From IMG/VR virus record IMGVR_UViG_2740892487_000005, positions 1 to 44,830 of that record: a DNA stretch of 44,830 nt. The stretch is one strand, 5' to 3'. The notes under the pieces were generated by a model. That model was not told where the DNA came from. It saw only the letters and a list, made by a program, of their open reading frames with translations, and made no database searches. This document shows positions 1 to 44,830 of this stretch, piece by piece (positions within the stretch are counted from its first letter, which is position 1; the number at the start of each line of letters is the position of its first letter). Origin of the DNA: a virus (taxonomy: Duplodnaviria; Heunggongvirae; Uroviricota; Caudoviricetes). The translations under genes and the position numbers were made by a program.

Positions 1-474
1 TTAGGTTTTTTTTCGTTGAGCGTCGCGAATAGCTTCACTGTGTGGACGTGCTGCATGAACCGGGCGGCTGTCTAAAATCACCCGATTAACGCCGCGCTGA
101 TGTAAACCGCGATTAAGCGTTTGTTCCTCTTCTCCTTTGGCGAAAAACTGTGGATGGCGGACTTCCACGCCATAATTAAATTCGCCAGGAAGAGAATCGA
201 GAAAATGCCAAAGCGCAGGCAGCTCCCGTGGGCCGAATGTGGCAGGCAGTTGCAGCCAGTATTGCCCAATGCGCGGAGCCAACGGTGACATGCGGGTCAA
301 AAATTCAGTCACTAAATCATCGCAATGCCGTAATGCTGCCTGATGCGAAATGGTCGCCGGAAACTTAAAACAGAAGCGGAAGTCATCTGTGGTCTGCTCA
401 CGCCAGCGCAGGACAACCTCGGGTTTCGGCAGGGCGTAAAGCGTGGTGTTGCCCTCCACGCAGTTAACATGACG
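1..474 (-). CDS. yecE: DUF72 family protein YecE, 3' portion of host gene; 5' end displaced by prophage insertion
   Basis: 152-aa ORF matches the YecE/DUF72 protein as recalled from memory. In-frame upstream residues diverge into phage-derived sequence near 460-480. The stop at 1-3 looks created by an extra T in the T8 run at 6-13, so the gene probably continues off the window. Confidence 0.7.
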   Translation of the reverse strand, partial: RHVNCVEGNTTLYALPKPEVVLRWREQTTDDFRFCFKFPATISHQAALRHCDDLVTEFLTRMSPLAPRIGQYWLQLPATFGPRELPALWHFLDSLPGEFNYGVEVRHPQFFAKGEEEQTLNRGLHQRGVNRVILDSRPVHAARPHSEAIRDAQRKKT

Positions 475-490
475 GGCGTTAGGGGTTAAC
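455..490. other. Approximate host/prophage junction (attL region) between yecE remnant and integrase 3' end
   Basis: Host-like yecE reading frame ends about here and the integrase stop is at 486. Exact core not determinable without attR. Confidence 0.35.
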
Positions 491-1800
491 TTACTGATTT
501 TAATAATCCTCCAGTACTGCTCTCGTGGCTATGGGGCATCAATGGGGCAAAATCTGCCAGCTTCTGATTCAGCATTGCGATCTGCTCTGCGCTGCTGTCA
601 GCCATCCATGCACCGTAAACATTGAACACCATCTGCGCGCTCGCATGCCCCATCTGACTGGCAATAAAACTCGGGTTTGCACCAGCAGATAATGACCAGC
701 ACGCATAGGTATGTCGTGACTGGTACGCCTTTCTGTGTCTGATCCCCGCGCGCTTTAGTGCCGCTTCCCATGAGTCGCCTACTGAATCGACCCGGTAGAT
801 AAATCCGACCTGCTTACTGCGTCTGACCACATGCGGGTTAAAGACGAATGTACACTCATGGGTCACCGAACGACCGTACTCACGTAACTGCACTTCAATG
901 TGATATTGCCTGCCCAGCCTTGTCATTTCAGCCTGATTTTTCAGGATGCTGATTGCGGGCTGGATAAGATGCACCACTCGATCTGTGCTTGCCTCGGTTT
1001 TCGGTAGAGTGAACTCACCAAGTTTCGTATAATTACGCCTGACGGTAATTGTTCCCGCCTTCAGGTCGATATCTTCCCAGGCCAGGGAGACCAGTTCCCC
1101 GTGACGCATTCCTGTGTACACTGCTAATGACCACAGGTTTTTCGTCTGCTGATGCCGGCATGCATCTATCAGGCGAATAAATTCATCACGAGACAGAGGA
1201 TCTGGTTCTGCCCTGGCTTTTTTCAGAGGTTTAATTCCCTCGAATGGGTTCACCTCTAAGTAACCGTGATCCGCAGCAAACTGAAACATTCCGGCCATTG
1301 TCGTCATGTAATAGTTCACAGTAACAACGCTTCGCCCTTTTGCCGGGGCTTTATTTTTCGTCGGACTCTGATAACCAGTTAGCAAATCTTTCCTGAGATA
1401 CAGCAATTCCTCTTTGGTTACTGCTGACACCAGGCGATTACCTCCGATCCTCGGCACCATATTCCTTGCGACAGATTCATAGCGATTGAATGCGTTCGCG
1501 CAGATTTCCATCCGTTTCAGATCCAGCCATTTTTCTTCAAGTTCTTTCACTGTAATGTCTTTTTTTACTTACACCAAAAGCCTTGAGGTTAGGGGAGTCA
1601 GGAAACTGGGTTGCATAATCAAAGGTTCCTGTGCGGATGGCAAAACATACTGATGTCCGCAGTTCCCCGGCTATCTTTCTGTTCTTAGCGGTGTCAGGGA
1701 CACCGAGACTTTCCCTGACACGCTTACCTTTAAAATTAAACCAGATGCGTAATGTGCCACCGTGGTTTTCGACGCCTGTTGGATATGTGACTTTATCCAT
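486..1800 (-). CDS. int: Tyrosine integrase (lambda Int family with N-terminal arm-binding domain); split in this sequence by a single-base indel
   Basis: ORFs 1537..1800 (N-terminal arm-binding-like 87 aa) and 486..1550 (354-aa core and catalytic domain) are adjacent in different frames. Removing one T from the T7 run at 1560-1566 joins them into about 438 aa. Confidence 0.9.
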
Positions 1801-1858
1801 TGGTGTTACCTCCAGACGCCCAAGAGCGATACGAGCTTACCTTTTTCATGGCATCAAA

Positions 1859-2095
1859 TCACCCTGGCTGCTTGCTTTTCATTGAAGCGACCCAGGCATC
1901 TACAGCCTTTCTGTTATACATGCACTCACTGGAAGGTTTAGGATTTCCGTCAGGCGATACGTGGATATACTCCCTCCCAATCATCCAGCATTCTTTTCTG
2001 GCCCGGAGGATGGTACCGGGCTTGAGCCCGGTCACCGCGATCAGAACACTTTCACAAACCCAATCGTTAGGAGCTAACTGAATAACATTGCTCAT
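1859..2095 (-). CDS. xis: Excisionase-like protein
   Basis: 78-aa ORF directly upstream of int with an Xis-like motif (…ILRARKECWMIGREY…). Confidence 0.65.
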   Translation of the reverse strand: MSNVIQLAPNDWVCESVLIAVTGLKPGTILRARKECWMIGREYIHVSPDGNPKPSSECMYNRKAVDAWVASMKSKQPG

Positions 2096-2104
2096 ATACC
2101 CGCC

Positions 2105-2464
2105 TCACACCAAGTCAAGGCCACGGCAGTGGCGCCACACATCAAACATCCGCTTTACCACTTCCCTACAGTAAAAACCGTCGCAATCTCGCGTAAGGTC
2201 GTAACGGCTCCCGTACCGTTGGCGCACCCATATTTCAAATGCTTTGTGCATTACTTCACCTCTGCAGATAACGTCGTCACAATGACATGCTGGCGCGCCA
2301 CCTTTTGGTGGGTGAATTTCCTTAACTTCAGGCTGGAATGGTGTTCCAGATTGCTTCCATTGCCTTCTCTTACGATAAAACGTGGTTCTGGAGATACCAC
2401 CAAGCATCTCCTGAACGCGCTCACGGTTAACGAGAACCGGCTGAATGCTGATTGTTGTTTGCAT
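2105..2464 (-). CDS. Putative DNA-binding protein (Xis/AlpA-like HTH, Cys-rich C-terminus)
   Basis: ORF 2105..2539; likely start at internal Met (MQTTISIQ…). Segment …ISRTTFYRKRRQW… resembles excisionase/AlpA HTH. Confidence 0.45.
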   Translation of the reverse strand: MQTTISIQPVLVNRERVQEMLGGISRTTFYRKRRQWKQSGTPFQPEVKEIHPPKGGAPACHCDDVICRGEVMHKAFEIWVRQRYGSRYDLTRDCDGFYCREVVKRMFDVWRHCRGLDLV

Positions 2465-2573
2465 GCTTTTCTCCAGGCAAAAAAGAATGCCCTCACACTG
2501 GAGGGCAAAATGGGTGATAACGTGGCAGTGCATTCGCACCCAATAGCCAGCTCATAACTGGCTATCAGTTGCG

Positions 2574-2901
2574 TCAGGATTTGATGTGAAGTCGCGGTTC
2601 GCCGTCTTTCGGCTCCGGCCACTGGCGAGCCATATTCACCTTCAGCTTTTCTTCCATCGCCGCGGTGATTTGCTCATCGGTGATACCGGCGCGCCGCTGC
2701 GCGTCCCAAAGCAGGAACTGCATATCAGCCCACTCGCTGAGGTCGCCAGGATCGGCGGCAGCTTCCAGCGCTTCTTTCGAAAGGTGTTTCAGCGGTCCGA
2801 TAGGGCCGACATTACCGAAGGTCTTTTTCTGACCATTCAGCGTGGCGCCGACGGATCAGGTTTCTGGTGAACTGTGATTTCTTCGATTCGTAAGGTTTCA
2901 C
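2574..2901 (-). CDS. DUF550/MazG-like dNTP pyrophosphohydrolase-like protein; frameshifted in this sequence
   Basis: Hand translation of minus strand: GTG start at 2901 after GGAGAGAG, then …AEWSEKDLR* in one frame and FGNVGPIGPLKHLSKEALEAAADPGDLSEWADMQFLLWDAQRRAGITDEQ… in the next. Removing one T from the T5 run at 2824-2828 joins them. The plus-strand ORF 2586..2870 is its antisense shadow. Confidence 0.5.
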
Positions 2902-2910
2902 GCTCTCTCC

Positions 2911-3150
2911 TCATGCCGCGCGCCGGGCACGCAGCGATTTAATGTGCTCGCTCGTCTCCAGTTCGGCGCGTATCTGTGCCGCTTCGTGATGGTCTAAAGG
3001 TTCGAAGTCTGAATTAAATCTGTCGATTGATGCTGTGTTGATCCGGCCCTGTCGCCAGTAGCGGACTATCTGTGATGTGCAACTGTGGATGATGACGGGC
3101 CAACCGTGCTGGTCAGCGTAAATCTGACCCCGTTGAATTAGCTGGAACAT
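2911..3150 (-). CDS. Hypothetical phage protein
   Basis: 79-aa ORF in the early-left operon, start overlapping the upstream gene. Confidence 0.45.
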   Translation of the reverse strand: MFQLIQRGQIYADQHGWPVIIHSCTSQIVRYWRQGRINTASIDRFNSDFEPLDHHEAAQIRAELETSEHIKSLRARRAA

Positions 3151-3799
3151 TGGGCACCACCTTAAATTCGATTACCCAGACCCAAGGGTTGGAGTCGAAG
3201 CTACCTTCGCCATTGGCCTTATCCCACCACGCTTTAAAGCCGTGCATTTCTGGACACAGCCCTACCGGAACGCCAGCGATCGCATAATGCTCGGCATGGT
3301 TGAAGGCTCGTCCAGCTACGGTTTCGCAGTGTTCGAGCATGTCGCCAAGGTCATTCAGCAAGTCTGATTCATTAGCCGTCTGAAGTTTCTCGACTCGGAT
3401 GCCGGTTATCTCCAGGGTGATTCGGCTGGCGGCGCGAGGCATTACTGCGCCAGATTGTGGACGTGTCCAGTCTCCCCATTCTGGCTCACCATCGGCCCAA
3501 TACCAGAAGTCCGGGACTTCTTGAGGAACTGCCGGATCAAAGAAGTTAAATGCGTCGAGCCGTGAAAATGACTCTCTGACATAAATCGCATCGCCAACTG
3601 CACCGAATGGACATGGATGCCAGTAATCGCACACGTGCTCCTCATCTTCGCTCCATGGCCACATGCTTCCGTCGTCGCGCTCTGCAATTTCAGTAGCCCG
3701 AGTATGACGCCATTTGATAGGGCGCCGAACCTGCGTCATGCTGCCATCAAGCAAGGCGCGCACCTGATACTCATTAAAAATCATTCCACGATCTTTCAC
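3113..3799 (-). CDS. Hypothetical phage protein (228 aa, acidic, Trp-rich)
   Basis: Long ORF in the early-left operon; no family recognised by eye. Confidence 0.6.
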   Translation of the reverse strand: MKDRGMIFNEYQVRALLDGSMTQVRRPIKWRHTRATEIAERDDGSMWPWSEDEEHVCDYWHPCPFGAVGDAIYVRESFSRLDAFNFFDPAVPQEVPDFWYWADGEPEWGDWTRPQSGAVMPRAASRITLEITGIRVEKLQTANESDLLNDLGDMLEHCETVAGRAFNHAEHYAIAGVPVGLCPEMHGFKAWWDKANGEGSFDSNPWVWVIEFKVVPNVPANSTGSDLR

Positions 3800-4020
3800 T
3801 GGATCCCCCTCTGCTTATTCCTCAATTCGATTTCTTCCTGGCAACTGGAGCACGTCTTGCAGCCGGGAACGGCAGCGCGGCGCGGCTCGGGAATTGGTTC
3901 GTCGCATTCTTCACAATGCTCAGCTGATACTGCGCTGTGGTCGATGCGGTGAGCGGAAAGGGCAGCGTTACGCTGAAGCTCTTCAATCTCTGCTGCGGTA
4001 TCGATGATGTCCATGGTCAA
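3796..4020 (-). CDS. TraR/DksA family C4-type zinc-finger protein
   Basis: 74 aa with C-terminal CEECDEPIPEPRR…CKTCSSC motif typical of phage TraR/DksA-like proteins. Confidence 0.75.
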   Translation of the reverse strand: MTMDIIDTAAEIEELQRNAALSAHRIDHSAVSAEHCEECDEPIPEPRRAAVPGCKTCSSCQEEIELRNKQRGIQ

Positions 4021-4106
4021 TGCTCCCGGAACTGTCGGTTAATTCGGTTGAAGGTGAACGCCAGCAATAAAAAAAGGCCGCTTTAGCGACCCGGTGATCA
4101 GTGCCT

Positions 4107-4298
4107 TCATGCTGCACCGCCTTCATTCTTCTCGGCTTCGACTGCCATCTGCTCAAGCCGTAGTGAAAGCTCGGCGGCCAGCGTCTGGAATTCTTCCTCG
4201 GTCGCCACAGGAATCGGCACAAAGCGAATCCCGATGTGGGCTAGGTGATTGGCAATTTCGAGGCTCTTCCTCAAATCAACGGGCGAGGCTTTGTTCAT
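4107..4298 (-). CDS. Hypothetical small phage protein
   Basis: 63-aa ORF in operon context. Confidence 0.45.
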   Translation of the reverse strand: MNKASPVDLRKSLEIANHLAHIGIRFVPIPVATEEEFQTLAAELSLRLEQMAVEAEKNEGGAA

Positions 4299-4669
4299 GC
4301 GGCTTTCTCCCCGGGTAATGGTTTCAGACCGTCATTCAGCGTGCGCTCAAGGTTGGACAATATTCCTCGCAACCTCTTTATCTCTTCATCCTCGGTCAGT
4401 CGGCGCATTGCTTCCCATAGCGTCCTTGTCAGAACATACATAGGGACATTCGGGTCGAGGCCAAGTGCTTTCGCCAGACCTTGCTGAGCGTCGGTTAACC
4501 TTTCCTCCGATTCCTCCCGGCGCTTACGTCGGCGTTGCATCTCCTCCTCACTTTCCTGGCGCAGGTTCTTCAGCCTTTCATCGTTATCCCTAACCTGCTG
4601 CTCAAGCCGCTCCTTCGACCGATGCGCTCGACAAACAAGATCGGCGATTTCGCTGCCATGTCGCTTCAT
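4295..4669 (-). CDS. Hypothetical coiled-coil protein (possibly the C-terminal part of one gene with 4602..5162)
   Basis: 124-aa ORF rich in charged heptads. It overlaps the upstream ORF by 68 nt; a T7 run at 4707-4713 could be an indel that splits a single gene. Confidence 0.45.
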   Translation of the reverse strand: MKRHGSEIADLVCRAHRSKERLEQQVRDNDERLKNLRQESEEEMQRRRKRREESEERLTDAQQGLAKALGLDPNVPMYVLTRTLWEAMRRLTEDEEIKRLRGILSNLERTLNDGLKPLPGEKAA

Positions 4670-5162
4670 AAGTTTTTGTTCGCTGAGGTAGGTGTTGATT
4701 ACGCGATTTTTTTATTTGGGTTCTCTCTGCCTGTCGCGTCATGCCATCCATAAGCAACTTCATCCAGGCGTCGCGAGGTAGGTTATCAATCTGGCGCATT
4801 GTCGGCCCCTTGAGGGTATGCCATCCAGTTTCCTTCCGGATCATCAAGCCACAACCATCTGGGATGTCGCTTTTCTTGAGCATGCCTTCAGGAACTGCAA
4901 AAACAACGCCACCTGCATAGCTGAAGTATTTGGTGTATTTGCCTGCTGTAACGTCAGCCCGGAAATCACCTACGCTGACTTTAACCTCATAGACGACTGG
5001 GCAGAACTTGCTGTAGCTGTGAGCAATAGAGTAGACATCAGGTCGGCACGTTCCGGCGGGCCCAAGCTGCATATCCTCCCAGCAGATGCGCGCTGTGTTC
5101 TGGCGCAAATGCTCTGCAAGGTCATGAGCAAGCTCGTTATGACCCCATTTTTTTGTTGTCAT
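4602..5162 (-). CDS. Hypothetical phage protein (186 aa)
   Basis: ORF MTTKKWGHNELAHDLAEHL…; family not recognised with confidence. Confidence 0.55.
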   Translation of the reverse strand: MTTKKWGHNELAHDLAEHLRQNTARICWEDMQLGPAGTCRPDVYSIAHSYSKFCPVVYEVKVSVGDFRADVTAGKYTKYFSYAGGVVFAVPEGMLKKSDIPDGCGLMIRKETGWHTLKGPTMRQIDNLPRDAWMKLLMDGMTRQAERTQIKKSRNQHLPQRTKTYEATWQRNRRSCLSSASVEGAA

Positions 5163-5380
5163 TGTTCTGCTCCGAAGCGGCGATTAAGCCGCCCTGTGTA
5201 TACGACGAACTCCAGGAGGCTAACTCCCAGAGCTTCAATTTTCTTATGATGCTTGTTGATGATGGGAGGCACCGTTTCGTTCCAGTTAGGCTTTGGCTTC
5301 TTGCGCATGGCCTGCTGGATTTTCTCGGTGCAGCGACGGCAGGCGGCGCGGATGGCGTTGTCTGTTTCAGATGTCATGAC
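5159..5380 (-). CDS. Hypothetical small protein
   Basis: ORF 5159..5536 with likely start at internal Met (MTSETDNAIRAACRRC…) preceded by a G-rich RBS. Confidence 0.45.
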   Translation of the reverse strand, partial: VMTSETDNAIRAACRRCTEKIQQAMRKKPKPNWNETVPPIINKHHKKIEALGVSLLEFVVYTGRLNRRFGAEQ

Positions 5381-5474
5381 TTGCCCCCATGATTTGCAAA
5401 TTCTCCATGGACTTGCTCGCGGAGGCCCGAGAATTGCCCGGCTCGCCCTGGCCGGCGATAGAAGGGTGTGCGTT

Positions 5475-6155
5475 TCATTTCCACTGCTCCCCGAACGTGA
5501 AGCCGATTTCCGCCAGCGCCTCGTCCATCTTCTCAATGAACTCCGGCACCATTTCGTTGAAATCGGTCATGTACTGCGGATCCCGCTCAACGACGACGTG
5601 GTGAATACCTTCGCGTTTCATGCGCGGGTCGTAGTTGGCAAAGAACCAGGCTTCTTTCCCGGTCACCCACATGCTGTACTGCACCTGGGCCATGTACTCT
5701 GACTTAATGGCTTCGAAACCGCCGAGGCGGAATTTCATGAAGTCGCGGGAGGTGAACGGACATTTCAATTCGAGGCCGAAATTGTTACTGCAAAGGCCGT
5801 CAGGGGAGCACGCGGTGCGCATGCTCTCGTCACGGAACAGGATCGGAGACTCCGTGACTTTCACGTCGGTGGTGAACTCGAAGAGGGTGCGGGCGTCTTC
5901 CTCGTACTGCTTTCCCCAGGCCAGAGCCTTGGCGTTAACCTCTGGCGCGACGCCGGTGCATACCTCGGCGAGTAGGGTGTGGAAGTAGGACATCTTCATG
6001 CCCGTCCATTTGGTGCCGGAGCGCGGCTTGGATATTACGTTGTGCACTTCAGAGGCGGTGATAACGCCGAGCCTTAATTTGGCCCATGCTTCATCACCTT
6101 GCTCTACGGTGGACACATCAATGCCGGTCCTGGCCAGGATAATTTCGGGTGTCAT
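5475..6155 (-). CDS. exo: Exonuclease (lambda Exo / YqaJ-like recombination exonuclease)
   Basis: 226-aa protein closely resembling lambda Exo (MTP.IIL.RTGIDV…GDEAW…[15 protein letters not shown]… [24 protein letters not shown]…). Confidence 0.9.
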
Positions 6156-7013
6156 GCTGCCGCCTTAGCTTTTTTCTGAAGGAAGTTGAACCCTTTCTGT
6201 GCCTCTTCTTCAGTGAGGTCTGACGCCTCAAGAATTGGCCGTTTGAAGATGTCGCTGCACACTGGGAGGAAGTCTTGCTCCCAGTCTTTATTCAGCGATG
6301 TTAAGAGATCGGTGATCGCCTGAAGTGTTTCTTCGCTTGCTGCTGGTGGAAGCGCTTCTGTGGTGCTGCGCGGGGTGACGTCACGAATATCAACGTCCAG
6401 CGATTTGCCTTCCATTTCTTCTGCAGTAGGCTGCTGTCCAATCTCAGGCCATGCCTTGCGCAACGCCTGGGCTTCTGCGCATTTCGCCAGCTGTCCATAC
6501 GGGCGTTTTTTTCCACATCGCGTTCGGCGCCGTGGTGTCACGTCCGCCGGTGGCGTAGTTTTCAATCCAGTATTCTTTAGCGCTGAACTCGACGATCTCG
6601 CCGCTGGGCATGCGCTTGAAAACGGTGTATTTGCACCACTGAGGGAAGGTCACCTCGACACCAGTAAGCGTCTGAGTTACGTCGGGCCCGAACTCGGGCT
6701 CGCGAGCCCCGGCATAATCGCCGGAGCGGTCTGCCTGAATGCGGTAAAGTCCGATGCCCGGCATGACGACGTCGCGCCATTCGCCTTTACCTGTTTTCGA
6801 GTCTTTGACGTACATCGGAACGAGGTGGACAGGTTTGAGCAACGGATCCAGCTGGCGGGCGCGGCAGTAGTCAAGCGCCATCATTACCGATTCGTCTTTG
6901 GCGCCAGGATAGATGCTGTTCTTCAGCGCGCTCCAGGTGGAGACGTCGACGCCTATCTCCTGAAGCGACGTCGCTGTGATTGTTAATTCGTTTGCCATCG
7001 TTAATCCCCTCAA
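6152..7013 (-). CDS. bet: Recombination protein Bet (RecT family single-strand annealing protein); split by an indel in this sequence
   Basis: ORFs 6444..7013 (N-terminal) and 6152..6565 (C-terminal …[38 protein letters not shown], Bet-like) overlap in different frames. Removing one T from the T7 run at 6506-6512 joins them. Confidence 0.85.
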
Positions 7014-7016
7014 AAA

Positions 7017-7301
7017 TTAAAATGGGCAGCCGGTACGGTGTTCCCAGTCGTATTCCGCCTGGGCGTAAGCAACTGCCGAAATGAAATCGTTGTAGGCCTC
7101 GCCAGCTTTATCGCTGCGAAGTCCTTCGTATGGACTGGCGTCAATCGGTACGGAGAAGTGGAAGAGGCCGGACGGCTCTTTTGGCATCATGTCGATGATT
7201 TGTTGCGCCCGGTCGTCGATCCACTTCTCTTTCTCGTCGGTGATCTGCTGCTCAGCCCAGCGCCGATCTTCGATGCGGTCGTAAGTGAGGTATGCGTTCA
7301 T
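7017..7301 (-). CDS. gam: Host-nuclease inhibitor Gam-like protein
   Basis: 94 aa beginning MNAYLTYDRIEDRRWAEQQ…, similar to the lambda Gam core; positioned after bet. Confidence 0.65.
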   Translation of the reverse strand: MNAYLTYDRIEDRRWAEQQITDEKEKWIDDRAQQIIDMMPKEPSGLFHFSVPIDASPYEGLRSDKAGEAYNDFISAVAYAQAEYDWEHRTGCPF

Positions 7302-7808
7302 AAATTCTCCGGTTTTCTTTCTTCATGAACGGCATGCTTGCCGTGCATTCGCTCTCTTGCTGCAACGACAACAGCCCTGGCCTCATTAAGGTCGGTGAAA
7401 TTGCCAAGGTGGTATTTTTTGCCGTCGATAGAGCAGCGCGCGTGCCAGCGTTTATCTTTCTTATTCCAATAAACGCCTTTGACGCCGCTTGTGTTGTTTT
7501 TTGGAGAGAGCTTATTTAGCTGATTAATGCAGTGAGGAACGTCCCTGAGGTTGCATAACCTGTTGTCAGTTCTGATGCCGTTTATGTGGTCTATTTCATG
7601 CTCAGGCCACGAACCATACGAATAAAGCCATGCCAGGCGATGGCATAAATATCTTTCGTGGTCGATAGATACTCGAAGATAACCCATAGGGTTTAACGAC
7701 CCAGCGATAGAGCCGGTAACCATGCCGCCGGCAGTTTTTTAGCCTGGTGAAAATCCCAGTCTCTGCGTCGTAGTGAAATAACTCCTTTAACCTCTGAATT
7801 GAAAGCAT
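7298..7808 (-). CDS. HNH endonuclease (AP2-domain type); split by an indel in this sequence
   Basis: N-terminal ORF 7602..7808 (MLSIQRLKELFHYDAETGIFTRLKN…) and C-terminal ORF 7298..7723 (…GYLRVSIDHERYLCHRLAW…KGVYWNKK…) join if one T is removed from the T6 run at 7735-7740. Confidence 0.75.
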
Positions 7809-7854
7809 GGCAATGCCTCCCGGTTAGTCCAGGCCGATCGGTTGAATAGGGTGG

Positions 7855-8052
7855 TTACTGCTGCGCGATGGATTTCGCCGGGAACTCGCCGTTGCGGATG
7901 ATGCTTTCTACCGGCCAGCACTCAGCTGACACTTTCTGCTCTGTAGCTGCCAGGCTGCATTCCTGCTGGCTGTCGTAAACGCCGAGAATGACATCCTGAT
8001 AATCACCGTTGGTCATTGCCACGGTCAGGACGAGTGCGAATAAAGTTTCCAT
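7855..8052 (-). CDS. Hypothetical small protein with hydrophobic N-terminus
   Basis: Internal Met of ORF 7855..8106 (METLFALVLTVAMT…) preceded by GGGAGGA. Confidence 0.4.
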   Translation of the reverse strand: METLFALVLTVAMTNGDYQDVILGVYDSQQECSLAATEQKVSAECWPVESIIRNGEFPAKSIAQQ

Positions 8053-8180
8053 CAGTGAAGAGTCCTCCCGATGGCGACGGCGTAAAGGCGTTTTGCTTCT
8101 TCCCACGCCGGAGCATTGCGATGGAGCACCGCGAACGACGCGAGCCGTTGGGCCTCTCTGATCTGCTGCTGGTTTACCAT
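8052..8180 (-). CDS. Hypothetical small protein (42 aa)
   Basis: Hand translation MVNQQQIREAQRLASFAVLHRNAPAWEEAKRLYAVAIGRTLH; strong RBS AAGAGGAA; stop overlaps the next start. Confidence 0.3.
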   Translation of the reverse strand: MVNQQQIREAQRLASFAVLHRNAPAWEEAKRLYAVAIGRTLH

Positions 8181-8336
8181 GATTTCCTCTTGGCCTTATC
8201 GCGGCGAACGGAACGGTTAATACAAGACTTCAACGCATTTATTCAGTGTTTCAATGGGCGGTGGATGGCCGCCGGTTGTCATAACTTGAGCCACTCGTAA
8301 ATGACTCCAGGTATGAAAAAGCCGCTGGTTAGGCGG

Positions 8337-8633
8337 CTATTGAGGTTCGCGCGGCTTGTGGTCGAATCGGTGCCACCCGTCAGTTAATTCAAATGGAGCA
8401 TAACTTTCCCGGCGCTCAGCGAACCCAAGCTCAACAGACAGAGCGTGCAGCTCATGCCGACGCTTAATCTGTTCCATCGCAATCCAGTCAGCATCGGCAT
8501 TGCGCTTTTGAGCTTGCTTCGGCGACAGGTCTAAACTGTTTATTTCACTTAGTTTCTGCTGACGCTTGATGTCCTGTTTCATATTGCGAAGCGCATTTAT
8601 CATTGAGTCGATGCGCTTGATGTCGTCGATCAT
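8337..8633 (-). CDS. Hypothetical phage protein (98 aa)
   Basis: ORF in the early-left operon; not Arg-rich, so not called as an N antiterminator. Confidence 0.5.
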   Translation of the reverse strand: MIDDIKRIDSMINALRNMKQDIKRQQKLSEINSLDLSPKQAQKRNADADWIAMEQIKRRHELHALSVELGFAERRESYAPFELTDGWHRFDHKPREPQ

Positions 8634-9049
8634 CCCCTTACCCTCTGTCGTTACCCGCTGATGCGGGAGAAATGCTTTGGCTATGTGGTAGGTGGGAGAC
8701 CCATTTCGACCCGATTCGGCCTACTTATCTTCGGCAATAGCTCCTCGGGCCTCGCCGCTTTACGTGCGACATATTCCCGTCCATGAACCCTTCACCACAT
8801 CCCATAACATTCCCTGTATTGGTCAGCGCCAACTCCCTGCCAGTGTTGCCCGTTCTCACGCCGTTCTCGCTCTCGCGCGGGGATACTCTCTCACCGACCG
8901 GATCGCACCCGGTGATACAGCACGTTTACGTGTAGGGGTCTTAACAGGTCATTGACGCTGTAAATCTGCATGTTGTTAAAAAGCAGGCGACTTGCTGTCC
9001 GCCGCTGGCTAACTTCGCTCAGCTGTCGATGTTTCGTTTCGATGGGGTA

Positions 9050-9127
9050 AATTTAGCGTGATGCTAAATTATGCGCAATAGCAAAATGCTAAATTGTTGA
9101 ATGGTTTTATTTAGCGTATTGATTAAT
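9050..9127. promoter_or_regulatory. Putative OL/PL operator-promoter region
   Basis: Three sites built on inverted half sites TTTAGC-N5-GCTAAA (e.g. 9052-9068 TTTAGCgtgatGCTAAA) downstream of the cI terminator. Confidence 0.5.
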
Positions 9128-9162
9128 AAGCGATTAAAAATTTACAGCGAAGGAATTCGGGA

Positions 9163-9190
9163 CGTAAAAAAGCCCGCGCGATGGCGGGCT
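9163..9190 (-). terminator. Intrinsic terminator downstream of cI
   Basis: Stem GCCCGC/GCGGGC with 6-nt loop followed by a U-run on the minus-strand transcript. Confidence 0.6.
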
Positions 9191-9209
9191 TGAGGGGTTT
9201 TGCGTGAGG

Positions 9210-9887
9210 TTATGGGATGTTTAGTATTTTGGCATCAACCACAACGCCGATGATTTTGCAGTTTCCATTAATTTCTAGCATTGGATATGCGGGGTTAAGG
9301 GGCTTTAGGAAGCGTCTGCCGGCATCGATTACAAGCTTCTTAAAGGTCGCTTCGTTATCGCCTTCTAGCTTCGCGACAACCAGCTTTCCGTTGCGCGGCT
9401 CGACTTCAGGATCAACAAGTATCGCTGCTCCCTCGGGTATGCTCAGTCCAGCCGGGGAGGTCATAGAATCCCCTTTAACGTCCAGCCAGAATGAATCTTC
9501 TGAGCAGTCAACAGTCGTGTCATACCAGCGATCTATCGCTCTTCGGTGATAAGGTTCTACAGCTTCCATCCATTGCCCCGCGCTTACCCAGCTGATTACA
9601 GGATAACTTCCTTTTGTCTCGTTCAGTCCTCGAAATGCAACGTTCGAAGGTTCTTCACTGGCGTGTAAAACATCCATCCAGCCAAAAGGCAGATCAAGCG
9701 CAGTTTCAATTTTGCGAGCCATCTTATCGCCGATATTGCGATGAGGGTTTGGTCCCAGTAGCTGGCTAAGCGCAGCCGGACTTGTCTCGATGAGCTCGGC
9801 AAACTGCGCTTTGGTCATTCCAGACTCGTGCTGACGCTTCTCGTACAGCGCTTCCAGGTTGGCTTTTCTGATTTCTTTATTTTCCAT
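9210..9887 (-). CDS. cI: CI-type repressor (N-terminal HTH, C-terminal S24 LexA-like peptidase domain)
   Basis: ORF 9210..10004; probable start at ATG 9887 (MENKEIRKANLEALYEKRQ…). Contains HTH and a GDSM…K self-cleavage-type domain. Divergent from cro across the operator region. Confidence 0.9.
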   Translation of the reverse strand: MENKEIRKANLEALYEKRQHESGMTKAQFAELIETSPAALSQLLGPNPHRNIGDKMARKIETALDLPFGWMDVLHASEEPSNVAFRGLNETKGSYPVISWVSAGQWMEAVEPYHRRAIDRWYDTTVDCSEDSFWLDVKGDSMTSPAGLSIPEGAAILVDPEVEPRNGKLVVAKLEGDNEATFKKLVIDAGRRFLKPLNPAYPMLEINGNCKIIGVVVDAKILNIP

Positions 9888-9904
9888 ACCTGCATTGTTA
9901 CTGC

Positions 9905-9971
9905 TTTTAGCAAAATGATAAATGTGCAAATTGCTAAATGATGCTTGCGTAGTATTTAGCATAACGCTAAA
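9905..9971. promoter_or_regulatory. Putative OR operators with PRM/PR between cI and cro
   Basis: Three sites related to TTTAGC-N5-GCTAAA, including a perfect palindrome TTTAGCataacGCTAAA at 9954-9970, in the 116-bp divergent intergenic region. Confidence 0.55.
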
Positions 9972-10003
9972 CTCCAAATCAAACGACTCACCCGGAGACA
10001 CCA

Positions 10004-10237
10004 ATGAGCACTGAACTACACCGCTGGCGCAAGGCCGCCACTACCGACGAATGGGCGCAGCTCGCAAAGTTGGCTAACACGACGCCAGGTTACCTGGACC
10101 AGATCGCCTACGGAAATCGCCGGGCATCTCCAGAAATGGCATCTGCTATCGAGAAAGGCACGAAGAATTTTCACCGCCAGGCTCCGGTCCTAAAAGAAAG
10201 CCTGGTATTCGCATCGCCGCGTGATACTGCGGCCTAA
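10004..10237 (+). CDS. cro: Cro-like transcriptional regulator (YdaS-type HTH)
   Basis: 77-aa ORF divergent from cI, first gene of the rightward operon. Confidence 0.7.
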   Translation: MSTELHRWRKAATTDEWAQLAKLANTTPGYLDQIAYGNRRASPEMASAIEKGTKNFHRQAPVLKESLVFASPRDTAA

Positions 10238-10254
10238 CCACGAAAGGGAAAGCA

Positions 10255-10800
10255 ATGCATTCACTTGCGTATCAACAAGGTAACAAATTTTCGCCAGCGG
10301 CGATGATTTACCAGAATCGCCGGGAGCGAGAATCCTCGGCGTTAAATATCGATGGGATCCGCGCAGCAGTACGCGCCTGGGCAGCTGATTGCCGCAGTCG
10401 TGAATTTGTCGCCGCGCTGATCGTGGAAGAGTGGCGGGCGTCCGGCGGAACCGGTCTGGATATCCCGACTGACTCGCACCGCCAGATGCAGAAAGTGTTT
10501 CGATGGATTGATGGCGATACCGAATACGCCGCCAACAACATTCGCCAGCTGGCCCCGGCAATCATGTCGGTCCTGCCGCTGGAGTACCGAAACCGTCTGG
10601 CGCCGCAGAACGACACGATGTCGCTGATCGCCTCTGCGATGAAAGAGTGTGCCGAGGCTAAACAGGCCGTGCTGCTGGACGCTCCAGAGCATCAGAAGCT
10701 CAAAGAGGTAAGCGAGGGTATAGCGTCGCTGTTCCGCCTCATGCCGGAGCAGGTAGGACCGCTGATGACGATGGTTACATCGATGCTGGGGGTTATATGA
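10255..10800 (+). CDS. CII-like / YdaT-family regulatory protein
   Basis: 181-aa ORF immediately after cro, in the position of cII/YdaT of Rac-like prophages; family assignment from memory. Confidence 0.45.
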   Translation: MHSLAYQQGNKFSPAAMIYQNRRERESSALNIDGIRAAVRAWAADCRSREFVAALIVEEWRASGGTGLDIPTDSHRQMQKVFRWIDGDTEYAANNIRQLAPAIMSVLPLEYRNRLAPQNDTMSLIASAMKECAEAKQAVLLDAPEHQKLKEVSEGIASLFRLMPEQVGPLMTMVTSMLGVI

Positions 10801-10885
10801 GAGGCACAAGAAAAGAAAAAGCCCTTGAAGCGGTAACTTCAAAGGCCCTTATCACACTGTGTTACGGCAAGTAACGGGAGTAAGT

Positions 10886-11794
10886 ATGTCAAACACCGCT
10901 GAAATAATCAATTTCCCAAATAAAACCGAACAACCGGGAGGTCGTATGGCCGACCTGTCGAACGGGTATACCAAGGTCGCTAACGAGATCCAACAGCTTA
11001 AGCCTCGCCTGAGACTGTCAGGCCGGGAATGGCAATGTTTTGAGGCGGTGATCTGGCTTACCTACGGCTGGAACAAGAAACAGGACCGCGTGACAAATAC
11101 GGTTATTGCCGAGCTTACGGGCCTGAGCGATACGCATGTATCGGACGCGCTTAAGTCTCTCGCAGAACGCAAAATCATCTTTTCACAGAAGCAGGGCATG
11201 ATGAAAATCGTCGGTGTAAACACTGACCTTTCAGCATGGATTTTAGACAAACCGGAAACGGGAAGAAAATTCCCGAAAACGGGAAAATCATTCCCGAAAT
11301 CAGGAATAACCTTCCCGAAAACGGTAGACACCCAATACAAGAACAAGAACAGTATTAAAAGATCTTCGTCCGAGAATTCTGACGAATCCTCTGACGCACG
11401 TCTGAAGAAATTTTTATCAACTCATCCTGAAGCTGCGGTCTACACACCATCCGGTGCGAAGTGGGGCTCTGCTGAAGACCTCGAGACAGCTAAGTGGATT
11501 TCCTCCAGGGTGAAGCTGATTAACCCAACCTGCAAAGCCCCGGACATGACCTCCTGGTCTAACACTGTTCGCCTGATGCGCCAGATAGACAACCGGTCGC
11601 ACCAGGACATCTGCGCGCTGTATGACTGGGCTAGCAAACACCACTTCTGGCAGACCAACATCCTGAGTCCCGAAAGCCTGCGTAAGCAGTGGGACAAGCT
11701 GACAATGCAGTGTAACGCCGGAGGTGAGCAGCGCGCTGTCAAGCCAGATCTGGACTTCAACAACACTGACTGGGCCTATGGGGTGATCCGATGA
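10886..11794 (+). CDS. O: Replication initiator protein O (iteron-binding)
   Basis: ORF 10859..11794 with start at ATG 10886 after GGGAG. Iterons are embedded in the coding sequence (repeated FPKTGK peptide); followed by P. Confidence 0.85.
   Translation: MSNTAEIINFPNKTEQPGGRMADLSNGYTKVANEIQQLKPRLRLSGREWQCFEAVIWLTYGWNKKQDRVTNTVIAELTGLSDTHVSDALKSLAERKIIFSQKQGMMKIVGVNTDLSAWILDKPETGRKFPKTGKSFPKSGITFPKTVDTQYKNKNSIKRSSSENSDESSDARLKKFLSTHPEAAVYTPSGAKWGSAEDLETAKWISSRVKLINPTCKAPDMTSWSNTVRLMRQIDNRSHQDICALYDWASKHHFWQTNILSPESLRKQWDKLTMQCNAGGEQRAVKPDLDFNNTDWAYGVIR
11252..11323 (+). repeat. Origin iterons (about 4 copies of TCCCGAAAACGG-like repeat) inside O
   Basis: Direct repeats ccggaaacgggaag / ttcccgaaaacgggaa / ttcccgaaatcagg / cttcccgaaaacgg, followed by an AT-rich stretch. 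Confidence 0.7.
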
Positions 11795-12480
11795 AATCTC
11801 TTGCAGAGCAGATGCGTAACCACGACCGCGAGCAGATGAGCCGCATGGCCCATAACCTGCCAGAGCAGTACCAGGAGTGCGCGCCGGTCGAGCAGGTGGC
11901 GCAGGTATTCAACAAGCTGTTCAACGAGCTGCGCGCCGCGTTCCCGGCCAGCATGGCGAACTTCCGCACCCAGGAAGACCTGAACGAATTCCGCCGTCAG
12001 TGGCTGCTGGCGTTTCAGGAGAACGGGATCCACACCATGGCTCAGGTCGATGCCGGCATGCGCATTGCCCGCCGCCAGGAGCGCCCATTCCTGCCGTCGC
12101 CGGGCCAGTTCGTCGCCTGGTGCAAGCAGAGCGGCGGCGCGCTGGGCGTCAACGTTGACCAGGTGATCGCCGAGTACTGGGAATGGCGTAATCGTTCGTT
12201 CGAATTCATCTCCAGCGAGCAATTTCCATGGTCGCAGCCGGTCATGTACCACATTTGCGTAGAATTGCGCCACCGCAGCACCGAGCGCCAGTTAACGCAT
12301 GGTGAACTGGCACGCGAGGCAGGCGATCTGCTGGACATGTGGGAAAGGCGCGTCACCGAGGGTAAGCCAGTGCCGCCGGTACGCCGGGCTATTGCCGCAC
12401 CAGCTGCCGAGCAAGGGCCGACGCCGATCCAGCTGCTGCTGGCCAAGTACAACCGCAACAAGTCGAACGGGATGGTGTGA
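11791..12480 (+). CDS. P: Replication protein P (DnaB helicase loader)
   Basis: 229 aa with strong resemblance to lambda P (…REQM.R.A.NMPEQY…FPAS.AN…RRQW.LAF.ENGI.TM.QV.AGMR.ARRQ.RPFLPSPGQFVAWC…). Confidence 0.9.
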   Translation: MKSLAEQMRNHDREQMSRMAHNLPEQYQECAPVEQVAQVFNKLFNELRAAFPASMANFRTQEDLNEFRRQWLLAFQENGIHTMAQVDAGMRIARRQERPFLPSPGQFVAWCKQSGGALGVNVDQVIAEYWEWRNRSFEFISSEQFPWSQPVMYHICVELRHRSTERQLTHGELAREAGDLLDMWERRVTEGKPVPPVRRAIAAPAAEQGPTPIQLLLAKYNRNKSNGMV

Positions 12481-12481
12481 C

Positions 12482-12826
12482 ATGAACATAACAATTCGTG
12501 GGCAGATTCTTGCAGCCCTGCGTAATAACCCGGGCCTGAATAGTGCTCGCATTGCCACCATGATCGGCATGACCACCAAAAAGATTTCCGGCCCGTTAAG
12601 TACGTTGTTTGCAGACGGCCTGATCGAGTTCGAAGGCAAGCACGGACAGCGGCTTTATCGGCTGACCGATTACGGCATGAAATACGCACCAGAAACAATC
12701 CCGGCTATGCCGAAGGGAAATTCGAAGCTGGTGCAGCGTACAGAGGCAAACGTGATCTGCCAGGAGTGCCGCAACAGCGCGGCGATGAGAAGGGTATTGA
12801 TGGTTTGGGGGAGGGTAGGGGTATGA
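12482..12826 (+). CDS. Hypothetical winged-helix-like protein
   Basis: Start at ATG 12482 overlapping the P stop (in-frame part of ORF 12299..12826). Confidence 0.5.
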   Translation: MNITIRGQILAALRNNPGLNSARIATMIGMTTKKISGPLSTLFADGLIEFEGKHGQRLYRLTDYGMKYAPETIPAMPKGNSKLVQRTEANVICQECRNSAAMRRVLMVWGRVGV

Positions 12827-13212
12827 GCAACATCGACAAACGTGGATTACGGGAAGCAGCGGAGAAGGCGACGAAAGGCCGGTGGGCTGTTGAGTTCGAC
12901 GATGAGATTTACTCCACTGACGGCGTGAACCATGAGCAAATAGCCATGGTATTCAGTGAAAACGAAGCGCGTGATGCTGCATTTATCGCCGCAGCCAACC
13001 CCGCCACCGTGCTGGCGCTGCTGGCATCGCTGGAAGCCGCAGAGAAGCGAATCGCTGAACTGGAAGCGAAGCTCGATAGCGCAGATAAATTGCAAGATAG
13101 CGCATTTCGTCATGGTCTTCAGCATGGCTTCAGTTTTGGTCAAACGGATAATCAGGCTGGATTTGAAGAGTGCTTATCTGCATATGGAGCGCGGGGTAAA
13201 GATAATGGCTAA
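12823..13212 (+). CDS. Ead/Ea22-like family protein
   Basis: Start at ATG 12823 after GGGTAGGGG; N-terminus MSNIDKRGLREAAEKATKGRW… is typical of ead/Ea22-like proteins (from memory). Confidence 0.5.
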   Translation: MSNIDKRGLREAAEKATKGRWAVEFDDEIYSTDGVNHEQIAMVFSENEARDAAFIAAANPATVLALLASLEAAEKRIAELEAKLDSADKLQDSAFRHGLQHGFSFGQTDNQAGFEECLSAYGARGKDNG

Positions 13213-13405
13213 TTCATTACTTGAAACATGCAATGACTGGCAAATTCTTCGCGCAGAAATATTGGCTCGAAATCCAAATATGGCCATGACACTTCAAAAG
13301 CTCGACATCATGATTGAGCATTCCGTTAGGGCGGCAATTGAAATATCGCATCGTGTTGACTGGGATTTTAGTGAAGCAGAGCGTAAAGCTAAGGCGGTGA
13401 ATTAA
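13205..13405 (+). CDS. Hypothetical small protein
   Basis: 66 aa from ATG 13205 (MANSLLETCNDW…). Confidence 0.4.
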   Translation: MANSLLETCNDWQILRAEILARNPNMAMTLQKLDIMIEHSVRAAIEISHRVDWDFSEAERKAKAVN

Positions 13406-14152
13406 TGGAACTTTCACGGGATAAGATTAAAGAAATAATCAATGACGATTGGCTTTTGATGGATGATTGCGAAGGAAATAAAAACTGTGACGTTGTCAAA
13501 GAGATGGCGCGTATAGCGTTGGCATCGCTCGAAGCGGAGCCGGTGGCGTGGTTGCTGTCAGGAGGCGGGGCAAAAAAACAACGTCAGCTTCGATAGTGGC
13601 AATGCTTATGCTGACCCATTGCGTGAGGTGACACCACTCTACGCAGCACCACAGTTACCGCAGCCAGCGGTGTTATCAGTGCCAGATGAAATACCGAAAC
13701 TGAAAGATGGGATGGGCTTTAAGTATGTGAAAGATGGCGTCCGATATTCCTTAAATTATGCCAACGGATGGAATCAATGCCGCGCCGCCATGCTTCAGGC
13801 CGAACCTGTAAGTAATAGTGATGAGTTACCGCTGGACTATCTGCAAGGACACAAAGACGGCCTGGAGTGGGCTGCACAATTGGCAGAAGCCAATCATCCG
13901 CAAACAGGTGACTGGTTGTACGACGACCAAATCGATCTTGCCAGGGCGATTCGCAAAGGTCCGGATATGCCTACTGTTCAGGGTGGCAACTCTCCGGTGA
14001 TTCCAGATGGTTGGGTGATGGTGCCGGTTGAGCTTACTCCGGATATGCGTGCAGCATGGGATTCGGCTCCGTACACAGACGATGATGACAACGACATGCA
14101 GGCTGCATACCGCGCGATGATTGCAGCAGCACCGCAGTGGAAGGTGAAGTGA
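13405..14152 (+). CDS. Hypothetical phage protein; probably one gene split by an indel
   Basis: ORF 13405..13596 ends just after the A7 run at 13572-13578. The downstream ORF (13619..14152) has only a TTG start and no RBS, and its frame is open back through the run; removing one A fuses them. Confidence 0.45.
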
Positions 14153-14265
14153 TGCAGAACCCATTCGACGAGATAATTTAAATCTAGTATTTTTATTTTC
14201 ATTGTTAGTCAAAAAAAGCTGAGCTCCGCCACAAAAAACGTGGCTCAGCTTCTGAGTGCACAGAT

Positions 14266-14766
14266 ATGATATTCGAATATATAAAGCAACATTCAGAGGT
14301 AATCATTTCCGGTTTTTCAGTCGCCGCGGCCATCGCCTCTGCCTGGGCTGCTATTGCAAGCAGGCAGACGGCAGCAAAAGCACTAAAAATCCAAAGCAGA
14401 ATGAGCCTGTATGAGCTTCTAAAATCCACTGCCGAAAAAGCTAATTCTTTCTCAAAGGGCAAGAGAGGTGCAGAGTGGGATTTCTATGACGCTGCCAATA
14501 TAGTTCGATGCCTTAACCTGGCAATGGAGAGCATAAAAGATCATACCGAAAATGATGACAAGCTTGATATAAGAGAGCTAAAACAATTCTTCTTAAGCCA
14601 ATTGAATATGGAGCTCTTTGAAGAGCTCAACTATCAAGTCGGACCGGATGCTTTCTTCCGGGGAGAGGAGCCCAACAGCATGAGCAGCGATATTTACGCG
14701 CAATGGATAAATGCTATTTCATTCTTTAACTTCATGGTTGTAACAGATGAGGATCTTGCTGATTAA
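14266..14766 (+). CDS. Hypothetical membrane-anchored protein (cargo gene in nin region)
   Basis: 166 aa with one N-terminal hydrophobic helix (SGFSVAAAIASAWAAIA); visibly AT-rich island between early genes and ninB. Confidence 0.6.
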   Translation: MIFEYIKQHSEVIISGFSVAAAIASAWAAIASRQTAAKALKIQSRMSLYELLKSTAEKANSFSKGKRGAEWDFYDAANIVRCLNLAMESIKDHTENDDKLDIRELKQFFLSQLNMELFEELNYQVGPDAFFRGEEPNSMSSDIYAQWINAISFFNFMVVTDEDLAD

Positions 14767-14954
14767 ACTCAGCGCAATTGATTTTCCAAAATCAACCAGC
14801 CATAATCATGTCATCGGAGCCTGAACAACTCCGGTGACTTCTGCGCATTTAAGGGGACTTAAATGCGACCACAATCTGAACTCCTCACATTGTCACAGAT
14901 GCAGACATGCACCTGCGATTTTCTGTATTCTGCGTTACCTCTCGGAGGTGGCGT

Positions 14955-15392
14955 ATGAAACAGCCTGTTTTCTACCTCCGCGACGAACGCGTTCGCGATA
15001 ACCTCATCGACTACATCAGGAAGCTGCCCGTTAACGACGCTCTGCCGCTCGTGGTGAAGTTTTCTGAGGCTGACCGCACTCTCGCCCAAAACGACCTCTT
15101 CCACGCTCTCTGTGGCGATACAGCGAAGCAATTGCAATGGGCTGGCAAGTCGCGCGACCTCGCTTCATGGAAAGTCCTGTATGTCTCAGGCCATGCCATT
15201 GCCACCGGTAAGCCTGGTGAAGTGGTGCCGGGTCTGGAAGGGGAGTTCTGCGCCATCCGGGAAAGCACTGCGAAGATGGGCATCCGTCGCATGACCAGTC
15301 TCATCGAATACAGCCAGGCATTTGCTGTGCAAAACGGCGTGCAACTCCGTGAAGTTCGCTACTCAGGTGATTACTTCGGGAGGGTTGCGTAA
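14955..15392 (+). CDS. ninB: Recombination protein NinB
   Basis: Start at ATG 14955 after GGAGGTGG; sequence MKQPVFYLRDERVRDNLIDYIRKLP… resembles lambda NinB. Confidence 0.85.
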   Translation: MKQPVFYLRDERVRDNLIDYIRKLPVNDALPLVVKFSEADRTLAQNDLFHALCGDTAKQLQWAGKSRDLASWKVLYVSGHAIATGKPGEVVPGLEGEFCAIRESTAKMGIRRMTSLIEYSQAFAVQNGVQLREVRYSGDYFGRVA

Positions 15393-15562
15393 TGGCTAGC
15401 CCTCTCGCTCGCATCATCACCAACGAAATCTACCGGGTCCGGACACGCACTAAGCGCAAGCCTGAACTCAAGCCATCCGAAATCCCATCACTGCTCGGCT
15501 ACACCGCGCGACTGACCCAGGTGAAATGGGATCGCCTGAAAGCGCGGAGGTCACATGGCTAA
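15392..15562 (+). CDS. Hypothetical small protein (56 aa)
   Basis: Hand-translated ORF translationally coupled to ninB (TAATG) and overlapping the next start. Confidence 0.3.
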   Translation: MASPLARIITNEIYRVRTRTKRKPELKPSEIPSLLGYTARLTQVKWDRLKARRSHG

Positions 15563-15845
15563 TTTATGCAAAGCGGCACGCGGCCGCGATTGTCAGGTGC
15601 GGATCCCCGGCGTATGCAACGGCAATCCTGAAACCTCAGTACTGGCTCACATACGTCTTGCTGGTCTATGCGGGACCGGAATCAAGCCGCCTGACCTGAT
15701 CGCCACCATCGCATGCAGCAGTTGCCACGACGAGATTGATCGCCGCACCCGTCTGGTCGATGCGGAATTTGCAAAGGAGTGCGCGCTGGAAGGCATGGCT
15801 CGCACGCAGGTCATCTGGCTTAAAGAGGGGCTCGTGAAAGCATGA
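15555..15845 (+). CDS. DUF1364-like zinc-binding nin-region protein
   Basis: 96 aa with CQVRIPGVC…CSSCHDEID Cys motifs; assignment from memory. Confidence 0.55.
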
Positions 15846-16204
15846 ATGAATACCGCATTAGCCTCCCGTGGCCGCCGAGCAACAACCGCTACTACCGGCA
15901 TAACCGCGGGCGCACGCACATCAGCACAGAGGGGCAGGCGTACCGCGACAGTGTCGCCAGAATCATCAAAGACTCAATGCTGGATATCGGCCTGGCTACA
16001 CCCGTGAAAATACGCATTGAGTGCCATATGCCGGATCGCCGCCGCCGTGACCTGGACAACCTGCAGAAGGCTGCATTCGACGCTCTGACCAAAGCCGGGT
16101 TCTGGCAGGACGACCAGCAGGTTGACGATTATCGAGTAAAAAGGATGCCGATCATCAAGGGCGGCAAACTGGAATTGACCATCACCGAACTGGAGCCAGC
16201 ATGA
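15842..16204 (+). CDS. rusA: Holliday junction resolvase RusA
   Basis: 120 aa; …[29 protein letters not shown]…[25 protein letters not shown]… is the RusA signature. Confidence 0.9.
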
Positions 16205-16341
16205 AACCAGAACTGATCGAATCGCTTCGCATGCGCTGGCTGCGTCTCCGCATTTATCGCCGCCCGGGTACGGTGCTGGTGGGCTACCGCATTCTTCGAA
16301 ACTTTATCCGCATCTACCAGATTGCAGGAGCAGCAGCATGA
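16201..16341 (+). CDS. Hypothetical small protein (46 aa)
   Basis: ORF coupled at both ends by ATGA overlaps with rusA and Q. Confidence 0.35.
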
Positions 16342-17042
16342 TCACTCAAGACCTGGAATTTGTACGCCAGCAGCTCATAGTTGCGACTGCGGATCTGAGC
16401 GGGGCGACTAAAGGGCAGTTGATGGCCTGGCTGGAGAACGCTCAGTTCGATACAAAGACATTTAAGCGGAAGAAGCCCAAAGTTTGGGACGAAGAAAGCG
16501 AGAAATGGGTACCGGTTGATAACCCGCCGATCCCCGGCAAACAGTCACACGCGAAGGGCTCGCACATTCCTCTGGTTCAGCCGGTCGAATACTCCACAGC
16601 ATCGTGGCGCCGGGCGGTCCTGTCGCTCGAGGAGCACCAGAAAGCTTGGCTGCTCTGGAACTACAGCGAAAACACGCGCTGGGAGAACCAGCTGGCGATC
16701 ACCCAATGGGCTTGGGCAGAGTTCAGGGCGCAGCTTGGAACCAGGAAGATTGCCGGCAAGACCATGGACAGGCTGAAGGCGTTAATCTGGTTGGCTGCGC
16801 AGGACGTGAAGAAAGGTCTCCGTGGTGGGGATAAATTTACTGGTGTTGAACTGGCTGATCTGACAGGGGTGGAAGAGAAAAACTGGTACAAGACGTTTGG
16901 CGGCCATTGGCAAACAATGCAGGAGGTACTCGAGGCTCTTGATAGAGATGCTTTGCGCGCGGTTTCGCGATCACGTTCACAACAAAAGGCGGCTCATTTC
17001 CAGCAAGGTATTGCAAAAGTAGAGAAAATAGCGCATATTTAA
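16338..17042 (+). CDS. Q: Late-gene antitermination protein Q
   Basis: 234-aa ORF at the end of the nin region, directly upstream of the late regulatory region and lysis genes; family call from memory. Confidence 0.7.
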   Translation: MITQDLEFVRQQLIVATADLSGATKGQLMAWLENAQFDTKTFKRKKPKVWDEESEKWVPVDNPPIPGKQSHAKGSHIPLVQPVEYSTASWRRAVLSLEEHQKAWLLWNYSENTRWENQLAITQWAWAEFRAQLGTRKIAGKTMDRLKALIWLAAQDVKKGLRGGDKFTGVELADLTGVEEKNWYKTFGGHWQTMQEVLEALDRDALRAVSRSRSQQKAAHFQQGIAKVEKIAHI

Positions 17043-17464
17043 GCCTAATTTGATATTGTGCCAATTTTTTATGCAATGGCAGTAAGTGATTTTCGAGCCC
17101 TGCGGTTAACCACGTGGGGCTTTGTCTTTTCTGGAGGGCCATAATATGTGACAGCCAAACGGATAGACCGCAGCCGGAAGGCAATGCAGCAGTCATGATG
17201 CTGCCCTGAGTCGCCATCTGGCGAGCCTGTGTAGTGACGGGTCAAGGTTCATATATCAAAACACGCTCCGGTAGAGCAGCGCGAATGCCAGACGCGCACC
17301 GGTTATCAGCGGCGATGATGCGACAGCGACTCAAGGGCATGAGCGTGGCCACTCCGGGAAGTGGCATAGAATTTTCAGAGGCTCGCGCATGCGGGCCTTT
17401 TCTGTATCTGGAATACCCCTACCTGGGACTATAAGCGCATAGCGCAACGCAGCACCCATCGATT

Positions 17465-17490
17465 GGCGGACCAGAACCCGCCTTTTTTTA
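17465..17490 (+). terminator. Intrinsic terminator, candidate tR' of the late leader transcript
   Basis: Stem GGCGG/CCGCC followed by T8 (17483-17490), about 450 bp downstream of Q. Confidence 0.55.
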
Positions 17491-17570
17491 TTCAGGGCTC
17501 CGGGAATCATTATCAATACGTCTCGTCGTTAATTCATCCCGAGAGCCCGACCTCTACACATGGACCGCCT

Positions 17571-17969
17571 ATGTCTGAACCTCTAACCATTGCTGGCGGT
17601 GTCACGTCCGCAACTATCGGAGTGACGTTCGCATCTTTGTTCCCCGAGGCAACGCCCGGCGTAATGCTGTGCGCGCTGGCTGGTGCAGCAATGTACGTTC
17701 TGACATCCGATCCACACCAACTGTGGAAGCAGTTCCTGTTCGCCGTCATCAGCTTTGTCGGCGGGGTTTTCTTCTCGGTACCGATGGCGAAGATACTGGC
17801 TGGGGTGATAAATACCGCCCTTGGCCTGTTACAGCCTCCGGTAAGCATCGAAGTATCCCCGAATATCGGCGCGCTGGTTTCCGCTTCCATCTCTGTCGCA
17901 GTCCTGCTTCGCATCCTCGCCAAATCAAAGCGGGGGAAAATGCCGGGACTGGAGGAGGAAGGTAAATGA
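17571..17969 (+). CDS. Putative holin
   Basis: Internal start of ORF 17463..17969; about 133 aa with several hydrophobic helices and a charged C-terminus; first gene of the lysis cassette. Confidence 0.55.
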   Translation: MSEPLTIAGGVTSATIGVTFASLFPEATPGVMLCALAGAAMYVLTSDPHQLWKQFLFAVISFVGGVFFSVPMAKILAGVINTALGLLQPPVSIEVSPNIGALVSASISVAVLLRILAKSKRGKMPGLEEEGK

Positions 17970-18247
17970 CATGGCAAACCATCGTCCTTGATGTAAACGC
18001 CATTATCTGCGCGCTGATCGCCGTAAGGCTGATGTTCTTCAGTAAGAGTGGAAGGCGACACCGTCCGGCTGTTGCCTGGATGGCGTACCTGATGATTCTG
18101 GCCGCTGGATTCACGGCGTTTCGCATCCTCTACGGCAAATATCTGCAGGTTGATCCGGGAGAGTTGATGCTCAACGTCGCCATATGCGTTGCTGTGTGGC
18201 GCTCCCGAGGCAATCTCGCCAAAGTTTTTCAGAAGGCCGGGCAATGA
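17966..18247 (+). CDS. Putative holin-like / lysis membrane protein
   Basis: 93 aa with two hydrophobic segments; ATGA overlaps on both sides. Confidence 0.5.
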   Translation: MTWQTIVLDVNAIICALIAVRLMFFSKSGRRHRPAVAWMAYLMILAAGFTAFRILYGKYLQVDPGELMLNVAICVAVWRSRGNLAKVFQKAGQ

Positions 18248-18786
18248 CTAAAGACGACATTTTCAACAGCATCCTCGGTAAAGAGGGCGGCTACGTGAAT
18301 CATCCGGATGATAAAGGCGGCCCGACGAACTGGAGCATCACCCAAGCAACGGCGCGCGCCCACGGTTATTCCGGAGATATGCGCAACCTGACCCGCGAGC
18401 AGGCCCTCGACATCCTCGAGGCTGATTACTGGTATGGCCCACGCTTCGACCAGGTTGCAACTGCCTCCCCGATCATCGCCGCCGAGCTCTGCGACACCGG
18501 CGTGAACATGGGGCCATCGGTACAAGTGAAATGGTTCCAGCGCTGGCTGAACGTATTCAACAATCAGCAGCAATTCTATCCCGACCTGATCGCCGACGGC
18601 CAAATTGGCCCGCGCAGCATCAGCGCCTTGAAGTCCTTCCTGGAGAAACGCGGACCCGAAGGCGAGACCGTATTGCTCAGAGCACTGAACTGCAGCCAGG
18701 GTCAGCGATATCTCGAGCTGGCAGAGCAGCGCCCGGCTAACGAATCATTCGCCTATGGCTGGATCCGGGAGCGCGTGAGCCTATGA
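18244..18786 (+). CDS. Endolysin (glycoside hydrolase family 108 lysozyme with peptidoglycan-binding domain)
   Basis: Start at ATG 18244; N-terminal …GKEGGYVNHPDDKGGPTNWSIT… motif typical of GH108. Confidence 0.85.
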   Translation: MTKDDIFNSILGKEGGYVNHPDDKGGPTNWSITQATARAHGYSGDMRNLTREQALDILEADYWYGPRFDQVATASPIIAAELCDTGVNMGPSVQVKWFQRWLNVFNNQQQFYPDLIADGQIGPRSISALKSFLEKRGPEGETVLLRALNCSQGQRYLELAEQRPANESFAYGWIRERVSL

Positions 18787-19055
18787 CTAAACTGAAAGCC
18801 ATCCTGGCAGGAATCGGGCTCGCCATCGCGCTGGTACTGGCCGCATTTGGTATTGGCGGTATTCGTGGGCGAGAAAAGGCCGAAGCAGAGTCAGAAAAGA
18901 AACGTACCGACGAGAACGCCGCAGCCACCAAAGCAGCTGCAGAACGACGCGTTGAAGTAACCAAGGAGGCCAGCAATGTTCAGCAGACAGTTAGCCATAT
19001 GCCTGATGACGATGTTGATCGTGAGCTGCGCGCAAACTGGACCCGCAAAGGTTGA
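18783..19055 (+). CDS. Spanin, inner-membrane subunit (Rz-like)
   Basis: N-terminal TM helix followed by charged coiled coil, directly after the endolysin. Confidence 0.6.
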   Translation: MTKLKAILAGIGLAIALVLAAFGIGGIRGREKAEAESEKKRTDENAAATKAAAERRVEVTKEASNVQQTVSHMPDDDVDRELRANWTRKG

Positions 19056-19221
19056 GGTAATCGACACCGGCTGCGACTGGGTCAACGTCATTCGCCTCAC
19101 TGAGCACGACATCGAAGTGATGGATCGCCAGACGAAGAAAGATGTGCTGGCACATAACAAATCGGTGCAGGCGAACTGCCAACCGAGTGAATACCGGGCC
19201 TTACAAACGCGGCCTGAGTGA
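18976..19221 (+). CDS. Spanin, outer-membrane lipoprotein subunit (Rz1-like)
   Basis: Lipoprotein signal with lipobox (MFSRQLAICLMTMLIVSC) in an ORF overlapping the 3' end of the Rz-like gene. Confidence 0.65.
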   Translation: MFSRQLAICLMTMLIVSCAQTGPAKVEVIDTGCDWVNVIRLTEHDIEVMDRQTKKDVLAHNKSVQANCQPSEYRALQTRPE

Positions 19222-19253
19222 AACAGAAACAATAAAGCGAGGTGCTTTCCCCA

Positions 19254-19433
19254 TGAAAAAAAGAAGACCGTGGTTTTATCTCGGTTACTAACTCAATCAG
19301 CGAAGTAAAAAACCTCTTCCTGGGAAATGAAATCCCGCAAGAAGGTGAGGTGCTTGAACTGGTGGTTGTCAAAAGCGAAACCACCGATGACTCATGTGCA
19401 TTGGTGCTTAAGCTGCGTTCAGTTCAAAAATAA
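19254..19433 (+). CDS. Hypothetical small protein (about 59 aa), disrupted by two compensating indels in this sequence
   Basis: ATG 19254 preceded by GAGGTG; A7 run at 19257-19263. Reading is restored by removing one A there and adding one base near 19372-19380, giving …LELVVVKSETTDDSCALVLKLRSVQK*. Confidence 0.25.
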
Positions 19434-19545
19434 GACGAACTGATTGACAAATTGAGTATTTCACGTGTGAATTGATGTAACTCATCGATTACTCTGGTGT
19501 ATGAATTCATTATGAATTTCCACTCATCAGTATCGGAGAATATCG

Positions 19546-20287
19546 ATGCATCAACACATAGCAAACGCCACGTTTCAGGTCATCGCAGGTGACTCAAGTG
19601 GCAGTGGTTTTAGCTTCATCCGTGAAGATTTAGTTGTCACTAATTACCATGTTATAGAGTCATGCTTTAATCTAGAAACCAGAAGTCAAACCCATAGCAT
19701 CATCCTGAAAACGGAAGCTAATGAGCAAATTGCAGCTGGGATTGTCTACTTTGACCACGGTAATGATTTTGTCATCATGAAACTGCTTTCAGCACTGCCC
19801 ACAGGTAGAGTTGTTCTTCAGCCTTCCGTTGGTTTTTCACCCACCAGAGGCAAAAAAAATTATCTTTGCCGGTTATCCACACGGAATACCGCAGTTGCTG
19901 ACAAATGAAGCAATTATCTCAGCACCTATGGAGTTAGGCAGATTTGCAATTGATGGTATGGTCAATGGTGGTAATTCTGGCGGGCCAATTATAGATCGAG
20001 CCTCTGGCGAACTGGTGGGTGTCGTCACTCGGCGTAGATATCTTATGGGCGATCAAGCTGATGCTTTCAGTGAGGAGATTGAAAATTTGCGCCAATATCT
20101 TGCTGCAGCAAGCCAACATGGAAGTGTAGCAATAATGGGTGTCAATTTCGGCCAGATGGCAGATATGTTCGGTAGATCGCTACAGATAGTTTCAGATATG
20201 ATGTTGCTTAACGCTAATTCTGGCATCGGAATAGGATTCTCAATGCAGCCTATCATTGACGCCCTTAGCACCATCCCAACAGAATAA
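19546..20287 (+). CDS. Trypsin-like (S1/chymotrypsin-fold) serine protease, no signal peptide; split by an indel in this sequence
   Basis: ORFs 19546..19908 and 19811..20287 join when one A is removed from the A8 run at 19851-19858. Catalytic triad context TNYHV / DFVIMKL / GNSGGP. RBS GGAGAA before the ATG. Confidence 0.8.
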
Positions 20288-20315
20288 ACGTTCATCATGT
20301 GAGCGGTCACAAGAT

Positions 20316-20339
20316 AAAGCCTCGCATCAACGAGGCTTT
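20316..20339. terminator. Hairpin between convergent genes (weak bidirectional terminator candidate)
   Basis: Perfect 9-bp inverted repeat AAAGCCTCG/CGAGGCTTT with 6-nt loop; flanking U-tracts are weak. Confidence 0.35.
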
Positions 20340-20366
20340 AGGACAAATTCAGGGGAATTCATATCC

Positions 20367-20801
20367 TTAATCTTTTATTACTTCAAATTCTATCGTATCC
20401 CCCAAGGACTCCGTCATTACAGCGCACTTTATGACTGTAGTGCGCGAATTGGCTTCATTATCTACGAGTGCCTTTCGGAATATCGCTGAAAACTTGCTGA
20501 TCACGTCATTTCTTTGATCTCTAAAATTCGATCCTTCAATACGGATCAAGCCTTTGATGGCCGTTTCTAAGTCTTCTAGCTTTTGCCAATAAGTGAATGG
20601 TCTTGCTGCATTCTCGCTAAAAGTCTCCAGTTCACTCAATTTCTTAAGCTTGCCGATGTCGACGCGAACAGCATCGGATATTTCTTTCGCTCTATGAGTA
20701 TTCCCAACTTTGTTTACAGAGTATGTAAGTAAAAAGTATTCATGCAGCATCATTTGTTCCATTAATGAGATTGATACTAAAAAATTGGGACAAAAAGTCA
20801 T
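20367..20801 (-). CDS. Hypothetical protein (131-144 aa), convergent partner of the protease gene
   Basis: AT-rich ORF with no family recognised; start may be the internal Met at 20762. Confidence 0.55.
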   Translation of the reverse strand: MTFCPNFLVSISLMEQMMLHEYFLLTYSVNKVGNTHRAKEISDAVRVDIGKLKKLSELETFSENAARPFTYWQKLEDLETAIKGLIRIEGSNFRDQRNDVISKFSAIFRKALVDNEANSRTTVIKCAVMTESLGDTIEFEVIKD

Positions 20802-20879
20802 TATTCAATAGTAAGTTAAAAATTTTTCCAGCCATTTAAATCGGCGGATCGCTAAAGTCTTATCTATAGGAGCAGTATC

Positions 20880-21481
20880 ATGAGCAAACCGGACTGGGAG
20901 GCTATTGAATCGGCTTACCGGGCCGGAGTGATGTCCCTTCGCGAAATAGCATCGCAGCATGGCATCAGCGAAGGTGCTATCCGTAAGCGTGCCAAGCGTG
21001 ATGAATGGTCACGTGACCTCAACGCGAAGGTGAAAGAGCGCGCTGACGATCTGGTACGCAAAGCGAGGTACGCAAGCAGGTACGCAGCGAAACGGTACTT
21101 TCTGAGCGCGTACTAATCGAGGCCACTGCCGAGGTAATTGCCACAGTACGCATGGAGCACCGCGGCGACATCCGCCGGGCGAGGACTCTTGCGAACGCAC
21201 TGTTTGATGAGCTCGAGGCTGAGTGCGCAGACGTTGAGGCGCTGCGTACCTTGGGCCAAATGATGCTGTGTCCAGATGAGAACGGGCGTGACCGGCTGAA
21301 CGAGCTTTACCATGCCATCATCAGCATGCCCGAGCGCGTGAAGTCGATGAAAGCGCTGAGCGAGACGTTGAAGAATCTGATTGGCCTCGAGCGGCAGGCC
21401 TACAGCATGGACGAAGGCGAAAAAGATAAGGTCGTTGACGCGCTGTCTGACCTGATGGATTCGCTCTCTCAGGGGGCGTAA
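20880..21481 (+). CDS. Terminase small subunit; split by an indel in this sequence
   Basis: ORF 20880..21116 (HTH-type N-terminus MSKPDWEAIESAYRAGVMSLREIASQHGISEGAIRKRAKR) continues in ORF 21152..21481 after a one-base deletion near 21063-21066. Confidence 0.7.
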
Positions 21482-22952
21482 TGAAACCTGAGCACCTCAA
21501 GCTTCTGGCTGATAAAGACTGGCGGCTGAACAATCTCTACTGGATCACTGACAAAGAGGGTAAGCCCACGCGCTTCAGGATGACGCCTGAGCAGCGGGAA
21601 TATTTCGAGGGGATCCATACCCGCAACATCATCCTGAAAGCCCGGCAGCTCGGTTTCACCACCGAGGTGTGCATCATCCAGCTGGACGCGGCGCTGTTCG
21701 AGTCGGCGAAGTGCGCGCTGATTGCCCACACCCTGAACGACGCCAAGCGCCTGTTCCGTGAAAAGGTGAAGTACGCCTACGACAAGCTGCCCAAAGAAAT
21801 CAGGGCTGCGAACCCGGCAAGTAACGACTCTTCTGGTGAGCTGGTGTTTAAAAAGGGCGGATCGCTCTACGTCAGCACCTCATTTCGTGGTGGTACGCTG
21901 CGTTACCTGCATGTTTCCGAGTTCGGCAAGATATGCGCCAAGTATCCGGACAAAGCTCGTGAGATCGTCACTGGTGCGTTTGAAGCGGTGTCGACAGGAT
22001 GCTTCGCACTATTGAGAGTACGGCGGAGGGCCGGGCGGGATACTTCTTCGATTACTGCCAGACCGCCGAGAGAGCATTGCTTCAGGGCAAACCGCTATCC
22101 GCGCTGGACTGGAAGTTTTTCTTCTTCTCATGGTGGAAGAATCCGCAGTACGCAATCGACCCGTTAGAGCCGCTACCGCAGCGTCTGGTTGATTACTTCG
22201 CCGAGATGAAGGCTAAGCACGGAGTTGTCGTAAACAACCGCCAGAAGGCCTGGTACTACGCCAAAGAGAAAACGCTCGGCGACGACATGAAGCGCGAGTA
22301 CCCGACCATCCCGGCCGAGGCATTCCAGCAGTCGGTCGAAGGCGCGTACTACGCCAAGCAGTTCCGCTGGCTCTACACCAATAAGCGGATCGGCCAGATT
22401 CCGGATAACTCACACCTCCCGGTTCACACGTTCTGGGATATCGGCGTGGGCGACTCCACGGCTATCTGGTTCGTTCGTGAGGTTGGCGAAGAGTTCCACA
22501 TCATCGACTACTACGAAAACTCAGGCGAGGGCCTGCGGCACTACATGAAGGTGCTGAAAGACCGCGGGTATACCTACGGTGAGCACTGGGGGCCGCACGA
22601 TATCGAGAACCGCGAGTTTGCCGCTGATGCGAAATCCCGCAAAGAGCTGGCGCGCGAAGGTTACGAAATCGATGGTCAGATGTACTCGCTGAATTTCAAA
22701 GTGGTGCCGAAAGCCGGCATCGATACCGGCATCGAGTCGGCGCGTGAAATCCTCCCGAAATGCGTATTCGACGAGGAGAAATGCTCGGAAGGCATCTCTC
22801 ACCTTGAGGGCTACCGGAAAGAGTGGGACGACAAACGCGGCTGCTGGAAAGACAAACCTCTCCATGACGCCACCTCACACGGTGCTGACGGCTTCCGTTA
22901 CTTCGCAGTGACGAAGAACAACCGCAAGCAGGTCGGCGCAGTATTCTTCTAA
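21481..22952 (+). CDS. Terminase large subunit; split by an indel in this sequence
   Basis: N-terminal ATPase ORF 21481..22167 and C-terminal nuclease ORF 21999..22952 (…IESTAEGRAGYFFDY…) meet at about 21997-21999, where one base appears to be missing. Confidence 0.9.
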
Positions 22953-22964
22953 GGAGCATCGCCA

Positions 22965-24434
22965 GTGAGCGAACAAGATAACGGCCTCAAACTGGCTGTG
23001 AACAACCTCGCCACTGAAATGAGGCGAGCGAATTACCTGAATGCCATCGGCATTGGGGGCGGCAACACGAAGCGCCCGACGCTCTATCAGGAGTTTGGCT
23101 ACCCGCGCACGATCACGTTCAACGACTTCTACAACATGTACCGCCGCAATGCCGCCGGGTTCGCTGTGGTGCACCGCCTGCTGGATGGGTGCTGGCAGGA
23201 TTACCCGGTCATCATCGACGGTGACGAGACGGAAGAAGCGAAAGAGACCAATTCGTGGGAAAAGAAAGTCACCCGCTTCATGAAAAAGCTGTGGTCGAAG
23301 GTTAAAGACGCCGATCGCCGCAATATGGTTGGACGTTACTCCGCTCTGTTGTTGCAGGTGAAAGACAATAACCCCTGGAGCGAGCCAGTCGACATCAAGC
23401 TGGTGAAATCCCTCGGTGAGTCTGCGCTGGTGAAGCTGATCCCGGTATGGGAGCCGCAACTAACCGTCGCTGACTGGGATAACGACCGCCTCTCGTCCAC
23501 CTTCGGCCAGCCGTTGATGTTCAACTTCAACGAACAGCCGGTGGGCGATGACCAATTTGTCGGGCCGATGCGCGGTGAGCCTGTGCACCCAAGCCGGGTG
23601 ATCCTTTTCTGTGAAGGTTCAGAGGATGAAAATGTCCTGTCTGGCATCCCGCTGCTTGAGGCCGGCTATAACAAAGGACTGGACCTCGAAAAAAGTATCA
23701 GGTGGCGGAGCCGAGGGTTTCCTGAAGAACGCCAGCCGCCAGATCGCGGTTGAGTTCAGCAAAGATACGGACATGGCCACACTTGCCAGCCAGGCAAAGG
23801 CAGCTGGTTATGACGATCTCGGCAGGCGATGGGCGACAAGGTCAACAAACTGAACCGCGGGACCGACGCCGCCGCTGTCATGCAGGCCGGGCAGATGCGG
23901 GTGCTCAGCGTGACGCCGGGTGACCCGGGGCCGACGTGGGAGGTTACTGCGAACGAACTGGCCGCCTCCGTGCAGATCCCATTCACCATCCTGTTTGGGC
24001 AACAGACCGGACGCCTGGCGAGCGACGAGGACAAAACCGACTGGGCCATTCGGCGCAACACGCGACGTAACACTTTCCTGACCGACCGAATCACCGCGCT
24101 ACTCGAGCGCTTCTGGACGCTGGGCATCATTGACCCGCCAACAAATGGCGAAGTCACTATCCAGTGGAGCGATCTGCTGGCGCCCGGCGAGAAAGAGAAA
24201 ATCGAGAACATGTCCAAGCTGGCTGATGTCGTCCAGAAAACAACTGGCATGTATGGCGGTGAAGCGCCGTTGACTATCAACGAACTGCGACAGGTAATCG
24301 GGCTTGAGCCATTACCTGAGCCCAAAGAACCGCCGAACCCGGACGATAAGGTGACAACCGATGATCCACTGGCCGATGACACCCGAACAGAAGGAGAAGG
24401 TGGGCCTGCCGATAGTTCCGCGCAGCAAGGTTGA
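22965..24434 (+). CDS. Portal protein (DUF1073/HI1409-like); split by two indels in this sequence
   Basis: Three consecutive ORFs (22965..23753, 23611..23853, 23829..24434) read as one protein if one A is removed from the A6 run at 23689-23694 and one base is added near 23826-23830. GTG start after AAGGAG. Confidence 0.75.
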
Positions 24435-25359
24435 CCCGACGCGATCGGCAAAACAGGTCAGCGCGATGTTCCGGGATATCGAAGAGCGTTATCTCGGCAT
24501 TAAGCGCGCCATTAAAGTCCTGTTCGACCAGCGCCTGACCGGGCGAGAGCGAGATGTTAACAGCCACAACTGGCACTTCCTGTGTCACGTCAACGGTGAA
24601 GATCAGAGGCTCTACCAGGTCAACGCTGGGAAGTTCATCTACGACATGACGCCGCAGGAACTGGCGGAGCTGCTGGAGGCTGTGCAGGGCATCCTGGATG
24701 ACTATCTGCTGGACGGTGGGGAGAACAATCAGTGGGCGATGGATTACATCGTCGCTGAGGCGCAGCGCGGCACGCTGGAGGCGTTTAACAACCTATCGCA
24801 GCAGTCGCAGGTATACGCCAACCAGACGACGCTACAGCAGCTTTTAAGCAGCCCCGGTTATCAAAACCAGATTGCCTCCGCCAGGCTGACAACGTTCAGC
24901 GACTGGAAGGCTATTAGCGATGCCGCCCGGGCAGACCTGACAGGCATTATCGCCGACGCGGTGGCACGTGGGGTTAACCCGAGGGAAACGGCCAGCGTTA
25001 TCAGTAAGCGCCTTGACGTGTCGATGAGCCGGGCAAAGTCGATTGCCCAGACCGAGCAGGTCGGCGCGCTGCGGCAGGCGCAATGGAACGAAACGGACTG
25101 GGCCGCTGACCGGCTGGGGCTGAATACCGGCCTGCTGTGGCTGTCAGCGCTCAAGCCCACAACCCGCAGCTGGCACGCCAGCCGTCATGGCAGGGTCTAC
25201 ACCACCGAAGAGGTGCGCGACTTCTACGCCGTGAACGGCAACCGGTACAACTGCTACTGCAGCCAGATTCCGGTGCTGCTCAACGACGACGGCAGCATAT
25301 TCAACGAAGGGCTGGCGGATAAGCTTGCTAAAGAGCGCAAGCAGTGGTCCGCTCAGTAG
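24361..25359 (+). CDS. Head morphogenesis protein (SPP1 gp7 / Mu F-like minor head protein)
   Basis: 332 aa with the Mu F-like C-terminal region (…WLSALKPTTRSWHASRHGRVYT…), downstream of the portal. Confidence 0.75.
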   Translation: MIHWPMTPEQKEKVGLPIVPRSKVDPTRSAKQVSAMFRDIEERYLGIKRAIKVLFDQRLTGRERDVNSHNWHFLCHVNGEDQRLYQVNAGKFIYDMTPQELAELLEAVQGILDDYLLDGGENNQWAMDYIVAEAQRGTLEAFNNLSQQSQVYANQTTLQQLLSSPGYQNQIASARLTTFSDWKAISDAARADLTGIIADAVARGVNPRETASVISKRLDVSMSRAKSIAQTEQVGALRQAQWNETDWAADRLGLNTGLLWLSALKPTTRSWHASRHGRVYTTEEVRDFYAVNGNRYNCYCSQIPVLLNDDGSIFNEGLADKLAKERKQWSAQ

Positions 25360-25416
25360 ACATTTCCGTATTAAATATATATAAATCAGCATTAAAATTT
25401 TTACGGATGGAAAATA

Positions 25417-25857
25417 ATGCGGAAGATTTTGTCTTGGATCGGAGGGCTCATCGCAGTAACGTCGGGAGTGGTTACGCTTGTTGCTTTCTTTCTTCCACAG
25501 TACGTACCAGTGCAAACCAGATTAGCAATTGGGCGATTTATTGAGTTTATGAAGGTAAACCCATATGGCACTCTTATTACGATTGTGTGCTTGGTACTTT
25601 TAGCTGTAGTTTGGATATTAAGCAGTAAGGTGATAGAGCTTACTAAAGGAACCAAGCTATTCGCCATGTGCGGATTGTACTGGAGCAAAGACAACCAGCC
25701 TTTTTGCCCAAAGTGTAAAGAACCAGCTTCAGTGCATGACGATGATGAGTCTTATCGCTGTAATTCATGCGGGAGAATTATTTTCCCCAGTGGCGAGTCG
25801 AAACAAATATCCATCACGGAAGCTTTGCAAATAGTAAATTCAAAAAGAGGTCGCTAA
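25417..25857 (+). CDS. Membrane protein with two TM helices and a C-terminal 4-Cys zinc ribbon (cargo gene)
   Basis: 146 aa; TM helices near residues 8-30 and 50-70; CPKC…CNSC motif. AT-rich island with its own RBS and terminator inside the head module. Confidence 0.65.
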   Translation: MRKILSWIGGLIAVTSGVVTLVAFFLPQYVPVQTRLAIGRFIEFMKVNPYGTLITIVCLVLLAVVWILSSKVIELTKGTKLFAMCGLYWSKDNQPFCPKCKEPASVHDDDESYRCNSCGRIIFPSGESKQISITEALQIVNSKRGR

Positions 25858-25870
25858 GGCGGCCTTTTTT
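25848..25870 (+). terminator. Intrinsic terminator after the cargo gene
   Basis: 7-bp stem (one G-U pair) with 4-nt loop followed by T6. Confidence 0.55.
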
Positions 25871-25902
25871 TATTGCCTGAACCCCACCAATGAGGACCCA
25901 GC

Positions 25903-27291
25903 ATGAAACGCAACCGCGTTAACGTGCTGACCGTCGTCAACTCCGCTTCAAACATCACCACTGAAACCATCGACGGCAAGCCACATATCGTGGTTCGCGG
26001 CATCACGCCTGTCGTGGACGATATTGTGATGAACCGGAAGTTGTACCCGGCAGCAGAAATCGAAAAGGCCTACAACACGCTTGAGCGTAACCCGATGCCG
26101 CTGGGCCACCCGAAAGTGGACGGCAAGCACGTTTCGGCGCGCGATGTCCGGGCGGTTAATAACTATCACGTCGGGGCTTGGCTGCAGAACGTCAGCCACA
26201 AAGACGGCAAGGTGACGGGTGACATGTACGTGAACCGCCAGTACGCCGAATCCAGTGAGAAGGGCAAGCGCCTCATCAACCGCCTGGACGAGATGCTGGC
26301 TGGCACCAACTCCGACCCGATCCACATCTCCACCGGACTGCTGTATTCCGGTATTGCCGCTAACGGCGAGTCGAAGGGCAAAAAGTACAACGAGATCGCC
26401 ACCAACATGATGTTCGACCATGTTGCGGTCCTGCTCGATGAGCCGGGCGCCGGAACGCCGGATGAAGGGGTGGGCATCTTCGTGAATGCCGAGGGGGATG
26501 AGCAGGAGATCGAAGTGGCTAACCTGGCCGACGCCGCCGACTGCACCCGCGAAGGCATGCTCAACAAAACCCGTTTCTTCTTCACCAACGCCTCCAATTT
26601 TTCCTTCGACGATATCCAGCTCGCCATCAGCGACAAGTTGCGCGAGGGTGCGGGCGAAGATAAGTGGCTCTGGCCGGAGACGGTGTGGCCCGACAATTTC
26701 ATCTACCGGGACGAAACCAGATACCTGAAGCAAAAGTACCTCATCGATGATGCCGGTAAGGCCGTATTCGTCGGAGAGCCTGTAGAAGTCGTGCGCAAAC
26801 CAACTGAGTACGAGATTAAAACCAACGGAGAGAACGATCCGATGAAAGAACTGATTATCAATGCGCTGCAAGCCGCTGGTAAGCCGACCGAAGGCAAGTC
26901 CGACGCTGAGCTGATGGACGCATACAACCAGCTGGCAGCAGAGAAGGCGGCCGCCAAAACCGAAACGCCCGAAGAGAAGGCGACTCGCGAAAAGGCTGAG
27001 AAAGAAGGGCGTGAGCGCGCCAACAACCAGGCAGAAGCCCCGGCATGGTTTAAGCCATTCGCCGACGATCTCGCTGCGGTTAAATCTGGCCTGACCGTTA
27101 ACGCCGATAAGGAGAAAGGCGAAAAGCGCGCAGCTGTGAAGCTGGCGATGAACATGAGCGATGACGAAGTCGCGGATCTGGACGGTAAGGCGCTCGACGC
27201 CATGTACGCCAAGTGCCAGACCTCCATCGGCCTGAATGGTTCATTCCGACAGGCTACCAATAACCAGTCAGTCAGCGAAATGCCGGAGTAA
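25903..27291 (+). CDS. Capsid scaffolding/assembly protein (DUF2213-like)
   Basis: 462 aa with an acidic, Ala/Lys/Glu-rich C-terminal half, between the head morphogenesis and capsid genes. Confidence 0.55.
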   Translation: MKRNRVNVLTVVNSASNITTETIDGKPHIVVRGITPVVDDIVMNRKLYPAAEIEKAYNTLERNPMPLGHPKVDGKHVSARDVRAVNNYHVGAWLQNVSHKDGKVTGDMYVNRQYAESSEKGKRLINRLDEMLAGTNSDPIHISTGLLYSGIAANGESKGKKYNEIATNMMFDHVAVLLDEPGAGTPDEGVGIFVNAEGDEQEIEVANLADAADCTREGMLNKTRFFFTNASNFSFDDIQLAISDKLREGAGEDKWLWPETVWPDNFIYRDETRYLKQKYLIDDAGKAVFVGEPVEVVRKPTEYEIKTNGENDPMKELIINALQAAGKPTEGKSDAELMDAYNQLAAEKAAAKTETPEEKATREKAEKEGRERANNQAEAPAWFKPFADDLAAVKSGLTVNADKEKGEKRAAVKLAMNMSDDEVADLDGKALDAMYAKCQTSIGLNGSFRQATNNQSVSEMPE

Positions 27292-27296
27292 AAAAA

Positions 27297-27729
27297 ATGG
27301 CTAAAGACGGAAAGCACGTAATTCACGCGGGCGGCATTTTCCCAAACCCGCTTCTCAATCGCGAAGGCGCGGCGGCTGCGGCGACCAAGCCCGGCACCAT
27401 CGGTTTCTTCGCCGCCGGCAAGTTCACCGCCTCCGTAGACGGTAATGAACAGGCGATCCTCTATGTCGCTGATTACGACTATCTGCGCTGTCAGACCGTC
27501 GACGATGCGATCCCGGTCGGCGAGCTGGTGGTGGGTATCCATCCGCTGGAAGGTATGTTCCTGAACGTGCGCGCGGCGGCGGGCACCTACAAAAAAAGGC
27601 CAGCCTCTGACCATTGCCAGCGGCCAGGTTAAAGCCGCCGGTACAACCGATAACGTCCGCGCCTACGTCGAAGAAGACGTCGCTTACACCGTGGTGGCAG
27701 GCGACCTGCTGCGCGTCGTAATTAAGTAA
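27297..27729 (+). CDS. Head decoration-like protein (DUF2190-like); split by an indel in this sequence
   Basis: ORF 27297..27632 continues to the stop at 27727-27729 if one A is removed from the A7 run at 27591-27597 (…GTYKKGQPLTIASGQVKAAGTTDNVRAYVEEDVAYTVVAGDLLRVVIK*). Confidence 0.5.
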
Positions 27730-27740
27730 GGAGCACCTGA

Positions 27741-28822
27741 ATGCTTGTATTTTCCCGCTCTATCGGTGAACGCACCGGTAACCTCGAAGTCAACCAGGCG
27801 CAGTTCCGCGAACTGGAGATGGCGCGCAACATGAGTGCGCAGTCTGTCGCTGACTTCATCGCCCGTGCTCGCTTCGGCGAAAACGGACATCTGGATGCCG
27901 TGAACGCCGTGGACGACATCCGCCGTATGTACCGCGCATACGATCAGACCGTGCTGGCGCAGTTCGAACCGAATACCGAGTTCACTCTGTTCAACGACCT
28001 GATGCCGCTGTCCCGCTCTGTTCGCCTGGAAGAGTCCGTGTATGAATATGCGCGTACCGGCGGCCGTGGCTGGGCTCATACCTCCATGTCAGGCCAGATT
28101 GGCGCGGCGCTGGATGCTCGCGCGTACAGCTTCGACGGTACGATGGTGCCGGTGCATGACAGTGGCTTTAAGTTCCACTGGCGTGACCCGATCTTCAACA
28201 AAGGTTCTGCACTGGCATCCCTGGCTGATGCGCAGCGCGGCTCTGTTGATGACGTGCGCCGCAAAATCGTCGACTACATGTTCAACGGCTTCCGCGATTC
28301 AGAAGGCAACTTCGTGACCTTCGACGGCAAGACCTGGAAAGGGTTGAAGAATGACGATCGCGTAGCTCAGGTTGACCTCGGCGCTTCCGGTCTGAACATC
28401 AACTTCGCTACCAGCACTGATCCGGAAGCGATGCGTAACGGGGCGATTAAGCTGCGCGATACGCTGAAACTTCAGAACAACCAGTACGGCCAGCAGACTG
28501 GTACGTTTCCAGCGAAATCATGTCCAACTGGGAGCAGTACTACGACACCCAGAACAAGACCCGCACGGTACTGGAAGAGATCCTGAAACTGTCTGGTATT
28601 GCCGCGGTGAAAGAGGATGCTGAACTGACCGGAAACCAGATCCTGATTGTTCCGCTGGCTGCGGGTGTTATCGCACCAGTTGTTGGTCAGGCCGTTGGTA
28701 CCGTGGCAGATCCGCGCCAGTTCTATAACAGCGACTATGTATGGCGCACCTGGGGTGCTGCTGGCCTGATGGTCAAGCAGGACATCAATCTCAAACACGG
28801 CGTTCTGTACGCTCACAGCTAA
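27741..28822 (+). CDS. Major capsid protein; split by an indel in this sequence
   Basis: ORFs 27741..28586 and 28520..28822 join with a one-base correction at the T3 run 28506-28508. Strong RBS AAGGAG; size about 360 aa. Confidence 0.8.
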
Positions 28823-28831
28823 GGGGTCCCT

Positions 28832-29212
28832 ATGGCACTGGTAGAAATCACAGCAGGTAACGTCTTCGCCGGTGCCAACCTCCGCAAACTGGAGGTTGGT
28901 GCGGTAGTTGAAGTTGACGATGTTACGGCGGCGCGCTGGAAGGCATCTGGTAAGGCAAAAGACACCGATAAGAAGAAGGGTGAGAAACTCTTTGACGACT
29001 CATCCTCGGTGGCCACGCTGCAATCAGTTGATCTGCAGGAGCAGCTCGCGGCGGTGACCAAGTCACGCGATGAGGCGCTGGAGCAGGTATCACAACTCAC
29101 CGAACAGGCAGCGAAAGAGAAGGCAGCTTTCGATGCGCAGCTCGCGGCGGTGACCAAACGCGCTGACGAAGCAGAGGCGGCACTGGCGGAAGCAACCAAG
29201 AAGGGCAAATAA
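28832..29212 (+). CDS. Hypothetical head-associated protein (coiled-coil C-terminus)
   Basis: 126-aa ORF immediately after the capsid gene. Confidence 0.45.
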   Translation: MALVEITAGNVFAGANLRKLEVGAVVEVDDVTAARWKASGKAKDTDKKKGEKLFDDSSSVATLQSVDLQEQLAAVTKSRDEALEQVSQLTEQAAKEKAAFDAQLAAVTKRADEAEAALAEATKKGK

Positions 29213-29214
29213 CC

Positions 29215-29595
29215 ATGGCTGACTCAATCACGGCGGCAGACGTGCAGGCGTTCCTCGGTGAATTGGGTTACTCCATCCCGGGCGCGCTGCTGGAGCCGAT
29301 CCTCTGCGTGGTGAACAAAATCATCCCGTGCCTCGATGGGGCAGGGTATGACGACTGCACCGCTAAGCTGATCCTGATGTACGCAGCCGCGCTGATGGCG
29401 ACGTCGTCCGGTGCGCGTCGTATCAAATCGCAGGGTGCGCCGTCTGGCGCATCACGCTCGTTTGATTACGGCGAAGACAGCATCACCTGGTTGCGCGGCT
29501 CGCTGGCAAAACTCGATACCAGCGGCTGCACTGGTGAGTTGCCAATCAGCGCCGGTAACAGCGTCGGCATGTTTATGGTTGTCGGGGGCTGCTGA
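29215..29595 (+). CDS. Putative head-tail connector/adaptor protein
   Basis: 126-aa ORF in the connector position. Confidence 0.45.
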   Translation: MADSITAADVQAFLGELGYSIPGALLEPILCVVNKIIPCLDGAGYDDCTAKLILMYAAALMATSSGARRIKSQGAPSGASRSFDYGEDSITWLRGSLAKLDTSGCTGELPISAGNSVGMFMVVGGC

Positions 29596-29768
29596 TGACC
29601 TGGATATCCGTAAGCGTGCGCCTGCCGAGTTCTTTCACCCGCGTCTGGGTGCTTACCGATACCGGGCGGGAGACTACCGGCTACGTTAAATCGGACGGTG
29701 AGTGGTTCATCAACTGTCCGCGTATTCGCGCTACGGGCGCGGTGGTGCTGCGCTGGAGGGAGGGCTGA
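29595..29768 (+). CDS. DUF551-like small protein
   Basis: Hand-translated 57-aa ORF (MTWISVSVRLPSSFTRVWVLTDTGRETTGYVKSDGEWFIN…), coupled to both neighbours by overlapping stop/start. Confidence 0.45.
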   Translation: MTWISVSVRLPSSFTRVWVLTDTGRETTGYVKSDGEWFINCPRIRATGAVVLRWREG

Positions 29769-30004
29769 TGGCTATTGTAACAAGCATGGTTGGTGCATTG
29801 AATGTGACGGTGGTTTATCGCGTTTCTGGTGAGGTTAAAACCTTCAAGGAGATAGTGGTTTCGCCAATCGTCATTGAGCGGTATTTGCAGCTGGAATGCG
29901 GAGATGCCATAGGGCTTTTCGTGCCGGTCGGTAAAGGCCAGCAAGTCAATGCGCTGAATATCGAGTGGTTTGAGATTGAGCGCGTGACCGCGCCAAAGGA
30001 GTGA
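29768..30004 (+). CDS. Hypothetical structural-module protein
   Basis: Internal Met of ORF 29702..30004 (MAIVTSMVGALN…). Confidence 0.45.
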   Translation: MAIVTSMVGALNVTVVYRVSGEVKTFKEIVVSPIVIERYLQLECGDAIGLFVPVGKGQQVNALNIEWFEIERVTAPKE

Positions 30005-30007
30005 CCC

Positions 30008-30364
30008 GTGTCGGCAACTGCAAACTGGTCCTACACCGCAAAAGCCACTATCTGGCGCAAAGGTGCGGGCGGCAGGGACGAGAACGGCGATCCGCTGAAT
30101 GGCTACGCCGCTCCGGTAGTCATCATGGTCGATTATGAGGGTGGGCTGTCAAAGCGCATCAGCAGCATTGGCGCTGAAATCGTCGTGAAGAACACCGTAT
30201 GGACGGAGTACGCGCTGGCCGACGCCGGTGATTACCTGCTGATTGGTGAGTCTACCGACGCTGATCCGGTTGCTGCTGGCGCTGACGAGGTGCGGCAGGT
30301 TATCCGCTACGCCGACACGTTCGAGCGGGTGGCGGACGATTTCGCCATCCTGACGGGAGTCTGA
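30008..30364 (+). CDS. Putative head closure / head-tail joining protein
   Basis: 118 aa, GTG start after AAGGAG; position. Confidence 0.5.
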   Translation: MSATANWSYTAKATIWRKGAGGRDENGDPLNGYAAPVVIMVDYEGGLSKRISSIGAEIVVKNTVWTEYALADAGDYLLIGESTDADPVAAGADEVRQVIRYADTFERVADDFAILTGV

Positions 30365-30366
30365 GC

Positions 30367-30831
30367 ATGGGCATCAAAGTTAAGGGCATCAGCCAGGCGA
30401 AAAAGCATCTGAACGACATCATTAACGACGTTCAGGGCCGGAAAGCAGTCCGCGCCATCCAGTCAGCGTTGATTCTTATTGGTGCCCGGGCAGCTTATTA
30501 CACCCCCATCGATACCTCTACGCTGGTCAACAGCCAGTTCCGGGAAATTGATGCGGGTGGCGTGATTATTACCGGGCGCGTCGGCTATTCGGCCAACTAT
30601 GCAGCGTACGTGCATGAGGCGTCAGGCAAGCTGAAAGGTCAGCCGCGCGCGCACTTCGGCATAACCAGCAACCGCTCTGAGTTCGGCCCGCAGAAACCGA
30701 AAGAGTTCGGCGGCGGGACCGGAAAGGGAAACTACTGGGATCCGCATGGTGAGCCGCAATTCCTGACCAAAGGTGCAAATGACGAGCGCGATAACGTTGA
30801 TGCAGTGATGCGCAAGGAACTTTCGCTATGA
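30367..30831 (+). CDS. HK97 gp10-family virion morphogenesis protein
   Basis: 154 aa; family call from memory and position. Confidence 0.6.
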   Translation: MGIKVKGISQAKKHLNDIINDVQGRKAVRAIQSALILIGARAAYYTPIDTSTLVNSQFREIDAGGVIITGRVGYSANYAAYVHEASGKLKGQPRAHFGITSNRSEFGPQKPKEFGGGTGKGNYWDPHGEPQFLTKGANDERDNVDAVMRKELSL

Positions 30832-31211
30832 CACCCATGATGCATGAACGGGTGCGCAACATGTTCGGTGATGCTGGCCTGACTGCCGGATTCACGGTGC
30901 AGAAGCTGATGTATGACGACCCGGAAGATCTGACGCAGGCTGTGATGGTGTTCAGACCGAACGGTGGTTCGAACATCCGTCACGACCTCGGCTCTGAACA
31001 TCACGTCCTCGTTGATGTGATCGGCGCGAAGGATAAGCGAGGTGACGCCGCCAATGCCGTGCAGCGCATCGTCGATTACGTCCAGGCCAACCCTATGGCT
31101 GATGAGTGCGTCGGCTACATCCAGAACATGGGCGCAATCCCTGCGCCGGTGCTGACAGCAGAAGGCCGGATAGTCTTCCGGCTCCAGTTCGCATGCACCT
31201 ATGGAGAATAG
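30828..31211 (+). CDS. Putative tail completion / tail terminator protein
   Basis: 127 aa immediately before the major tail protein. Confidence 0.5.
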   Translation: MTPMMHERVRNMFGDAGLTAGFTVQKLMYDDPEDLTQAVMVFRPNGGSNIRHDLGSEHHVLVDVIGAKDKRGDAANAVQRIVDYVQANPMADECVGYIQNMGAIPAPVLTAEGRIVFRLQFACTYGE

Positions 31212-31228
31212 CCATACCAACCAAATAG

Positions 31229-31254
31229 ACCCGCTCCGGCGGGTTTTCTTTTTT
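31229..31254 (+). terminator. Intrinsic terminator/attenuator upstream of the major tail gene
   Basis: Stem ACCCGC/GCGGGT with loop TCCG followed by a T-rich run. Confidence 0.65.
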
Positions 31255-31276
31255 ATACGTCAAAGAGGAAGTTTCT

Positions 31277-32020
31277 ATGGCTAATTGCCCTAGCTCTAAT
31301 GAGCGTCTATTCGGCGGCGCTGTCGTGCTGGAAGTCGCTGACAGCTGCCCGGATGTCAAACCACTTGAGTCTGAGTGGATGTCGCTGGCAGCCGGCACCT
31401 CCAAGGGATTCGACTTCAACCCGAACTCGGTAACCTCAGATGCTGATGACGGCGGCGGCTATGTCGAAACCATCATCACCAACAGCGATTTCACTCTGAG
31501 CTTCGAAGGTGAGGTCCGCAAAAAGGACAAACTGGACCAGTACGGTGTCGGCAAATTCATCAAGTATTTCGCTGACGAGCTGAAGGCCAAGCGCCAGCCT
31601 GGGATCTGGGTGCGCATGGACTACGGCCCGGTTGAATTCATCGGCTACATGAATATCACTTCGCTGAGTTCGGACGGCGGTACCAACGACATCGTGACGT
31701 TCTCAACCGAGTTCAAAGTGGGCGATGCCAGCACCATCGAAGTTAACGAAGTGACGGCAGTTGCGGTGACCGGCGTAACGGTGACCCCTGCTACCAGCAC
31801 AGGCGCGGCAGGCGGTACCAGCACCTTTACGGTCAATATCGCCCCGACTGGCGCAACCAACAAAGACTTCACCGTAGCATCAACCGATCCAACCAAAGCC
31901 ACTGCTACCGCCTCCGGTACCACCGTCACGGTGAGCCGCGTCGCCGCCGGCAGCGCGCAGATAATCATCAACACCGAAGACGGAAACTTTGTGGCCGTGC
32001 ATACGGTTACCGTTACCTAA
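31277..32020 (+). CDS. Major tail protein with C-terminal Ig-like (Big_2-type) domain
   Basis: 247 aa; the C-terminal Thr/Val/Ala-rich segment (…VTGVTVTPATSTGAAGGTSTFTVNIAPTGATNKDFTVAS…) is typical of Ig-like decorations on siphovirus tail tubes. Confidence 0.8.
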   Translation: MANCPSSNERLFGGAVVLEVADSCPDVKPLESEWMSLAAGTSKGFDFNPNSVTSDADDGGGYVETIITNSDFTLSFEGEVRKKDKLDQYGVGKFIKYFADELKAKRQPGIWVRMDYGPVEFIGYMNITSLSSDGGTNDIVTFSTEFKVGDASTIEVNEVTAVAVTGVTVTPATSTGAAGGTSTFTVNIAPTGATNKDFTVASTDPTKATATASGTTVTVSRVAAGSAQIIINTEDGNFVAVHTVTVT

Positions 32021-32078
32021 CGGACATTCCAAAGGGCGGCGTGCTGCCCTTGATAATGATCGTTACCCGGGAAGGAAC

Positions 32079-32753
32079 ATGACAGCATTAATCGACATTG
32101 GCGAGTTTTCTGTCAGTGATGGCCGTGAAGGCGGAAAAGACTACCTGCTGAGACCATCACTGATGGCGATGACGCGGATCGGCACTCCAGCAGAGATTGT
32201 TCAAGCGTATGCCACGGTGCACGGTAGTGATGTTGCTGCCGTCATCCAGCTCTGTACTGACACGCTTGGCCGCTTTCCTGACTGGCTGTCGCCATCCATG
32301 AATCGCATCGCAGAACGGCTGCTATCGCTGAGCATGCATATCATGCAGGCCTGCTGTGATGACGACCTCACCCCGATGATAGGTGAATGGAAAGGCTGGA
32401 GCCGATACGTCGTTTACCGGCCCGGGCAGATGCCGAGGAACGACATCATCGTGCTGGCTCAGCACCTGATGCAGCATGGCATCGTAGGTAAAGCCAGTGT
32501 GCGCCGCCTGCAGCGGCATGAGTCAGGCGAAACGACGAACGAGTTTAAGGCCTTCGACTACATTAGCGCGGCGCGTAGCCACTTCGGCATGAGCCGGGAA
32601 GAGGCTGCAGCGCTGACTATGACCGAGTTTCAGCTGATGCTCGCGCAGAAATACCCCGATCAGAAGGGCTTCACCCGCGAAGAGTACGACGCGGTTGCTG
32701 ATGACTACCTGAAAAAGCAGGCAGCACGCCGGGCGCAGGCGAATCAGAAGTAA
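32079..32753 (+). CDS. Putative tail assembly chaperone
   Basis: Start at ATG 32079 after GGAAGGAA; position between major tail protein and tape measure. Confidence 0.5.
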   Translation: MTALIDIGEFSVSDGREGGKDYLLRPSLMAMTRIGTPAEIVQAYATVHGSDVAAVIQLCTDTLGRFPDWLSPSMNRIAERLLSLSMHIMQACCDDDLTPMIGEWKGWSRYVVYRPGQMPRNDIIVLAQHLMQHGIVGKASVRRLQRHESGETTNEFKAFDYISAARSHFGMSREEAAALTMTEFQLMLAQKYPDQKGFTREEYDAVADDYLKKQAARRAQANQK

Positions 32754-32862
32754 CCGGCATTCATTCCGGGCACCTCTTGAGATCAATAAATCAGCAGTTG
32801 CCGTTGCGCCTGTGCTATTCCTGGGTAGGATGTTTCCACTTTTACCAATGGGGAATAGGGAT

Positions 32863-33201
32863 ATGAAGAAGTTAGCTTTGGCATTGCTTGCAGTGGTTTC
32901 CTTGGGAGCTACCGCGTCTAATACGTACACAAAAGAACAGCTCAACTCAATGGCTGCGTCTGGGAGTTACCCAGAACAGGAGTCACCAGTTACTAAGAGC
33001 GTTGAGTCAGTGTCATTTGAGAGGTGCAAGCAGGACACCTACGGCGTTTATAACCAAATCGCGGGCAATTATCCGGCACAAGAAGTTGTCAACACTGGCA
33101 TCCTTTACACTGTTAAAATTTGGACCAACGACGGCGTGATCATGGTTTCATGTTCAGAGCCTGATGGTAAAAAACTTGTCACTCAATCCTCCTACAAGTA
33201 A
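32863..33201 (+). CDS. Hypothetical secreted protein (signal peptide)
   Basis: Start at ATG 32863 (MKKLALALLAVVSLGATA…); AT-rich cargo. Confidence 0.55.
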   Translation: MKKLALALLAVVSLGATASNTYTKEQLNSMAASGSYPEQESPVTKSVESVSFERCKQDTYGVYNQIAGNYPAQEVVNTGILYTVKIWTNDGVIMVSCSEPDGKKLVTQSSYK

Positions 33202-33212
33202 AGGGAATCTAT

Positions 33213-33545
33213 ATGAGCGAACAAGAGCAACTTCAGCGTTTGAGTGAAGAGGTGGCCAGAGCATACCTGCGCCACCTGGAATCAACCACTGGCGGAAATA
33301 AAGTTACTTACGATGGCGTGACAAGATCAATTACCCTCGAAGAACTAGTTTTTGGTCTCATAGGGGTCGCGCACTTCAATGCGAAAAACCATCCAGATGA
33401 CGAGATACTAAAAGACCCATATAAACATCTCTCGCACATGATTGATATTTTATCAAAGCCGTATGTGATAACTGAGTTTGGTCTAAAAGTTATTGAACAT
33501 ATGAATGAAATTTCCATTCATAAACAGCGCGGGGTGTTGATGTGA
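33213..33545 (+). CDS. Hypothetical protein (110 aa)
   Basis: Middle gene of the cargo cassette. Confidence 0.5.
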   Translation: MSEQEQLQRLSEEVARAYLRHLESTTGGNKVTYDGVTRSITLEELVFGLIGVAHFNAKNHPDDEILKDPYKHLSHMIDILSKPYVITEFGLKVIEHMNEISIHKQRGVLM

Positions 33546-33919
33546 AAACGGGTGCAATGTGCTTATCTTTGCTGATTTTAATTTCTGGTTGCGATGATGG
33601 CGGAAAAGGAAGTGTATCTAACGGCGCTGATACAGCTATAACAATGTTCAAATCATCTATGAGTGAGGGGGATCATCCACCCTTCAACTATCAGCGTCTC
33701 GTATTCAAACCAGATCAGCAAAACTCAAGCAAGGTAATAAGTGGGTGGGTTTGCGGAGATGGAAGCATGAAGCGTGATGATAAGACCTTTAACTTTAAAG
33801 TTAGAGGTCATGTTATTAAGTCAGAAGATATTTCATACGTTGGTGACATAGCCGCACTGCTTTCTGATACTGAAATGGTCAAATACGACATTCTTTACAA
33901 TAAGAATTGCAAAGAATAA
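33542..33919 (+). CDS. Hypothetical lipoprotein
   Basis: Lipobox …LLILISGC… at the N-terminus. Confidence 0.55.
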   Translation: MKTGAMCLSLLILISGCDDGGKGSVSNGADTAITMFKSSMSEGDHPPFNYQRLVFKPDQQNSSKVISGWVCGDGSMKRDDKTFNFKVRGHVIKSEDISYVGDIAALLSDTEMVKYDILYNKNCKE

Positions 33920-33940
33920 GCAGTAAGGAATATTAACAAA

Positions 33941-33962
33941 CCTCGCCTTGGCGGGGTTTTTT
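33941..33962 (+). terminator. Intrinsic terminator after the lipoprotein cassette
   Basis: GC-rich stem (CCTCGC/GCGGGG) followed by T6. Confidence 0.6.
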
Positions 33963-33979
33963 ATTGCCCGGAGATAGCA

Positions 33980-36892
33980 ATGGCAAAAGAACAAAATGCT
34001 GGCAGCGTCGTCTATACGGTAAGCGCTGAGATAGAACCCCTACTGATTGCTGGTAAGCAGGCCATTGATGTTCTGGATAAGCTGGATGCAGCCGCTCAGC
34101 AGTCTGGCAAGGGAATGGATAGCCTGGACCAGAGCACATCCCAGACCGGATCGGCGTTCAACGAACTGGCTGGATATGCCAATTCAATGGATAACCAACT
34201 GCGTAAACTGAACACCAATGTAAGCGGCATAGCTCGCGCCATGGAAGAAGCTCGCAGCGGTACCGGGGGAGCTAACAGCGAGTTCAATCGTGCTGAATCA
34301 ATCATTGAGGCATTGGGTAACCAGCTGGCGATACTGGACGAGGCACAGGAGAATGGCGCTCGCAGCGCTGCAGTGTTGGCAGCCCAGTTACGCGCCGGGT
34401 CTAAAGCCACCGATGAAGAAAAGCAGAAAATTGGCGAGCTGACAGGCCGTCTATACGATATGAAAACCAGTGTAGATGCTGGTTCAAAAGGTCATGGAAA
34501 CTGGAAAAACAGCATGCAGCAAGCTGGCTACCAGGTGCAGGACTTCATCGTTCAGGTTCAGGGGGGGCAGTCTGCGCTGGTGGCCTTCGCTCAGCAAGGC
34601 TCACAGCTTGCTGGAGCTTTTGGTCCAGGAGGCGCGGTAGTAGGTGCTGTTCTTGCGCTAAGCACGGTTGTAGCAGGGGCGCTTATAACATCTTTGAACG
34701 GCGGAAAGTCTGCCATGGATGCGCTGAAAGATGCAGCCGAGGCGATGGATAAAGTCATTACTATTTCTCAAAATGGTGTGGCTGCGCTGTCAGATAAGTA
34801 TGCAATGCTCGCTAAAACTAACGCAGAAGCAGCGACCATTCTCCGCAATCAAGCCATCATTGAATATAATTCAGCTGTTTCAAAGATCCCGAAGGCTATT
34901 GGTGATGCGGCGGCTTCGGTAATTGATTTTGGCGATAAAGCTCTCAGCGCTTTTTCAGGTGGTTATGCATCAATTAAAGGTTTTAGTGACCGACTTGCCT
35001 CGCTGAATATCACCACTGATGACTACACAGAGGCAATGAAGCAGGCTTATGGCGCTGGGCAGGCCTTCCAGGCTACAGCGAGTAGCATCGGCAATACCGT
35101 TGGCTCAGTTGCGAGTAAGTTCGCAATCTCTGAGCAAGCTGCCTTTAAGCTTGTTAAACAAATGGATGAAGTGCAGCGGACCAAATCCACAGAAGCACTT
35201 CAAAGATTGGTCATAGAATTACAAAACACCAAAAGCTCATCAGATAGCGGAACTAACGCGATTATCGAGTTTTTGAAACCACTAACGGAATTAGTTGGTG
35301 CGGCTGGGATGGCAAAAGTCAACTTGGCCGGTATGAACCTTGAGATGGATAATCTCACCGCTGGCCAGAAAAACCTTATCAAGCAGACAGAGCGCAACTT
35401 AGCACTGTCAAAATTGCAGGGTGAGGAGCGAGTGCGACTGCAGGCGCAATACGCAGCTGAGGATGCAGGGTTTGCTAAAGACGACCCGCATGCTAAGCAG
35501 ATGGAGCAGGATGCAGCAGCGACCTACCGTAACACCCAGGCACAGAAAACCTTCCAATCTGAGCGGAAGAAGGGAGTCTCGCAGGCTGAATCCATTGCTC
35601 AGAAACTGGCAAATCTGAAGCAGCAGGCAGAACTGGCTGCCGGGTCGACGCAACAACTCAGCCGCGAGCAGGCCATTCTCACCGCCCAGCAATCTCTGGG
35701 TGCAGCAGCAACTCAAAAAGACCTCGAACTTGCCGGTCAGTATGCCGCTGCAAAATGGGATACTGCCAACGCGCTCAAAGCCCAGGCCGCCGCCGAGAAA
35801 CTCCTGCCGGAAACGCGCGAAAACGCCAGCTATAAGCAGGATGTTCAGGATCTGAATACTGCCCTGACCGCGAAGAAAATCAGTCAGGAACAGTACAACG
35901 AAACCGCAGAACGACTGGAGGCGACGCACCAGACCAACCTCGCCAAAATCCGCGCTCAGCAGGCGGTAACGCCCCAACAGGAGGCGGCTGGCACTGTTGA
36001 CCCGGTGCAGCAACTGGCGAACGAGAACGCGCGTAAGCTGGCGCTGATTCAGCAGTACGAGCAGCAGGGCGTATTAACCCACCAGAATGCGCTGGCGCTG
36101 CGAGCTGCTGCTGATACAGAGTACGAGCAGGCGCGCATCGCTGCACAGTGGGAGATTTACCGTAATCAGAGCACTGGCAATGAACTGCTGGCCACCTCGC
36201 TGGAAGGCCTGCAGAGCGGGGCAACCAATGCCCTCACTGGATTAATCAACGGCACCCAGAGCCTGCAGGAGGCAATGGCTAACGTTGGCTCGACCATCAT
36301 CAACAGCGTGATCGGCAGCCTCGTAGAAATGGGCATGCAGTGGGTTAAAAATCAGGTGATGGGGCAGGCAGCGGCGGCAGCCTCTCTGGCATCTACCATG
36401 GCGCAGGCAACTGCTGCAGCATCAGCTTGGGCGCCGGCAGCAATGAGTGCGTCGATCGCCACGTACGGCAGCGCCGCTGCTGTTGGTCAATCGGCTTATG
36501 CAGCCTCTCTTCTGTCAGCCAAGGGGTTAGCTGTCGCCGGTGCCCGCGAACACGGCGGGCCGGTCTCGGCCAGCTCCATGTACCGTGTGGGCGAAGGTGG
36601 CAAACCTGAGATTTTCAAAGCCAGCAATGGTAGCCAGTACATGATCCCCGGCGATAACGGTCGCGTCATCAGTAACCGCGATATTGGCGGTAGTGGCGGT
36701 GGGTTCAATTACAGCCCGGTCATCCATGTAAACGGTGACCCGACAGAGCAGCAGCTTGCCATGCTGGAGGCTGCAGTTAAGCGCGGGGCGCAGCAGGGAT
36801 ATTCCATGGCCGTCAGCGACGTCGCCAGTGGCAAAGGTAAGCTCTCCAACGCTCTGACCAACAACTTCAACACCAGTCAACGCCTCACATAA
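33980..36892 (+). CDS. Tail tape measure protein
   Basis: 970-aa Ala/Gln-rich, largely helical protein, between the tail chaperone position and the distal tail genes. Confidence 0.9.
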   Translation: MAKEQNAGSVVYTVSAEIEPLLIAGKQAIDVLDKLDAAAQQSGKGMDSLDQSTSQTGSAFNELAGYANSMDNQLRKLNTNVSGIARAMEEARSGTGGANSEFNRAESIIEALGNQLAILDEAQENGARSAAVLAAQLRAGSKATDEEKQKIGELTGRLYDMKTSVDAGSKGHGNWKNSMQQAGYQVQDFIVQVQGGQSALVAFAQQGSQLAGAFGPGGAVVGAVLALSTVVAGALITSLNGGKSAMDALKDAAEAMDKVITISQNGVAALSDKYAMLAKTNAEAATILRNQAIIEYNSAVSKIPKAIGDAAASVIDFGDKALSAFSGGYASIKGFSDRLASLNITTDDYTEAMKQAYGAGQAFQATASSIGNTVGSVASKFAISEQAAFKLVKQMDEVQRTKSTEALQRLVIELQNTKSSSDSGTNAIIEFLKPLTELVGAAGMAKVNLAGMNLEMDNLTAGQKNLIKQTERNLALSKLQGEERVRLQAQYAAEDAGFAKDDPHAKQMEQDAAATYRNTQAQKTFQSERKKGVSQAESIAQKLANLKQQAELAAGSTQQLSREQAILTAQQSLGAAATQKDLELAGQYAAAKWDTANALKAQAAAEKLLPETRENASYKQDVQDLNTALTAKKISQEQYNETAERLEATHQTNLAKIRAQQAVTPQQEAAGTVDPVQQLANENARKLALIQQYEQQGVLTHQNALALRAAADTEYEQARIAAQWEIYRNQSTGNELLATSLEGLQSGATNALTGLINGTQSLQEAMANVGSTIINSVIGSLVEMGMQWVKNQVMGQAAAAASLASTMAQATAAASAWAPAAMSASIATYGSAAAVGQSAYAASLLSAKGLAVAGAREHGGPVSASSMYRVGEGGKPEIFKASNGSQYMIPGDNGRVISNRDIGGSGGGFNYSPVIHVNGDPTEQQLAMLEAAVKRGAQQGYSMAVSDVASGKGKLSNALTNNFNTSQRLT

Positions 36893-36901
36893 GGAGTTCC
36901 C

Positions 36902-37372
36902 ATGGGGATCAGCAGCACCATTGATTTCCCGCACCAGTACCTGCCAATGCCCCAGCGATCCGGTCATGGATTCACTCCGGTAAGCCCTCTCCAGCGCTCC
37001 ACCATGACATCCGGCCGCACGCGCCAGCGTCGCAAATATACCTCTGTTCCCACTGAGGCGGGAGTTTCGTGGGTATTCAATGATGCCCAGGCGCAGCTGT
37101 TTGAGGTGTGGTTCAGGGATGTGATCACCGATGGCGCAGCATGGTTCAACATGCGCATGCGCACGCCAATGGGCGTTGGTGACTACGTCTGCCGTTTCAA
37201 GGATATCTACGACGGGCCGGTGCTGTTCGGGTTAGGGTTCTGGAAATTCACGGCAACACTGGAGCTTTGGGAGCGTCCAATCCTGCCAGCTGGCTGGGGT
37301 AATTTCCCTGAGTTCATCGTGGGGCAGAGCATTATCGATTACGCGCTCAACAAGGAGTGGCCTGAAGCATGA
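36902..37372 (+). CDS. Phage tail protein (distal tail, gpM-position)
   Basis: 156 aa immediately after the tape measure gene. Confidence 0.55.
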   Translation: MGISSTIDFPHQYLPMPQRSGHGFTPVSPLQRSTMTSGRTRQRRKYTSVPTEAGVSWVFNDAQAQLFEVWFRDVITDGAAWFNMRMRTPMGVGDYVCRFKDIYDGPVLFGLGFWKFTATLELWERPILPAGWGNFPEFIVGQSIIDYALNKEWPEA

Positions 37373-37857
37373 CCAGTCCAACCCTGAACAGGCTTTACGC
37401 CAGTGGCGGCAGCGAGGCGCTACTGAATACGCTGCAGATTACCGTCGGTGGGCAGGATTACTGGCTGGTCGAGAACTTCGAAGATATCACCGCTGTTACA
37501 GAGGCGGGGGCGGCAGTGACATTCCAGGCGGCGGCCATGGCCGTCGCGCTGCCAGCCAGGAACAAAGACGGCACGCAGGATCTGCAGTTCGCCATCAGCA
37601 ACATTGACGGCATCGTTTCCACTGCGATACGCAACGCCCTGGCTAACCTGAACAACGGCACGCTGGTAATGCGGCAGTACATATCGACTGACCTTAGCTA
37701 CCCGGCGGCACCACCGATCGTTCTGCAGATTAAGGACGGGTACTGGAAAGCGACCGAGGTGCAAATTACTGCCGGATTCCTGAATATCTTGAAAACCGCA
37801 TGGCCGCGCTATCGATACACGCTTCCTGTGTTCCCGGGACTTCGTTATTTAACTTGA
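37369..37857 (+). CDS. Phage tail protein (DUF1833-like, gpL-position)
   Basis: 162 aa; family call from memory. Confidence 0.55.
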   Translation: MTSPTLNRLYASGGSEALLNTLQITVGGQDYWLVENFEDITAVTEAGAAVTFQAAAMAVALPARNKDGTQDLQFAISNIDGIVSTAIRNALANLNNGTLVMRQYISTDLSYPAAPPIVLQIKDGYWKATEVQITAGFLNILKTAWPRYRYTLPVFPGLRYLT

Positions 37858-37912
37858 TGCTGGACCCTCTCAGAGTTCAATATTTCTCCTCACCTTACGT
37901 GAAGGAGGATTT

Positions 37913-38467
37913 ATGCTCGGCTCTCTCAGGGAAATTGTCTTCTCCGTTGCAAAGCATGAAGTTGGACACTGGCTCGCGTGGCATTGCTATGGCGGTTCTT
38001 CATCTGGCATTGAAGTAAAAATTATATCGATTAGTGGGCGACACACAGGTGCCTTTCTACCTGACATGGAGTGGGAAGTGTCTACGCTGGATGACGCTTG
38101 TAAATATTTAAAAGCCAGATTGCTGTGCCTGCACGCTGGTATTTATGCGGAATCTTTTCTCGGCAATATTTACGACGCAGAACGCATAGTCCGTGAGTTT
38201 AACCATCTCGGCGCTGCAGCATCTGATTTTCACCGGAGTATTGAGCTGGCCTGGGCTTACTGCAACCTCACAGGCCGCTCAGATCAATACAGCGCGGTTT
38301 GCAGTGAAATAGACCAGGAGGCGACCAAGCTGGTTGCGGACAATTTTGAATTTATTAAGCACGCAGCGAAAGCGATCTCAGACATGGCGGTTTACGAAGG
38401 TCAGATTATTAAACTCCCTGATTATGAACTGCAATCCATGTATGAAAAATTTAAACGTCAGAGGTGA
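37913..38467 (+). CDS. Stand-alone HExxH zinc metallopeptidase-like protein resembling the FtsH (M41) protease domain
   Basis: 184 aa; HEVGH motif followed by IEVKIISISGRHTGAF and LHAGIYAESFLG, resembling FtsH HEAGHA…HKVTIIPRG…LGGRAAEE. No ATPase domain or TM. Visibly lower GC than flanking tail genes. Confidence 0.6.
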   Translation: MLGSLREIVFSVAKHEVGHWLAWHCYGGSSSGIEVKIISISGRHTGAFLPDMEWEVSTLDDACKYLKARLLCLHAGIYAESFLGNIYDAERIVREFNHLGAAASDFHRSIELAWAYCNLTGRSDQYSAVCSEIDQEATKLVADNFEFIKHAAKAISDMAVYEGQIIKLPDYELQSMYEKFKRQR

Positions 38468-38470
38468 TGA

Positions 38471-38642
38471 ATGGAAAAAGTAACGCTGTCCGTAAAATTT
38501 GATACCACATCATTAGATGAGGCAATCGAGAAGGTCAGGACCTTAAAAAAAAGAACTAAGGGAGCTTGGCTTGCCTTACTTCACCGGCAATCCTCTGGCT
38601 GGATACCAGCCACAACAAGAAGAAAAAGCCACCAACCAGTAA
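38471..38642 (+). CDS. Hypothetical small protein (about 56 aa), partner of the metallopeptidase-like gene; frameshifted in this sequence
   Basis: Removing one A from the A8 run at 38545-38552 gives MEKVTLSVKFDTTSLDEAIEKVRTLKKELRELGLPYFTGNPLAGYQPQQEEKATNQ*, ending exactly at a strong terminator. Confidence 0.4.
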
Positions 38643-38664
38643 GCCGCTTGAAGCGGCTTTTTTT
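38641..38664 (+). terminator. Intrinsic terminator
   Basis: Perfect 7-bp stem AAGCCGC/GCGGCTT with 5-nt loop followed by T7. Confidence 0.8.
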
Positions 38665-38675
38665 ATGAGGCGCCC

Positions 38676-39056
38676 ATGTTCAATCCTGATAAATACCGTT
38701 CTGTCGAGTGGCAGAAGGGCGGACGCGATTACCCCGCACTGGACTGCTTTGGCATCGTCAACGAAATCAGGCGCGATCTTGGCCTGGCTCCGTGGCCTGA
38801 TTTCGCCGGAGTCACAAAGGATGATGACGGCCTCGACCGGGAGGCGCGCGGGCTGATGGCTGGCCTGACGCGATGTGAGCCTGCCCCGGGCGCGGGTATC
38901 GCCTGTTATTCAGGCTCTGTGGTGACGCACGTTGCCATCGTTGTTGAGATTGATGGCCAGCTTCGCGCCGCGGAGTGCAATCCCCGCACTAACGTAACCT
39001 TCCTGCCGCTGGCGCGGTTTGCGCGCCGCTTTGTTCGCGTGGAGTATTACCAGTGA
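38676..39056 (+). CDS. NlpC/P60 (C40) peptidase-like tail protein (gpK-position)
   Basis: 126 aa with Cys (…LDCFGIV…) and His (…VTHVAIV…) in the arrangement of NlpC/P60 catalytic residues. Confidence 0.55.
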   Translation: MFNPDKYRSVEWQKGGRDYPALDCFGIVNEIRRDLGLAPWPDFAGVTKDDDGLDREARGLMAGLTRCEPAPGAGIACYSGSVVTHVAIVVEIDGQLRAAECNPRTNVTFLPLARFARRFVRVEYYQ

Positions 39057-42000
39057 CGATCCGAATCTATCCCTCACGCCTGCCCGGCGAGCCGCTGGAA
39101 AAGCACGAACACGAAACGATGACCCTCAGCGCCTGGTTTGCGCGGAACGTGAAGGACTGGGCACCGGATCAGCAGCATCCGGTTGCGGTTGAAATCGACT
39201 GTGTCCCCGTCCCGGCGTCAGAGTGGCCACTGTGCGTTATCAAACGCGAAACCGACGTCAGGATGTATCCGGTACCATACGGTACGGGAGCAGAAATCGC
39301 GCTGTGGGTGGCCGTCAGTTTGGCTGTCGCCTCTGCTGCGTACAGCATCTACATGATGAGTACCATGTCGCAGGCAGGCGGCGGTGGTTCCCAGGCGGCC
39401 AGCGGTGACCAGATTGACCTCAACCCGGCCAAAGCGAACTCGGCGAAACTCGGTGACCCCATCCGGGAAATCTTCGGCAAATATCGCGTATGGCCTGATT
39501 ACGTCGTGCAGCCGGTGAGCCGGTTCGTCAACGAGACCAGCATGGAAACCAGCATGTTTCTGTGCGTGGGTGTCGGGGACATGGTGATTAACCAGTCCGA
39601 TATCCGGATCGGTAATACGCCAATCTCTGCTTTCGGTACGGACGTGCGTTACACCCTCTACCCGCCTGGCGCCACGGTATCCGGCGACACGCGCACTGAA
39701 AACTGGTTCAACTCACCAGAGGTCGGCAATACCGGCTCCGGTACCGCCGGGCTGGACCTGGGCTCAAGCGGCCCGGAGACGGTCAGTATTATCGCGGATG
39801 CGCTGGTCGTGTCCGGAAACTCCATCACGCTGGTTGACGTATCGTCGTCTGGGGATGAGGAGATCCCGCCGTCCTGGACGGTCGGAACGGTGATCACCGT
39901 GCTGGCACCAAACTCCTATACGGTCGTGTCGTCCGGCGGTTACAGCGTGATTTATGGCGGAGTAGAGGAACTGGCACCAGTGGTCGGCATGCCAGTATCC
40001 CTGAACTATAACGGCAACGACTACGATCTGGTGATCGCCAGCTACGCCCCTGGCGTTCCGGCGGTGCCGGGGGTAGGCGGTAGCGCCGCCAGAATCACAG
40101 CCAGTGCAGCGCCGACGACCTACGATTTCAGCACCACGCCTGTGACGTTCAGCATCAGTTGGCAGGGCACGACTTACCCGGTATCGCTGGTGACCAACTA
40201 TGTCACCATGTCAGGGCTGGTTTCCTCGATCACCTCGCAATTGTCCGGTTCCGGCCTGGTCGCGCGCGATAACAGTGGGCGGCTTGAAATTGGCGAGGCC
40301 AGCAGCCCCTATGCTGGCGGGTCCATTACGAACAGCCCGTTACCCGTTGCTGTGTTCGGTGATGCTCCGGTTAATACGGCTGGCGTGAAATCAACTGGCG
40401 GCACTGCGGAAGTGAGGGCGCACATTACCCTGGCCTACAATAGCGCCACTGGCACGCCATTCACCGGTCTGCCGGAAGGCATCCAGCGGTTCTCTCTGGG
40501 GCTGGCTGGCAATCAGTTCCGGATCACCGACGTGGACAGCCAGACGGTCACGGTTGAGAGGATTGCAGTCACCACCGGACCTGGCGGTGAGACCATCACG
40601 ACGCCAGAACTATCGTGGCCCGGATTCACTGAGCGAACCCTTCTGGACGCGACCGTTACTGGCGTCAGCGACGATTATGAATGGGTGGGGCCGTTCCTCG
40701 CCTGCCCCGACGGCGAAACCATGGACGCATTCGAAGTGAACATCAACTTCCAGAGCGGGCTGGTTCGCTACACCGATAAAGGTAACAAGCGCTCCATGCC
40801 CGTGCGCCTGGTGATCCAGTATCGCAAGGTTGGTACCACCGCCTGGCAGCAGCAGTCTCCGTTCTATTCCCGCAGCACCGAAAACCAGATTGGGTTTACG
40901 CATCGCTACAGCGTCTCACCCGGTCAGTATGAGATCCGTATGCGCCGCACTGAAACGGTTAAAGGTGGCAGCACGCGTGACCAGGTCTTCTGGCAGGCGC
41001 TGCGCTCCCGGCTGAGAAAGCGCCCCACGAAGTACGACGGAGTCACCACCATGGCGCTGACCGTGCGCACAGGGAATCGCCTGGCGGCCATGTCCGATCG
41101 CCGGATAAGTGTCACACCAACCCGGATTTACAGCGGCGGCAGAACGGCGCGGAGCATCAGCGGGGCGCTTTACCACGTCCTGGAGTCACTTGGGTTCACG
41201 ACCAGCCAGATTGATACGGCGGCAATTGACGCGCTGGAACAAACCTACTGGACGCCCCGCGGTGAGAAGTTCGACTGGGCGAGCGGTGAGAGCAAGTCCG
41301 CACTTGAGGTGCTGCAGAAAATCACCAACGCAGGTATGGGGTATTTCCTGCTGTCTGACGGGCTGGCGTCTGCTGGCCGGGAAGGGATTAAACCCTGGGT
41401 AGGCATGATCACCCCGCAGGAAACCACCGAGGAGTTGCAGACCGCGTTTAAGGCCCCGTCTCAGGACGATTACGATGGCGTGGACGTGACGTATATCAAC
41501 GGTACCACCTGGCAGAGGAGACCGTGCAGTGTCGCCTGCCTGGCAACCCTACGCCGGTGAAAATCGAGAGCTACACGCTGGATGGCGTTCTGGACGAGGA
41601 CCGCGCTTACCGCATCGGCATGCGCCGGTTGCTGGGCTACCAGTTGCAGCGCCTGCAGCACACCACCTCAACCGAGATGGATGCGCTCTGCTACGAGTTC
41701 ATGGACCGCATTGTGCTGGCCGATGACATCCCCGGCAGCCAGACACTGAGTTGCCTGATTACCGATATGACGTATGACAGCAGCAAAATCACCCTGACGC
41801 TCAGCGAGGCCCCGGACTGGTCGTTCCAAAGCCCGCGCGTGATTATCCGCCACCATGACGGGCGGGCATCGGCAATGGTTGTGCCGACACACATTGACGA
41901 CTTCACGATCTCGGTGCCGTACAGCGCCGCGCTGGAGCCGGAATTATGGGCAATGAACGATGCGTACATTGAGCCGCCGCGCCTGCTGTTCTGCTCGTCT

Positions 42001-42135
42001 GTCCGTGTGCCGTATGACGCACTGGTGGGGGAAATATCCCCAGGCAATGACGGGATCAGTCAGGTAACAGCCATCCAGTACCACCCAGGAAAGTATGCCT
42101 ATGACGACGCCACTTACCCCGGCGACGCCGCTTAA
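39053..42135 (+). CDS. Large tail host-specificity protein (gpJ-position); split by an indel in this sequence
   Basis: ORFs 39053..41560 (835 aa) and 41524..42135 (203 aa) join with a one-base correction near 41514-41518 (…YINGTTWQ / ETVQCRLPGNPTPVKIESYTLDG…). Confidence 0.7.
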
Positions 42136-42156
42136 AAAAGACTTCAATATTATCTG

Positions 42157-42179
42157 ACCCGCTTCGGCGGGTTTTTTTT
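42157..42179 (+). terminator. Intrinsic terminator
   Basis: Stem ACCCGC/GCGGGT with loop TTCG followed by T8. Confidence 0.8.
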
Positions 42180-42194
42180 ATGCCAGGAGCTAGC

Positions 42195-44186
42195 ATGACC
42201 ACATACGCCACGAATAACCCGAGAGGGTCAATGGATCCGAAGGACCTGTTCGATAACGCCCAGAACCTGGACTTTGCGGTAAACGATATTACCAAAGCAT
42301 TCTGGAAGGACCGCTTCGGCAGAAATCGACCAACAATGTTTGGCATGGAGCAGGCGTTTTCTGCCCAGCTGCTTAGCCAGAAACAGCGCTTTGACAATTT
42401 TATCCAGAGTTCAGGGTATAAGGTTATTGGTGATTATACCGATGGCCCGCTGACTATTACTGAATATAACCAGCTAATCCGTTATCAGAATGAGTTCTAC
42501 AAATTAACCGCCGCCACAACACTGCCGTTTACCACCACCGGTAATGACGCAACATCATGGGCCAATGATTCCCTGCATTTTGTCAGCGTGGGAGATGCTG
42601 CGCTTCGTCAGGAGCTGTCCGCGCCGGGGGGTGCGAGCCTGGTTGGCCCTGGGGTGATGGCTCGTGGTATTGATAAATTCTCAATATTTAATGGCAACCT
42701 AGGGGAAAATGCAACCCCTGGATTACGGGTTGATCTCAATACTCTGACAGGACAATCGACCGGTAACGGTAATTTCCTAAACATGGTTTTTATACCATCC
42801 GATCAATTGGACACCACGGGTAAAGTCGCTGGCCAGATGATTGATCATAGATTCGGAGGCGGTGCCGGAGGTAGACATGGGTTTATGTCAAGATTGATCC
42901 AATCATCACCGCAGTTAAGTACAACAAATGACCAGAACTACGTGGCTGTGGTAGCTCAAGTATTGTGTGATGCAGGCGACCCCATAGAAACATCTACCGG
43001 GTCTGTTCTTTTTGCCAGTGAGTCTTTTGCTGAAAGCCGAACAGATACTGGCAAAGTCAGGGCTGTTATTGGGTCGCTGCATGAGGCAGGGGTCTCAGGA
43101 ACAGTAATTCCACTTGATCGAATTGGCGTTCAAGTAACAAGTCAAGGCACAAAGAATGCCACTCGAGTTGATGCAGCCATTGGTGTGTCATCTGGGACTT
43201 CGCGCGCAGCCTGGAAAAACGGGATTAAGTTTTCAAATGTTACAGGTGGGCAAGTATTTGATTCAACATCCTGTGCAATTATCCTGGATCCAGAATCAAC
43301 ATCACAACCTAAGATGACCCTAGACGCGATTATAAAGGTCAAATCTTCTGATGTAACATTCAACAACATAATAGACACTCCAAGGGTAAAGCTGTCTCAA
43401 TCAGGCCTGGATATTAATTTAAGCTCGTCGTACATAAAACTTGGTGGGACGGTTGCTAGCAATACCCCGCATGTTAGTTTTCGCTCTGGCGCAACAGCCG
43501 CTCCAGGTTTTGATTCTAGATTTATCGCCACTGGAGGCAATGGCTCAGATGCGGGGGGGTCATTACAGGCACAATGCGCTACCCTAATTGTGTCTGGCAC
43601 GCTCAGGCCTAGCTCTGCAAACACATCTCTATGTGGTACGACATCACAACCATGGTCTGGCGGATTTACTCAAACTGCATTCACCGTAACCTCGGACGAA
43701 ACCCACAAGACAAAGCCGATAATGCTAGCTCGTGGCGTTCTGAAGCCTGCGACATCTTTAGATGCCGAAATGATGCCCCCTCCTCATGCTGATACCATTC
43801 TCGACGCATGGGCTGAGGTTGATTTCGTGCAATTCAAGTATCTAGACCGGGTAGAGGCGAAAGGTGAAGACGGTGCCCGTTGGCACTTTGGTGTTATTGC
43901 TCAGAGGGCTATTGAAGCATTTGAGCGCCACGGACTCGACGCATTTGCATTCGGATTTGCGTGCTATGACGAATGGGGCGGGACAGAGGAAGTTATCGAT
44001 GAAGAGTCGGGAGAGGTAATTACTGAGCGAGTTGACGCAGGCTCTAAATACGGCATTCGCTATGAAGAGGCGCTGGTATTGGAGGCAGCTCTCCAACGTC
44101 GCAACTATGCGAGATTGTTGGCCGATCAGGAGACAATGGCCGCACGTATTGAAAAGCTTGAAAGTCTACTCAGTAAGGCGAATTGA
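42195..44186 (+). CDS. Tail fibre/spike protein with C-terminal intramolecular chaperone (peptidase S74-like) domain
   Basis: Start at ATG 42195 after AGGAG. Central region visibly AT-rich. C-terminal …TSDETHK…DAWAEVDFVQFKYLD…GARWHFGVIAQ… resembles the self-cleaving chaperone domain of endosialidase-type fibres. Confidence 0.75.
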   Translation: MTTYATNNPRGSMDPKDLFDNAQNLDFAVNDITKAFWKDRFGRNRPTMFGMEQAFSAQLLSQKQRFDNFIQSSGYKVIGDYTDGPLTITEYNQLIRYQNEFYKLTAATTLPFTTTGNDATSWANDSLHFVSVGDAALRQELSAPGGASLVGPGVMARGIDKFSIFNGNLGENATPGLRVDLNTLTGQSTGNGNFLNMVFIPSDQLDTTGKVAGQMIDHRFGGGAGGRHGFMSRLIQSSPQLSTTNDQNYVAVVAQVLCDAGDPIETSTGSVLFASESFAESRTDTGKVRAVIGSLHEAGVSGTVIPLDRIGVQVTSQGTKNATRVDAAIGVSSGTSRAAWKNGIKFSNVTGGQVFDSTSCAIILDPESTSQPKMTLDAIIKVKSSDVTFNNIIDTPRVKLSQSGLDINLSSSYIKLGGTVASNTPHVSFRSGATAAPGFDSRFIATGGNGSDAGGSLQAQCATLIVSGTLRPSSANTSLCGTTSQPWSGGFTQTAFTVTSDETHKTKPIMLARGVLKPATSLDAEMMPPPHADTILDAWAEVDFVQFKYLDRVEAKGEDGARWHFGVIAQRAIEAFERHGLDAFAFGFACYDEWGGTEEVIDEESGEVITERVDAGSKYGIRYEEALVLEAALQRRNYARLLADQETMAARIEKLESLLSKAN

Positions 44187-44223
44187 TAGGCAGCCTCGCA
44201 TTGATCTGCAATCCCTTTAAAAC

Positions 44224-44243
44224 TACTGTATATAAAAACAGTA
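44224..44243. promoter_or_regulatory. LexA (SOS) box
   Basis: TACTGTATATAAAAACAGTA matches CTGT-N8-ACAG, placed 15 bp upstream of the ATG at 44259. Confidence 0.7.
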
Positions 44244-44258
44244 AAAGGAGTGCAGATC

Positions 44259-44498
44259 ATGCCCCGCCGTTCCGACATTCACGCCGCATTTGTGGCTGCA
44301 ATACAGCAAAACCCTAAAGGTTATCAGTGCCTTCACACGAATGACTTCATCCGTGAGTTGCGCGCCAGGAACTGGCATTTCACGCAGGCCGACGCCAACG
44401 ACTGGATAGAGCGCTATCAGCCCGACTTCGCCGACAAGACTACAGACCTGAGCGTGAACCGCCTGTGGATCCTGCGCAATATGGGGAGGGTTCACTAA
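44259..44498 (+). CDS. Hypothetical SOS-regulated protein (80 aa)
   Basis: ATG 44259 with AAGGAG RBS directly downstream of the LexA box. Confidence 0.5.
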   Translation: MPRRSDIHAAFVAAIQQNPKGYQCLHTNDFIRELRARNWHFTQADANDWIERYQPDFADKTTDLSVNRLWILRNMGRVH

Positions 44499-44830
44499 TG
44501 GGCTTCGCCTCACCAGCTACCGACTATATAGAGCAGCGGGTTACGCCAGCCAGTGTCTGCATGACTCCCGACAGTCGCATCCTCGAGACGTCGGCGGGTT
44601 ATGCGATCATCGTCCCGGTCACGCGCCCACAGCAGGGTGATGCGCTGTTGATTCTGTCCGGAGGTCGGACGCAGTTTGCGAAGCTTAGGGGTAAAGCGTT
44701 AATCACGGATGACGGCGAAGCGATCGAAGGTGATGCAGCTGAAGAGGCTGAGGTTATGAGGCGGGTGACGCACTTTATCAACAGCACTGATGCTGCGATA
44801 TCTCCTGAGGCGGCATTGGCGCAGTTTTGA
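44498..44830 (+). CDS. UmuD'-like protein (resembles pre-processed UmuD, lacks catalytic Ser motif)
   Basis: Coupled start (TAATG) after GGGGAGGG. N-terminus MGFASPATDYIEQR… resembles UmuD residues following its self-cleavage site (GFPSPAADYVEQR…, from memory); no GDSM motif. Confidence 0.45.
   Translation: MGFASPATDYIEQRVTPASVCMTPDSRILETSAGYAIIVPVTRPQQGDALLILSGGRTQFAKLRGKALITDDGEAIEGDAAEEAEVMRRVTHFINSTDAAISPEAALAQF

Follow-up and report, generated by a model that had tools for sequence, protein, structure and literature searches.

E. coli K-12 carries the cryptic lambdoid prophages DLP12, Rac and Qin, and the element studied here, as its record stands, resembles them in its lambdoid gene order within an E. 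coli chromosome and in its many interrupted genes. Prophages of the DLP12, Rac and Qin type are marked by module deletions, IS elements and nonsense mutations shared within lineages, whereas the window (the whole stretch of 44,830 nucleotides analyzed here) holds a full gene set and private +1 or -1 indels. Its structural module is 81 to 98% identical to those of the prophages of E. coli FDAARGOS_1250 and MB20 and of Klebsiella phage ST101-KPC2phi6.1, with which, as lambdoid siphovirus prophages, it shares a DUF1073 portal, a Mu-F-like head protein and a DUF6260 capsid. Unlike these prophages, the element in the window is a mosaic combination.

The other close parallel is sequencing error. Flow-space homopolymer miscalls in Ion Torrent PGM data were reportedly described by Bragg et al. 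2013. Like Ion Torrent PGM and 454 miscalls, the damage in the window is indel-only, rises steeply in probability with run length and causes frameshifts whatever the function of the gene. Raw Ion Torrent or 454 errors differ in that the long A/T runs of the window were only over-called, while under-calls fell only in very short runs, most of them G/C; this pattern probably reflects the behavior of MIRA plus HomoHomo correction rather than that of the raw reads. Pervasive single-base frameshifts at homopolymers, with split genes, are also seen in unpolished Nanopore and PacBio assemblies, but those errors mainly shorten runs, whereas the long runs of the window are lengthened and its platform was Ion Torrent.

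Based on provenance, error spectrum and repairability, the indels in the window are almost certainly not mutations but errors in the consensus derived from Ion Torrent PGM reads. An earlier note on this DNA had likewise preferred homopolymer-biased error over pseudogenization, and its preference is borne out by the same three lines of evidence. We regard the broken genes as an ordinary data-quality artefact with no new biology.

GenBank LAWZ01000002.1 (GCA_001631005.1), a contig of the E. coli RCE11 draft genome (LAWZ00000000), contains the window exactly, at 100% identity with 0 mismatches and 0 gaps over 20,851 nt. A sister Ion Torrent assembly, RCE07 (JWKB00000000), reportedly shares 99% identity with RCE11 across 92% of the chromosome. 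The genome was sequenced on an Ion Torrent PGM with a 318 chip and the 200-bp kit and was assembled with MIRA 4.0 (PMC5517970). The platform behind LAWZ00000000 is therefore a flow-based one, as an artefact of flow chemistry presupposes. The RCE11 authors themselves traced 'artificial frame shifts' to 'Ion Torrent homopolymer errors', and their BLAST-guided homopolymer fix lowered artificial indels only about 2.5-fold, i.e. removed about 60% of them; Bragg et al. 2013 is among the works that they cite (PMC5517970). In the GenBank annotation no gene is called across terS/terL/portal, the 143-aa head protein and capsid, or TipJ, and truncated fragments are annotated elsewhere.

A plausible course of events can be proposed. 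Flow-based chemistry infers run length from signal intensity, and the MIRA assembly called true A/T runs of 6 to 7 bases one too long about half the time and two too long once, a few G/C runs of 2 to 3 bases one short, and a single T not at all. The authors' BLAST-guided fix was limited to sites with discordant reads and a close database hit. Since correction needs such a hit, many errors probably survived it in a prophage that is mosaic and then had few close relatives. The RCE11 reads would be expected to show run lengths shorter or longer than those assembled.

The window was compared with a set of 29 related loci (labelled L001, L002 and so on), each site being covered by only some of them. 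This comparison with close relatives, which the earlier note had suggested, gave 22 firm sites, 23 bases in total, at which the window differs in length from all 29 loci, all private to the window, plus one ambiguous site (Table 1). Of the differences, 17 are frameshifts, and these break 16 genes. Frame switches were located independently by tblastn and blastx with proteins of the relatives.

Table 1. Single-base (in one case two-base) length differences between the window and related loci, with the frame switches and the products obtained on correction
Position	Strand	Site and feature	Change and comparison	Frame switch and corrected product
6..13	-	T8, host yecE (DUF72)	+1, sense-strand A8; T7 in L002, L023	
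1560..1566	-	T7, integrase gene	+1; T6 in relative	437-aa Int split into 87-aa and 354-aa ORFs; switch at 1561-1565, 100% identity on either side (tblastn); corrected Int 437 aa, 100% identical to L023
2824..2828	-	T5, 108-aa PF04447/DUF550-like gene	+1; T4 in 8/8 relatives	ORF 108 aa; stop-to-stop frame (111/111) 100% identical to L032
4069..4075	.	A7, intergenic terminator-like tract between DUF1382 and TraR-like genes	+1; 12/12 relatives shorter	
4707..4713	-	T7, MmcB-like gene	+1, gene split; T6 in 9/9 relatives	Switch at 4710, 100% identity on both sides (blastx); ORF 288 aa, same as relatives
6506..6512	-	T7, bet (RecT family)	+1; 10/10 relatives shorter	Stop-to-stop ORF (287/287) 100% identical to L032; RecT domain unbroken across site
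7735..7740	-	T6, HNH endonuclease gene	+1; L020, L021 shorter by one base	ORF 169 aa, equal to annotated HNH of L020
13572..13578	+	A7, DUF551 gene	+1; A6 in L002	Switch at 13568-13590; links ORFs 13405-13596 and 13619-14152; ORF 248 aa
17483..17489	.	T7, intergenic terminator upstream of holin, after GC-rich hairpin	+1; T6 in L017, L018	
19256..19262	+	A7 directly after ATG of small gene	+1; A6 in L017, L022	ORF 59 aa, equal to L017 gene at 4142-4321
19852..19859	+	A8, S1-family (trypsin-like) peptidase gene	+1	Switch at 19835-19857 (blastx); minus one A, 246 aa; stop-to-stop ORF 256, as in L022 (256); Trypsin_2 domain matches 1-144/144 across site
21063..21064	+	terS, one base missing (CC->C)	Alignment to L019	Switch at 21059-21065; ORF 200 aa, as in L019
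22007..22008	+	terL, one T missing	Extra T in both L018 and L019	Switch with 96% amino-acid identity on either side; ORF 490 aa, as in relatives
23689..23694	+	A6, portal gene	+1, first of compensating pair; 4/4 relatives shorter (L009 99.3% identical locally)	
23823..23824	+	Portal gene, one C missing (CC->C)	Extra base in 4/4 relatives	Frame regained 43 codons past the +1; with both sites fixed 489 aa, as in relatives; Phage_portal_3 contiguous
25865..25871	.	T7, intergenic terminator tract	+1; T6 in L008 (99.75% local identity), L010, L001	
27290..27297	.	A8 between stop of 462-aa gene and next ATG	+2; A6 in L008, L010, L003	
27591..27597	+	A7, 143-aa head protein gene ('decoration' gene of the earlier note)	+1; A6 in L008, L010; L003 shorter by one base	Switch at 27592-27596; ORF 143 aa, as in L008
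28498..28499	+	Major capsid gene (DUF6260), one C missing (CC->C)	Extra C in L008, L010, L003	Switch at 28490-28499; ORF 360 aa vs 361 in L008; DUF6260 matches 4-301/301
38545..38552	+	A8, 56-aa gene upstream of CHAP-domain gene	+1; A7 in 7/7 relatives (99.75% local identity)	ORF 100% identical to L012
41510..41511	+	TipJ host-specificity gene, one G missing (GGG->GG)	Extra G in 10/10 relatives	Switch at 41512-41539; ORF 1027 aa, as in relatives
42134..42139	.	A6 overlapping TipJ stop codon	Possible +1, ambiguous; 10/10 relatives one base shorter, but flanking sequence divergent	Without coding consequence
42172..42179	.	T8, terminator between TipJ and tail fibre gene, after GC hairpin	+1; T7 in 9/10 relatives	

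Most of what the earlier note had reported from the letters alone agrees with this comparison. It had described pervasive single-base indels splitting at least 15 genes; every site that it listed exists. All 11 of its homopolymer runs are present, nine of them at the coordinates given there and two displaced by one base (the A7 lies at 19256-19262 and the A8 at 19852-19859). Its claim that these runs are one base too long also holds, each run exceeding its counterpart in all relatives with coverage of the site, with the protease A8 judged by protein frame. Its five missing-base sites are real, but the true positions lie 0 to 9 nt from those that it had stated. Further sites, absent from its list, were found in the MmcB-like gene (4707-4713) and in intergenic sequence (4069-4075, 17483-17489, 25865-25871, 42172-42179 and 27290-27297).

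The nearest relatives of the lysis-to-portal segment have 72 to 88% DNA identity, and indels there were placed by frame and by restoration of length. For the peptidase A8, where relatives are at about 72 to 78% DNA identity, support is at the level of protein frame together with a 72%-identical DNA alignment. In the collections searched, no relative of the lysis-terminase-head segment was closer than about 85 to 95%. Exact look-ups of the endolysin and the 462-aa head protein returned only the source contig and gave no independent, near-identical copy of the central region. Two candidate indels from an automatic screen were dropped: at 10911 L002 has no gap, and the intergenic sequence around 14821 is divergent. 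The small gaps that occur in pairs at 17517-17550, 21092-21103, 21431-21442 and 28831 were alignment noise in divergent stretches.

The spectrum of the differences is strongly tied to run length. Among A/T runs of at least 7 bases, 13 of 15 were longer than in all relatives, versus 8 of 891 runs of 3 to 5 bases (about 1%; Fisher p = 5e-22), and the over-called fraction rose with the inferred true A/T length from about 0.6% (4) through about 5% (5) to about 50% (6) and about 60% (7). All long-run changes were insertions (18/18; binomial p = 8e-6). The five deletions all fell in very short runs, with three CC->C, one GGG->GG and one single T lost. G runs of at least 6 bases were unaffected, in a tiny sample (n = 3); their sparing is slightly unexpected for error driven purely by length.

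Neither the function of a sequence nor its owner made a difference. Apart from the ambiguous A6 at 42134, five firm intergenic sites were affected, of which four are T-tracts after hairpins, so coding status was irrelevant. Host DNA was altered too, both in yecE and in the region upstream of yecD; within 2 kb past the window the source contig has only two runs of at least 6 bases, both affected, one of them upstream of host yecD. The errors were thus blind to essentiality and to the host/phage boundary, with terL, portal, capsid, host yecE and DNA near yecD all affected. The presence of the pattern in host yecE and in essential packaging genes, already pointed out in the earlier note, was confirmed for the yecE T8, terS, terL and portal.

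Repair was equally uniform. With 24 single-base edits, one of them at the ambiguous site, every broken gene attained the stop-to-stop length of its homologue, and Pfam domains ran uninterrupted across the repaired sites; the expectation that the frameshifts would vanish on single-base correction was borne out when re-annotation after the edits restored homologue lengths. The repaired Int, DUF550-like, MmcB, Bet and 56-aa proteins have 100% amino-acid identity to proteins of other genomes. A greedy comparison of stop-to-stop ORFs between the window and its homologues revealed no remaining nonsense mutation, IS element, large deletion or truncated real gene in the window after repair. The one clear in-gene length difference of natural type, 24 nt in a gp10-like gene, is in frame.

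These results bear directly on the possibility that the element is a genuinely decayed cryptic prophage in which real slippage mutations accumulated once selection ceased. Pseudogenes commonly arise in nature by homopolymer slippage, and E. coli frequently carries defective lambdoid prophages; the relatives, moreover, have a few RefSeq-flagged fragments, such as a DUF550 gene marked 'partial' (L013 and L014) and a hypothetical gene marked 'frameshifted' (L020 and L021). Decay is nevertheless very unlikely here. All 17 gene-breaking lesions are +1 or -1 indels, unaccompanied by nonsense mutation, IS element, deletion or module loss, and the 18 long-run changes are unidirectional. Once repaired, the proteins reach identities of up to 100% with intact homologues, i.e. 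there was no drift after the supposed inactivation. Intergenic tracts were lengthened at an equal rate, and the host gene yecE, whose run is T7 in 4846 of 4848 matching complete E. coli genomes, was changed likewise, as was DNA near yecD. The lesions were also not inherited, as not one of them occurs in any of the 29 related loci despite local identities of up to 99.8 to 100%. Finally, the source platform is documented for exactly this artefact (PMC5517970).

Altered host sites would also fit a strain deficient in mismatch repair (MMR), in which real homopolymer indels arose genome-wide and the prophage was hit along with the rest. When MMR is defective, indels in runs become more frequent, and steeply so as the runs get longer. 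We consider such a mutator extremely improbable, given about one indel per 2 kb with roughly half of the A/T 6- to 7-mers changed, a load that, extended to the whole genome, would cost a large part of the essential genes. Mutator lineages gain far more transitions than indels, but the near-identical blocks shared with other strains (about 10 kb at 99.7 to 100%) had only 12 substitutions beside 6 indels, each indel being +1 in an A/T run. To our knowledge, a strict bias toward insertions in A/T runs is not the MMR spectrum.

All 12 coding insertions fell in runs that read poly(A) on the sense strand, and rescue by poly(A) slippage is known in some endosymbionts. The tracts could on this basis be real and be decoded by transcriptional or ribosomal slippage, as programmed or tolerated frameshifting, but the chance of this is close to nil. 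Homologues in the 29 loci have a shorter, in-frame run and a single open frame, and the slippery site is not conserved. Terminator tracts that read T on the transcribed strand (4069, 17483, 25865 and 42172) were equally lengthened, and the five -1 sites lie outside slippery sequence. The preponderance of A on the sense strand simply follows from the distribution of long runs in coding DNA.

In nature, too, frameshifts arise most often by slippage in A/T runs, and any single site could therefore be genuine. That some of the lengthened sense poly(A) tracts are real, in a recently inactivated or slippage-decoded prophage of this Crohn's-disease E. coli isolate, for example after a transient mutator episode acting on A/T runs, strikes us as highly improbable.

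Read as sequencing error, the record can be corrected. With the 24 edits, the corrected sequence describes an apparently intact lambdoid prophage of the siphovirus type that sits between yecE and yecD in E. coli RCE11. The prophage occupies 470..44830 of the window, and its right end lies about 1.3 to 2 kb beyond. Genes follow the order int-xis, bet/exo/gam, repressor, O/P, nin region, Q, lysis, terS/terL, portal, head, tail, TMP, TipJ and fibre, in agreement with annotated relatives and with all modules present. The flanking yecD and aspS genes are present in L006 and L004. When the yecE junction was compared with the right flank for an att core repeat, only weak matches turned up. At the junction of the tail-chaperone-like ORFs (33545/33542) no slippery heptamer was obvious, and the junction has the appearance of an ordinary GTG/TGA overlap. 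The tape measure protein of the window occurs with identical amino acids in more than 100 index blocks of public assemblies.

Taken uncorrected, the element would probably be misjudged by completeness tools, pseudogene counts and protein-cluster databases. The pattern offers a cheap flag for flow-chemistry assemblies before decay is read into them: nearly all A/T runs of at least 7 bases are one longer than in relatives, damage is indel-only, and intergenic tracts are equally affected.

The sole genome with T8 in yecE among the 4848 examined is that of strain A29, where the gene is annotated as 'frameshifted'. In A29 yecD carries the same flag as yecE, and the strain may represent a case of unpolished Nanopore or PacBio sequence.

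The earlier note had preferred homopolymer-biased sequencing error as the cause of the frameshifts; documented provenance, the error spectrum and a repair test all support that reading, and on this basis the window frameshifts are almost certainly such errors. Alignment of the window to 29 related loci, taken from complete E. coli genomes as well as draft or metagenome assemblies, showed that all eleven over-long runs listed earlier were present (two offset by one base), each holding one base more than in all covering relatives. The proposed missing-base sites were genuine one-base deletions relative to all relatives, at the positions given in the table. Frame switches at matching sites were seen independently in protein-level searches. 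The comparison added a coding site in an MmcB-like gene, four intergenic +1 sites and one intergenic +2 site, and an A6 run in divergent sequence was ambiguous. Relatives of the central segment are distant, so indels there were placed by frame restoration. Overall, 17 frameshifts break 16 genes, with the portal gene carrying a paired +1 and -1, 43 codons apart.

Coordinates of the features and result of the repair test (positions are in the window unless another sequence is named)
Feature	Position	Stop-to-stop length, corrected / relative (aa)	Amino acid identity
Int		449 / 449	100%
DUF550-like		111 / 111	100%
MmcB-like, T7 run	4707-4713	295 / 295	100%
Bet		287 / 287	100%
HNH		174 / 174	97.1%
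S1 peptidase		256 / 256	73.6%
terS		208 / 208	79.2%
terL		500 / 500	96.6%
Portal		493 / 493	93.3%
143-aa head protein		144 / 144	100% and 97.8% either side of site
Capsid		360 / 361	90.3%
56-aa gene		56 / 56	100%
TipJ		1047 / 1047	97.1%
One-base deletions	after 21063, 22007, 23823, 28498, 41510
Intergenic +1 sites	4069, 17483, 25865, 42172
Intergenic +2 site	27290
Ambiguous A6	42134
Prophage position between yecE and yecD	460-520; source-contig locus L006 ~21800-22150
A7 runs right of window	source-contig locus L006 21452-21458, 22711-22717
Empty source-contig gene calls	~20750-24361, 27292-28831, 39057-42194
G runs of 6-7 bases	34561-34567, 42626-42631, 43553-43559
gp10-like head-tail gene	30367-30831
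Divergent loop of gp10-like gene	30660-30710
110-aa and 125-aa ORFs	33213-33919
yecE and yecD of strain A29	633-1846 in locus L033 (NZ_CP028746.1)
Frameshifted gene adjoining gamL	291-489 in the HL15 locus (L020) and the XJ5.2 locus (L021)

An exact search with the tape measure protein led to contig LAWZ01000002.1 (GCA_001631005.1), to which the window is identical over 20,851 nt, with 0 mismatches and 0 gaps. LAWZ00000000 is E. coli RCE11, one isolate obtained from a patient with Crohn's disease; its reads came from an Ion Torrent PGM (318 chip, 200-bp kit), and MIRA 4.0 was the assembler (PMC5517970). Its authors attributed artificial frameshifts to Ion Torrent homopolymer errors, and their BLAST-guided tool, HomoHomo, cut artificial indels only about 2.5-fold, editing only those sites with polymorphic reads and an agreeing best BLAST hit (PMC5517970). 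Residual errors would thus be expected in a prophage that is a mosaic and had few near relatives in the databases of 2015. The gene calls of the source contig are empty over three stretches, where terS, terL, portal, the 143-aa protein, capsid and TipJ have no call, so the deposited annotation lacks the principal genes for packaging, capsid and host specificity.

The error spectrum depends steeply on run length. Among A/T runs covered by relatives, 13 of 15 runs of at least 7 bases exceed every relative, compared with 3 of 13 runs of 6, 1 of 48 runs of 5, 1 of 167 runs of 4 and 6 of 679 runs of 3, the last reflecting neighbour spill-over or divergent alignment (runs of at least 7 versus runs of 3 to 5, Fisher p = 5e-22). 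By inferred true length, over-calling affects about 0.6% of 4-mers, 5% of 5-mers, 50% of 6-mers and 60% of 7-mers. The 18 long-run changes are insertions without exception (p = 8e-6 under a 50:50 expectation), and the five deletions comprise CC to C (three times), GGG to GG (once) and the loss of a single T (once). Lengthening affects terminator T-tracts and other intergenic runs just as it affects coding runs. None of the three long G runs is lengthened, over-calling being confined to A/T runs in the present sample; the G7 of the tape measure gene is as long as in 9 of 10 relatives, and the ORF of the tail fibre is intact.

Host DNA is affected as well. The yecE gene has T8 in the window and T7 in 4846 of 4848 complete E. 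coli genomes, the sole complete genome sharing T8 being strain A29 (L033). In A29, yecE and its neighbour yecD are both annotated as frameshifted, which makes A29 a probable second case of an error-prone assembly. The source contig has only two runs of at least 6 in the 2 kb past the window, and each is an A7 matched by A6 in relatives; one lies after the hemerythrin-like cargo gene and the other upstream of host yecD, so the artefact extends into host DNA. The indel process therefore ignores biology, since intergenic tracts, host yecE and the host-side flank are also affected. Had the prophage really decayed, or had the strain belonged to a mutator lineage, one would not expect lesions that are exclusively +/-1, share one direction within each run class, strike intergenic tracts and host genes alike, and show no drift once the genes were inactivated.

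For the repair test, 24 bases of the window were edited, with 19 removed (one at the ambiguous A6) and 5 added, after which the stop-to-stop length matched that of the homologue in every broken gene. No premature stops remained in real genes of the corrected window, and no IS element or missing module was found in it. Pfam domains, including Trypsin_2, RecT, Phage_portal_3 and DUF6260, were continuous over the repaired sites. An alternative is that the poly(A) tracts are decoded through slippage, and 12 of 12 coding insertions do fall in sense-strand poly(A); the pattern, however, only mirrors the location of long runs in coding DNA. Terminator tracts reading T on the transcribed strand are also lengthened, the homologues stay open in one frame throughout, and the -1 sites lack slippery sequence, all of which argue against slippage. 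Upstream of the tape measure gene, two small ORFs (110 aa, then 125 aa in the -1 frame) sit where tail chaperones are usually encoded, with the same layout in relatives and no obvious slippery heptamer at their GTG/TGA overlap; a programmed frameshift there is at most possible. As an artefact, the frameshift pattern has low value as a new finding, but it can serve to flag data quality in the LAWZ assembly and sister assemblies.

The element is apparently an intact lambdoid prophage at yecE/yecD. Annotated relatives, from which gene names and order were taken, show that an E. coli lambdoid prophage fills the 44.8-kb window apart from roughly 480 nt of host yecE ahead of it, in the order int/xis, bet-exo-gam, repressor, O/P, nin region, Q, lysis, terS/terL, portal, head, tail, tape measure, TipJ and tail fibre. 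The left arm matches prophages of other E. coli genomes at 99.7-100%, and the tail module is about 95% identical overall, with several proteins at 100% in amino acids; for the lysis-to-head segment, relatives reach only 72-95%. The phage supplies a new yecE 5' end, and int overlaps the yecE start. An att core repeat for the yecE/yecD insertion was sought and none identified. The right-end cargo, outside the window, consists of the hemerythrin-like gene and a dinI gene.

Natural variation looks different. Where the window is nearly identical to its best relatives, a total of about 10 kb, 12 substitutions and 6 indels separate them, each of the indels being a +1 change in an A/T run; natural divergence usually gives a substitution to indel ratio far from 12:6. 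The only clear natural length difference within a gene is 24 nt, in frame, in a divergent loop of the gp10-like gene (154 aa in the window and 146 aa in all relatives). This indel is genuine and frame-preserving, unlike the +/-1 artefacts. A hypothetical gene adjoining gamL, annotated by RefSeq as frameshifted, is common to HL15 and XJ5.2, which are unrelated complete genomes; it is apparently a small pseudogene that is real and inherited within the phage group, a shared lesion that contrasts with the private lesions of the window.

Follow-up and report, generated by a model that had tools for sequence, protein, structure and literature searches.

The int-proximal junction of a lambdoid, non-Stx prophage in Escherichia coli yecE and its phiP27-type integration module

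Positions 1–2100 of the DNA analyzed here, a stretch of 44,830 nucleotides from IMG/VR record IMGVR_UViG_2740892487_000005 (the window), almost certainly represent the int-proximal attachment site (attL) of a lambdoid, non-Stx prophage which entered the Escherichia coli gene yecE by site-specific recombination. The window is one mosaic lambdoid, non-Stx prophage, of which the int/xis/attP module is of the phiP27 type and the remaining part is a different mosaic. A phiP27-type integration module at yecE is an arrangement already known, thus the case is ordinary and holds no new biology. The anatomy of attL can be read directly from the left end of the window, where the junction fixes the exact left prophage boundary at 457–467 and the following features were assigned:

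1..456, minus strand: internal fragment of host yecE (DUF72), yecE nt 97–551, identical to K-12 except for one inserted base; K-12 alignment and Pfam
6..13, minus strand: T8 run, causing the frameshift which leads to the TAA at 1–3; alignment to K-12, KL53 and Nissle
457..467, minus strand: attL core TTAACTGCGTG, the crossover region; alignment of att sites and features of phiP27 (AJ298298)
468..485, minus strand: phage arm from the core to the int stop codon, with a match to yecE of 8 of 12 nt at 468–479
486..1800, minus strand: tyrosine integrase gene (int), ORFs 486–1550 and 1537–1800; tblastn, Pfam and identity to phiP27
1859..2095, minus strand: excisionase gene (xis), Pfam PF06806 (DUF1233) with E = 2.9e-32; also named excisionase in the annotations of all relatives

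The host part was identified by alignment to yecE of K-12 MG1655 (b1868, 819 bp). Window positions 1–467 (minus strand) correspond to yecE nt 86–551 of 819, with zero substitutions over 14–467. The sole difference in this stretch is the T8 run at 6–13 (A8 on the coding strand), which comprises seven bases in K-12, KL53 and Nissle. In the translation of positions 4–507, the YecE/DUF72 family PF01904 was detected with E = 7.6e-37 and 127.9 bits (cutoff 25.3), covering profile positions 10–147 of 217. A reading of the sequence made without database searches (the sequence-only reading) had described the ORF as a YecE homologue which is host-like up to about 460–480, and had placed the prophage in the 5′ part of yecE. 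This description proved accurate, as the ORF is a true yecE fragment by its PF01904 match and by its identity to K-12 DNA, host identity ends at 467 and the insertion is located at nt 86–96 of 819. The open frame on the minus strand (window 1–600) ends with ...RDAQRKKT* at window positions 1–3; this TAA is premature because the extra homopolymer base shifts the yecE frame. The genuine yecE stop codon is located 268 nt past the left window edge, and the 3′ 268 nt of the gene are outside the window.

At the other end of the fragment, phage DNA stands in place of the first 85 nt (28 codons) of yecE, so that its native N-terminus is missing. An intact yecE start contiguous with the fragment, which would contradict an insertion, was not present: neither yecD nor the yecE start with the first 85 nt of the gene was found in the window, whether by a search with 27-mers allowing up to 3 mismatches (0 hits) or by blastn (no hit).

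The point where host identity stops is the 11-bp core, corresponding to yecE nt 86–96 (codons F29–V32). On the plus strand of the window it reads CACGCAGTTAA, the reverse complement of TTAACTGCGTG. TTAACTGCGTG is the only stretch common to attB (K-12), attL (the window, Nissle and phiP27) and attR (Nissle and the lysogens L014 and L017), while attR of a further lysogen, L016, contains the core with a single mismatch; these three lysogens had been found via the last ORF of the window. Within the window, the core occurs in one copy only. The same element is known from annotated phages, since the feature table of phiP27 (AJ298298) lists an 11-bp attL and an 11-bp attR which both read CACGCAGTTAA, and the 21-bp insertion duplication annotated for the Stx1a phage Stx1_14040 covers the same yecE position. 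Past position 467 and the partial match at 468–479 there is no further similarity to yecE. The phage arm holds a GCCCGyCA motif and leaves the yecE frame open into phage DNA.

The int gene is encoded on the yecE strand and adjoins the junction, its stop codon (486–488) being 18 bp away from the core, in agreement with the earlier suggestion that the fragment runs into the integrase 3′ end; its ATG is located at 1800. As written in the window, the integrase frame is interrupted, with int split into two ORFs by one additional base (T7 at 1560–1566 vs. T6 in KL53 and Nissle), which is probably a sequencing error. By tblastn, the two pieces showed 100% protein identity, in two frames, to the intact 437-aa Int of KL53. 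The Pfam scan was run on this intact protein and revealed an arm-binding domain (PF12167, Arm-DNA-bind_2; 86.2 bits, cutoff 22) and a catalytic domain (PF00589, Phage_integrase; 65 bits, cutoff 27.1). The Arg-I (YTGMRHGEL), Arg-II (SRHT) and His-III (GHAS) motifs align to XerA. In comparisons with solved structures, Int showed no significant match to lambda Int chains and matched only XerA and other tyrosine recombinases. The int/xis DNA is 84.8% identical to phiP27 over 99% of window 440–2100; with homologous int and xis genes adjoining the core, the integration module is of the phiP27 type.

The junction is found repeatedly. Among 5,426 complete E. coli genomes, 420 hold at least 80% of window 1–2200 including the junction, and the identical junction is also present in IMG/VR proviruses. 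In relatives with the same junction, the yecE side continues into yecN, cmoA and cmoB. This recurrence bears on two other explanations of the left end. An assembly chimera or mis-join could be considered in view of the poor-looking sequence quality with its homopolymer errors, but the identical junction in 420 complete genomes and in IMG/VR proviruses makes it extremely improbable. Also, the yecE-like stretch could be an attB copy inside another prophage (prophage-in-prophage), as described for ompW, where prophages carry the 21-bp attB plus about 79 bp of yecE-like sequence and serve as integration sites for yecE phages (PMC8112680). These ompW copies, however, measure about 100 bp, with 87% identity to yecE (PMC8112680), whereas here 467 nt are identical to K-12, and the relatives continue into yecN, cmoA and cmoB. 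Such an origin was ruled out by length and identity, leaving it a negligible probability.

The use of yecE as a phage integration site, named as known in the sequence-only reading, was found documented in the att features of phiP27 (AJ298298) and in two publications. A review lists yecE among the Stx-phage integration sites and cites Recktenwald and Schmidt 2002 for phiP27 (PMC8065619), and in O145:H28 strains Stx1a, Stx2a, Stx2d and also non-Stx phages were described at yecE (PMC8112680). The window adds a non-toxigenic prophage occupying a site which Stx phages also use, which matters for typing; in principle, occupancy of yecE also bears on the entry of Stx phages at this gene.

By analogy with the lambda Int paradigm, integration probably proceeded as follows. 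The lambda-type tyrosine integrase would recombine the phage attP with the 11-bp core at yecE codons 29–32, whereby Int bound to arm sites and core would exchange strands inside the 11-bp identity of attP and yecE. The first 85 nt of yecE would thus remain beside yecD at the far attR end, and the 3′ part of yecE would become fused, on the same strand, 18 bp downstream of the int stop codon. Xis would steer the reverse reaction, i.e. excision together with Int.

The module agrees with that of lambda in three respects: a heterobivalent tyrosine integrase with arm-binding and catalytic domains, a small excisionase gene directly upstream of int in the same orientation, and a short core identical in attP and attB. 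In contrast to lambda, which uses an intergenic gal-bio site, the target of the window prophage is located within a protein-coding gene, and the core sequence differs. With phiP27 (Stx2e; AJ298298/NC_003356; integrated in yecE), the window prophage shares the 11-bp att core CACGCAGTTAA on the window plus strand and the layout of core, about 18 bp, int stop codon, int and xis. Unlike the window prophage, phiP27 carries stx2e, and its int is not frameshifted as the window int is as written. Outside int/xis the two genomes are unrelated, and the matches with the best coverage of window 1–25000 do not include phiP27. Closer relatives of the module are found in Nissle 1917 and about 420 other complete E. 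coli genomes, such as KL53, in which the attL junction, int and xis are 97.9–99.7% identical to the window. Their early and late regions, however, are mosaic: only 40% of window 2200–20000 is covered by KL53, and the late genes of Nissle are lambda-like (gpG/T, tail tip fibre) and unlike those of the window. The Stx1a/Stx2a phages of O145:H28 STEC (Stx1_14040, LC567819; PMC8112680) have the same yecE position, the same int/xis orientation and a 21-bp duplication overlapping the core, but their integrase shows about 70% DNA identity, they carry stx and the phage arm adjacent to the core differs.

For the opposite prophage end, the displaced 5′ part of yecE, yecD and a second core were sought in the window with 0 hits. 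The window terminates at the TGA of a 110-aa UmuD-like ORF. In prophages encoding exactly this 110-aa protein, the ORF is followed by a hemerythrin-domain ORF, dinI, attR, a 34-aa yecE 5′ remnant and yecD, so that the right junction in these relatives is located about 1.2 kb past the position of the window end. Nissle 1917 has the same left junction and a far-end attR with a 96-bp 5′ yecE remnant adjoining yecD. The direct repeat which was expected at the other prophage end was thereby seen by proxy in relatives (Nissle, L014, L016 and L017) and not within the window. The complete integration event of this prophage is accordingly reconstructed from relatives other than the source genome and would have the same two ends.

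KL53 has the closest int match and was considered as reference for the far end, but its other prophage end abuts yciI/tonB in an apparent rearrangement, and Nissle was used. In KL53 (NZ_CP030919.1, 1753487–1756000), the far end of the yecE prophage, adjoining yciI/tonB and not yecD, is one breakpoint of this rearrangement. On metagenome scaffold L017 (11513–13005), the order of genes is a truncated yecD, a resolvase gene and yciI. These observations point to repeated rearrangements between two regions, that of yecE and that of yciI-ompW.

Each end of the window falls on the stop codon of a called ORF, namely the premature TAA of yecE at 1–3 and the TGA at 44828–44830. The limits of the window seem to follow the gene calls of a predicted provirus, with 456 nt of host DNA included on the left and about 1.2 kb of prophage plus attR missed on the right.

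With the insertion, yecE loses residues 1–28 and its start codon, and thereby the ATGA overlap which couples its translation to yecD. In alignments to the PDB, the lost residues correspond to the N-terminal segment of DUF72 proteins in the only structures solved for this family; YecE residues 1–9 (MIYIGLPQW) align to the first aligned residues (13–21) of EF0366 (PDB 1VPY). Because the lost residues align to this segment, yecE is most likely inactivated in lysogens, a loss which would follow from recombination of the lambda type within the gene.

A different outcome is implied by the annotation of lysogens by NCBI PGAP, in which a 257-aa hybrid YecE (DUF72) is given an ATT start located in phage DNA and shares 22 bp with the 3′ end of int (window 486–528; positions 3485–3506 in the relative L001). 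In this case lysogens would still produce a working, N-terminally swapped YecE of 257 aa, co-transcribed with int and under phage control. Through the phage arm, the open yecE frame does continue for about 20 further codons, with a GGAGG motif and ATT/ATC start candidates located just upstream. From int to the yecE remnant, no canonical start codon and no promoter-like or terminator-like site was found, the lack of a terminator being what would permit co-transcription with int, and a promoter and terminator scan of window 1–2300 gave nothing beyond the shuffled expectation. The conservation of a peptide-like stretch, IKIS.L, is explained by the coding sequence of the int C-terminus, with which it overlaps in a different frame. 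We regard a functional hybrid protein as very unlikely, and the ATT start is probably spurious, produced by homology-based extension during annotation. Rebuilding of the yecE N-terminus by the phage arm was also considered; with similarity past the core restricted to the 8 of 12 nt noted above, it was kept as a reading of low probability. Overall, we take yecE to be inactivated.

The additional bases in yecE and int belong to a larger set of frame breaks in the window:

6–13, 1560–1566, 2479–2484, 2824 and 4069–4075: homopolymer breaks, mostly +1 A/T vs. relatives
4707–4713, 5148–5154, 6506–6512, 19852–19859 and 38658–38664: homopolymer breaks, mostly +1 A/T

Against two near-identical relatives (at least 99.7% identity), 6 indels and about 10 substitutions were counted. 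Five of the 6 indels are +1 changes in A/T runs of at least 6 (at 6, 1560, 4069, 4707 and 6506), and the sixth is located at an alignment edge. Two further +1 changes, in an alignment of 96.8% identity, affect shorter A/T runs (5–6 bases vs. 4–5 in the relative; 2479 and 2824). Deletion of one base from the run re-joins long ORFs at 1560, 4707, 5148, 6506, 19852 and 38658. The break at 19852 splits a trypsin-like peptidase, the halves of which match Pfam profile positions 1–69 and 82–144. Other changes were a –1 in a GGG run of TipJ near 41516, a portal gene which goes out of frame and then back between about 23690 and 23840, and a frame change in the capsid gene near 28450. Altogether, yecE, int, early genes, the peptidase gene, the portal gene, the capsid gene and TipJ are split by frame breaks.

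If these frameshifts were real, the element would be a decaying cryptic prophage in which int, portal, tail-tip and other genes are pseudogenes, and the insertion and the A8 frameshift would each inactivate yecE; the lineage might then be deficient in mismatch repair. A real int frameshift would also mean that the element could not excise by itself. Homopolymers are natural hot spots of frameshift mutation, and at least 9 genes are broken. Also, the 8-A yecE allele was found in one of 5,424 complete E. coli genomes (strain A29), so the allele can exist or at least be reported in a complete genome. Several observations speak against decay: in DNA which is at least 99.7% identical to relatives, the ratio of indels to substitutions reaches about 0.6; every change in an A/T run is a +1; IS elements and deletions are lacking; and protein identity is 100% on either side of the int shift. 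Moreover, yecE, a host gene outside the prophage, bears the same type of change, and the pattern is typical of homopolymer miscalling. Miscalling does not fit every break equally well, as not all of them are +1 in A/T (TipJ with –1 in GGG; the portal gene out of frame and back). Because there are many frame breaks in near-identical DNA, the host gene included, homopolymer miscalling was favoured over decay; real frameshifts appear rather unlikely, and the bases added to the homopolymers of yecE and int probably stem from errors of sequencing or assembly. Given these systematic breaks, gene calls across the window are unreliable, and the yecE 'stop', the split integrase and the split structural genes should not be taken as pseudogenes without read-level confirmation.

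The remaining prophage is lambdoid in content. Pfam identified antiterminator Q, holins, a GH108 endolysin and a cI-like repressor with S24 and HTH domains, while Bet, exonuclease, Gam, O/P-type replication and Nin genes were taken from the annotations of near-identical relatives. The regulatory and lysis genes are:

9210–10004: S24 cI-like repressor; Pfam
16338..17042, plus strand: antiterminator Q; Pfam Phage_antiter_Q, E = 2.5e-92
17571..19221, plus strand: lysis cassette; Pfam (holins, endolysin)
about 17571–17969 and 17966–18247, plus strand: two holins; Pfam
18244–18786, plus strand: GH108 endolysin; Pfam
18783–19055 and 18976–19221, plus strand: Rz/Rz1-like ORFs, assigned by position only, the Rz-like ORF having no Pfam match

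From the end of Q (17042) to the first holin (near 17571) there are about 530 bp, leaving no room for stxAB. No stxA or stxB and no ORF of at least 55 aa with an assigned function was found in this gap, and no tRNA genes were found in the window. The earlier statement that stx genes are lacking between Q and the lysis cassette thus holds for a gap of about 530 bp without stxAB and without tRNA.

Among the components of the late module (window 21000–44200) are a DUF1073 portal, DUF2213, a tape measure protein and TipJ. Few E. coli genomes have this module (45 matched, with a best coverage of 60% at 89.5% identity), and it is closest to phages of Klebsiella and Enterobacter. A similar late module was found in E. 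coli FDAARGOS_1250, in a prophage with one end abutting yciB in the ompW-trp region; its presence at a different site is a clear case of int-module swapping.

Upstream of the right window end, a perfect LexA-box-like palindrome, CTGTATATAAAAACAG, was found at 44226–44241, 18 bp upstream of a two-gene cassette (44259–44830) encoding a 79-aa protein (phrog_3893, function not assigned) and the 110-aa UmuD-like protein (phrog_3469). The same cassette, together with the hemerythrin-domain ORF and dinI, closes several prophages with differing tail genes, some of them integrated at yecE and some elsewhere.

Two moron-like genes are located between the lysis cassette and the terminase. The first one (19546–20287, plus strand) encodes the trypsin-like peptidase (Pfam Trypsin_2) split at an A8 run, for which the protease domains of two defence proteins, Avs1b and RT-Protease, gave weak matches (E about 1e-5). 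The second one (20367–20801, minus strand) is a 144-aa ORF with no Pfam or PADLOC match.

Follow-up and report, generated by a model that had tools for sequence, protein, structure and literature searches.

A very probable phi80-type replication origin within the O gene of a mosaic lambdoid phage

The element at 11249-11395 of the window, by which we mean the whole 44,830-nt stretch analysed here (IMG/VR record IMGVR_UViG_2740892487_000005, positions 1-44,830; mean GC 54%), is almost certainly the vegetative (theta-mode) replication origin of a lambdoid phage carrying a phi80-type replication module. The components of a lambda-type origin are found here together, namely location in O, dyad repeats, an AT-rich stretch, a palindrome, a P gene, a proxy signal for curvature and a specificity module, and gene 15, ori and gene 14 are so nearly identical to those of phi80 that the module can be assigned to this phage type. 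As an element it is already known, a phi80-type lambdoid origin, and only its mosaic background is new; the value of the result lies mainly in annotation, since it places the origin of a mosaic (pro)phage and types its replication module. The original prediction had put four direct repeats followed by an AT-rich segment inside the O coding sequence at 11252-11370 and had read them as a lambda-type ori. These coordinates are right within a few bases, with the first unit starting at 11249 and the palindrome extending the element to about 11395, and the lambda-type reading is borne out by the Phage_rep_O and Phage_lambda_P genes, by the alignment to ori lambda and by the phi80 gp15 sites that fall on all four units.

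The core of the element is a head-to-tail array of four in-frame 16-nt units (11249-11327), with 5-nt spacers, a start-to-start distance of exactly 21 nt, the consensus TTCCCGAAAACGGGAA and an internal dyad TTCCCG-AAAA-CGGGAA (Table 1). Tandem Repeats Finder recovers it at 11252-11324 (period 21, 3.5 copies, 78% matches, score 90), where it outscores the other of only two arrays above threshold in the whole 44.8-kb window, and a separate repeat search gives an identical register, with start-to-start spacings of 21 and 21. The repeats are also significant in a formal test: at three mismatches or fewer the consensus has 3 sites in the window, all inside the array, against 0.21 expected from 100 shuffles, and 0 of the 100 shuffles reached 3. 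Moreover, the 10.5-nt periodicity of AA dinucleotides, which is a sequence proxy for curvature only, peaks at 11256 and is the strongest of the whole window (99.95th percentile); A-tracts spaced about every 10.5 nt are consistent with intrinsic curvature as in ori lambda. The stretch that follows the units (11328-11362) stands at the 2.4th percentile of the window's 35-nt windows by GC and ties for the lowest GC value within the O gene, though it is only moderately AT-rich, at 31% GC versus 22% for its lambda counterpart. A CRISPR array, which would have 24-48 nt repeats, unique spacers of similar length and a non-coding setting, was considered and rejected, as the units are 16 nt, the spacers are 5 nt and of no CRISPR-length variable kind, and the array is part of the reading frame of a conserved gene; a mobile repeat was rejected for its wrong geometry, for the occurrence of the array only once and for the same in-frame position. 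The original prediction had set aside both readings.

Table 1. Features of the replication region, with the four gp15 protein_bind sites of phi80 (JX871397) mapped onto the window
Feature	Window position	Strand	Description	phi80 gp15 site	Site mapped to window
oop-like antisense RNA (phi80 M3 RNA)	10816-10875	-	just 5' of O start; M3 RNA annotated in phi80 records		
O-type initiator (lambda O / phi80 gene 15 homologue)	10886-11794	+	302 aa; Pfam Phage_rep_O, E 6.2e-25, aa 20-118		
iteron 1	11249-11264	+	AAACCGGAAACGGGAA; 12/16 to consensus; left (outer) arm degenerate	36663-36677	11250-11264
iteron 2	11270-11285	+	TTCCCGAAAACGGGAA; 16/16; perfect dyad TTCCCG/CGGGAA around AAAA	36683-36698	11270-11285
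iteron 3	11291-11306	+	TTCCCGAAATCAGGAA; 14/16 (2 mismatches)	36704-36719	11291-11306
iteron 4	11312-11327	+	TTCCCGAAAACGGTAG; 14/16 (2 mismatches); right (outer) arm degenerate	36725-36739	11312-11326
AT-rich, A-over-T-skewed stretch	11328-11362	+	31% GC, A20/T4 on top strand; presumed strand-opening site		
imperfect palindrome around GAATTC	11365-11395	+	inverted repeat 11365-11373 / 11378-11386		
P-type helicase loader (lambda P / phi80 gene 14 homologue)	11791-12480	+	Pfam Phage_lambda_P, E 1.1e-49		

The gene that hosts the element encodes an initiator that shares 39% identity with lambda O from end to end (E 4e-65). The iterons occupy aa 122-148, directly after the Phage_rep_O domain, and the origin sits at the junction between the N-terminal domain and the C-terminal half of the protein. 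A PDB sequence search with the initiator found no relative of solved structure, giving just a marginal match (E 0.0088, aa 52-108) to a metal-dependent transcriptional regulator. Downstream, the P-type gene overlaps the O stop codon, and its coordinates equal those of phi80 gene 14 after mapping. The genes on the 5' side of O include a minus-strand repressor of the S24-peptidase/HTH type, a small ORF of the size of Cro and a phi80-type cII; this cII homologue (10255-10800, 181 aa) matches Pfam YdaT_toxin (E 2e-27) and no lambda CII family. The oop-like RNA, which has a 15-pair terminator hairpin (10817-10850, minus strand; fold z-score -4.07), belongs to the replication/cII control region; a gathering-threshold Rfam scan of the whole window gave 0 matches, oop/M3-like RNA included. 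In addition, a consensus promoter scan of 9800-12600 found no sigma-70-like site; it located neither pR nor pO and did not confirm the rightward promoter.

A 936-nt segment with the O gene and ori is 99.8% identical to phi80 gene 15 (X13065, JX871397, NC_021190), with the same start and stop, and across the iterons, the AT-rich stretch and the palindrome 146 of the 147 bases are identical. The phi80 record JX871397 annotates four gp15 protein_bind sites, which coincide with the four units of the window, and gene 15, gene 14 and M3 RNA stand in the same order in both phages. Only two bases differ over the O gene. At 11290, immediately 5' of iteron 3, the window has A where phi80 has C, a synonymous difference (TCA/TCC, Ser); A at this position is found in none of 107 related loci (see below), which have C, or G in one sub-lineage, so that the A may be peculiar to this sequence or may reflect a sequencing error. 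As A stands naturally at the equivalent position of iteron 2, the substitution is probably neutral. The second difference is at 11711, where T in the window for C in phi80 gives MQCN in place of MQRN, an Arg-to-Cys replacement in the initiator's C-terminal part.

The surrounding phage is a different matter, because close homology to phi80 is restricted to 10549-12524 (97.8%), a segment that takes in the last part of cII, the oop-like RNA and the homologues of O and P. Phi80-like patches between 13514 and 15486 are weaker (74-86%), the repressor/cro (immunity) region differs from that of phi80, and the structural half (22501-44830) is similar, at about 80-83%, to phages of Klebsiella and Enterobacter. 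Among 5,426 complete E. coli genomes, seven carry at least 80% of window 9000-13000, at about 97-98% identity, and parts of this segment are present in 262. The window is therefore not phi80 itself, and its composition is ordinary lambdoid mosaicism. Two further observations concern the window as a whole. ARAGORN found no tRNA in it, and the second tandem array, at 21053-21090 (GGTACGCAAGCGA-like, period 12, 3 copies, score 53), lies just 5' of a 109-aa ORF at 21152-21481. This second array could belong to the coding sequence of an upstream ORF that is not in the ORF list, or could be a site related to packaging.

Conservation of the element was assessed in relatives chosen solely by the N-terminal 121 aa of the initiator, with the repeats playing no part in the selection. 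These comprise 107 loci, of which 80 are viral contigs and 27 come from species-representative genomes (N-terminal identity 77-99%) of Enterobacter, Pseudocitrobacter, Buttiauxella, Izhakiella, Pantoea, Phytobacter, Citrobacter, Kluyvera, Klebsiella, Yokenella, Pectobacterium, Morganella and Xenorhabdus, together with a short contig labelled Photobacterium. All 107 carry phi80-type iterons. In the 27 genome loci the units stand at +1, +22, +43 and +64 after the domain, the exceptions being one locus with units offset by 3 nt (L029) and one with a 1-nt deletion in the second unit (L022), and they are followed by a conserved AT-rich block, ACACCCAA(T/G)AC...AACA(A/G)TATTAAAA; the ori-like stretch is likewise present in all 80 viral contigs. 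The number and phase of the units are kept in about 105 of the 107 loci, across several Enterobacterales genera plus the Photobacterium-labelled contig. Two loci depart by whole units: L078 (IMG/VR 3300013612_000006) has five, with iteron 3 duplicated, and L090 (IMG/VR 3300048929_000128) has two, iteron 1 and a fusion of iterons 2 and 4, left by a 42-nt in-frame loss; in both, the array lies just 5' of CACCCAATAC. Conservation is highest over units 3-4 and the AT-rich block, and the CGGTAG arm of iteron 4 is kept in 27 of 29 aligned relatives. As a side observation, three of the four units of a Morganella morganii locus (L031) have TTACCG...CGGTAA, with both arms changed, as have one or two units of a 569-nt contig labelled Photobacterium indicum (L033), while many loci have A at unit position 3 with no partner change at position 14. 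Compensatory change between the dyad arms (positions 3 and 14) is suggestive only, and these arm changes were not counted as covariation because they come from too few independent lineages.

A period of 21 nt is also seven codons, and the in-frame units encode a heptad repeat, PETGRKF-PKTGKSF-PKSGITF-PKTVDTQ. One could argue, on this basis, that the repeats exist only to provide a peptide linker, so that the peptide rather than the DNA would be the object of selection. Against this stands a 29-sequence alignment in which mean pairwise identity was taken separately for each codon position. At codon positions 1, 2 and 3 it is 0.88, 0.93 and 0.58 in the N-terminal domain, the normal pattern for a protein under selection, and 0.64, 0.69 and 0.47 in the C-terminal half, but 0.83, 0.89 and 0.86 in the iterons and 0.90, 0.85 and 0.88 in the AT-rich stretch. 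Inside the element, then, the third codon position is conserved as well as the first two, and since third-position identity reaches 0.86-0.88 there versus 0.58 in the adjacent domain, the DNA itself must be selected. Furthermore, a peptide repeat would call for no dyad symmetry in the DNA, yet every unit has it, and in the phi80 record the units are annotated as sites of protein binding. A linker as the sole reason for the repeats is therefore very improbable, and the synonymous-site profile that argues for an origin is a clean signature by which other origins lying within genes could be found.

Alternatively, the palindromic units, which have T-runs after them on the minus strand, could stop or attenuate leftward transcription as intrinsic terminators instead of binding the initiator. 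A minus-strand terminator scan does flag 11285-11270 (a 6-pair stem followed by TTTTCTTCCC) and 11299-11271 (iterons 2-3). However, the stems are short, the 7 matches in the region against 3.4 expected are a weak enrichment, and no leftward transcription unit ends at the array. Termination would also leave four phased copies and a conserved AT-rich block unexplained, and in lambda iterons of different sequence occupy the same place. The match over iteron 2 arises because its palindrome adjoins an A-run, and the dyad together with the A-rich spacers is probably what gives rise to such hairpin-plus-T-run matches over the iterons; a terminator in place of an origin is thus hardly to be believed. 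That the array arose by replication slippage and has no function, or that it is repeated by chance, has negligible probability, since the excess of consensus sites over the shuffled expectation excludes chance, and the variation by whole 21-nt units in two relatives (L078 and L090), as slippage might give, stands against the number and phase kept in nearly all the others and against constrained synonymous sites.

The origin and the domain in front of it appear to be inherited together. The O gene of Klebsiella phage ST16-OXA48phi5.2 (L006) has the same C-terminal half as the window (about 80% DNA identity) and a different N-terminus, and at the equivalent place (1059-1187 of that locus) it carries a different repeat, GCCGCACATGA, with (A/G)CCGCACATGA-like units at 12-nt spacing, presumably the iteron set of that O gene. 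Since this gene swaps both the N-terminal domain and the iterons while keeping the C-terminal half, domain and iterons can be regarded as one exchangeable specificity module, whereas the C-terminal half of the initiator goes with its P-type partner. The module travels as a unit among many enterobacterial prophages.

How the origin would work can be proposed by analogy with lambda, whose initiation mechanism has been reviewed (PMC5043065; PMC7466680). Dimers of the initiator N-terminal domain would bind each iteron, and the bound initiator would bend or wrap the intrinsically curved DNA into an O-some, which may destabilise the adjacent AT-rich stretch on supercoiled DNA and lead to melting. 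The C-terminal half of the initiator would then recruit the complex of the P homologue with DnaB, and host chaperones would free DnaB for bidirectional replication, aided by rightward transcription through the region. That initiator binding, unwinding of the AT-rich stretch and the start of replication take place here we infer from the phi80 annotation and lambda biochemistry. A phasing of 21 bp, or two helical turns, would in addition bring the four dimers onto the same side of the helix. It is possible, if rather unlikely, that the phi80-type initiator-origin complex has a geometry differing from that of lambda, with all dimers on one face of curved DNA; the idea arises because the seven-codon phasing is kept in about 105 of 107 loci, in contrast to the irregular 20/24/23 spacing of lambda. 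If this were true, the two-unit L090 and the five-unit L078 would form a natural series for the number of iterons that an O-type origin needs. Such a geometry would refine known biology and would not make this a new kind of element.

Compared with ori lambda (J02459 39034-39160 plus the palindrome, with iterons annotated at 39034-39118), the window matches in the position of iterons, AT-rich stretch and palindrome alike. The lambda iterons lie at aa 117-145 of lambda O, close to their place in the window initiator, and in both phages there are four dyad-symmetric iterons of the outline TCCC..AAAAC..GGGA. The order of iterons, AT-rich stretch and GAATTC palindrome aligns base for base with ori lambda; in particular, the AT-rich stretch aligns with lambda 39120-39160, the A-rich region measuring 35-40 bp in both, and a near-identical block, AAAAGAT..TTCGTC.GAGAATTCTG.CGAATCCTCTGAC, occurs in the window and in lambda, where it forms the imperfect palindrome that encloses the EcoRI site and marks the right edge of the origin. 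A P-type loader gene follows O in both, and ori lambda is intrinsically bent (PMC5043065; PMC7466680). The differences lie in specificity and spacing. The arms are TTCCCG/CGGGAA in the window and ATCCCTC/GAGGGAT in lambda, the spacing is a strict 21/21/21 as opposed to 20/24/23, and the initiator N-terminal domains are only distantly similar, which is consistent with different specificity.

Stx phages 933W and P27 have the lambda-type arrangement inside O, with an AT-rich tract and six lambda-like iterons (PMC7466680), whereas the window origin has four iterons of the phi80 sequence type. In phages HK225 and mEp237 the O gene with ori is 99.5-99.6% identical to that of the window, yet elsewhere in the genome these two phages are different mosaics. 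The same is true of phi80, which shares the origin with the window almost base for base and differs from it in the surrounding phage, immunity genes included.

What the first reader, a model, noticed from the sequence alone, without database searches (positions are those of the whole stretch)
14160..14900. AT-rich single-gene insertion in the nin region encoding a membrane-anchored protein, preceded by an oddly oriented hairpin
14266..14766 encodes a 166-aa protein with one N-terminal TM helix and no recognisable family, in a visibly AT-rich island between the early genes and ninB. Immediately upstream is a perfect 9-bp inverted repeat (AAGCTGAGC…GCTCAGCTT, 14216-14252) flanked by an A7 run, which would act as a terminator only for leftward transcription. 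This suggests the cassette was acquired as a unit. Single-TM proteins at this position are candidate exclusion or abortive-infection factors.
Basis: partly seen in the sequence, partly recalled or inferred. Interest (0 to 1): 0.4.

Follow-up and report, generated by a model that had tools for sequence, protein, structure and literature searches.

The report
Orphan membrane-protein cargo cassette in prophage
A 607-base, AT-rich, single-gene cargo cassette sits in a known variable slot of a lambda-like prophage and encodes a rare membrane-anchored protein of unknown function; it is a real but fairly ordinary phage accessory gene, and nothing yet shows that it is a defence factor.

Summary
The ORF at 14266-14766, its hydrophobic N-terminus, the low-GC island and the 9-bp inverted repeat (14216-14224/14243-14251) next to an A7 run are all present. 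Phage phi80 and an E. coli prophage carry the same flanks joined by about 36 bp, so window 14171-14777 is a discrete 607-bp cassette. It lies in a slot that holds other cargo elsewhere, such as ybcL-ybcM, a pol III theta homologue or PD-lambda-1.

The gene is real (dN/dS 0.05-0.19). It belongs to PHROG 1779 (function unknown), a rare family with 37 clusters among 1.84 billion proteins and 28 of 5426 E. coli genomes. It matches no Pfam, NCBIfam, PADLOC or PDB entry and no specific fold. The predicted protein has a short N-terminus outside, one transmembrane helix and a cytoplasmic helical bundle of about 120 residues, usually ending in an acidic DxDLxD tail.

The hairpin is intergenic and, by sequence, a strong leftward terminator (-22 kcal/mol, U7). 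Among 37 non-redundant relatives, 16 have a rightward terminator there (like the one between lambda ren and ninB), only 7 a leftward one, and covariation is weak.

"Acquired as a unit" is supported. A role in exclusion or abortive infection remains untested.

The parts
14171..14777 (.). 607-bp low-GC cargo cassette (leader with hairpin, one ORF, 11 bp of trailer)
   Evidence: Homology to phi80 runs to 14170 and resumes at about 14778-14791. The empty site in phi80 and E. coli 21AR0133 has about 36 bp instead. GC is 41.8% against 53.8% for the window.
14160..14170 (+). Left junction motif CCCATTCGACG, shared by filled and empty sites and found after several different upstream genes
   Evidence: Alignments A4 and A5. 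It is present in phi80, L019, L008, L009 and L013.
14165..14193 (+). Weak candidate promoter TCGACG-17-TATTTT (8 of 12 matches). Both hexamers and the 17-bp spacing are kept in 8 aligned clade-A leaders. Function is not shown.
   Evidence: It falls below the scan threshold.
14211..14217 (+). A7 run, which reads as a U7 tail on the minus strand
   Evidence: Sequence. It is not kept in L008, L030 or L013.
14216..14251 (-). Intergenic hairpin with 9-bp perfect outer arms and a short inner stem. By sequence it is a Rho-independent terminator for leftward transcripts only.
   Evidence: -22.1 kcal/mol with U7 on the minus strand; no U tract on the plus strand. Census in relatives.
14253..14256 (+). 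Weak Shine-Dalgarno-like TGAG, 9 nt before the ATG, invariant in clade-A leaders
   Evidence: Alignments A4 and A8.
14266..14766 (+). Gene for a 166-aa protein of PHROG 1779, with an N-terminal transmembrane anchor and a cytoplasmic helical bundle
   Evidence: ORF. (PHROG 1779, E = 2.7e-53). (dN/dS 0.05-0.19). (AlphaFold2; soluble domain pLDDT 87.5, pTM 0.81).
14299..14358 (+). Codons 12-31: predicted single transmembrane helix rich in Ala, Ser and Gly
   Evidence: Kyte-Doolittle maximum of 2.0. Family-wide hydrophobicity and positive-inside charge pattern.
14746..14763 (+). C-terminal acidic tail TDEDLAD; the consensus [DE]xDLxD at the extreme C-terminus is found in most members
   Evidence: Alignments A1 to A3 and the tail list.
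14757..14784 (+). Weak terminator-like site across the stop codon (6-bp stem with 3 GC pairs, then CAATTGATTT). It is not kept in relatives.
   Evidence: The downstream regions of relatives lack it.
14778..14867 (+). Right junction, the start of the conserved block that precedes ylcH-ninB. It contains the promoter-like TTGATT-17-CATAAT (14778-14806) and a 10-bp inverted repeat (14844-14853/14858-14867).
   Evidence: Annotated as putative -35/-10 signals and a 'possible regulator-binding site' in phage 82 X92588 and as IR4 in phi80. It follows the gene directly in 69 of 80 IMG/VR loci.

Best explanation
Window 14171-14777 is an exchangeable single-gene cargo cassette. It sits in the variable slot between the accessory genes that follow the replication genes (here a DUF551-like gene) and the conserved ylcH-ninB block of a lambdoid prophage.

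Shown:
- It is an insertion relative to collinear relatives, it has deviant base composition, and it always lands at the same right junction.
- Its ORF is a real gene under purifying selection. It belongs to a rare orphan family (PHROG 1779) confined to temperate elements of Enterobacteriaceae.

Inferred from sequence and model:
- The protein is a single-pass inner-membrane protein with a short N-terminus outside.
- Its roughly 120-residue helical bundle, which has no catalytic-looking conserved residues, and its acidic DxDLxD tail lie in the cytoplasm.

Inferred mechanism:
- It is a non-enzymatic, membrane-tethered binding protein that holds or blocks a cytoplasmic partner at the membrane.
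- It is transcribed rightward as part of the delayed-early operon rather than as an autonomous prophage-expressed unit. In most relatives the gene is the first gene after a rightward intrinsic terminator, the same arrangement as the terminator that precedes ninB in lambda.

The hairpin at 14216-14251 is this lineage's version of that inter-module hairpin. Here the T-run lies on the other strand. It can therefore stop leftward but not rightward transcription, and this polarity is a lineage-specific state rather than a conserved function.

The biological role (exclusion, host modulation or other) is not determined.
For: Cassette and boundaries. GC content.

Slot with alternative cargo:
- DLP12 emrE/ybcK/ybcL/ybcM
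- PhiR34_1 and PhiR68_2
- HK639 theta homologue
- Perceval hydrolase
- PhiR26_1 PD-lambda-1 plus Rha plus a family homologue

Fixed right junction: 69 of 80 IMG/VR loci.

Real gene: dN/dS 0.05-0.19 with saturated dS.

Rarity:
- 23 clusters at 90% identity
- 37 representatives among 1.84 billion proteins
- 4 of 185,579 species genomes
- 28 of 5426 E. coli genomes, with the exact cassette in 2
- 2 of 50,697 phage records

Topology.

Terminator context:
- Lambda has a hairpin plus T5 between ren and ninB, ending about 25 nt before the ninB ATG.
- 16 of 37 relatives have a rightward terminator-like hairpin directly before the SD/ATG.

No strong private promoter or downstream terminator.
Against: - No experiment or homology ties the protein to any activity, so the 'binding protein' reading rests on absence of evidence.
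- Transcription was not measured.
- In the window's own clade there is no rightward terminator, so the delayed-early argument is borrowed from clades B and C.
- An invariant TATAAT/TATACT abuts the terminator stem in 14 clade B/C leaders. Conserved TCGACG-17-TATTTT hexamers occur in clade A. Either could be a private promoter, which would favour expression in the lysogen.
- Low GC and a slot shared with PD-lambda-1 fit a defence cargo equally well.
- Distant homologues sit in other contexts: P1-like phage-plasmids upstream of phd-doc, and an integrase-bearing island next to a reverse transcriptase/SLATT pair. The operon logic is therefore not universal.
Confidence: 0.55

Rival explanations
1. 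The cassette is a moron expressed from the repressed prophage, and its membrane protein excludes or aborts superinfecting phages.
For: - It is a presence/absence insertion with deviant GC, two of the moron hallmarks listed in PMC3594210.
- It has a membrane anchor.
- The same slot carries PD-lambda-1 in PhiR26_1, right next to a family homologue.
- Candidate -10 elements are conserved at the left edge of the cassettes.
- The Ala/Ser/Gly-rich transmembrane helix could self-associate (inference).
Against: - No PADLOC, Pfam or PDB match and no informative fold.
- No promoter passes the scan on the plus strand upstream of the gene, and there is no conserved downstream terminator.
- No conserved -35 element was seen by eye upstream of the TATAAT in clades B and C.
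- The soluble domain is predicted to be cytoplasmic.
- The family is very rare for a useful defence gene (28 of 5426 E. coli genomes).
Confidence: 0.3
2. The hairpin is the terminator of a short leftward cis-antisense RNA, like lambda oop or phi80 M3. That RNA overlaps the ribosome-binding site and 5' end of the gene and limits synthesis of a potentially toxic membrane protein.
For: - The minus-strand terminator is strong.
- In Citrobacter locus L009 the stem is stable only on the minus strand (G-U pairs; -14.8 to -17.0 against -4.6 to -8.1 kcal/mol) and keeps a U5 tail.
- The best promoter-like site in the region lies on the minus strand inside the gene: 14524..14497, TTGCCA-16-TATATT, 10 of 12 matches. 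Weaker TATATT sites lie at 14281-14276.
- The same window has a leftward terminator-like site at the cII/O junction, where phi80 annotates the oop-like M3 RNA, so there is local precedent.
Against: - The -35 and -10 of the internal site are fixed by conserved codons (A-M and N-I), so their conservation is uninformative.
- There is no local dip in synonymous variation (permutation p = 0.69).
- There is no Rfam match.
- The T-run is lost in close relatives L030 (93% amino-acid identity) and L008.
- Covariation in the stem is no better than in shuffles.
- The number of promoter-like hits is at chance level.
Confidence: 0.1
3. The hairpin has no function in this phage. It is a decaying remnant of a longer palindrome or terminator carried along with the cassette, and the A7 run is incidental.
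For: - Polarity differs among relatives: 16 rightward, 7 leftward, 1 both, 13 none.
- Within clade A, 5 of 9 stem pairs never vary, only one pair changes on both sides, and 3 sequences break it. No measure exceeds the shuffled controls.
- The window's right arm looks shortened relative to a longer palindrome whose right arm ends in CGGAG; that longer form is kept in L030 (inference).
Against: - A hairpin of some sequence occupies the same few tens of bases before the start codon in most nin-located relatives, including non-homologous stems in L013/L034 and in clades B and C.
- dS in the adjacent gene is saturated, yet the arms persist.
- L008 keeps the stem through a G-C to A-T double change.
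Confidence: 0.25

Closest known systems
PHROG 1779 (phage protein family of unknown function) and RefSeq 'hypothetical protein' WP_126325764.1 / WP_000017329.1
   Same: Full-length profile match at E = 2.7e-53. The gene is 100% identical in E. coli PEC422 and NCTC9040. Size is the same (about 155-180 aa), as is the architecture of an N-terminal anchor plus a helical domain.
   Different: Nothing differs. The window's protein is a member. The family itself has no described function and no Pfam, NCBIfam or PADLOC model.
Morons of lambdoid phages, e.g. the HK97 gene 15 element (as described in PMC3594210)
   Same: A single-gene addition absent from relatives, with GC different from its surroundings. 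The product is a small inner-membrane protein.
   Different: No demonstrable private promoter or downstream terminator. The cassette lies in the early right operon, not the tail operon. No exclusion phenotype is known. Sequence relatedness to gp15/YebO was not tested directly; the only evidence is the absence of any Pfam hit.
The rightward intrinsic terminator between ren and ninB of phage lambda (which I take from memory to be tR2)
   Same: A stable hairpin at the junction between the replication module and the nin genes. In 16 of 37 relatives of this cassette the hairpin has the same rightward form and lies just before the first downstream gene.
   Different: In this window the U-run is on the minus strand (U7) and the plus-strand tail is CUGAGUG. 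It should therefore not stop rightward transcription.
Lambda oop RNA and phi80 M3 RNA (short leftward antisense RNAs in the rightward early operon)
   Same: A leftward terminator embedded in a rightward operon, directly next to the 5' end of a gene. A comparable leftward terminator-like site exists in this window at the cII/O junction.
   Different: No promoter, no transcript evidence, no Rfam match and no synonymous-site constraint.
Other cargo of the same slot: DLP12 emrE-ybcK-ybcL-ybcM, the HK639 pol III theta homologue, and PD-lambda-1 plus Rha in PhiR26_1
   Same: The same insertion slot, immediately upstream of the conserved TTGATT..CATAAT / inverted repeat / ylcH-ninB block.
   Different: The proteins are unrelated. 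Some cargo is on the minus strand or spans several genes.

Membership tests
PHROG 1779 | Significant full-length match to the family profile | tested here: met
   E = 2.7e-53, residues 8-166 against profile positions 8-169 of 169.
Moron (definition in PMC3594210) | Obvious addition between genes that are adjacent in related phages | tested here: met
   phi80 and E. coli 21AR0133 have the same flanks joined by about 36 bp.
Moron (definition in PMC3594210) | GC content different from surrounding genes | tested here: met
   41.8% against 53.8% for the window, in the lowest 1.6% of 607-bp windows.
Moron (definition in PMC3594210) | Own promoter | tested here: inconclusive
   No plus-strand site upstream of the gene passes the scan. 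There is only a weak TCGACG-17-TATTTT (8 of 12 matches) whose hexamers and spacing are conserved in 8 leaders.
Moron (definition in PMC3594210) | Own terminator after the gene | tested here: not met
   Only a 6-bp stem with 3 GC pairs at 14757-14774, which is absent from relatives' downstream regions.
Moron (definition in PMC3594210) | Expressed from the repressed prophage | not testable with these tools
   Needs transcript mapping in a lysogen.
Known anti-phage defence or superinfection-exclusion protein families | Profile or fold match to a described defence or exclusion protein | tested here: not met
Rho-independent terminator, leftward | Stable GC-containing stem immediately followed by a U tract on the transcribed strand | tested here: met
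   Minus strand: -22.1 kcal/mol, z = -3.0, then U7.
Rho-independent terminator, leftward | A leftward transcription unit that ends there | tested here: inconclusive
   Only consensus-level promoter-like sites on the minus strand, at chance frequency. No transcript data are available.
Rho-independent terminator, leftward | Polarity and structure conserved in relatives | tested here: not met
   7 of 37 relatives are leftward against 16 of 37 rightward. Covariation is no better than shuffles.
Rightward inter-module terminator of the kind that lies between lambda ren and ninB | Hairpin plus U tract on the plus strand between the replication and nin modules | tested here: not met
   The plus-strand tail is CUGAGUG. 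The feature is met in many relatives and in lambda itself.
oop-like cis-antisense RNA or type I toxin-antitoxin | Antisense promoter, a constrained overlapping sequence and a known RNA family | tested here: not met
   No Rfam hit. No dip in synonymous variation (p = 0.69). The promoter-like site is fixed by codons.

The most novel reading that the evidence does not exclude
PHROG 1779 could be a new single-gene, membrane-anchored anti-phage effector. In this reading the cytoplasmic helical domain senses or binds a phage component, and the Ala/Ser/Gly-rich transmembrane helix oligomerises to block DNA entry or depolarise the cell. In this lineage its synthesis would be held in check by an oop-like leftward antisense RNA that ends at the 14216-14251 terminator.
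Probability: 0.1. Interest if true: 0.6.

Novelty: new member of a known kind. Interest (0 to 1): 0.25.

Why it matters
The finding documents, with exact junctions, one more cargo type of the variable slot just upstream of ylcH-ninB in lambdoid prophages. That slot also carries known defence (PD-lambda-1) and fitness genes (emrE, ybcL/ybcM).

It also singles out a small, cleanly bounded orphan family (PHROG 1779) with a confident structural model. The family is present in lambdoid prophages, P1-like phage-plasmids and an integrase-bearing island. That makes it a cheap, well-defined candidate for a phage-challenge or toxicity screen.

The comparison of leaders also shows that the terminator hairpin at this module junction changes polarity between lineages. 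Annotators should not read a single genome's hairpin orientation as a function.

None of this overturns current understanding.

Tried and rejected
- **Homology.** Pfam, NCBIfam, PADLOC and PDB sequence searches found nothing, using the single protein and the family alignments. The NCBIfam DnaN hit at E = 0.1 is noise.
- **Antisense or embedded RNA element.** Rfam gave nothing. The apparent conservation of the 5' part of the gene did not survive a permutation test on synonymous codons (p = 0.69). Regional dS is lower in codons 1-40, but this looks like mosaic ancestry.
- **Internal minus-strand promoter 14524..14497.** Its hexamers coincide with the conserved A-M and N-I codons, so their conservation says nothing.
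- **Formal covariation of the outer stem in clade A.** It was not distinguishable from shuffled controls. I therefore dropped the claim that the L008 compensatory change proves selection on the structure.
- **A beta-clamp-binding reading of QLNMELF.** I considered this because of neighbouring theta homologues. I rejected it because the motif lies inside a confidently folded helix and loop and there is no other support.
- **Literature.** No paper mentions the accessions or the PHROG number. The Brenes and Laub 2025 paper on E. coli prophage defence systems is not held in the library.
- **Search of genome contigs.** A search with the wide alignment failed for lack of conserved words. The narrower alignment was used instead.

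Full report
**1. What is in the sequence**

The window is a complete-looking lambdoid prophage. It has integrase, early, replication, nin, Q, lysis and structural genes.

Around the finding the gene order, on the plus strand, is:
- lambda-P-type replication gene, 11791-12480
- Ead/Ea22-like gene, 12766-13212
- a DUF551-like gene split into 13405-13596 and 13619-14152
- the target ORF, 14266-14766
- a 31-codon ylcH-like ORF, 14863-14958
- NinB from 14955, then NinE, YbcO, RusA and a phage-82-type Q

The repeat arms are at 14216-14224 and 14243-14251.

The island is AT-rich. The cassette is 41.8% GC against 53.8% for the window, in the lowest 1.6% of 607-bp windows.

**2. It is a discrete cassette**

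Against phage phi80, homology is about 100% up to window 14170 and resumes at about 14778-14791. phi80 has 36 bp in between. A prophage of E. coli 21AR0133 has the same empty site.

The left junction follows the motif CCCATTCGACG. This motif is also found after three or four different upstream genes in other filled sites.

The right junction is the start of a conserved block. Its parts are:
- the promoter-like TTGATT-17-CATAAT
- a 10-bp inverted repeat
- ylcH

The depositors of phage 82 X92588 annotated the first two as putative -35/-10 signals and a 'possible regulator-binding site'. The phi80 record calls the repeat IR4.

In 69 of 80 IMG/VR loci that encode a relative, this block follows the gene directly.

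The slot holds other cargo elsewhere:
- nothing in phi80
- a pol III theta homologue plus a small ORF in HK639
- emrE, ybcK, ybcL and ybcM in DLP12
- ybcK, ybcL and ybcM in PhiR34_1 and PhiR68_2
- a minus-strand hydrolase in Perceval
- PD-lambda-1, Rha and a 45%-identical family member in PhiR26_1

'Acquired as a unit' is therefore supported.

**3. The gene and its protein**

Among six clade-A cassettes dN/dS is 0.05-0.19, with dS saturated. The ORF is a real gene of old standing.

It matches PHROG 1779 (unknown function) at E = 2.7e-53. It matches nothing in Pfam, NCBIfam, PADLOC or PDB sequences.

The family is small:
- 23 clusters at 90% identity
- 37 representatives at E <= 0.001 among 1.84 billion proteins, nearly all 150-180 aa
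- 4 of 185,579 species genomes: Citrobacter, Enterobacter, Phytobacter and Kluyvera
- 28 of 5426 complete E. coli genomes, with the exact cassette in only two
- 2 of 50,697 phage records
- 83 IMG/VR contigs

More distant members sit in other contexts:
- P1-like phage-plasmids directly upstream of phd-doc
- a lambdoid prophage after a Dam methylase
- an integrase-bearing island next to a theta homologue and a reverse-transcriptase/SLATT pair

Recurrent neighbours are Ead/Ea22, DUF551, pol III theta and DinI homologues.

The N-terminal segment is hydrophobic throughout the family. Basic residues cluster on its C-terminal side, averaging 0.26 against 3.3. By the positive-inside rule this places the soluble domain in the cytoplasm; that is an inference.

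Conserved positions are mostly hydrophobic or structural (W71, the ANIV motif, P127-D128, W147, FF). Most members also end in an acidic [DE]xDLxD tail. Nothing looks catalytic.

**4. The hairpin**

It lies in the 113-bp gap between the upstream stop (14152) and the ATG. The only ORF across it is an 85-codon minus-strand ORF with no PHROG match.

As RNA, the minus strand folds to -22.1 kcal/mol and is followed by U7. The plus strand folds to -17.6 kcal/mol and is followed by CUGAGUG.

The comparative picture is mixed.
- L008 keeps the stem through a G-C to A-T double change but loses the A-run.
- In L009 the stem is stable only on the minus strand and keeps a U5 tail.
- L030 (93% protein identity) has a T-rich loop where the window has an A-rich one, a longer inner stem, and no T-run on either side.
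- L013/L034 and L016 have unrelated hairpin sequences at the same place.
- Clades B and C have TATAAT-CCCCTC...GAGGGG-T5 or ACTCCCTTCA...TGAAGGGAGT-T5-GGAG directly before the ATG. These are ordinary rightward terminators.

A census of 37 non-redundant leaders gives 16 rightward, 7 leftward, 1 both and 13 neither.

A formal pair count on the seven clade-A leaders shows 90.5% of cells paired. Only one pair changes on both sides, and no measure beats the shuffles.

Lambda itself has a rightward hairpin plus T5 between ren and ninB, ending about 25 nt before the ninB ATG. I take this to be tR2, from memory.

The simplest reading is that a hairpin at this module junction is the norm. Its usual form is a rightward terminator, and the window's lineage carries a version whose T-run is on the other strand.

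**5. What transcribes the gene, and is there a leftward RNA?**

- No plus-strand promoter upstream of the gene passes the scan. The number of promoter-like sites in the region is at chance level.
- A weak TCGACG-17-TATTTT at 14165-14193 has both hexamers and its spacing conserved in eight leaders.
- The best promoter-like site of the region is on the minus strand inside the gene, at 14524..14497. Its hexamers coincide with conserved codons.
- There is no dip in synonymous variation (p = 0.69) and no Rfam match.
- A leftward terminator-like site at 10850-10817, at the cII/O junction, shows that oop-type RNAs are plausible in this phage. For the target there is no positive evidence.

**6. Verdict**

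The cassette is real and mobile, and the hairpin is intergenic and leftward-polar by sequence. However, that polarity is not conserved, and the defence or exclusion idea has no support beyond location, composition and a membrane anchor.

My best explanation has confidence 0.55 for the whole and much higher for the structural parts. It is an accessory cargo gene of the replication-nin slot. It encodes a membrane-tethered, cytoplasm-facing, probably non-enzymatic binding protein. It is most likely expressed with the delayed-early operon.

The rivals are:
- a prophage-expressed exclusion or abortive-infection moron (0.3)
- a non-functional relic hairpin (0.25, which concerns the hairpin only)
- an oop-like antisense RNA (0.1)

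The finding is a new member of a known kind, and interest is modest.

Noticed in passing
window 13405-14152 (A-run at 13572-13578): The DUF551-like gene upstream of the cassette is split into 63-aa and 177-aa ORFs by an A7 run. phi80 (PHI80_52, 240 aa) and E. coli PEC422 have A6 there and an intact gene. This could be a pseudogene, a sequencing error, or a site of transcriptional or translational slippage.
   Followed up: partly
window 14778-14958: A conserved block precedes ninB. It contains the palindromic TTGATTTTCCAAAATCAA with the promoter-like TTGATT-17-CATAAT, a perfect 10-bp inverted repeat CGCATTTAAG/CTTAAATGCG, and a 31-codon ylcH-like ORF whose stop overlaps the ninB ATG (ATGA). Matches to the 861-bp query, mostly to this block, occur in 2209 of 5426 E. 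coli genomes. It is annotated as a putative promoter and regulator site in phage 82. Its function appears not to be established.
   Followed up: partly
window 10817-10850 (minus strand): A strong leftward terminator-like hairpin (15 pairs plus a T-run) lies at the cII/replication-gene junction. This is the position where phi80 annotates the oop-like M3 RNA.
   Followed up: no
L040, L052, L053, L054, L056, L061, L064, L065 and L011, about 50 nt before the homologue's ATG (alignment A9): In clades B and C of the family, an invariant TATAAT/TATACT abuts the 5' arm of the terminator stem. In the clade-B leaders where the T-run runs straight into the ATG, the 3' arm (GAGGGG) doubles as the Shine-Dalgarno sequence. 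A promoter firing from that -10 would start inside the stem. Its transcripts would escape both termination and SD sequestration, whereas read-through transcripts would not. No -35 element was evident by eye.
   Followed up: partly
L030:2941-3003 compared with window 14209-14268: In a relative with 93% protein identity, the loop between the same outer arms is T-rich where the window's is A-rich, and the inner stem is longer (CTCCGTCGT/ATGGCGGAG). This is consistent with flipping of the palindrome's centre by recombination between its arms.
   Followed up: no
L023:4875-5339 and L024:3929-4393 (P1-like phage-plasmids): 154-aa relatives with about 35% identity lie immediately upstream of the phd-doc addiction module. 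The surrounding region also holds Ead/Ea22-like and DUF551 genes.
   Followed up: partly
L020:1031-6701 (chromosome CP149994.1): A distant family member (33% identity) overlaps the stop of a pol III theta homologue. It sits between an Ogr/Delta-like gene and an excisionase-integrase pair, next to a reverse-transcriptase plus SLATT gene pair (retron-like defence).
   Followed up: no
L016:4188-4337 (minus strand): In the P0006-type cassettes a 740-bp gap precedes the gene. The gap contains a 49-aa minus-strand ORF with a CxxC...CxC zinc-ribbon pattern. This could be a divergently transcribed partner.
   Followed up: no

Follow-up and report, generated by a model that had tools for sequence, protein, structure and literature searches.

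A small protein whose gene directly precedes that of a trypsin-like protease is often an effector gated by this protease, and Pepco (Trypco1/2) and EACC1, encoded ahead of trypsin-like or caspase-like proteases, are protease-activated effectors of the pore-forming kind (bioRxiv 10.1101/2025.11.14.688446). The Pepco/Trypco1/Trypco2 and EACC1 families themselves were defined in Kaur et al. 2020 (PMC7159879). The locus analyzed here, located in a viral record of 44,830 nucleotides (IMGVR_UViG_2740892487_000005, the whole of which we refer to as the window), resembles these modules in its gene order, with a small gene upstream of a trypsin-like protease, in its placement within a mobile, low-GC accessory island, and in having a protease domain similar to defence-associated proteases, namely RT-Protease_XI (E=3e-14) and, at a weaker E=6e-6, the Avs1b N-terminus. 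On the other hand, the small protein comprises 59 residues as opposed to the 117 of Pepco, lacks any Trypco or other Pfam match at E<=1 as well as any PADLOC assignment, and displays no evident amphipathic or membrane segment, while the protease is devoid of a fused sensor domain. Membership of the Pepco/Trypco group was considered and failed, with no Trypco match, a protein of half the size, a sensor-less protease and identities of the two proteins that do not co-vary. That the pair is instead analogous to, rather than homologous with, the Pepco/EACC1 modules appears doubtful, albeit conceivable from the shared arrangement.

The second relevant comparison is with moron genes of lambdoid phages, such as lambda bor. 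Alike are the slot, which separates the lysis cassette from the terminase genes, a GC content below that of the flanks, and presence or absence among related prophages. The proteins are however unrelated, and the present cassette runs in the direction of the late operon, with the sigma-70 consensus not found ahead of it; a scan for sigma-70 promoters or terminators around the cassette returned counts at about the shuffled expectation or lower, and none before the small gene. We assign a probability of roughly 0.85 to the reading that the locus holds a real 59-aa prophage gene, the first of a moron cassette, with a single lesion that is most likely technical.

The window starts with the end of an E. 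coli chromosomal segment, represented by a DUF72 gene, and then enters a lambdoid prophage. Positions 1-2576 hold the DUF72-domain gene, which in strain KL53 neighbours yecN/cmoA, and then the integrase and excisionase of the prophage, an order that places the putative attachment site at the DUF72 / yecN/cmoA locus. The lysis genes and the region downstream of them are arranged as follows.

About 17.5-18.25 kb: two holins
To 18786: GH108/PG_binding_3 endolysin
18783-19055: Rz
18976-19221: Rz1
19239..19244, + strand: Shine-Dalgarno sequence GAGGTG of the small gene, from sequence inspection, with an 8-nt spacer to the ATG
19253..19433, + strand: gene of the 59-aa protein, 181 nt in the record and 180 nt when intact
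19253..19255, + strand: ATG start codon of this gene, the same start as gene callers choose in relatives
19256..19262, + strand: A7 homopolymer with one extra A, the only lesion of the gene, from alignment to 31 related loci
19434..19545, + strand: conserved spacer of 112 nt from the small gene to the peptidase, with the peptidase RBS GGAG inside
19546..20287, + strand: S1/Trypsin_2 peptidase gene, 246 aa when intact

The 59-aa gene is located directly after Rz/Rz1. Between about 19.2 and 20.9 kb the GC content drops from 0.55-0.60 to 0.37-0.46, and since this drop begins at about 19.2 kb, the small gene is part of the AT-rich island rather than positioned ahead of it, contrary to the original prediction, in which the gene ended before the island. 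Inserted between the lysis and terminase genes, a low-GC accessory ('moron') cassette begins with this gene and runs in the order small gene, 112-nt spacer, and cytoplasmic trypsin-like S1 peptidase.

Inspection of the start region was congruent with much of what had been proposed from the letters alone. The strong RBS is there, read as GAGGTG with its 8-nt spacer, and the GAGGT core is kept across most of the related loci, with GAGGC or AAGGT in a few. The proposed start, an ATG followed by an A7 run, is also present, however its position was off by one, 19253 rather than 19254. As given, the site reads ...AAAGCGAGGTGCTTTCCCC ATG AAA AAA AGA AGA CCG TGG TTT TAT CTC GGT TAC TAA, and the ATG frame hence closes after 12 codons, at TAA 19289-19291, precisely the short ORF that had been described for the sequence as recorded. 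The neighbouring frame is open from 19257 through TAA 19431-19433 (translation KKEDRGFISVTNSISEVKNLFLGNEIPQEGEVLELVVVKSETTDDSCALVLKLRSVQK). Deletion of one A from the A7 run joins the ATG to an uninterrupted 59-codon ORF with the product MKKEDRGFISVTNSISEVKNLFLGNEIPQEGEVLELVVVKSETTDDSCALVLKLRSVQK, in which the A6 tract of the intact gene encodes Lys2-Lys3. Thus, the suspected disturbance of the frame at the A run, the remedy of removing one A, and a product of about 59 aa that ends at 19433 were all borne out. One extra A accounts for everything, and no second indel is required.

We then consider whether the restored frame represents a gene. A search with the corrected 59-aa product, the check that had been suggested for it, recovered 67 homologue clusters (E 1.6e-28 to 6e-12, 60-98% identity) from E. 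coli, Klebsiella, Citrobacter, Enterobacter, Leclercia and Buttiauxella, nearly all of exactly 59 aa and all named 'hypothetical protein'. The corrected product is 100% identical to P0068 (E. coli, UniParc UPI0004D94E83), which was found on 132 contigs, and E. coli RefSeq examples of the family include WP_309174432.1 and WP_044064374.1; the gene already has database entries as a hypothetical protein. For 17 distinct gene sequences, the median pairwise dN/dS is ~0.16, and the variable sites at codon positions 1/2/3 amount to 31/22/51. Because the ratio is low and the variation falls mostly at third codon positions, these data show a translated gene under purifying selection. The full-length homologues and the dN/dS value uphold the earlier suggestion that a small gene following the spanins truly encodes a protein.

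The family is narrow and belongs to prophages of Enterobacterales. A profile HMM of 47 family members, compared with 1.84 billion representatives, yielded 9 matches, consisting of the same small family and one chance match to a repeat protein (E=3e-4), and no distant annotated relative. In a DNA search of 50,697 phage records the small gene found no match, with only the spanin part matching, to Klebsiella phages; tblastn of the 59-aa protein against phage records gave one spurious match only, and a one-genome-per-species contig scan with the family protein alignment recovered no relative. The 59-aa protein is soluble, and its AlphaFold2 model, generated with the family alignment (mean pLDDT 84), predicts a short helix (residues 14-18) and a beta-hairpin (33-41 and 47-55). 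Foldseek comparison of this model with PDB and BFVD returned no match at E<=0.001, and the Pfam, PHROG, PADLOC and NCBIfam models assigned the protein to no family, even at E<=1.

Altered forms of the gene are also on record. P0065 (Citrobacter portucalensis, 64 aa) derives its N-terminal 25 residues from an alternative frame (…EKIRLWVYLGYQHNQRSKK…) and is in register with the rest of the family from the second A run (window 19307-19312) onward, and truncated alleles of 41 and 45 aa have been deposited as P0066 and P0067. The A tracts of the gene are recurrent frameshift sites in other records, be it for real or technical reasons.

To place the extra A, the window was compared with its relatives. 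None of the 31 related loci carries it: 30 have A6 and the remaining one, L029, has AAGAAA. The alignment of the small gene to its relatives contains a single gap, in the A run, and the A7 allele was not found in IMG/VR, the species-representative genomes or the JGI metagenomes. The comparison was extended to the rest of the record, with the relatives L006 and L011 being 99.7% identical to the window over 11.5 kb. The following single-base indels are private to the window, the first eight relative to L006/L011 and the next five relative to other relatives; the last is a possible indel only, weak and at the very edge of the alignment.

14233: A5->A6
17483: T6->T7
19256: A6->A7, in the 59-aa gene
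19852: A7->A8, splitting the peptidase
23689: A5->A6, in the portal gene
21064: C lost, in the small terminase (ORFs 20880-21116 / 21152-21481)
22007: C lost, in the large terminase (ORFs 21481-22167 / 21999-22952)
23823: C lost, in the portal gene
1560: T6->T7, in the integrase
13572: A6->A7
38545: A7->A8
41511: GGG->GG, splitting a tail-tip J-like gene (39053-41560 / 41524-42135)
42172: T7->T8
6: T7->T8, in the chromosomal DUF72 gene

The window hence holds at least 13 private single-base indels, and the weak, alignment-edge case at position 6 is the sole one in clearly chromosomal sequence. Between them, these indels split the genes of the integrase, the S1 peptidase, both terminase subunits, the portal and the tail tip, and the record as a whole has an unpolished look. 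Each of the nine homopolymer changes adds one base to an A/T run, and each of the four G/C changes removes one. Relative to L006/L011, expansion affected 2 of the 24 runs of five bases, and 3 of the 7 that are six or seven long. Where five or more relatives cover the sequence, over 10,550 nt in total, 6 indels versus 3 substitutions are private to the window, with 966 of the same positions being ordinary shared polymorphisms; in natural divergence, substitutions outnumber indels. The excess of private indels over private substitutions, the directional bias, and the fact that four essential morphogenesis genes are struck together form the signature of a technical error rather than one of evolution. 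The pattern is like that of homopolymer assembly errors in that the single-base indels fall mostly in A/T runs of at least 5, at a rate that climbs with run length, and in that they are private to one record and break conserved genes, including terminase and portal. It is unlike them in the four losses in very short C/G runs (GCC->GC, GGG->GG). Aggregated, the extra A is very probably a homopolymer-length error of sequencing or assembly. With the extra A most likely technical, the biological 59-aa gene would be intact, and it would be translated from the ATG at 19253 via the GAGGTG RBS.

The explanation that survives best beside this one is that the extra A is genuine, having arisen in a decaying prophage or a mismatch-repair mutator strain, and that the gene is a true pseudogene yielding a 12-aa peptide only. 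Homopolymer slippage is indeed common in nature, where it is the commonest indel, the window has many more broken prophage genes, as expected of a cryptic prophage, and the damaged alleles P0065, P0066 and P0067 were found in other assemblies too. Neutral decay, however, predicts substitutions in large excess over indels, against the three private substitutions and six private indels seen, and the bias towards +1 in nine A/T runs and -1 at four G/C sites is platform-like. The window is moreover otherwise 99.7% identical to intact prophages, and its broken products, the frameshifted peptidase and terminase fragments, were found in no other assembly among 153 billion gene positions. We accordingly regard a genuine mutation as improbable.

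Far less probable still is that the A7 run is both real and functional, through +1 ribosomal recoding, RNA-polymerase slippage or a phase-variable switch of the cassette. The context has some appeal: the ATG frame reads AAA AAA AGA AGA, the Lys-tRNA could move one base downstream and still pair in full, and such a +1 slip would restore MKKED... without any change. The tandem AGA triplets that follow are rare Arg codons, 'hungry' ones in E. coli, of the kind associated with prfB/Ty1-type +1 shifting, and the peptidase is likewise shifted at an A run. Yet none of the 31 related loci is out of frame, and the slippery tract is not conserved, as evident from the AAGAAA of L029 and from family N-termini that include MGKE, MNKE, MRKE and MQKE, some without an A tract altogether. 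Phase variation is equally at odds with a tract that is A6 in 30 of 31 loci and with the absence of A7 from all of these loci and from the three collections, and known contingency loci have, to our knowledge, longer tracts than the 6-7 bases seen here. Against recoding and phase variation alike, the same type of indel occurs in unrelated genes across the window. As for the original prediction itself, a pair of compensating indels some 120 bp from each other or else non-coding DNA with a chance 12-codon ORF, neither version has more than the first visual impression in its favour, and both are refuted, as the frame that the second indel near 19372-19380 was to restore is already open at 19257-19433, the alignment to relatives has no gap at 19372-19380, and the full-length 59-aa homologues, the dN/dS of ~0.16 and the exact-match protein on 132 contigs rule out the non-coding fallback.

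The very probable technical origin of the extra A has a practical consequence: the record should be handled as error-prone at homopolymers, and at least 13 single-base indels are to be corrected ahead of any pseudogene calls. Following polishing, the 59-aa gene, the S1 peptidase, the terminases, the portal, the integrase and the tail-tip genes should be annotated as intact. Overall the finding is an ordinary one, a known hypothetical gene with a very probable homopolymer error and modest biology.

The neighbouring gene shows the same type of lesion. The peptidase is split in the record into ORFs 19546-19908 and 19811-20287, with A8 at 19852-19859, while near-identical relatives have A7 at this run and an intact 246-aa protein. 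The peptidase matches Trypsin_2 in Pfam (E=1.4e-17), has no signal peptide, and retains the His/Asp/Ser signature (NYHV, GNDF, GNSGGP); HtrA/MarP-type proteases are also resembled, below family cut-offs. In 29 of the 31 related loci the distance from the ATG of the small gene to the start of the peptidase is exactly +292 nt, the exceptions being one contig that is too short and L028. The small gene and the peptidase occur together on at least three backbones: a P22-like one, with a lambda-family holin and a GH24 lysin, a lambda-like one with Rha and nohD, and the GH108 type as in the window. This fixed pairing on several backbones shows that the two genes travel as a cassette in the slot between lysis and terminase genes.

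The spacer is of fixed length as well, 112 nt in the loci carrying the peptidase, and 113 in L025. Its identity in diverged loci with the peptidase is 67-87%, in most of them 72-87%, and thus higher than the mostly ~57-68% for the 5' part of the peptidase gene. It includes the palindromes AATTGATG-N5-CATCGATT and ATGAATTCAT, the latter followed by repeated ATGAATT. When the spacer was folded with RNAalifold, one pair of 33 was compensatory and the covariation term came to ~0, and a role as an RNA element was rejected for this lack of covariation. The 112-nt spacer may be a DNA operator or promoter.

The linkage of the two genes is not absolute. L028 (2998-3177 of IMGVR_UViG_3300014648_000010) has an intact 59-aa homologue directly after Rz/Rz1, no S1 peptidase, and unrelated ORFs downstream, and the small gene is thus not strictly tied to the protease. 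Furthermore, loci with a more similar small protein do not have a correspondingly more similar peptidase, which argues against tight co-evolution. L028, this lack of correlation and the negative family and fold searches with the small protein all count against a functional link to the protease.

How the two proteins might work together is suggested by gene order only, according to which the 59-aa protein would serve the protease encoded after it as a substrate/effector, as an adaptor or as an inhibitor. We put forward such a real functional pair tentatively, and rate it as less likely than not. No more likely, to our mind, is the more elaborate version by analogy, a two-gene moron module of protease and small partner, in which a protease-gated effector or an inhibitor/adaptor would mediate superinfection exclusion or abortive infection, with the spacer as the control region. 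The lambdoid prophages of this proposed module reside in E. coli, Klebsiella, Citrobacter and relatives. The near-constant pairing of the small gene with a stand-alone protease renders the pair a reasonable candidate for a phage-defence or exclusion module.

The remainder of the AT-rich island is occupied by an ORF on the - strand (20367-20801) of 144 aa, called as 127-128 aa in relatives. It has no Pfam match and only phrog_36011 (unknown function, E=5e-7) as a hit, and it is present in the closest relatives only, being absent from the other backbones with small gene and peptidase.

Finally, about 50 nt before the small gene (19202-19252, with the last part of Rz1, …CGCGGCCTGAGTGA, among them) recur in conserved form in L001 and L002, in both at 4050-4100. 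In prophages of the L001/L002 type the small gene is not adjacent to the spanins, despite this conserved stretch from the end of Rz1. Judged from this sequence conservation, the cassette apparently moved along with a remnant of the Rz1 3' end.

What the first reader, a model, noticed from the sequence alone, without database searches (positions are those of the whole stretch)
19440..20870. Cytoplasmic trypsin-like serine protease with a convergent unknown gene between lysis cassette and terminase
After correcting one homopolymer indel, 19546..20287 encodes a roughly 247-aa chymotrypsin-fold protease with an intact His/Asp/Ser context (TNYHV, DFVIMKL, GNSGGP) and no signal peptide, PDZ domain or TM segment. 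It is convergent with a 131-144 aa unknown protein (20367..20801); a 9-bp perfect hairpin lies between them. The whole segment looks AT-rich and occupies the lysis-to-packaging junction, a classic moron site. A stand-alone intracellular trypsin-like protease is unusual for a phage and is a plausible effector of an abortive-infection-type system.
Basis: partly seen in the sequence, partly recalled or inferred. Interest (0 to 1): 0.7.

Follow-up and report, generated by a model that had tools for sequence, protein, structure and literature searches.

The report
Stand-alone cytoplasmic protease prophage cargo gene
A temperate phage integrated in an enterobacterial genome carries, between its lysis and DNA-packaging genes, a small mobile cassette encoding an uncharacterised intracellular HtrA-like serine protease plus a 59-residue partner protein; its context suggests, but does not prove, a role in excluding rival phages.

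Summary
The protease is real. Deleting one A from the A8 run at 19852-19859 gives a 246-aa protein with a Pfam Trypsin_2 match, a His35/Asp74/Ser144 triad, and no signal peptide, TM segment or PDZ domain. A sister prophage (L096) is identical over 19200-20900 apart from one SNP and one fewer A at this run and at a second run, so the frameshift is almost certainly a homopolymer error.

The proposed pairing with the convergent ORF (20367-20801) is not supported. That ORF is an orphan with one homologue in 5.8 billion proteins. It is absent from all other loci that carry the protease.

It is limited to Enterobacteriaceae and does not co-evolve with the protease.

My best reading (confidence ~0.4) is a latent, self-contained protease that excludes rival phages, analogous to Lit. 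No experiment supports this yet.

The parts
19253..19433 (+). 59-aa ORF (MKKEDRGFISV...LKLRSVQK). It is the conserved upstream partner of the protease in Enterobacteriaceae. In this window an extra A in the run at 19256-19262 breaks the frame.
   Evidence: It aligns with the E. coli EC11 'hypothetical protein' and is intact there and in L096. It is present 113 nt upstream of the protease in 26 of 37 prophage loci. The family has 67 clusters, 61 of them exactly 59 aa, and every source name is an Enterobacterales genus. Pooled dN/dS is 0.24. There are no Pfam or PHROG matches. The AF2 model is low-confidence (pLDDT 67): a short helix plus a beta-hairpin at 34-56.
19434..19545 (+). Conserved 113-nt (112 nt as counted here) non-coding spacer between the small ORF and the protease. 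It contains a near-palindrome, an invariant CATTAT (19508-19513) and a GGAG Shine-Dalgarno (19535-19538).
   Evidence: Mean pairwise identity is 0.70-0.84 across 20 distinct loci, as high as or higher than the flanking coding sequence. RNAalifold finds no convincing structure: -7.5 kcal/mol with one covarying pair. The promoter scan finds no sigma-70 consensus here, and there is no Rfam match. Its function is unknown; a promoter or operator is inferred.
19470..19490 (.). Near-palindrome AATTGATG-N5-CATCGATT (consensus AATTGATG-N5-CATCAATT) inside the spacer. It is a candidate operator.
   Evidence: The alignment of 20 loci shows it. Pairs 43-63 of the RNAalifold consensus are kept mostly by invariance.
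19546..20287 (+). S1 (chymotrypsin-fold, HtrA/S1C-like) serine protease of 246 aa after removing one A. The triad is His35, Asp74, Ser144. A ~58-residue helical hairpin (about residues 165-222) is inserted where HtrA proteases have the short L2 loop, before the last strand (NANSGIGIGF).
19852..19859 (+). A8 homopolymer that carries the +1 frameshift in the protease gene.
   Evidence: The sister locus L096 has A7 and is otherwise identical. The E. coli EC11 homologue has no gap-compatible extra base.
20316..20339 (.). Perfect 9-bp hairpin (AAAGCCTCG / CATCAA / CGAGGCTTT) between the convergent genes. It is probably a bidirectional terminator, with weak T-tracts here.
   Evidence: Fold z-scores are -4.8 (+) and -6.0 (-). 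Different but analogous GC hairpins followed by T-runs follow the protease in EC11 and MB20. The terminator scan did not report it because the T-run is short.
20367..20801 (-). Orphan ORF of 144 aa (128 aa if it starts at Met17, 20753). It is a separate cargo gene and not part of the protease cassette.
   Evidence: It has one homologue in 5.8 billion proteins (P0121, 128 aa, 98%). It is present and identical in L096. It is absent from the MB20 sister prophage and from all other carriers. It has no Pfam, PADLOC or NCBIfam match, and only a weak PHROG 36011 hit (6.6e-7, unknown function).
18244..19221 (+). Context: end of the lysis module, comprising the GH108 endolysin (18244-18786), a membrane-anchored spanin-like protein (18783-19055) and an embedded lipoprotein spanin-like ORF (18976-19221).
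   Evidence: tblastn with annotated MB20 proteins gives 92% identity for the endolysin and the 90-aa protein. Hydropathy of the latter is 2.62. The 3' ~140 nt of this block travels with the cassette into the unrelated EC11 prophage.
20880..21481 (+). Context: the small terminase subunit, split here into 20880-21116 and 21152-21481.
   Evidence: A 171-aa homologue in L105 spans both window ORFs; the same ORF family is called as a single 200-aa ORF in L096.

Best explanation
The segment 19253-20339 is a mobile prophage cargo cassette: a 59-aa ORF, a conserved spacer, a protease gene and a hairpin. It encodes a stand-alone, cytoplasmic serine protease of the HtrA type that has lost the PDZ domains and export signal of canonical HtrAs. 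In their place it has a hypervariable helical hairpin inserted in loop L2.

I propose the following mechanism. The enzyme is made in the lysogen and held latent. A protein of an incoming, unrelated phage, read by the variable hairpin and the 46-60 loop, switches it on. It then cleaves an essential host or phage protein and so blocks that infection. This parallels the way the e14 prophage protease Lit cleaves EF-Tu when triggered by the T4 Gol peptide.

Shown: the gene, the fold, the catalytic residues, purifying selection, mobility, the conserved position, and the nature of the neighbours.

Inferred: proteolytic activity, cytoplasmic location, latency, the trigger, the target, and any effect on phages. 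The role of the 59-aa protein is unknown; it may modulate expression or activity.
For: (1) The enzyme looks competent. It matches Trypsin_2 above threshold. D74 and S144 (GNSGGP) are invariant and H35 nearly invariant across 45 diverse homologues. The model is confident and HtrA-like. Windowed dN/dS is 0.02-0.54.
(2) It is self-contained. Clustering the neighbours of 14 loci, and then of 32 viral loci, found no partner conserved outside close enteric relatives. The family keeps a fixed ~245-aa architecture across Proteobacteria, Firmicutes, Planctomycetes, Chloroflexi and Deferribacteres.
(3) It behaves like accessory cargo. GC is 41% against 54%. It sits directly after the lysis genes in prophages with Nu1/GpA, Terminase_3, HNH+Terminase_4/TerL and PBSX-type packaging modules. 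A hairpin terminator follows it. The same site holds other cargo in related prophages. Its upstream flank is found in only 29 of 5426 complete E. coli genomes.
(4) Distant members have conflict-system contexts. One is inserted between hsdM and hsdS of a type I R-M operon (L014). Others lie next to a TIR/ThsB-like protein (L012), the PADLOC candidate PDC-S31 (L006), or NYN, HNH and integrase/recombinase genes.
(5) The best PADLOC matches are protease domains of immune proteins: retron type XI RT-protease at 3e-14 and the Avs1b N-terminus at 6e-6. Trypsin-like domains are recognised immune modules (bioRxiv 10.1101/2025.09.03.673762; PMC7736814).
(6) The inserted hairpin and the 46-60 loop are the fastest-evolving parts. 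dN/dS there is 0.35-0.54, and hairpin identity falls to 24% between alleles that are 55% identical overall. That pattern fits a recognition surface.
(7) Precedents exist. Lit is a latent protease on a defective lambdoid prophage, and PrrC is embedded in a type Ic R-M locus (PMC3014915).
Against: There is no experimental evidence of any kind, and I found no paper on this family. No PADLOC model covers the whole protein. The defence-context evidence is anecdotal: 12 loci with no background rate.

The gene points the same way as the late operon and follows the lysis genes directly, so it could simply be a late gene. No sigma-70 promoter was found upstream, so expression in the lysogen is unproven.

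Elevated dN/dS in the hairpin never exceeds 1, so it may reflect relaxed constraint rather than an arms race.

In this particular window the gene is frameshifted. The identical truncated 158-aa product is deposited for an E. coli assembly (P0031).
Confidence: 0.4

Rival explanations
1. It is a lytic-cycle accessory or counter-defence protease. The gene is transcribed with the late operon after induction and cleaves a host protein, for example a defence or stress factor, or tunes lysis, to the benefit of the phage that carries it.
For: It has the same orientation as, and lies immediately downstream of, holin, endolysin and spanin genes in every enteric prophage examined. No independent promoter was detected. 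Phage accessory genes at such sites often antagonise host defences (abstract of bioRxiv 10.1101/2023.04.06.535777, listed).
Against: A terminator-like hairpin follows the gene, and a conserved non-coding spacer precedes it. These suggest a separately regulated unit. The family also occurs away from phages, inside a type I R-M operon and in chromosomal islands. It is absent from 50,697 sequenced phage genomes. It is dispensable, because related prophages lack it.
Confidence: 0.2
2. It is a toxin-antitoxin-like pair. The 59-aa protein is a labile inhibitor of the protease; loss of its synthesis, through phage shut-off or loss of the prophage, frees the protease to arrest the cell.
For: A small upstream gene and a larger downstream enzyme are strictly linked at a fixed 113-nt spacing. 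All 6 E. coli genomes inspected show this, as do 26 of 37 prophage loci, and the two families' longest carrier contigs have matching lengths in at least 13 cases. The small protein is under purifying selection. Its predicted beta-hairpin could in principle dock on a protease (low confidence).
Against: The two genes show no co-evolution: Spearman rho is 0.02 between their pairwise distances, and the same protease allele is found with small-ORF variants of 64-92% identity to the window's. Most of the protease family, including enteric members in Pantoea and Cronobacter and all non-enteric members, lacks the small ORF. A 113-nt spacer is atypical for type II TA operons (my knowledge).
Confidence: 0.1
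3. It is a lysogenic-conversion factor unrelated to phage conflict. The protease remodels host physiology, for example by degrading a regulator or a stress protein, to the benefit of the lysogen.
For: The lysis-terminase junction of lambdoid prophages is a classical site for conversion genes (my knowledge; DUF1398, YlcI/YnfO, DUF2560 and Rha are seen there). The family is spread by horizontal transfer into many phyla.
Against: The contexts of non-phage members (type I R-M, TIR, PDC-S31, HNH, NYN) point to conflict systems rather than metabolism. The closest profile matches are immune protease domains.
Confidence: 0.1
4. This is the first reader's model: the protease and the convergent 131-144-aa protein form a two-gene abortive-infection system.
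For: The two genes are adjacent, share a hairpin, are both AT-rich, and are both present in the window and in L096.
Against: The convergent ORF has a single homologue in 5.8 billion proteins. It is absent from the MB20 sister prophage and from all 36 other prophage loci carrying the protease, where the downstream gene is hypervariable. It has no recognisable domain.
Confidence: 0.03
5. In this genome the cassette is a dead remnant. The frameshifts are real and the prophage is decaying.
For: There are frameshifts in the small ORF, the protease, both terminase subunits, the major capsid gene and another head gene. The same truncated 158-aa product is deposited for an E. coli assembly.
Against: Where the cause was traced, in three genes, the break falls in an A7 or A8 run. 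L096 is identical across 1.7 kb apart from one SNP and the two missing A's. There are 32 gaps over 7.6 kb at 95.8% identity, which looks like indel-prone sequencing. P0031 may be the very record the window comes from, so it is not independent evidence.
Confidence: 0.07

Closest known systems
HtrA/DegS/DegP-type serine proteases (MEROPS S1C)
   Different: It has no signal peptide or membrane anchor and no PDZ domain. The short L2 loop is replaced by a ~58-residue helical hairpin that superposes on no PDB relative. It is encoded on prophages and mobile islands rather than as a housekeeping gene.
Lit protease of the defective lambdoid prophage e14 (Gol-activated cleavage of EF-Tu)
   Same: Lit is a single-gene, cytoplasmic, latent protease carried by a lambdoid prophage that excludes an unrelated phage (PMC3014915). 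This is the functional model I adopt.
   Different: No homology was detected or tested. Lit is, to my knowledge, a zinc metalloprotease, whereas this is a serine protease. The trigger, the target and even the phenotype are unknown for the present family.
Trypsin-like protease domains of immune systems (Avs1/AVAST type 1, retron type XI RT-protease, Hachiman/Argonaute trypsin-MBL modules)
   Same: These are the best PADLOC hits (RT-Protease_XI 3e-14; Avs1b N-terminus 6e-6). All are cytoplasmic trypsin-fold domains used in anti-phage systems.
   Different: In those systems the protease is fused to, or adjacent to, a sensor (RT, STAND NTPase, HamAB) and usually an MBL nuclease substrate. Here the protein is only 246 aa, with no RT, NTPase or MBL gene nearby.
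PrrC anticodon nuclease embedded in a type Ic R-M locus
   Same: One family member (L014) is inserted in a type I R-M operon in the order hsdM-protease-hsdS-x-hsdR, with overlapping gene ends. This parallels hsdM-hsdS-prrC-hsdR (PMC3014915).
   Different: The enzyme class is different. Only one such locus was seen, and the window's copy is on a prophage, not in an R-M operon.
Phage 'morons' at the lysis/packaging junction of lambdoid phages (e.g. bor of lambda)
   Same: It is an insertion between conserved modules, with atypical base composition, followed by a terminator, and polymorphic for presence or absence among related prophages.
   Different: The cargo is an uncharacterised protease plus a 59-aa protein. 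An own promoter, part of the classical definition, was not demonstrated.

Membership tests
Peptidase family S1 (PA clan, chymotrypsin fold) | Sequence match to the trypsin-like peptidase domain above the curated threshold | tested here: met
   PF13365 Trypsin_2 scores E 1.4e-17, 65.2 bits against a cut-off of 27.6. PF00089 scores 28.8 bits against 20.6.
Peptidase family S1 (PA clan, chymotrypsin fold) | Catalytic triad in the order His, Asp, Ser | tested here: met
   The triad is H35 (TNYHV), D74 (DFVIMKL) and S144 (GNSGGP). D74 and S144 are invariant and H35 is at least 90% conserved in 45 homologues.
Peptidase family S1 (PA clan, chymotrypsin fold) | Double beta-barrel fold | tested here: met
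Peptidase family S1 (PA clan, chymotrypsin fold) | Proteolytic activity | not testable with these tools
   This needs purified protein and a substrate assay, with a Ser144Ala control.
Canonical HtrA (DegP/DegQ/DegS) proteases | S1C-type protease core | tested here: met
   The top structural matches are Deg2, DegS, DegQ, HtrA and Rv0983.
Canonical HtrA (DegP/DegQ/DegS) proteases | At least one C-terminal PDZ domain | tested here: not met
   There is no PDZ match in Pfam, and the protein ends 15 residues after the last core strand.
Canonical HtrA (DegP/DegQ/DegS) proteases | Export to the periplasm (signal peptide or membrane anchor) | tested here: not met
   The conserved N-terminus MHQxLANATFQV starts at Met1. 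Maximum 19-residue hydropathy is 1.15, against 2.62 for a TM control. No dedicated signal-peptide predictor was available.
Retron type XI (RT fused to trypsin-like protease) | Reverse-transcriptase domain in the same protein | tested here: not met
   The PADLOC hit covers only profile positions 339-503 of 506, the protease part. The protein is 246 aa with no RT match.
AVAST type 1 (Avs1b) | STAND NTPase and sensor repeats following the N-terminal protease | tested here: not met
   The match is limited to Avs1b positions 4-107 of 1924. NCBIfam scores 19.6 bits against a cut-off of 1500.
Trypsin-MBL immune module | Adjacent metallo-beta-lactamase-fold nuclease gene | tested here: not met
   The neighbours are spanins, the 59-aa ORF, an orphan ORF with no Pfam match, and terS. 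No MBL appeared among the conserved neighbours.
Phage prohead (head-maturation) protease | Location in the head-assembly module next to portal, scaffold and capsid genes | tested here: not met
   It lies upstream of terS, separated from the portal by the terminase genes. Carriers have their own S49 (L001) or ClpP (L093) head proteases. PHROG hits are to families of unknown function or a generic 'protease'.
Moron (autonomous cargo unit in a phage genome) | Insertion between conserved modules, present or absent among related phages, with atypical composition | tested here: met
   GC is 41% against 54%. The same junction holds other genes in L132 and in other prophages. The cassette is found ahead of four terminase types.
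Moron (autonomous cargo unit in a phage genome) | Own promoter upstream and terminator downstream | tested here: inconclusive
   A hairpin is present, though its T-tract is weak here and strong in MB20. No sigma-70 consensus was found, but the spacer is unusually conserved and contains a palindrome and an invariant CATTAT.
Type II toxin-antitoxin pair (59-aa ORF + protease) | Cognate pair that is co-inherited and co-evolves | tested here: not met
   Linkage is strict within the enteric clade, but the pairwise distances are uncorrelated (rho 0.02). Most of the family lacks the small ORF.
Known anti-phage defence system (PADLOC v2.0.0) | Full-length match to a defence-system protein model | tested here: not met
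   There are only partial domain-level hits for the protease, and none for the small or the convergent ORF.

The most novel reading that the evidence does not exclude
The family is a new single-polypeptide immune sensor-effector. It would be an HtrA-core protease whose hypervariable L2 helical hairpin recognises a protein of an invading phage and unlocks proteolysis of an essential target. It would be spread on prophages, type I R-M operons and defence islands across bacterial phyla, as a serine-protease counterpart of Lit.
Probability: 0.3. Interest if true: 0.7.

Novelty: new variant of a known kind. Interest (0 to 1): 0.45.

Why it matters
Proteases are emerging as key switches in bacterial immunity, as in Avs1, gasdermin activation and trypsin-MBL modules. 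In every characterised case, however, the trypsin-like domain is wired to a separate sensor and usually a separate effector.

A 246-residue protease that carries its own variable insertion and travels alone would be the minimal form of such a system. It would also be an easy one to dissect. The allelic series of hairpins found here (24-95% identity on a conserved core) is a ready-made specificity panel.

If it instead serves the phage, as a counter-defence or lysis accessory, it would be a rare case of a phage-encoded cytoplasmic HtrA-like enzyme. Either way, the cassette marks the lysis-terminase junction of enteric prophages as a productive place to look for conflict genes.

Tried and rejected
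(1) Convergent ORF as a partner: rejected. It is an orphan and not co-inherited.

(2) Structured RNA or riboswitch in the conserved 113-nt spacer: RNAalifold gives -7.5 kcal/mol with one covarying pair, and there is no Rfam hit. Not supported.

(3) Conserved upstream ORF overlapping the protease start (19497-19592): rejected. Single-base indels in L107 and L122 break its frame.

(4) Sigma-70 promoter in the spacer or upstream of the small ORF: the scan found none, and my manual candidates were weak.

(5) Homology between the 59-aa ORF and the 74-aa ORF that occupies the same position in the Pantoea-type loci (L005, L105): hhalign probability is 0.2%.

(6) Domain fusions that might reveal function: the long hits in the representative search are generic multi-protease, PDZ or RCC1 proteins. 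One family-specific fusion has MORN repeats. None is informative.

(7) Close relatives among sequenced phages or viral structure predictions: none by tblastn, and only generic trypsin-fold matches in BFVD.

(8) Literature on this family: none found. The Nature 2026 prophage Abi paper concerns HepS, an unrelated protein.

(10) Positive selection: no window reaches dN/dS > 1.
Full report
OBSERVATION

The window is a temperate lambdoid prophage. It has an integrase at 486-1550(-), a CI-like HTH+S24 repressor at 9210-10004(-), a Q antiterminator at 16338-17042, lysis genes at 17571-19221, terminase from 20880, and then portal, head, tail and a tailspike at 42180-44186.

At 19546-20287 two overlapping ORFs in adjacent frames (120 and 158 aa) together encode one protein. 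Removing one A from the A8 run at 19852-19859 gives 246 residues carrying TNYHV, DFVIMKL and GNSGGP. Pfam Trypsin_2 matches at 1.4e-17, well above its cut-off, and there is no PDZ match. Hydropathy shows no signal-like or TM segment: the maximum is 1.15, against 2.62 for the adjacent spanin-like protein.

The segment 19440-20870 is 41.3% GC against 53.8% for the window. The 9-bp hairpin at 20316-20339 is real and very stable (z -4.8 and -6.0 on the two strands). The convergent ORF at 20367-20801 exists.

IS THE FRAMESHIFT REAL?

An IMG/VR prophage contig (L096) is identical to the window over 19200-20900 except for three differences: one fewer A in the 19852 run, one fewer A in a second run at 19256-19262, and one SNP. 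Intact 246-aa proteins of 99% and 90% identity exist in other assemblies.

The window also has frame breaks in both terminase subunits, the major capsid gene and another head gene. Those traced sit in A7/A8 runs. It differs from L096 by 32 gaps in 7.6 kb. The simplest reading is indel-prone sequencing.

A 158-aa 'hypothetical protein' deposited for E. coli (P0031) is identical to the window's downstream ORF. It may well be the same record, so it does not count as independent evidence for a true pseudogene.

The second extra A (19256-19262) breaks a 59-aa ORF at 19253-19433. In E. coli EC11, MB20, CFSAN061770, SCU-171, 2014EL-1343-2 and B7A, this ORF is annotated as a hypothetical protein and is followed, after a fixed spacer, by an 'S1 family peptidase'.

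- It is found 113 nt upstream of the protease in 26 of 37 prophage loci.
- Its DNA with the spacer occurs in 29 of 5426 complete E. coli genomes, always as a near-full-length match that runs up to the protease start.
- The protein family has 67 clusters, 61 of them exactly 59 aa, and every source name is an Enterobacterales genus; in at least 13 cases the longest carrier contig has the same length as that of a protease cluster.
- Pooled dN/dS is 0.24, so it is a real gene.
- It has no Pfam or PHROG match, and its model is of low confidence: a helix plus a beta-hairpin, pLDDT 67.

THE CONVERGENT ORF IS NOT A PARTNER

It has a single homologue among 5.8 billion proteins, a 128-aa protein on a 949-bp contig. 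It has no family match apart from a weak PHROG of unknown function. It is present in L096, but it is absent from the MB20 sister prophage. There the protease is followed by a strong terminator, a 59-aa hypothetical and terS.

Across 32 viral loci and several E. coli genomes the gene downstream of the protease is hypervariable. DUF2560, DUF6953+YodC, DUF1398+YlcI, HNH and many singletons all occur there. A related prophage with the same terS type but no protease carries other cargo at the site, including a different convergent gene. The orphan ORF is therefore just another occupant of a variable cargo site.

THE PROTEASE FAMILY

A word-indexed search found 297 relatives; 107 of the 120 listed are 240-260 aa and match the query over 95% or more of its length. 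An exhaustive profile search of 1.84 billion representatives gave only 59 clusters at E<=1e-30. A looser tier of 255-275-aa proteins matches profile positions ~15-244.

Members occur in Escherichia, Klebsiella, Citrobacter, Enterobacter, Leclercia, Pantoea and Cronobacter. They also occur in Photobacterium, Agarivorans, Salinisphaera, Lysobacter, Limnohabitans, Acidithiobacillus, Lysinibacillus, and in Deferribacteres, Planctomycetes, Chloroflexi, Firmicutes and delta-proteobacterial MAGs. A few carry a C-terminal SEC-C zinc motif.

The alignment shows a conserved N-terminus that starts at Met1 (MHQxLANATFQV). D74 and S144 are invariant, H35 is nearly invariant, and an invariant N-A-N-x-G-I lies just before the last strand.

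The protein is thus an HtrA-type core without PDZ or export signal, and with a new helical hairpin.

CONTEXT

Clustering of neighbours found nothing conserved beyond the protease itself once close enteric relatives are left aside.

In enteric prophages the gene always follows the lysis cassette, in the late-gene orientation. It lies ahead of Nu1/GpA, Terminase_3, HNH+Terminase_4/TerL or PBSX-type terminases, and behind lambda-S/GH24, class II holin/RrrD, GH19 or GH108 lysis modules. In EC11 the cassette brings along ~140 nt of the spanin gene of a window-type lysis module. In Citrobacter (L002) spanin-like genes are duplicated on either side of an insertion. Both observations indicate spread by recombination through flanking homology.

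It is not a head protease, because carriers have their own S49 or ClpP enzymes in the head module.

Outside the enterics the contexts are as follows:
- L014: between hsdM and hsdS of a tightly packed type I R-M operon.
- L012: next to a TIR/ThsB-like protein.
- L006: next to a DUF2971 protein that matches the PADLOC candidate PDC-S31 at 3e-56.
- L088 and L089: near NYN and HNH genes.
- L009, L013 and L090: beside integrases or recombinases.

These contexts are suggestive of conflict islands. However, they come from a dozen loci with no background estimate.

EVOLUTIONARY PATTERN

The protease is under purifying selection overall. The catalytic-serine window has dN/dS 0.02. Residues 46-60 and 166-195 evolve fastest, at 0.35-0.54. 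The hairpin drops to 24% identity between alleles that are 55% identical overall.

Synonymous divergence is saturated in the protease (median dS 1.6) but is only 0.55 in the small ORF. The first 15 protease codons share the low divergence of the upstream block. The block of small ORF, spacer and protease 5' end is therefore a recently shared unit onto which old, diverse protease alleles have been recombined.

Pairwise distances of the small ORF and the protease are accordingly uncorrelated (rho 0.02, p 0.8). Core and hairpin distances within the protease correlate (rho 0.50). This argues against a co-evolving inhibitor-enzyme pair.

The spacer is as conserved as the coding flanks (0.70-0.84). 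It contains a near-palindrome (19470-19490), an invariant CATTAT ~35 nt before the ATG, and a GGAG. It shows no convincing RNA structure, no Rfam match and no consensus promoter. Its role is unexplained; DNA-level regulation is my guess.

MECHANISM

The best PADLOC matches are the protease parts of retron type XI RT-proteases and of Avs1b. Trypsin-like domains are established immune modules that activate effectors by cleavage (bioRxiv 10.1101/2025.09.03.673762; PMC7736814). This protein lacks the RT, the STAND NTPase and any MBL neighbour, so it belongs to none of those systems.

The nearest functional precedent is Lit. It is a latent protease on the defective lambdoid prophage e14 that cleaves EF-Tu when the T4 Gol peptide appears. 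PrrC is the precedent for an effector embedded in a type I R-M locus (PMC3014915).

I therefore favour, at about 0.4, a latent, self-contained protease that a rival phage's protein activates. The hypervariable hairpin and the 46-60 loop would serve as the recognition surface.

The main rival, at 0.2, is a late-expressed accessory or counter-defence enzyme. Its orientation and position fit this, and no independent promoter was found.

NOVELTY AND VERDICT

The gene family is already annotated generically as 'S1 family peptidase', so the sequence itself is not new. I found no description of the family, of its L2 hairpin, of its 59-aa companion, or of its function.

It is best called a new variant of a known kind: a trypsin-fold protease in phage-host conflict loci.

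Interest is moderate. The candidate is clean, experimentally tractable and widely distributed. Its role is inferred from context only, and the specific two-gene idea that motivated the finding is wrong.

Noticed in passing
window 20880-21481, 21481-22952, 27297-27726, 27741-28819: The small and large terminase subunits, a head protein and the major capsid gene are all split by frameshifts relative to MB20 and L096. At least one break lies in an A7 run (27591). The window differs from L096 by 32 gaps in 7.6 kb. The sequence is either indel-prone or from a decaying prophage.
   Followed up: partly
window 19434-19545 (palindrome 19470-19490; CATTAT 19508-19513): The non-coding spacer between the 59-aa ORF and the protease is as conserved as the coding flanks across 20 loci. 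It holds repeated ATTGAT/ATTGAA motifs and a near-palindrome. No RNA structure or consensus promoter explains the conservation.
   Followed up: partly
L001 5169-6164 (-); L002/L003 1-60 (-), L004 1805-2836 (-): In other prophages that carry the protease, the Q-to-holin gap holds an opposite-strand gene. In E. coli EC11 it is an 'SDH family Clp fold serine proteinase'; in Citrobacter it is an AbiJ_NTD4/Abi_C protein. This looks like a second cargo hot spot with defence-like genes.
   Followed up: no
L002 1362-1842 and 4243-4666: The Citrobacter prophage has two copies of the spanin-like gene pair flanking two unknown genes (268 and 289 aa) just upstream of the protease cassette. This looks like a footprint of cargo insertion by recombination through spanin homology.
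   Followed up: no
L014 116-6477: In a delta-proteobacterial MAG the protease is packed inside a type I R-M operon in the order hsdM, protease, hsdS, a 217-aa unknown, hsdR. Adjacent gene ends abut or overlap.
   Followed up: partly
P0080, P0106, P0118 (L006 5001-5819; L088 6001-6825): Marine gammaproteobacterial members of the family carry an extra C-terminal SEC-C zinc-binding motif (CPCxSGKKxKxCCG).
   Followed up: no
L005 4679-4903; L105 4689-4913: In the Pantoea-type loci (L005, L105) the position of the 59-aa ORF is taken by an unrelated 74-aa protein (MSIRAKFHC...). It matches the C-terminus of PHROG 6978, a family of unknown function.
   Followed up: partly
window 33001-34000; also 13001-15000: The window has other low-GC stretches: 41.8% at 33-34 kb, just before the 970-aa ORF at 33980-36892, and 46-49% at 13-15 kb. 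Their ORFs (33213-33545, 33542-33919, 13619-14152, 14266-14766) have no Pfam match. They may be further cargo genes.
   Followed up: partly
window 7298-7723 (-): An HNH_3 + AP2-domain protein lies in the early region of the prophage. It is probably a homing-endonuclease-like gene.
   Followed up: no
L132 2439-3875: E. coli 23CRST004 carries a prophage whose terS gene matches the first ~110 nt of the window's terS at 89% (H17). It holds three different unknown genes (193 aa, 72 aa, and a convergent 170 aa) at the lysis-terminase junction instead of the protease cassette.
   Followed up: no

What the first reader, a model, noticed from the sequence alone, without database searches (positions are those of the whole stretch)
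25360..25875. Membrane zinc-ribbon protein as an AT-rich single-gene insertion inside the head module
25417..25857 encodes a 146-aa protein with two predicted TM helices and a C-terminal CPKC…CNSC zinc ribbon, with its own RBS and terminator. It lies between the head morphogenesis gene and the scaffold gene in a visibly AT-rich island. Membrane proteins with cytoplasmic zinc ribbons are not part of capsid assembly, so this is a candidate superinfection-exclusion or abortive-infection factor expressed from the prophage.
Basis: partly seen in the sequence, partly recalled or inferred. Interest (0 to 1): 0.55.

Follow-up and report, generated by a model that had tools for sequence, protein, structure and literature searches.

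The report
Orphan membrane zinc-ribbon gene in prophage hotspot
A rare small gene for a membrane-anchored zinc-binding protein sits as optional cargo in a swap-in slot of a prophage's head-gene operon; in relatives the same slot is empty or holds other accessory genes, including a known phage-exclusion protease, so it is a credible but untested candidate for defence against other phages.

Summary
25417..25857(+) is a real 146-aa gene under purifying selection (dN/dS 0.04-0.17). It has two hydrophobic helices and an invariant CPKC...CNSC zinc ribbon, in a 0.42-GC island between a Mu-F-like minor head gene and a DUF2213 gene.

It is not a head-assembly gene. Among 34 Enterobacterales relatives the slot is empty (16-42 bp) in 8. 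In the others it carries at least 18 unrelated AT-rich cargo families. E. coli relatives hold a Lit exclusion protease and a T6SS immunity gene there; HNH endonucleases also occur.

One 59%-identical copy lies in a prophage early region. It kept the slot terminator and a 5-codon stub of the DUF2213 gene, which shows cassette mobility.

The terminator is not the gene's own: it is shared by the slot whatever the cargo. A promoter-like TAGACA-N17-TATAAA travels with the gene.

The protein matches no Pfam, PHROG, PADLOC or PDB family. It belongs to an undescribed family of about 140-aa proteins (two TM helices plus G-x-Y-W-D...NPxCPxC...CxxC), with no conserved partner gene. Charge distribution places the zinc ribbon in the cytoplasm.

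An exclusion or abortive-infection role is plausible from context only. No experiment or homology supports it.

The parts
24361..25359 (+). Left flank: Mu-F-like minor head (head morphogenesis) gene. Its TAG stop codon is the first three bases of the promoter-like -35 hexamer.
   Evidence: PF04233 E = 2.6e-10; phrog_758 E = 3.5e-143.
25360..25875 (.). AT-rich cargo island that fills the variable slot between the two head genes.
   Evidence: GC 0.41-0.45 against 0.56-0.65 in the flanks. Slot 543 bp, GC 0.416, against 0.582 for the flanks.
25357..25385 (+). Promoter-like motif TAGACA-N17-TATAAA, with candidate -35 and -10 hexamers. Unverified.
   Evidence: The only match in the 44.8-kb window, with 0 expected by chance. 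Both hexamers are invariant in 7 cassettes, including the 59%-identical copy in another module, while the spacer differs. The consensus scan does not call it, because the -10 hexamer lacks T at position 6.
25405..25410 (+). Shine-Dalgarno-like GGATGG, 6 nt upstream of the ATG.
   Evidence: Read from the sequence. The block is conserved in all cassettes.
25417..25857 (+). Coding sequence of the 146-aa membrane zinc-ribbon protein.
   Evidence: ORF. dN/dS 0.04-0.17 in pairs of orthologues. Orthologues are 59-96% identical.
25426..25494 (+). Predicted TM helix 1, residues about 4-26.
   Evidence: Kyte-Doolittle peak 2.26. AlphaFold helix 2-25.
25564..25626 (+). Predicted TM helix 2, residues about 50-70, followed by a basic juxtamembrane stretch.
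   Evidence: Kyte-Doolittle peak 2.64. AlphaFold helix 51-77. The positive-inside count holds in 49 of 50 family members.
25660..25785 (+). Family signature domain, residues 82-123: a beta-hairpin with CGLYW (G-x-Y-W-[DN] in the wider family), then a C4 zinc ribbon CPKC...CNSC.
   Evidence: Invariant columns. pLDDT about 96 with beta strands at 82-89, 103-106, 113-115 and 121-122. Only sub-threshold hits to generic Zn-ribbon Pfam families.
25813..25848 (+). C-terminal helix, residues 133-144, conserved in the wider family.
   Evidence: AlphaFold helix 133-144. Conserved A/helix column in alignment A5.
25842..25871 (+). Intrinsic-terminator hairpin plus T7 tract. It belongs to the slot rather than to the cargo. 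The last two codons and the stop codon (GGT CGC TAA) lie in its left arm and loop.
   Evidence: -17.4 kcal/mol, z = -3.62. The same hairpin occurs with unrelated cargo in relatives. A second exact copy lies at 4070..4091(-).
25903..27291 (+). Right flank: DUF2213 head-module gene in the scaffold position.
   Evidence: PF09979 E = 7.5e-5; phrog_760 E = 9e-193.

Best explanation
The gene is accessory cargo (a 'moron') docked in a recombination hotspot of the head operon, between the Mu-F-like gene and the DUF2213 gene.

Slot layout: [head gene] - [cargo with its own promoter-like signal] - [shared terminator] - [next head gene]. The shared terminator would insulate the downstream head genes when the cargo is transcribed alone. 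Late antiterminated transcription would read through it.

The product is inferred to be a small inner-membrane protein with the N terminus inside the cell, two TM helices, a short periplasmic loop and a cytoplasmic C4 zinc-ribbon domain held close to the membrane. It acts alone, without a dedicated partner gene.

The most likely role is in conflict with other phages at the inner membrane. There are two options:
(a) It blocks genome entry, in the manner of P22 SieA or HK97 gp15.
(b) The zinc-ribbon domain recognises a phage component and the TM helices then damage the membrane, as an abortive infection in the manner of Rip1.

Shown here: gene reality, cargo status, mobility, slot architecture and family architecture. 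Inferred: topology, zinc binding, expression in the lysogen and any anti-phage activity.
For: Real gene: dN/dS 0.04-0.17.

Optional cargo:
- Phage relatives carry unrelated ORFs of 74, 104, 162 and 223 aa in the same slot.
- Of 34 species-level relatives, 8 have an empty slot of 16-42 bp. The other 26 hold AT-rich inserts of 209-936 bp; counted over all non-ZR relatives examined, the cargo falls into at least 18 unrelated families.
- The closest head modules (L030, L048) carry other cargo. The zinc-ribbon gene is 95-96% identical between loci whose flanks are only 70-88% identical.

Mobility: the 59% homologue lies between the ERF/SSB and Dam/integrase genes. It kept TAGACA-N17-TATAAG upstream. 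Downstream it kept the slot terminator plus the ribosome-binding site and first 5 codons (MKRNR) of the DUF2213 gene.

Slot terminator: shared by different cargo and stable.

Defence-type company:
- Lit sits in the same slot in E. coli M10 (PADLOC Lit E = 8e-42; Peptidase_U49 E = 5e-16).
- Distant homologues lie next to GmrSD_N plus AAA_15/DUF3696, and next to a SEFIR/TIR protein.

Architecture:
- Two hydrophobic helices and a basic juxtamembrane segment. K+R density is 0.24 inside against 0.11 in the loop, and 49 of 50 members have more K+R inside.
- Confident model of the zinc-ribbon domain.

Stand-alone gene: no recurring neighbour in 22 distinct family groups.

Precedents for small defence morons inside late operons: Tab (PMC10884400), Rip1 (review PMC13434031) and the inner-membrane exclusion protein SieA (PMC10883804).
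Against: - No similarity to any known defence or exclusion protein by sequence (PADLOC, PHROGs, Pfam, NCBIfam) or by fold.
- The hotspot also holds cargo that is not anti-phage: a Rap1a T6SS immunity gene and HNH endonucleases.
- In metagenomes most neighbours of the wider family are housekeeping genes, with only a handful of PADLOC hits among 93 neighbours.
- That wider family was not found in IMG/VR with the motif used.
- The -10 hexamer lacks the usual final T, and the scanner calls no promoter.
- The gene is co-oriented with the late operon, so it could equally act during lytic growth.
Confidence: 0.45

Rival explanations
1. It is a moron that benefits the lysogen in a way unrelated to phage defence. 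Examples would be modulating an inner-membrane process, envelope stress or zinc handling, or inter-bacterial competition. The wider family would then have a general cellular role that the phage merely borrowed.
For: - The same slot carries a T6SS immunity gene.
- Wider-family members mostly sit among housekeeping genes, with no conserved partner.
- The wider family was not detected in IMG/VR by the motif scan.
- There is no match to a defence family.
Against: - No homology to any characterised physiological family either.
- The enterobacterial subfamily was found only in prophage or viral contexts.
- Even family members that are at least 80% identical have different neighbours, which is typical of mobile or variable regions.
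Confidence: 0.25
2. It is an accessory factor for the phage's own lytic cycle, expressed with the late operon. Possible roles are tuning lysis timing, tethering an assembly or packaging step to the membrane, or excluding sibling genomes late in infection.
For: - Same orientation as the late operon, inside it.
- It is a small two-TM protein, a class that includes holins and antiholins. This comparison rests on general knowledge and was not tested.
- The promoter call is weak.
Against: - It is dispensable: the slot is empty or holds other cargo in close relatives.
- It is not in the lysis cassette, which in a related E. coli prophage (L005) lies upstream of the terminase gene; the window's own lysis genes were not mapped.
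- It also works as a cassette in an early region of another prophage.
- A conserved promoter-like block travels with it.
Confidence: 0.15
3. It is a component of head assembly, such as a membrane-associated assembly chaperone.
For: Position between two head genes only.
Against: - 8 of 34 relatives have 16-42 bp between the two genes.
- The others hold at least 18 unrelated cargo families.
- None of the 34 species representatives has this gene.
- A homologue sits outside any head module.
Confidence: 0.02
4. It is not a functional gene: a chance ORF in AT-rich junk, or a decaying remnant.
For: - PGAP does not annotate it in four RefSeq E. coli genomes.
- It is very rare: 5 clusters in 5.8 billion proteins.
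Against: - Intact in every copy, with dN/dS 0.04-0.17 even where dS is saturated.
- 67 invariant residues, including all zinc ligands.
- A recognisable wider family with the same architecture.
- A confident fold prediction.
Confidence: 0.03

Closest known systems
Phage morons in late operons that protect the lysogen (HK97 gp15; Pseudomonas JBD26 Tab)
   Same: A small single gene added between conserved late genes, absent from close relatives, of different base composition and followed by a terminator. Tab is an 83-residue moron between the terminase genes that gives defence when expressed from the prophage (PMC10884400). HK97 gp15 is cited there as a moron-encoded exclusion protein.
   Different: No sequence similarity to either. 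Neither Tab nor gp15 is known to me to have a zinc ribbon (my own knowledge, not tested here). The anti-phage activity of the present gene is untested.
P22 SieA and other inner-membrane superinfection-exclusion proteins
   Same: A prophage-encoded inner-membrane protein that acts alone. SieA blocks DNA delivery across the inner membrane (PMC10883804). The conserved periplasmic loop of the enterobacterial subfamily would suit an interaction with an entry apparatus.
   Different: No homology. The present protein has a conserved cytoplasmic zinc-ribbon domain. A block of DNA entry has not been tested.
Rip1 (ring-interacting pore 1)
   Same: A moron inside the packaging/head region of prophages. 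One small protein combines an N-terminal membrane-active helical part with a C-terminal domain that recognises a phage protein (review PMC13434031).
Lit (e14) phage-exclusion protease
   Same: Occupies exactly the same slot, between the Mu-F-like gene and the DUF2213 gene, in the related prophage of E. coli M10. This shows that the slot can carry an abortive-infection gene.
   Different: An unrelated protein: a 291-aa Peptidase_U49 metalloprotease with no TM/zinc-ribbon architecture.
Defence hotspots of P2-like phages and P4-like satellites
   Same: A fixed position between conserved phage genes where many unrelated accessory or defence genes alternate (title and abstract of PMC9122126).
   Different: A different phage group and a different position, inside the head operon. 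Here the cargo shares a conserved terminator. Most cargo is uncharacterised, and only Lit is a known defence gene.
Generic C4 zinc ribbons (Pfam Zn_ribbon_NUD, Zn_Ribbon_TF, DZR, PriA CRR; ribosomal eL43/eL37-type)
   Same: Two CxxC knuckles on beta-hairpins. These are the best, though insignificant, sequence and fold matches.
   Different: All hits fall below the curated cut-offs. The G-x-Y-W-D...N-P-x-C-P-x-C signature and the two-TM anchor define a separate family that none of the libraries searched describes.

Membership tests
Phage moron (accessory cassette in a late operon) | Present in some genomes and absent from otherwise similar relatives | tested here: met
   The slot is empty in 8 of 34 relatives and holds other cargo in the rest. 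Phage relatives carry other ORFs there.
Phage moron (accessory cassette in a late operon) | Base composition differs from the surrounding genes | tested here: met
   Gene GC 0.39-0.43 against 0.50-0.58 in the flanks, in all seven loci examined.
Phage moron (accessory cassette in a late operon) | Followed by a transcription terminator | tested here: met
   Hairpin at -17.4 kcal/mol plus a T7 tract. It is a terminator shared by the slot, not one specific to the gene.
Phage moron (accessory cassette in a late operon) | Own promoter | tested here: inconclusive
   TAGACA-N17-TATAAA is unique in the window and conserved with the gene, even in another module. The consensus scan finds no sigma-70 site.
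Phage moron (accessory cassette in a late operon) | Expressed from the repressed prophage | not testable with these tools
   Needs transcript data from a lysogen.
C4 zinc ribbon | Two CxxC knuckles with conserved spacing on beta-hairpins | tested here: met
   C97, C115 and C118 are invariant and C100 is at least 90% conserved in 31 diverse members. Beta strands flank both knuckles, at pLDDT about 96.
C4 zinc ribbon | Match to a curated zinc-ribbon family above its threshold | tested here: not met
   The best hit is Zn_ribbon_NUD at 18.1 bits against a cut-off of 24.8. All others are lower.
C4 zinc ribbon | Binds zinc | not testable with these tools
   Needs metal analysis of purified protein.
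Inner-membrane superinfection-exclusion proteins (SieA, HK97 gp15, T4 Imm type) | Integral inner-membrane protein encoded by a prophage | tested here: met
   Two hydrophobic helices. The window has an integrase and a CI-type repressor. Membrane location is predicted only.
Inner-membrane superinfection-exclusion proteins (SieA, HK97 gp15, T4 Imm type) | Homology to a known exclusion protein | tested here: not met
   No PHROG, PADLOC or phage tblastn match.
Inner-membrane superinfection-exclusion proteins (SieA, HK97 gp15, T4 Imm type) | Blocks genome entry of superinfecting phage | not testable with these tools
   Needs infection assays.
Rip1-like sensor-pore abortive-infection proteins | Sequence or fold homology to Rip1 | tested here: not met
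Rip1-like sensor-pore abortive-infection proteins | Phage-triggered membrane permeabilisation | not testable with these tools
   Needs infection and membrane-integrity assays.
Head-assembly gene of this phage group | Conserved at this position in related head modules | tested here: not met
   Absent from all 34 species-level relatives. The two flanking genes abut directly in 8 of them.
Undescribed 'two-TM + GxYWD zinc-ribbon' family (defined here) | A TM helix ending about 8-18 residues before G-x-Y-W-[DN], then N/Q-P-x-C-P-x-C, a second CxxC and a C-terminal helix; total length about 130-175 aa | tested here: met
   The profile search gave 56 hits at E <= 1e-3, almost all with this layout. 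The window protein carries CGLYWSKDNQPFCPKC...CNSC.
Holin (class II, two TM) | Located in the lysis cassette next to the endolysin and spanin genes | tested here: not met
   The gene lies between head genes. In the related E. coli prophage the lysozyme and Rz1-like genes lie upstream of the terminase gene.

The most novel reading that the evidence does not exclude
The protein founds a new single-gene, membrane-anchored anti-phage family found across many bacteria. In this reading a cytoplasmic zinc-ribbon domain pressed against the inner membrane senses an incoming phage genome or an early or late phage protein. The two TM helices then close the entry route or open a lethal pore. The slot between the Mu-F-like gene and the DUF2213 gene, with its shared terminator, would be a previously unrecognised defence hotspot of Enterobacterales siphophage prophages, holding about 20 further uncharacterised candidate systems.
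Probability: 0.3. Interest if true: 0.7.

Novelty: new member of a known kind. Interest (0 to 1): 0.45.

Why it matters
If the protein excludes phages, it would add a new architecture to the list of one-protein prophage defences: two TM helices plus a juxtamembrane cytoplasmic zinc ribbon.

The slot itself would become a cheap discovery resource. It is a precisely bounded position with a shared terminator. One known abortive-infection gene (Lit) sits there, alongside roughly twenty unrelated cargo families of unknown function. Those families can be cloned and screened in the same way as the P2/P4 hotspots.

The gene is also missed by the standard annotation pipeline in four complete E. coli genomes, so this class of cargo is under-counted in databases.

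The copy that carried a stub of the neighbouring head gene into an early region is a clean example of how such cassettes move between phage modules.

Tried and rejected
- Family libraries. Pfam, PHROGs, NCBIfam and PADLOC scans of the protein and of 31 family members gave only sub-threshold generic zinc-ribbon hits.
- Phage records. tblastn against 50,697 phage records found no match.
- Structure prediction. A 31-sequence alignment gave pLDDT 89.
- PDB sequence profiles. Nothing beyond generic zinc fingers.
- Extra homologue searches. With a narrower alignment it found none in IMG/VR.
- Conserved partner gene. I looked for one around 26 loci in 22 distinct family groups and found none.
- Neighbour annotation. 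Pfam and PADLOC annotation of 93 neighbours showed no coherent defence-island signal. I therefore do not claim defence-island enrichment.
- Promoter and terminator scan. The consensus scan returned nothing in 24800-26400. The terminator was confirmed instead by folding.
- RNA genes. Rfam and ARAGORN found no RNA gene in the island.
- Overlapping ORFs. The antisense 97-aa ORF (25401..25694) and the +2-frame 66-aa ORF were treated as by-products of the AT-rich coding frame. The purifying-selection signal is in the 146-aa frame.

Full report
**1. What is in the sequence**

The ORF 25417..25857(+) starts with ATG and encodes 146 aa. It lies in a stretch of 0.41-0.45 GC, flanked by sequence of 0.56-0.65 GC.

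- Upstream, 24361..25359 encodes a Mu-F-like minor head protein (PF04233, E = 2.6e-10; phrog_758 'head morphogenesis', E = 3.5e-143).
- Downstream, 25903..27291 encodes a DUF2213 / phrog_760 protein.
- The window is a temperate prophage. It has a tyrosine integrase (486..1550, minus strand) and a CI-type HTH/S24 repressor (9210..10004, minus strand).
- An SD-like GGATGG lies 6 nt before the ATG.
- The stop codon lies in the loop of a hairpin followed by seven T. The hairpin (25842..25871) folds at -17.4 kcal/mol, z = -3.6, and none of 200 shuffles is as stable. The simple consensus scanner found no promoter or terminator here, so the terminator call rests on the fold.

**2. It is a real gene**

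The word-indexed search of 5.8 billion proteins found only five clusters, at 95, 84, 84, 81 and 59% identity. All are 146-147 aa long.

Megablast of the cassette DNA found it at 95% nucleotide identity in four of 5,426 complete E. coli genomes. The ORF was read and is intact in one of them, and two that were inspected lack an annotation for it.

Pairwise dN/dS among seven orthologues is 0.04-0.17, including pairs where synonymous sites are saturated. There are 67 invariant residues. They include C58, C85 and the four ribbon cysteines C97, C100, C115 and C118.

**3. Architecture**

Two segments exceed the Kyte-Doolittle 19-residue threshold, with peaks of 2.26 (residues 8-26) and 2.64 (residues 51-69).

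An AlphaFold model built on six close sequences was poor (pLDDT 59.6). With a 31-sequence alignment of the wider family it reached pLDDT 89, and about 96 over the C-terminal domain. The model has:
- helices at 2-25, 32-47 and 51-77;
- short beta strands around the CGLYW motif and both CxxC knuckles;
- a helix at 133-144.

In 50 family members, K+R density is 0.24 in the N terminus plus the segment after TM2, against 0.11 in the loop between the helices. In 49 of the 50 there are more K+R residues inside. This supports a topology with both termini inside and a cytoplasmic zinc ribbon, which also suits a Cys4 metal site. No dedicated TM predictor was available.

**4. The slot is a hotspot and the gene is optional cargo**

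Related Klebsiella, Enterobacter and Cronobacter phages share the flanking genes at 83-88% nucleotide identity (Cronobacter 73%), and the four Klebsiella relatives examined differ in between. The slot holds unrelated ORFs of 74, 104 and 162 aa, or a 223-aa HNH endonuclease.

In E. coli relatives the same slot holds:
- a Lit-family exclusion protease (strain M10; PADLOC Lit E = 8e-42; Peptidase_U49 E = 5e-16);
- a Rap1a T6SS immunity gene on the opposite strand (strain GN25; E = 1.4e-16);
- a 170-aa protein with an N-terminal TM helix (strain MB20).

A scan of one genome per species returned 34 loci from Klebsiella, Enterobacter, Citrobacter, Leclercia, Cedecea, Pantoea, Erwinia, Yersinia and others.
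- The distance from the Mu-F-like stop to the DUF2213 start is 16-42 bp in eight of them, which is an empty site.
- It is 209-936 bp in the other 26, always less GC-rich than the flanks.
- Across all non-ZR relatives examined (these loci plus L001-L004 and L028-L030), the largest ORFs fall into at least 18 unrelated clusters.
- None of the 34 carries the zinc-ribbon gene.

Head assembly therefore does not need a gene here.

**5. The cassette moves**

The zinc-ribbon protein is 95-96% identical between loci whose Mu-F-like and DUF2213 proteins are only 70-88% identical. The head modules closest to the window (L030, L048) carry other cargo.

The 59% homologue (L007) is not in a head module at all. 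It lies between the ERF/SSB genes and the DUF4060/Dam/integrase genes. Its DNA still carries three things:
- upstream, TAGACA-N17-TATAAG;
- downstream, the slot hairpin;
- then ATTGCCTG...GAGACACAGTATGAAGCGTAACAGG, which is the ribosome-binding site and the first five codons (MKRNR) of a DUF2213 gene, followed by a stop two codons later.

That copy therefore came from a head slot together with its flanks.

**6. Signals**

The hairpin GGTCGC-N4-GCGGCC-T6 followed by ATTGCC sits 33-53 nt before the DUF2213 start in more than 30 loci with different cargo. It belongs to the slot. The last codons of the zinc-ribbon gene (GGT CGC TAA) are supplied by it.

The same module occurs a second time in the window at 4070..4091 (minus strand), in the early-left operon. 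It also occurs at a further AT-rich insertion about 4.5 kb downstream in four relatives. It looks like a portable boundary element.

On the left, TAGACA (its TAG is the stop of the Mu-F-like gene), a 17-nt spacer and TATAAA form the only such match in the window, with 0 expected by chance. Both hexamers are invariant in all seven cassettes while the spacer diverges in L007. This is a phylogenetic footprint of a regulatory signal. However, the -10 hexamer lacks the usual final T, so promoter activity is unproven.

**7. The wider family**

A profile search of 1.84 billion representatives gave 56 hits at E <= 1e-3. Apart from a few zinc-finger false positives, they are proteins of 113-182 aa with the same layout: one or two N-terminal hydrophobic helices, a basic segment, then K-L-x2-K-x-G-[VIL]-Y-W-D-x3-N-P-x-C-P-x-C-K-x-P-L ... 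[FY]-x-C-x2-C and a short C-terminal helix.

No Pfam or PADLOC model covers them.

Two members with long contigs sit in defence-like islands:
- integrase, GmrSD_N, AAA_15/21 + DUF3696, the family member, a Y1 transposase, Fic;
- the family member, a 212-aa protein, a SEFIR/TIR protein, an antitoxin.

A further 31 metagenome loci gave mixed neighbourhoods. These included squalene-hopene cyclase, an aminotransferase, RNase E/G and Maf, together with RadC, DnaB_C, an integrase and a few helicase-type PADLOC hits. No neighbour family recurs across 22 distinct groups. The family is a stand-alone gene, often in variable regions, but I cannot claim defence-island enrichment.

The motif scan found none in IMG/VR. 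The enterobacterial subfamily is in five IMG/VR contigs.

**8. Comparison with known systems**

The nearest analogues are functional, not homologous:
- small defence morons inside late operons, namely Tab (PMC10884400) and Rip1 (review PMC13434031);
- the inner-membrane exclusion protein SieA (PMC10883804);
- hotspots of alternating defence cargo in P2/P4 elements (PMC9122126).

**9. Interpretation**

Firmly supported: this is an optional, horizontally exchanged cargo gene in a defined hotspot of the head operon. It encodes a small membrane-anchored protein with a cytoplasmic zinc ribbon and belongs to an undescribed family.

Probable but untested: it is transcribed from its own promoter in the lysogen, and it acts in phage-phage conflict at the inner membrane, either by excluding DNA entry or by triggering membrane damage. 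I put that at about 0.45.

The rivals are:
- a lysogen-fitness role unrelated to phages (about 0.25);
- a dispensable lytic-cycle accessory (about 0.15);
- a head-assembly role or a non-functional ORF, which are effectively excluded.

**10. Verdict**

Its structural reading (an insertion that is not a capsid gene) is confirmed. Its functional guess remains a reasonable hypothesis.

Morons in late operons are a known kind, so the finding is not surprising in principle. The value lies in a cleanly delimited hotspot, a new protein family and a ready experiment.

Noticed in passing
window 4070..4091 (- strand); also L037 8593-8614, L039 8576-8597, L061 8445-8466, L063 9110-9131: The slot terminator module (GGTCGC-TAAA-GCGGCC-T7-ATTGC) occurs a second time in the window, after a 63-aa ORF in the early-left operon. 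It also occurs at another AT-rich insertion about 4.5 kb downstream of the DUF2213 start in four relatives. It looks like a portable boundary element that marks several cargo slots, and it may serve as a recombination linker.
   Followed up: partly
window 22007, 23694, 23823, 27597, 28497: Single-base indels relative to a close relative (L097) split several genes: the large terminase (21481..22167 / 21999..22952), the portal (22965..23753 / 23829..24434), the small gene after DUF2213 (27297..27632) and the major capsid gene (27741..28586). The two insertions (23694, 27597) lie in A-runs. This is either a defective prophage in which the cargo gene stays intact, or homopolymer sequencing errors.
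   Followed up: partly
L014 5005-5117 and the equivalent stretch in L019: In two cassette lineages a tRNA-like element is inserted between the zinc-ribbon stop codon and the terminator; the whole extra segment is about 150 nt. It matches the Rfam tRNA model at 27.8 bits (gathering score 29), with a 54-nt insertion in the anticodon region. ARAGORN does not call it.
   Followed up: partly
L005 6078-6518 and L006 (E. coli O22:H8 strain 154 and GB089, RefSeq): In the two RefSeq complete E. coli genomes inspected, the 146-aa ORF (read as intact in L005) has no annotation from the NCBI pipeline; the table shows a 540-bp gap between the 'phage minor head protein' and the DUF2213 gene. Two further genomes match the cassette DNA but were not inspected.
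   Followed up: yes
L030 2978-3487, L052, L054, L056, L060 (same slot): A recurrent 170-171-aa cargo protein with an N-terminal TM helix and a conserved EKWWEKKH motif occupies the slot in five different species. It has no Pfam or PADLOC match and is another candidate accessory function.
   Followed up: partly
window 20367..20801 (-), 14266..14766 (+), 33213..33545 and 33542..33919 (+), 38471..38668 (+): Further AT-rich orphan ORFs (GC 0.39-0.44) with no Pfam or PADLOC match. One lies on the opposite strand between the lysis and terminase regions. Two lie just upstream of the tape-measure gene. They are probably additional cargo slots of this prophage.
   Followed up: partly
window 19811..20287 (+): A 158-aa ORF in an AT-rich stretch matches only the C-terminal part of a trypsin-like peptidase (Trypsin_2, E = 1.6e-6). 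It also hits the protease part of PADLOC RT-Protease_XI weakly. It may be a gene fragment.
   Followed up: no
window 7298..7723 (-): An HNH_3 + AP2 homing-endonuclease-type gene in the early region. HNH endonucleases also occupy the head slot in relatives (L004, L036, L040). They could drive cargo turnover.
   Followed up: no
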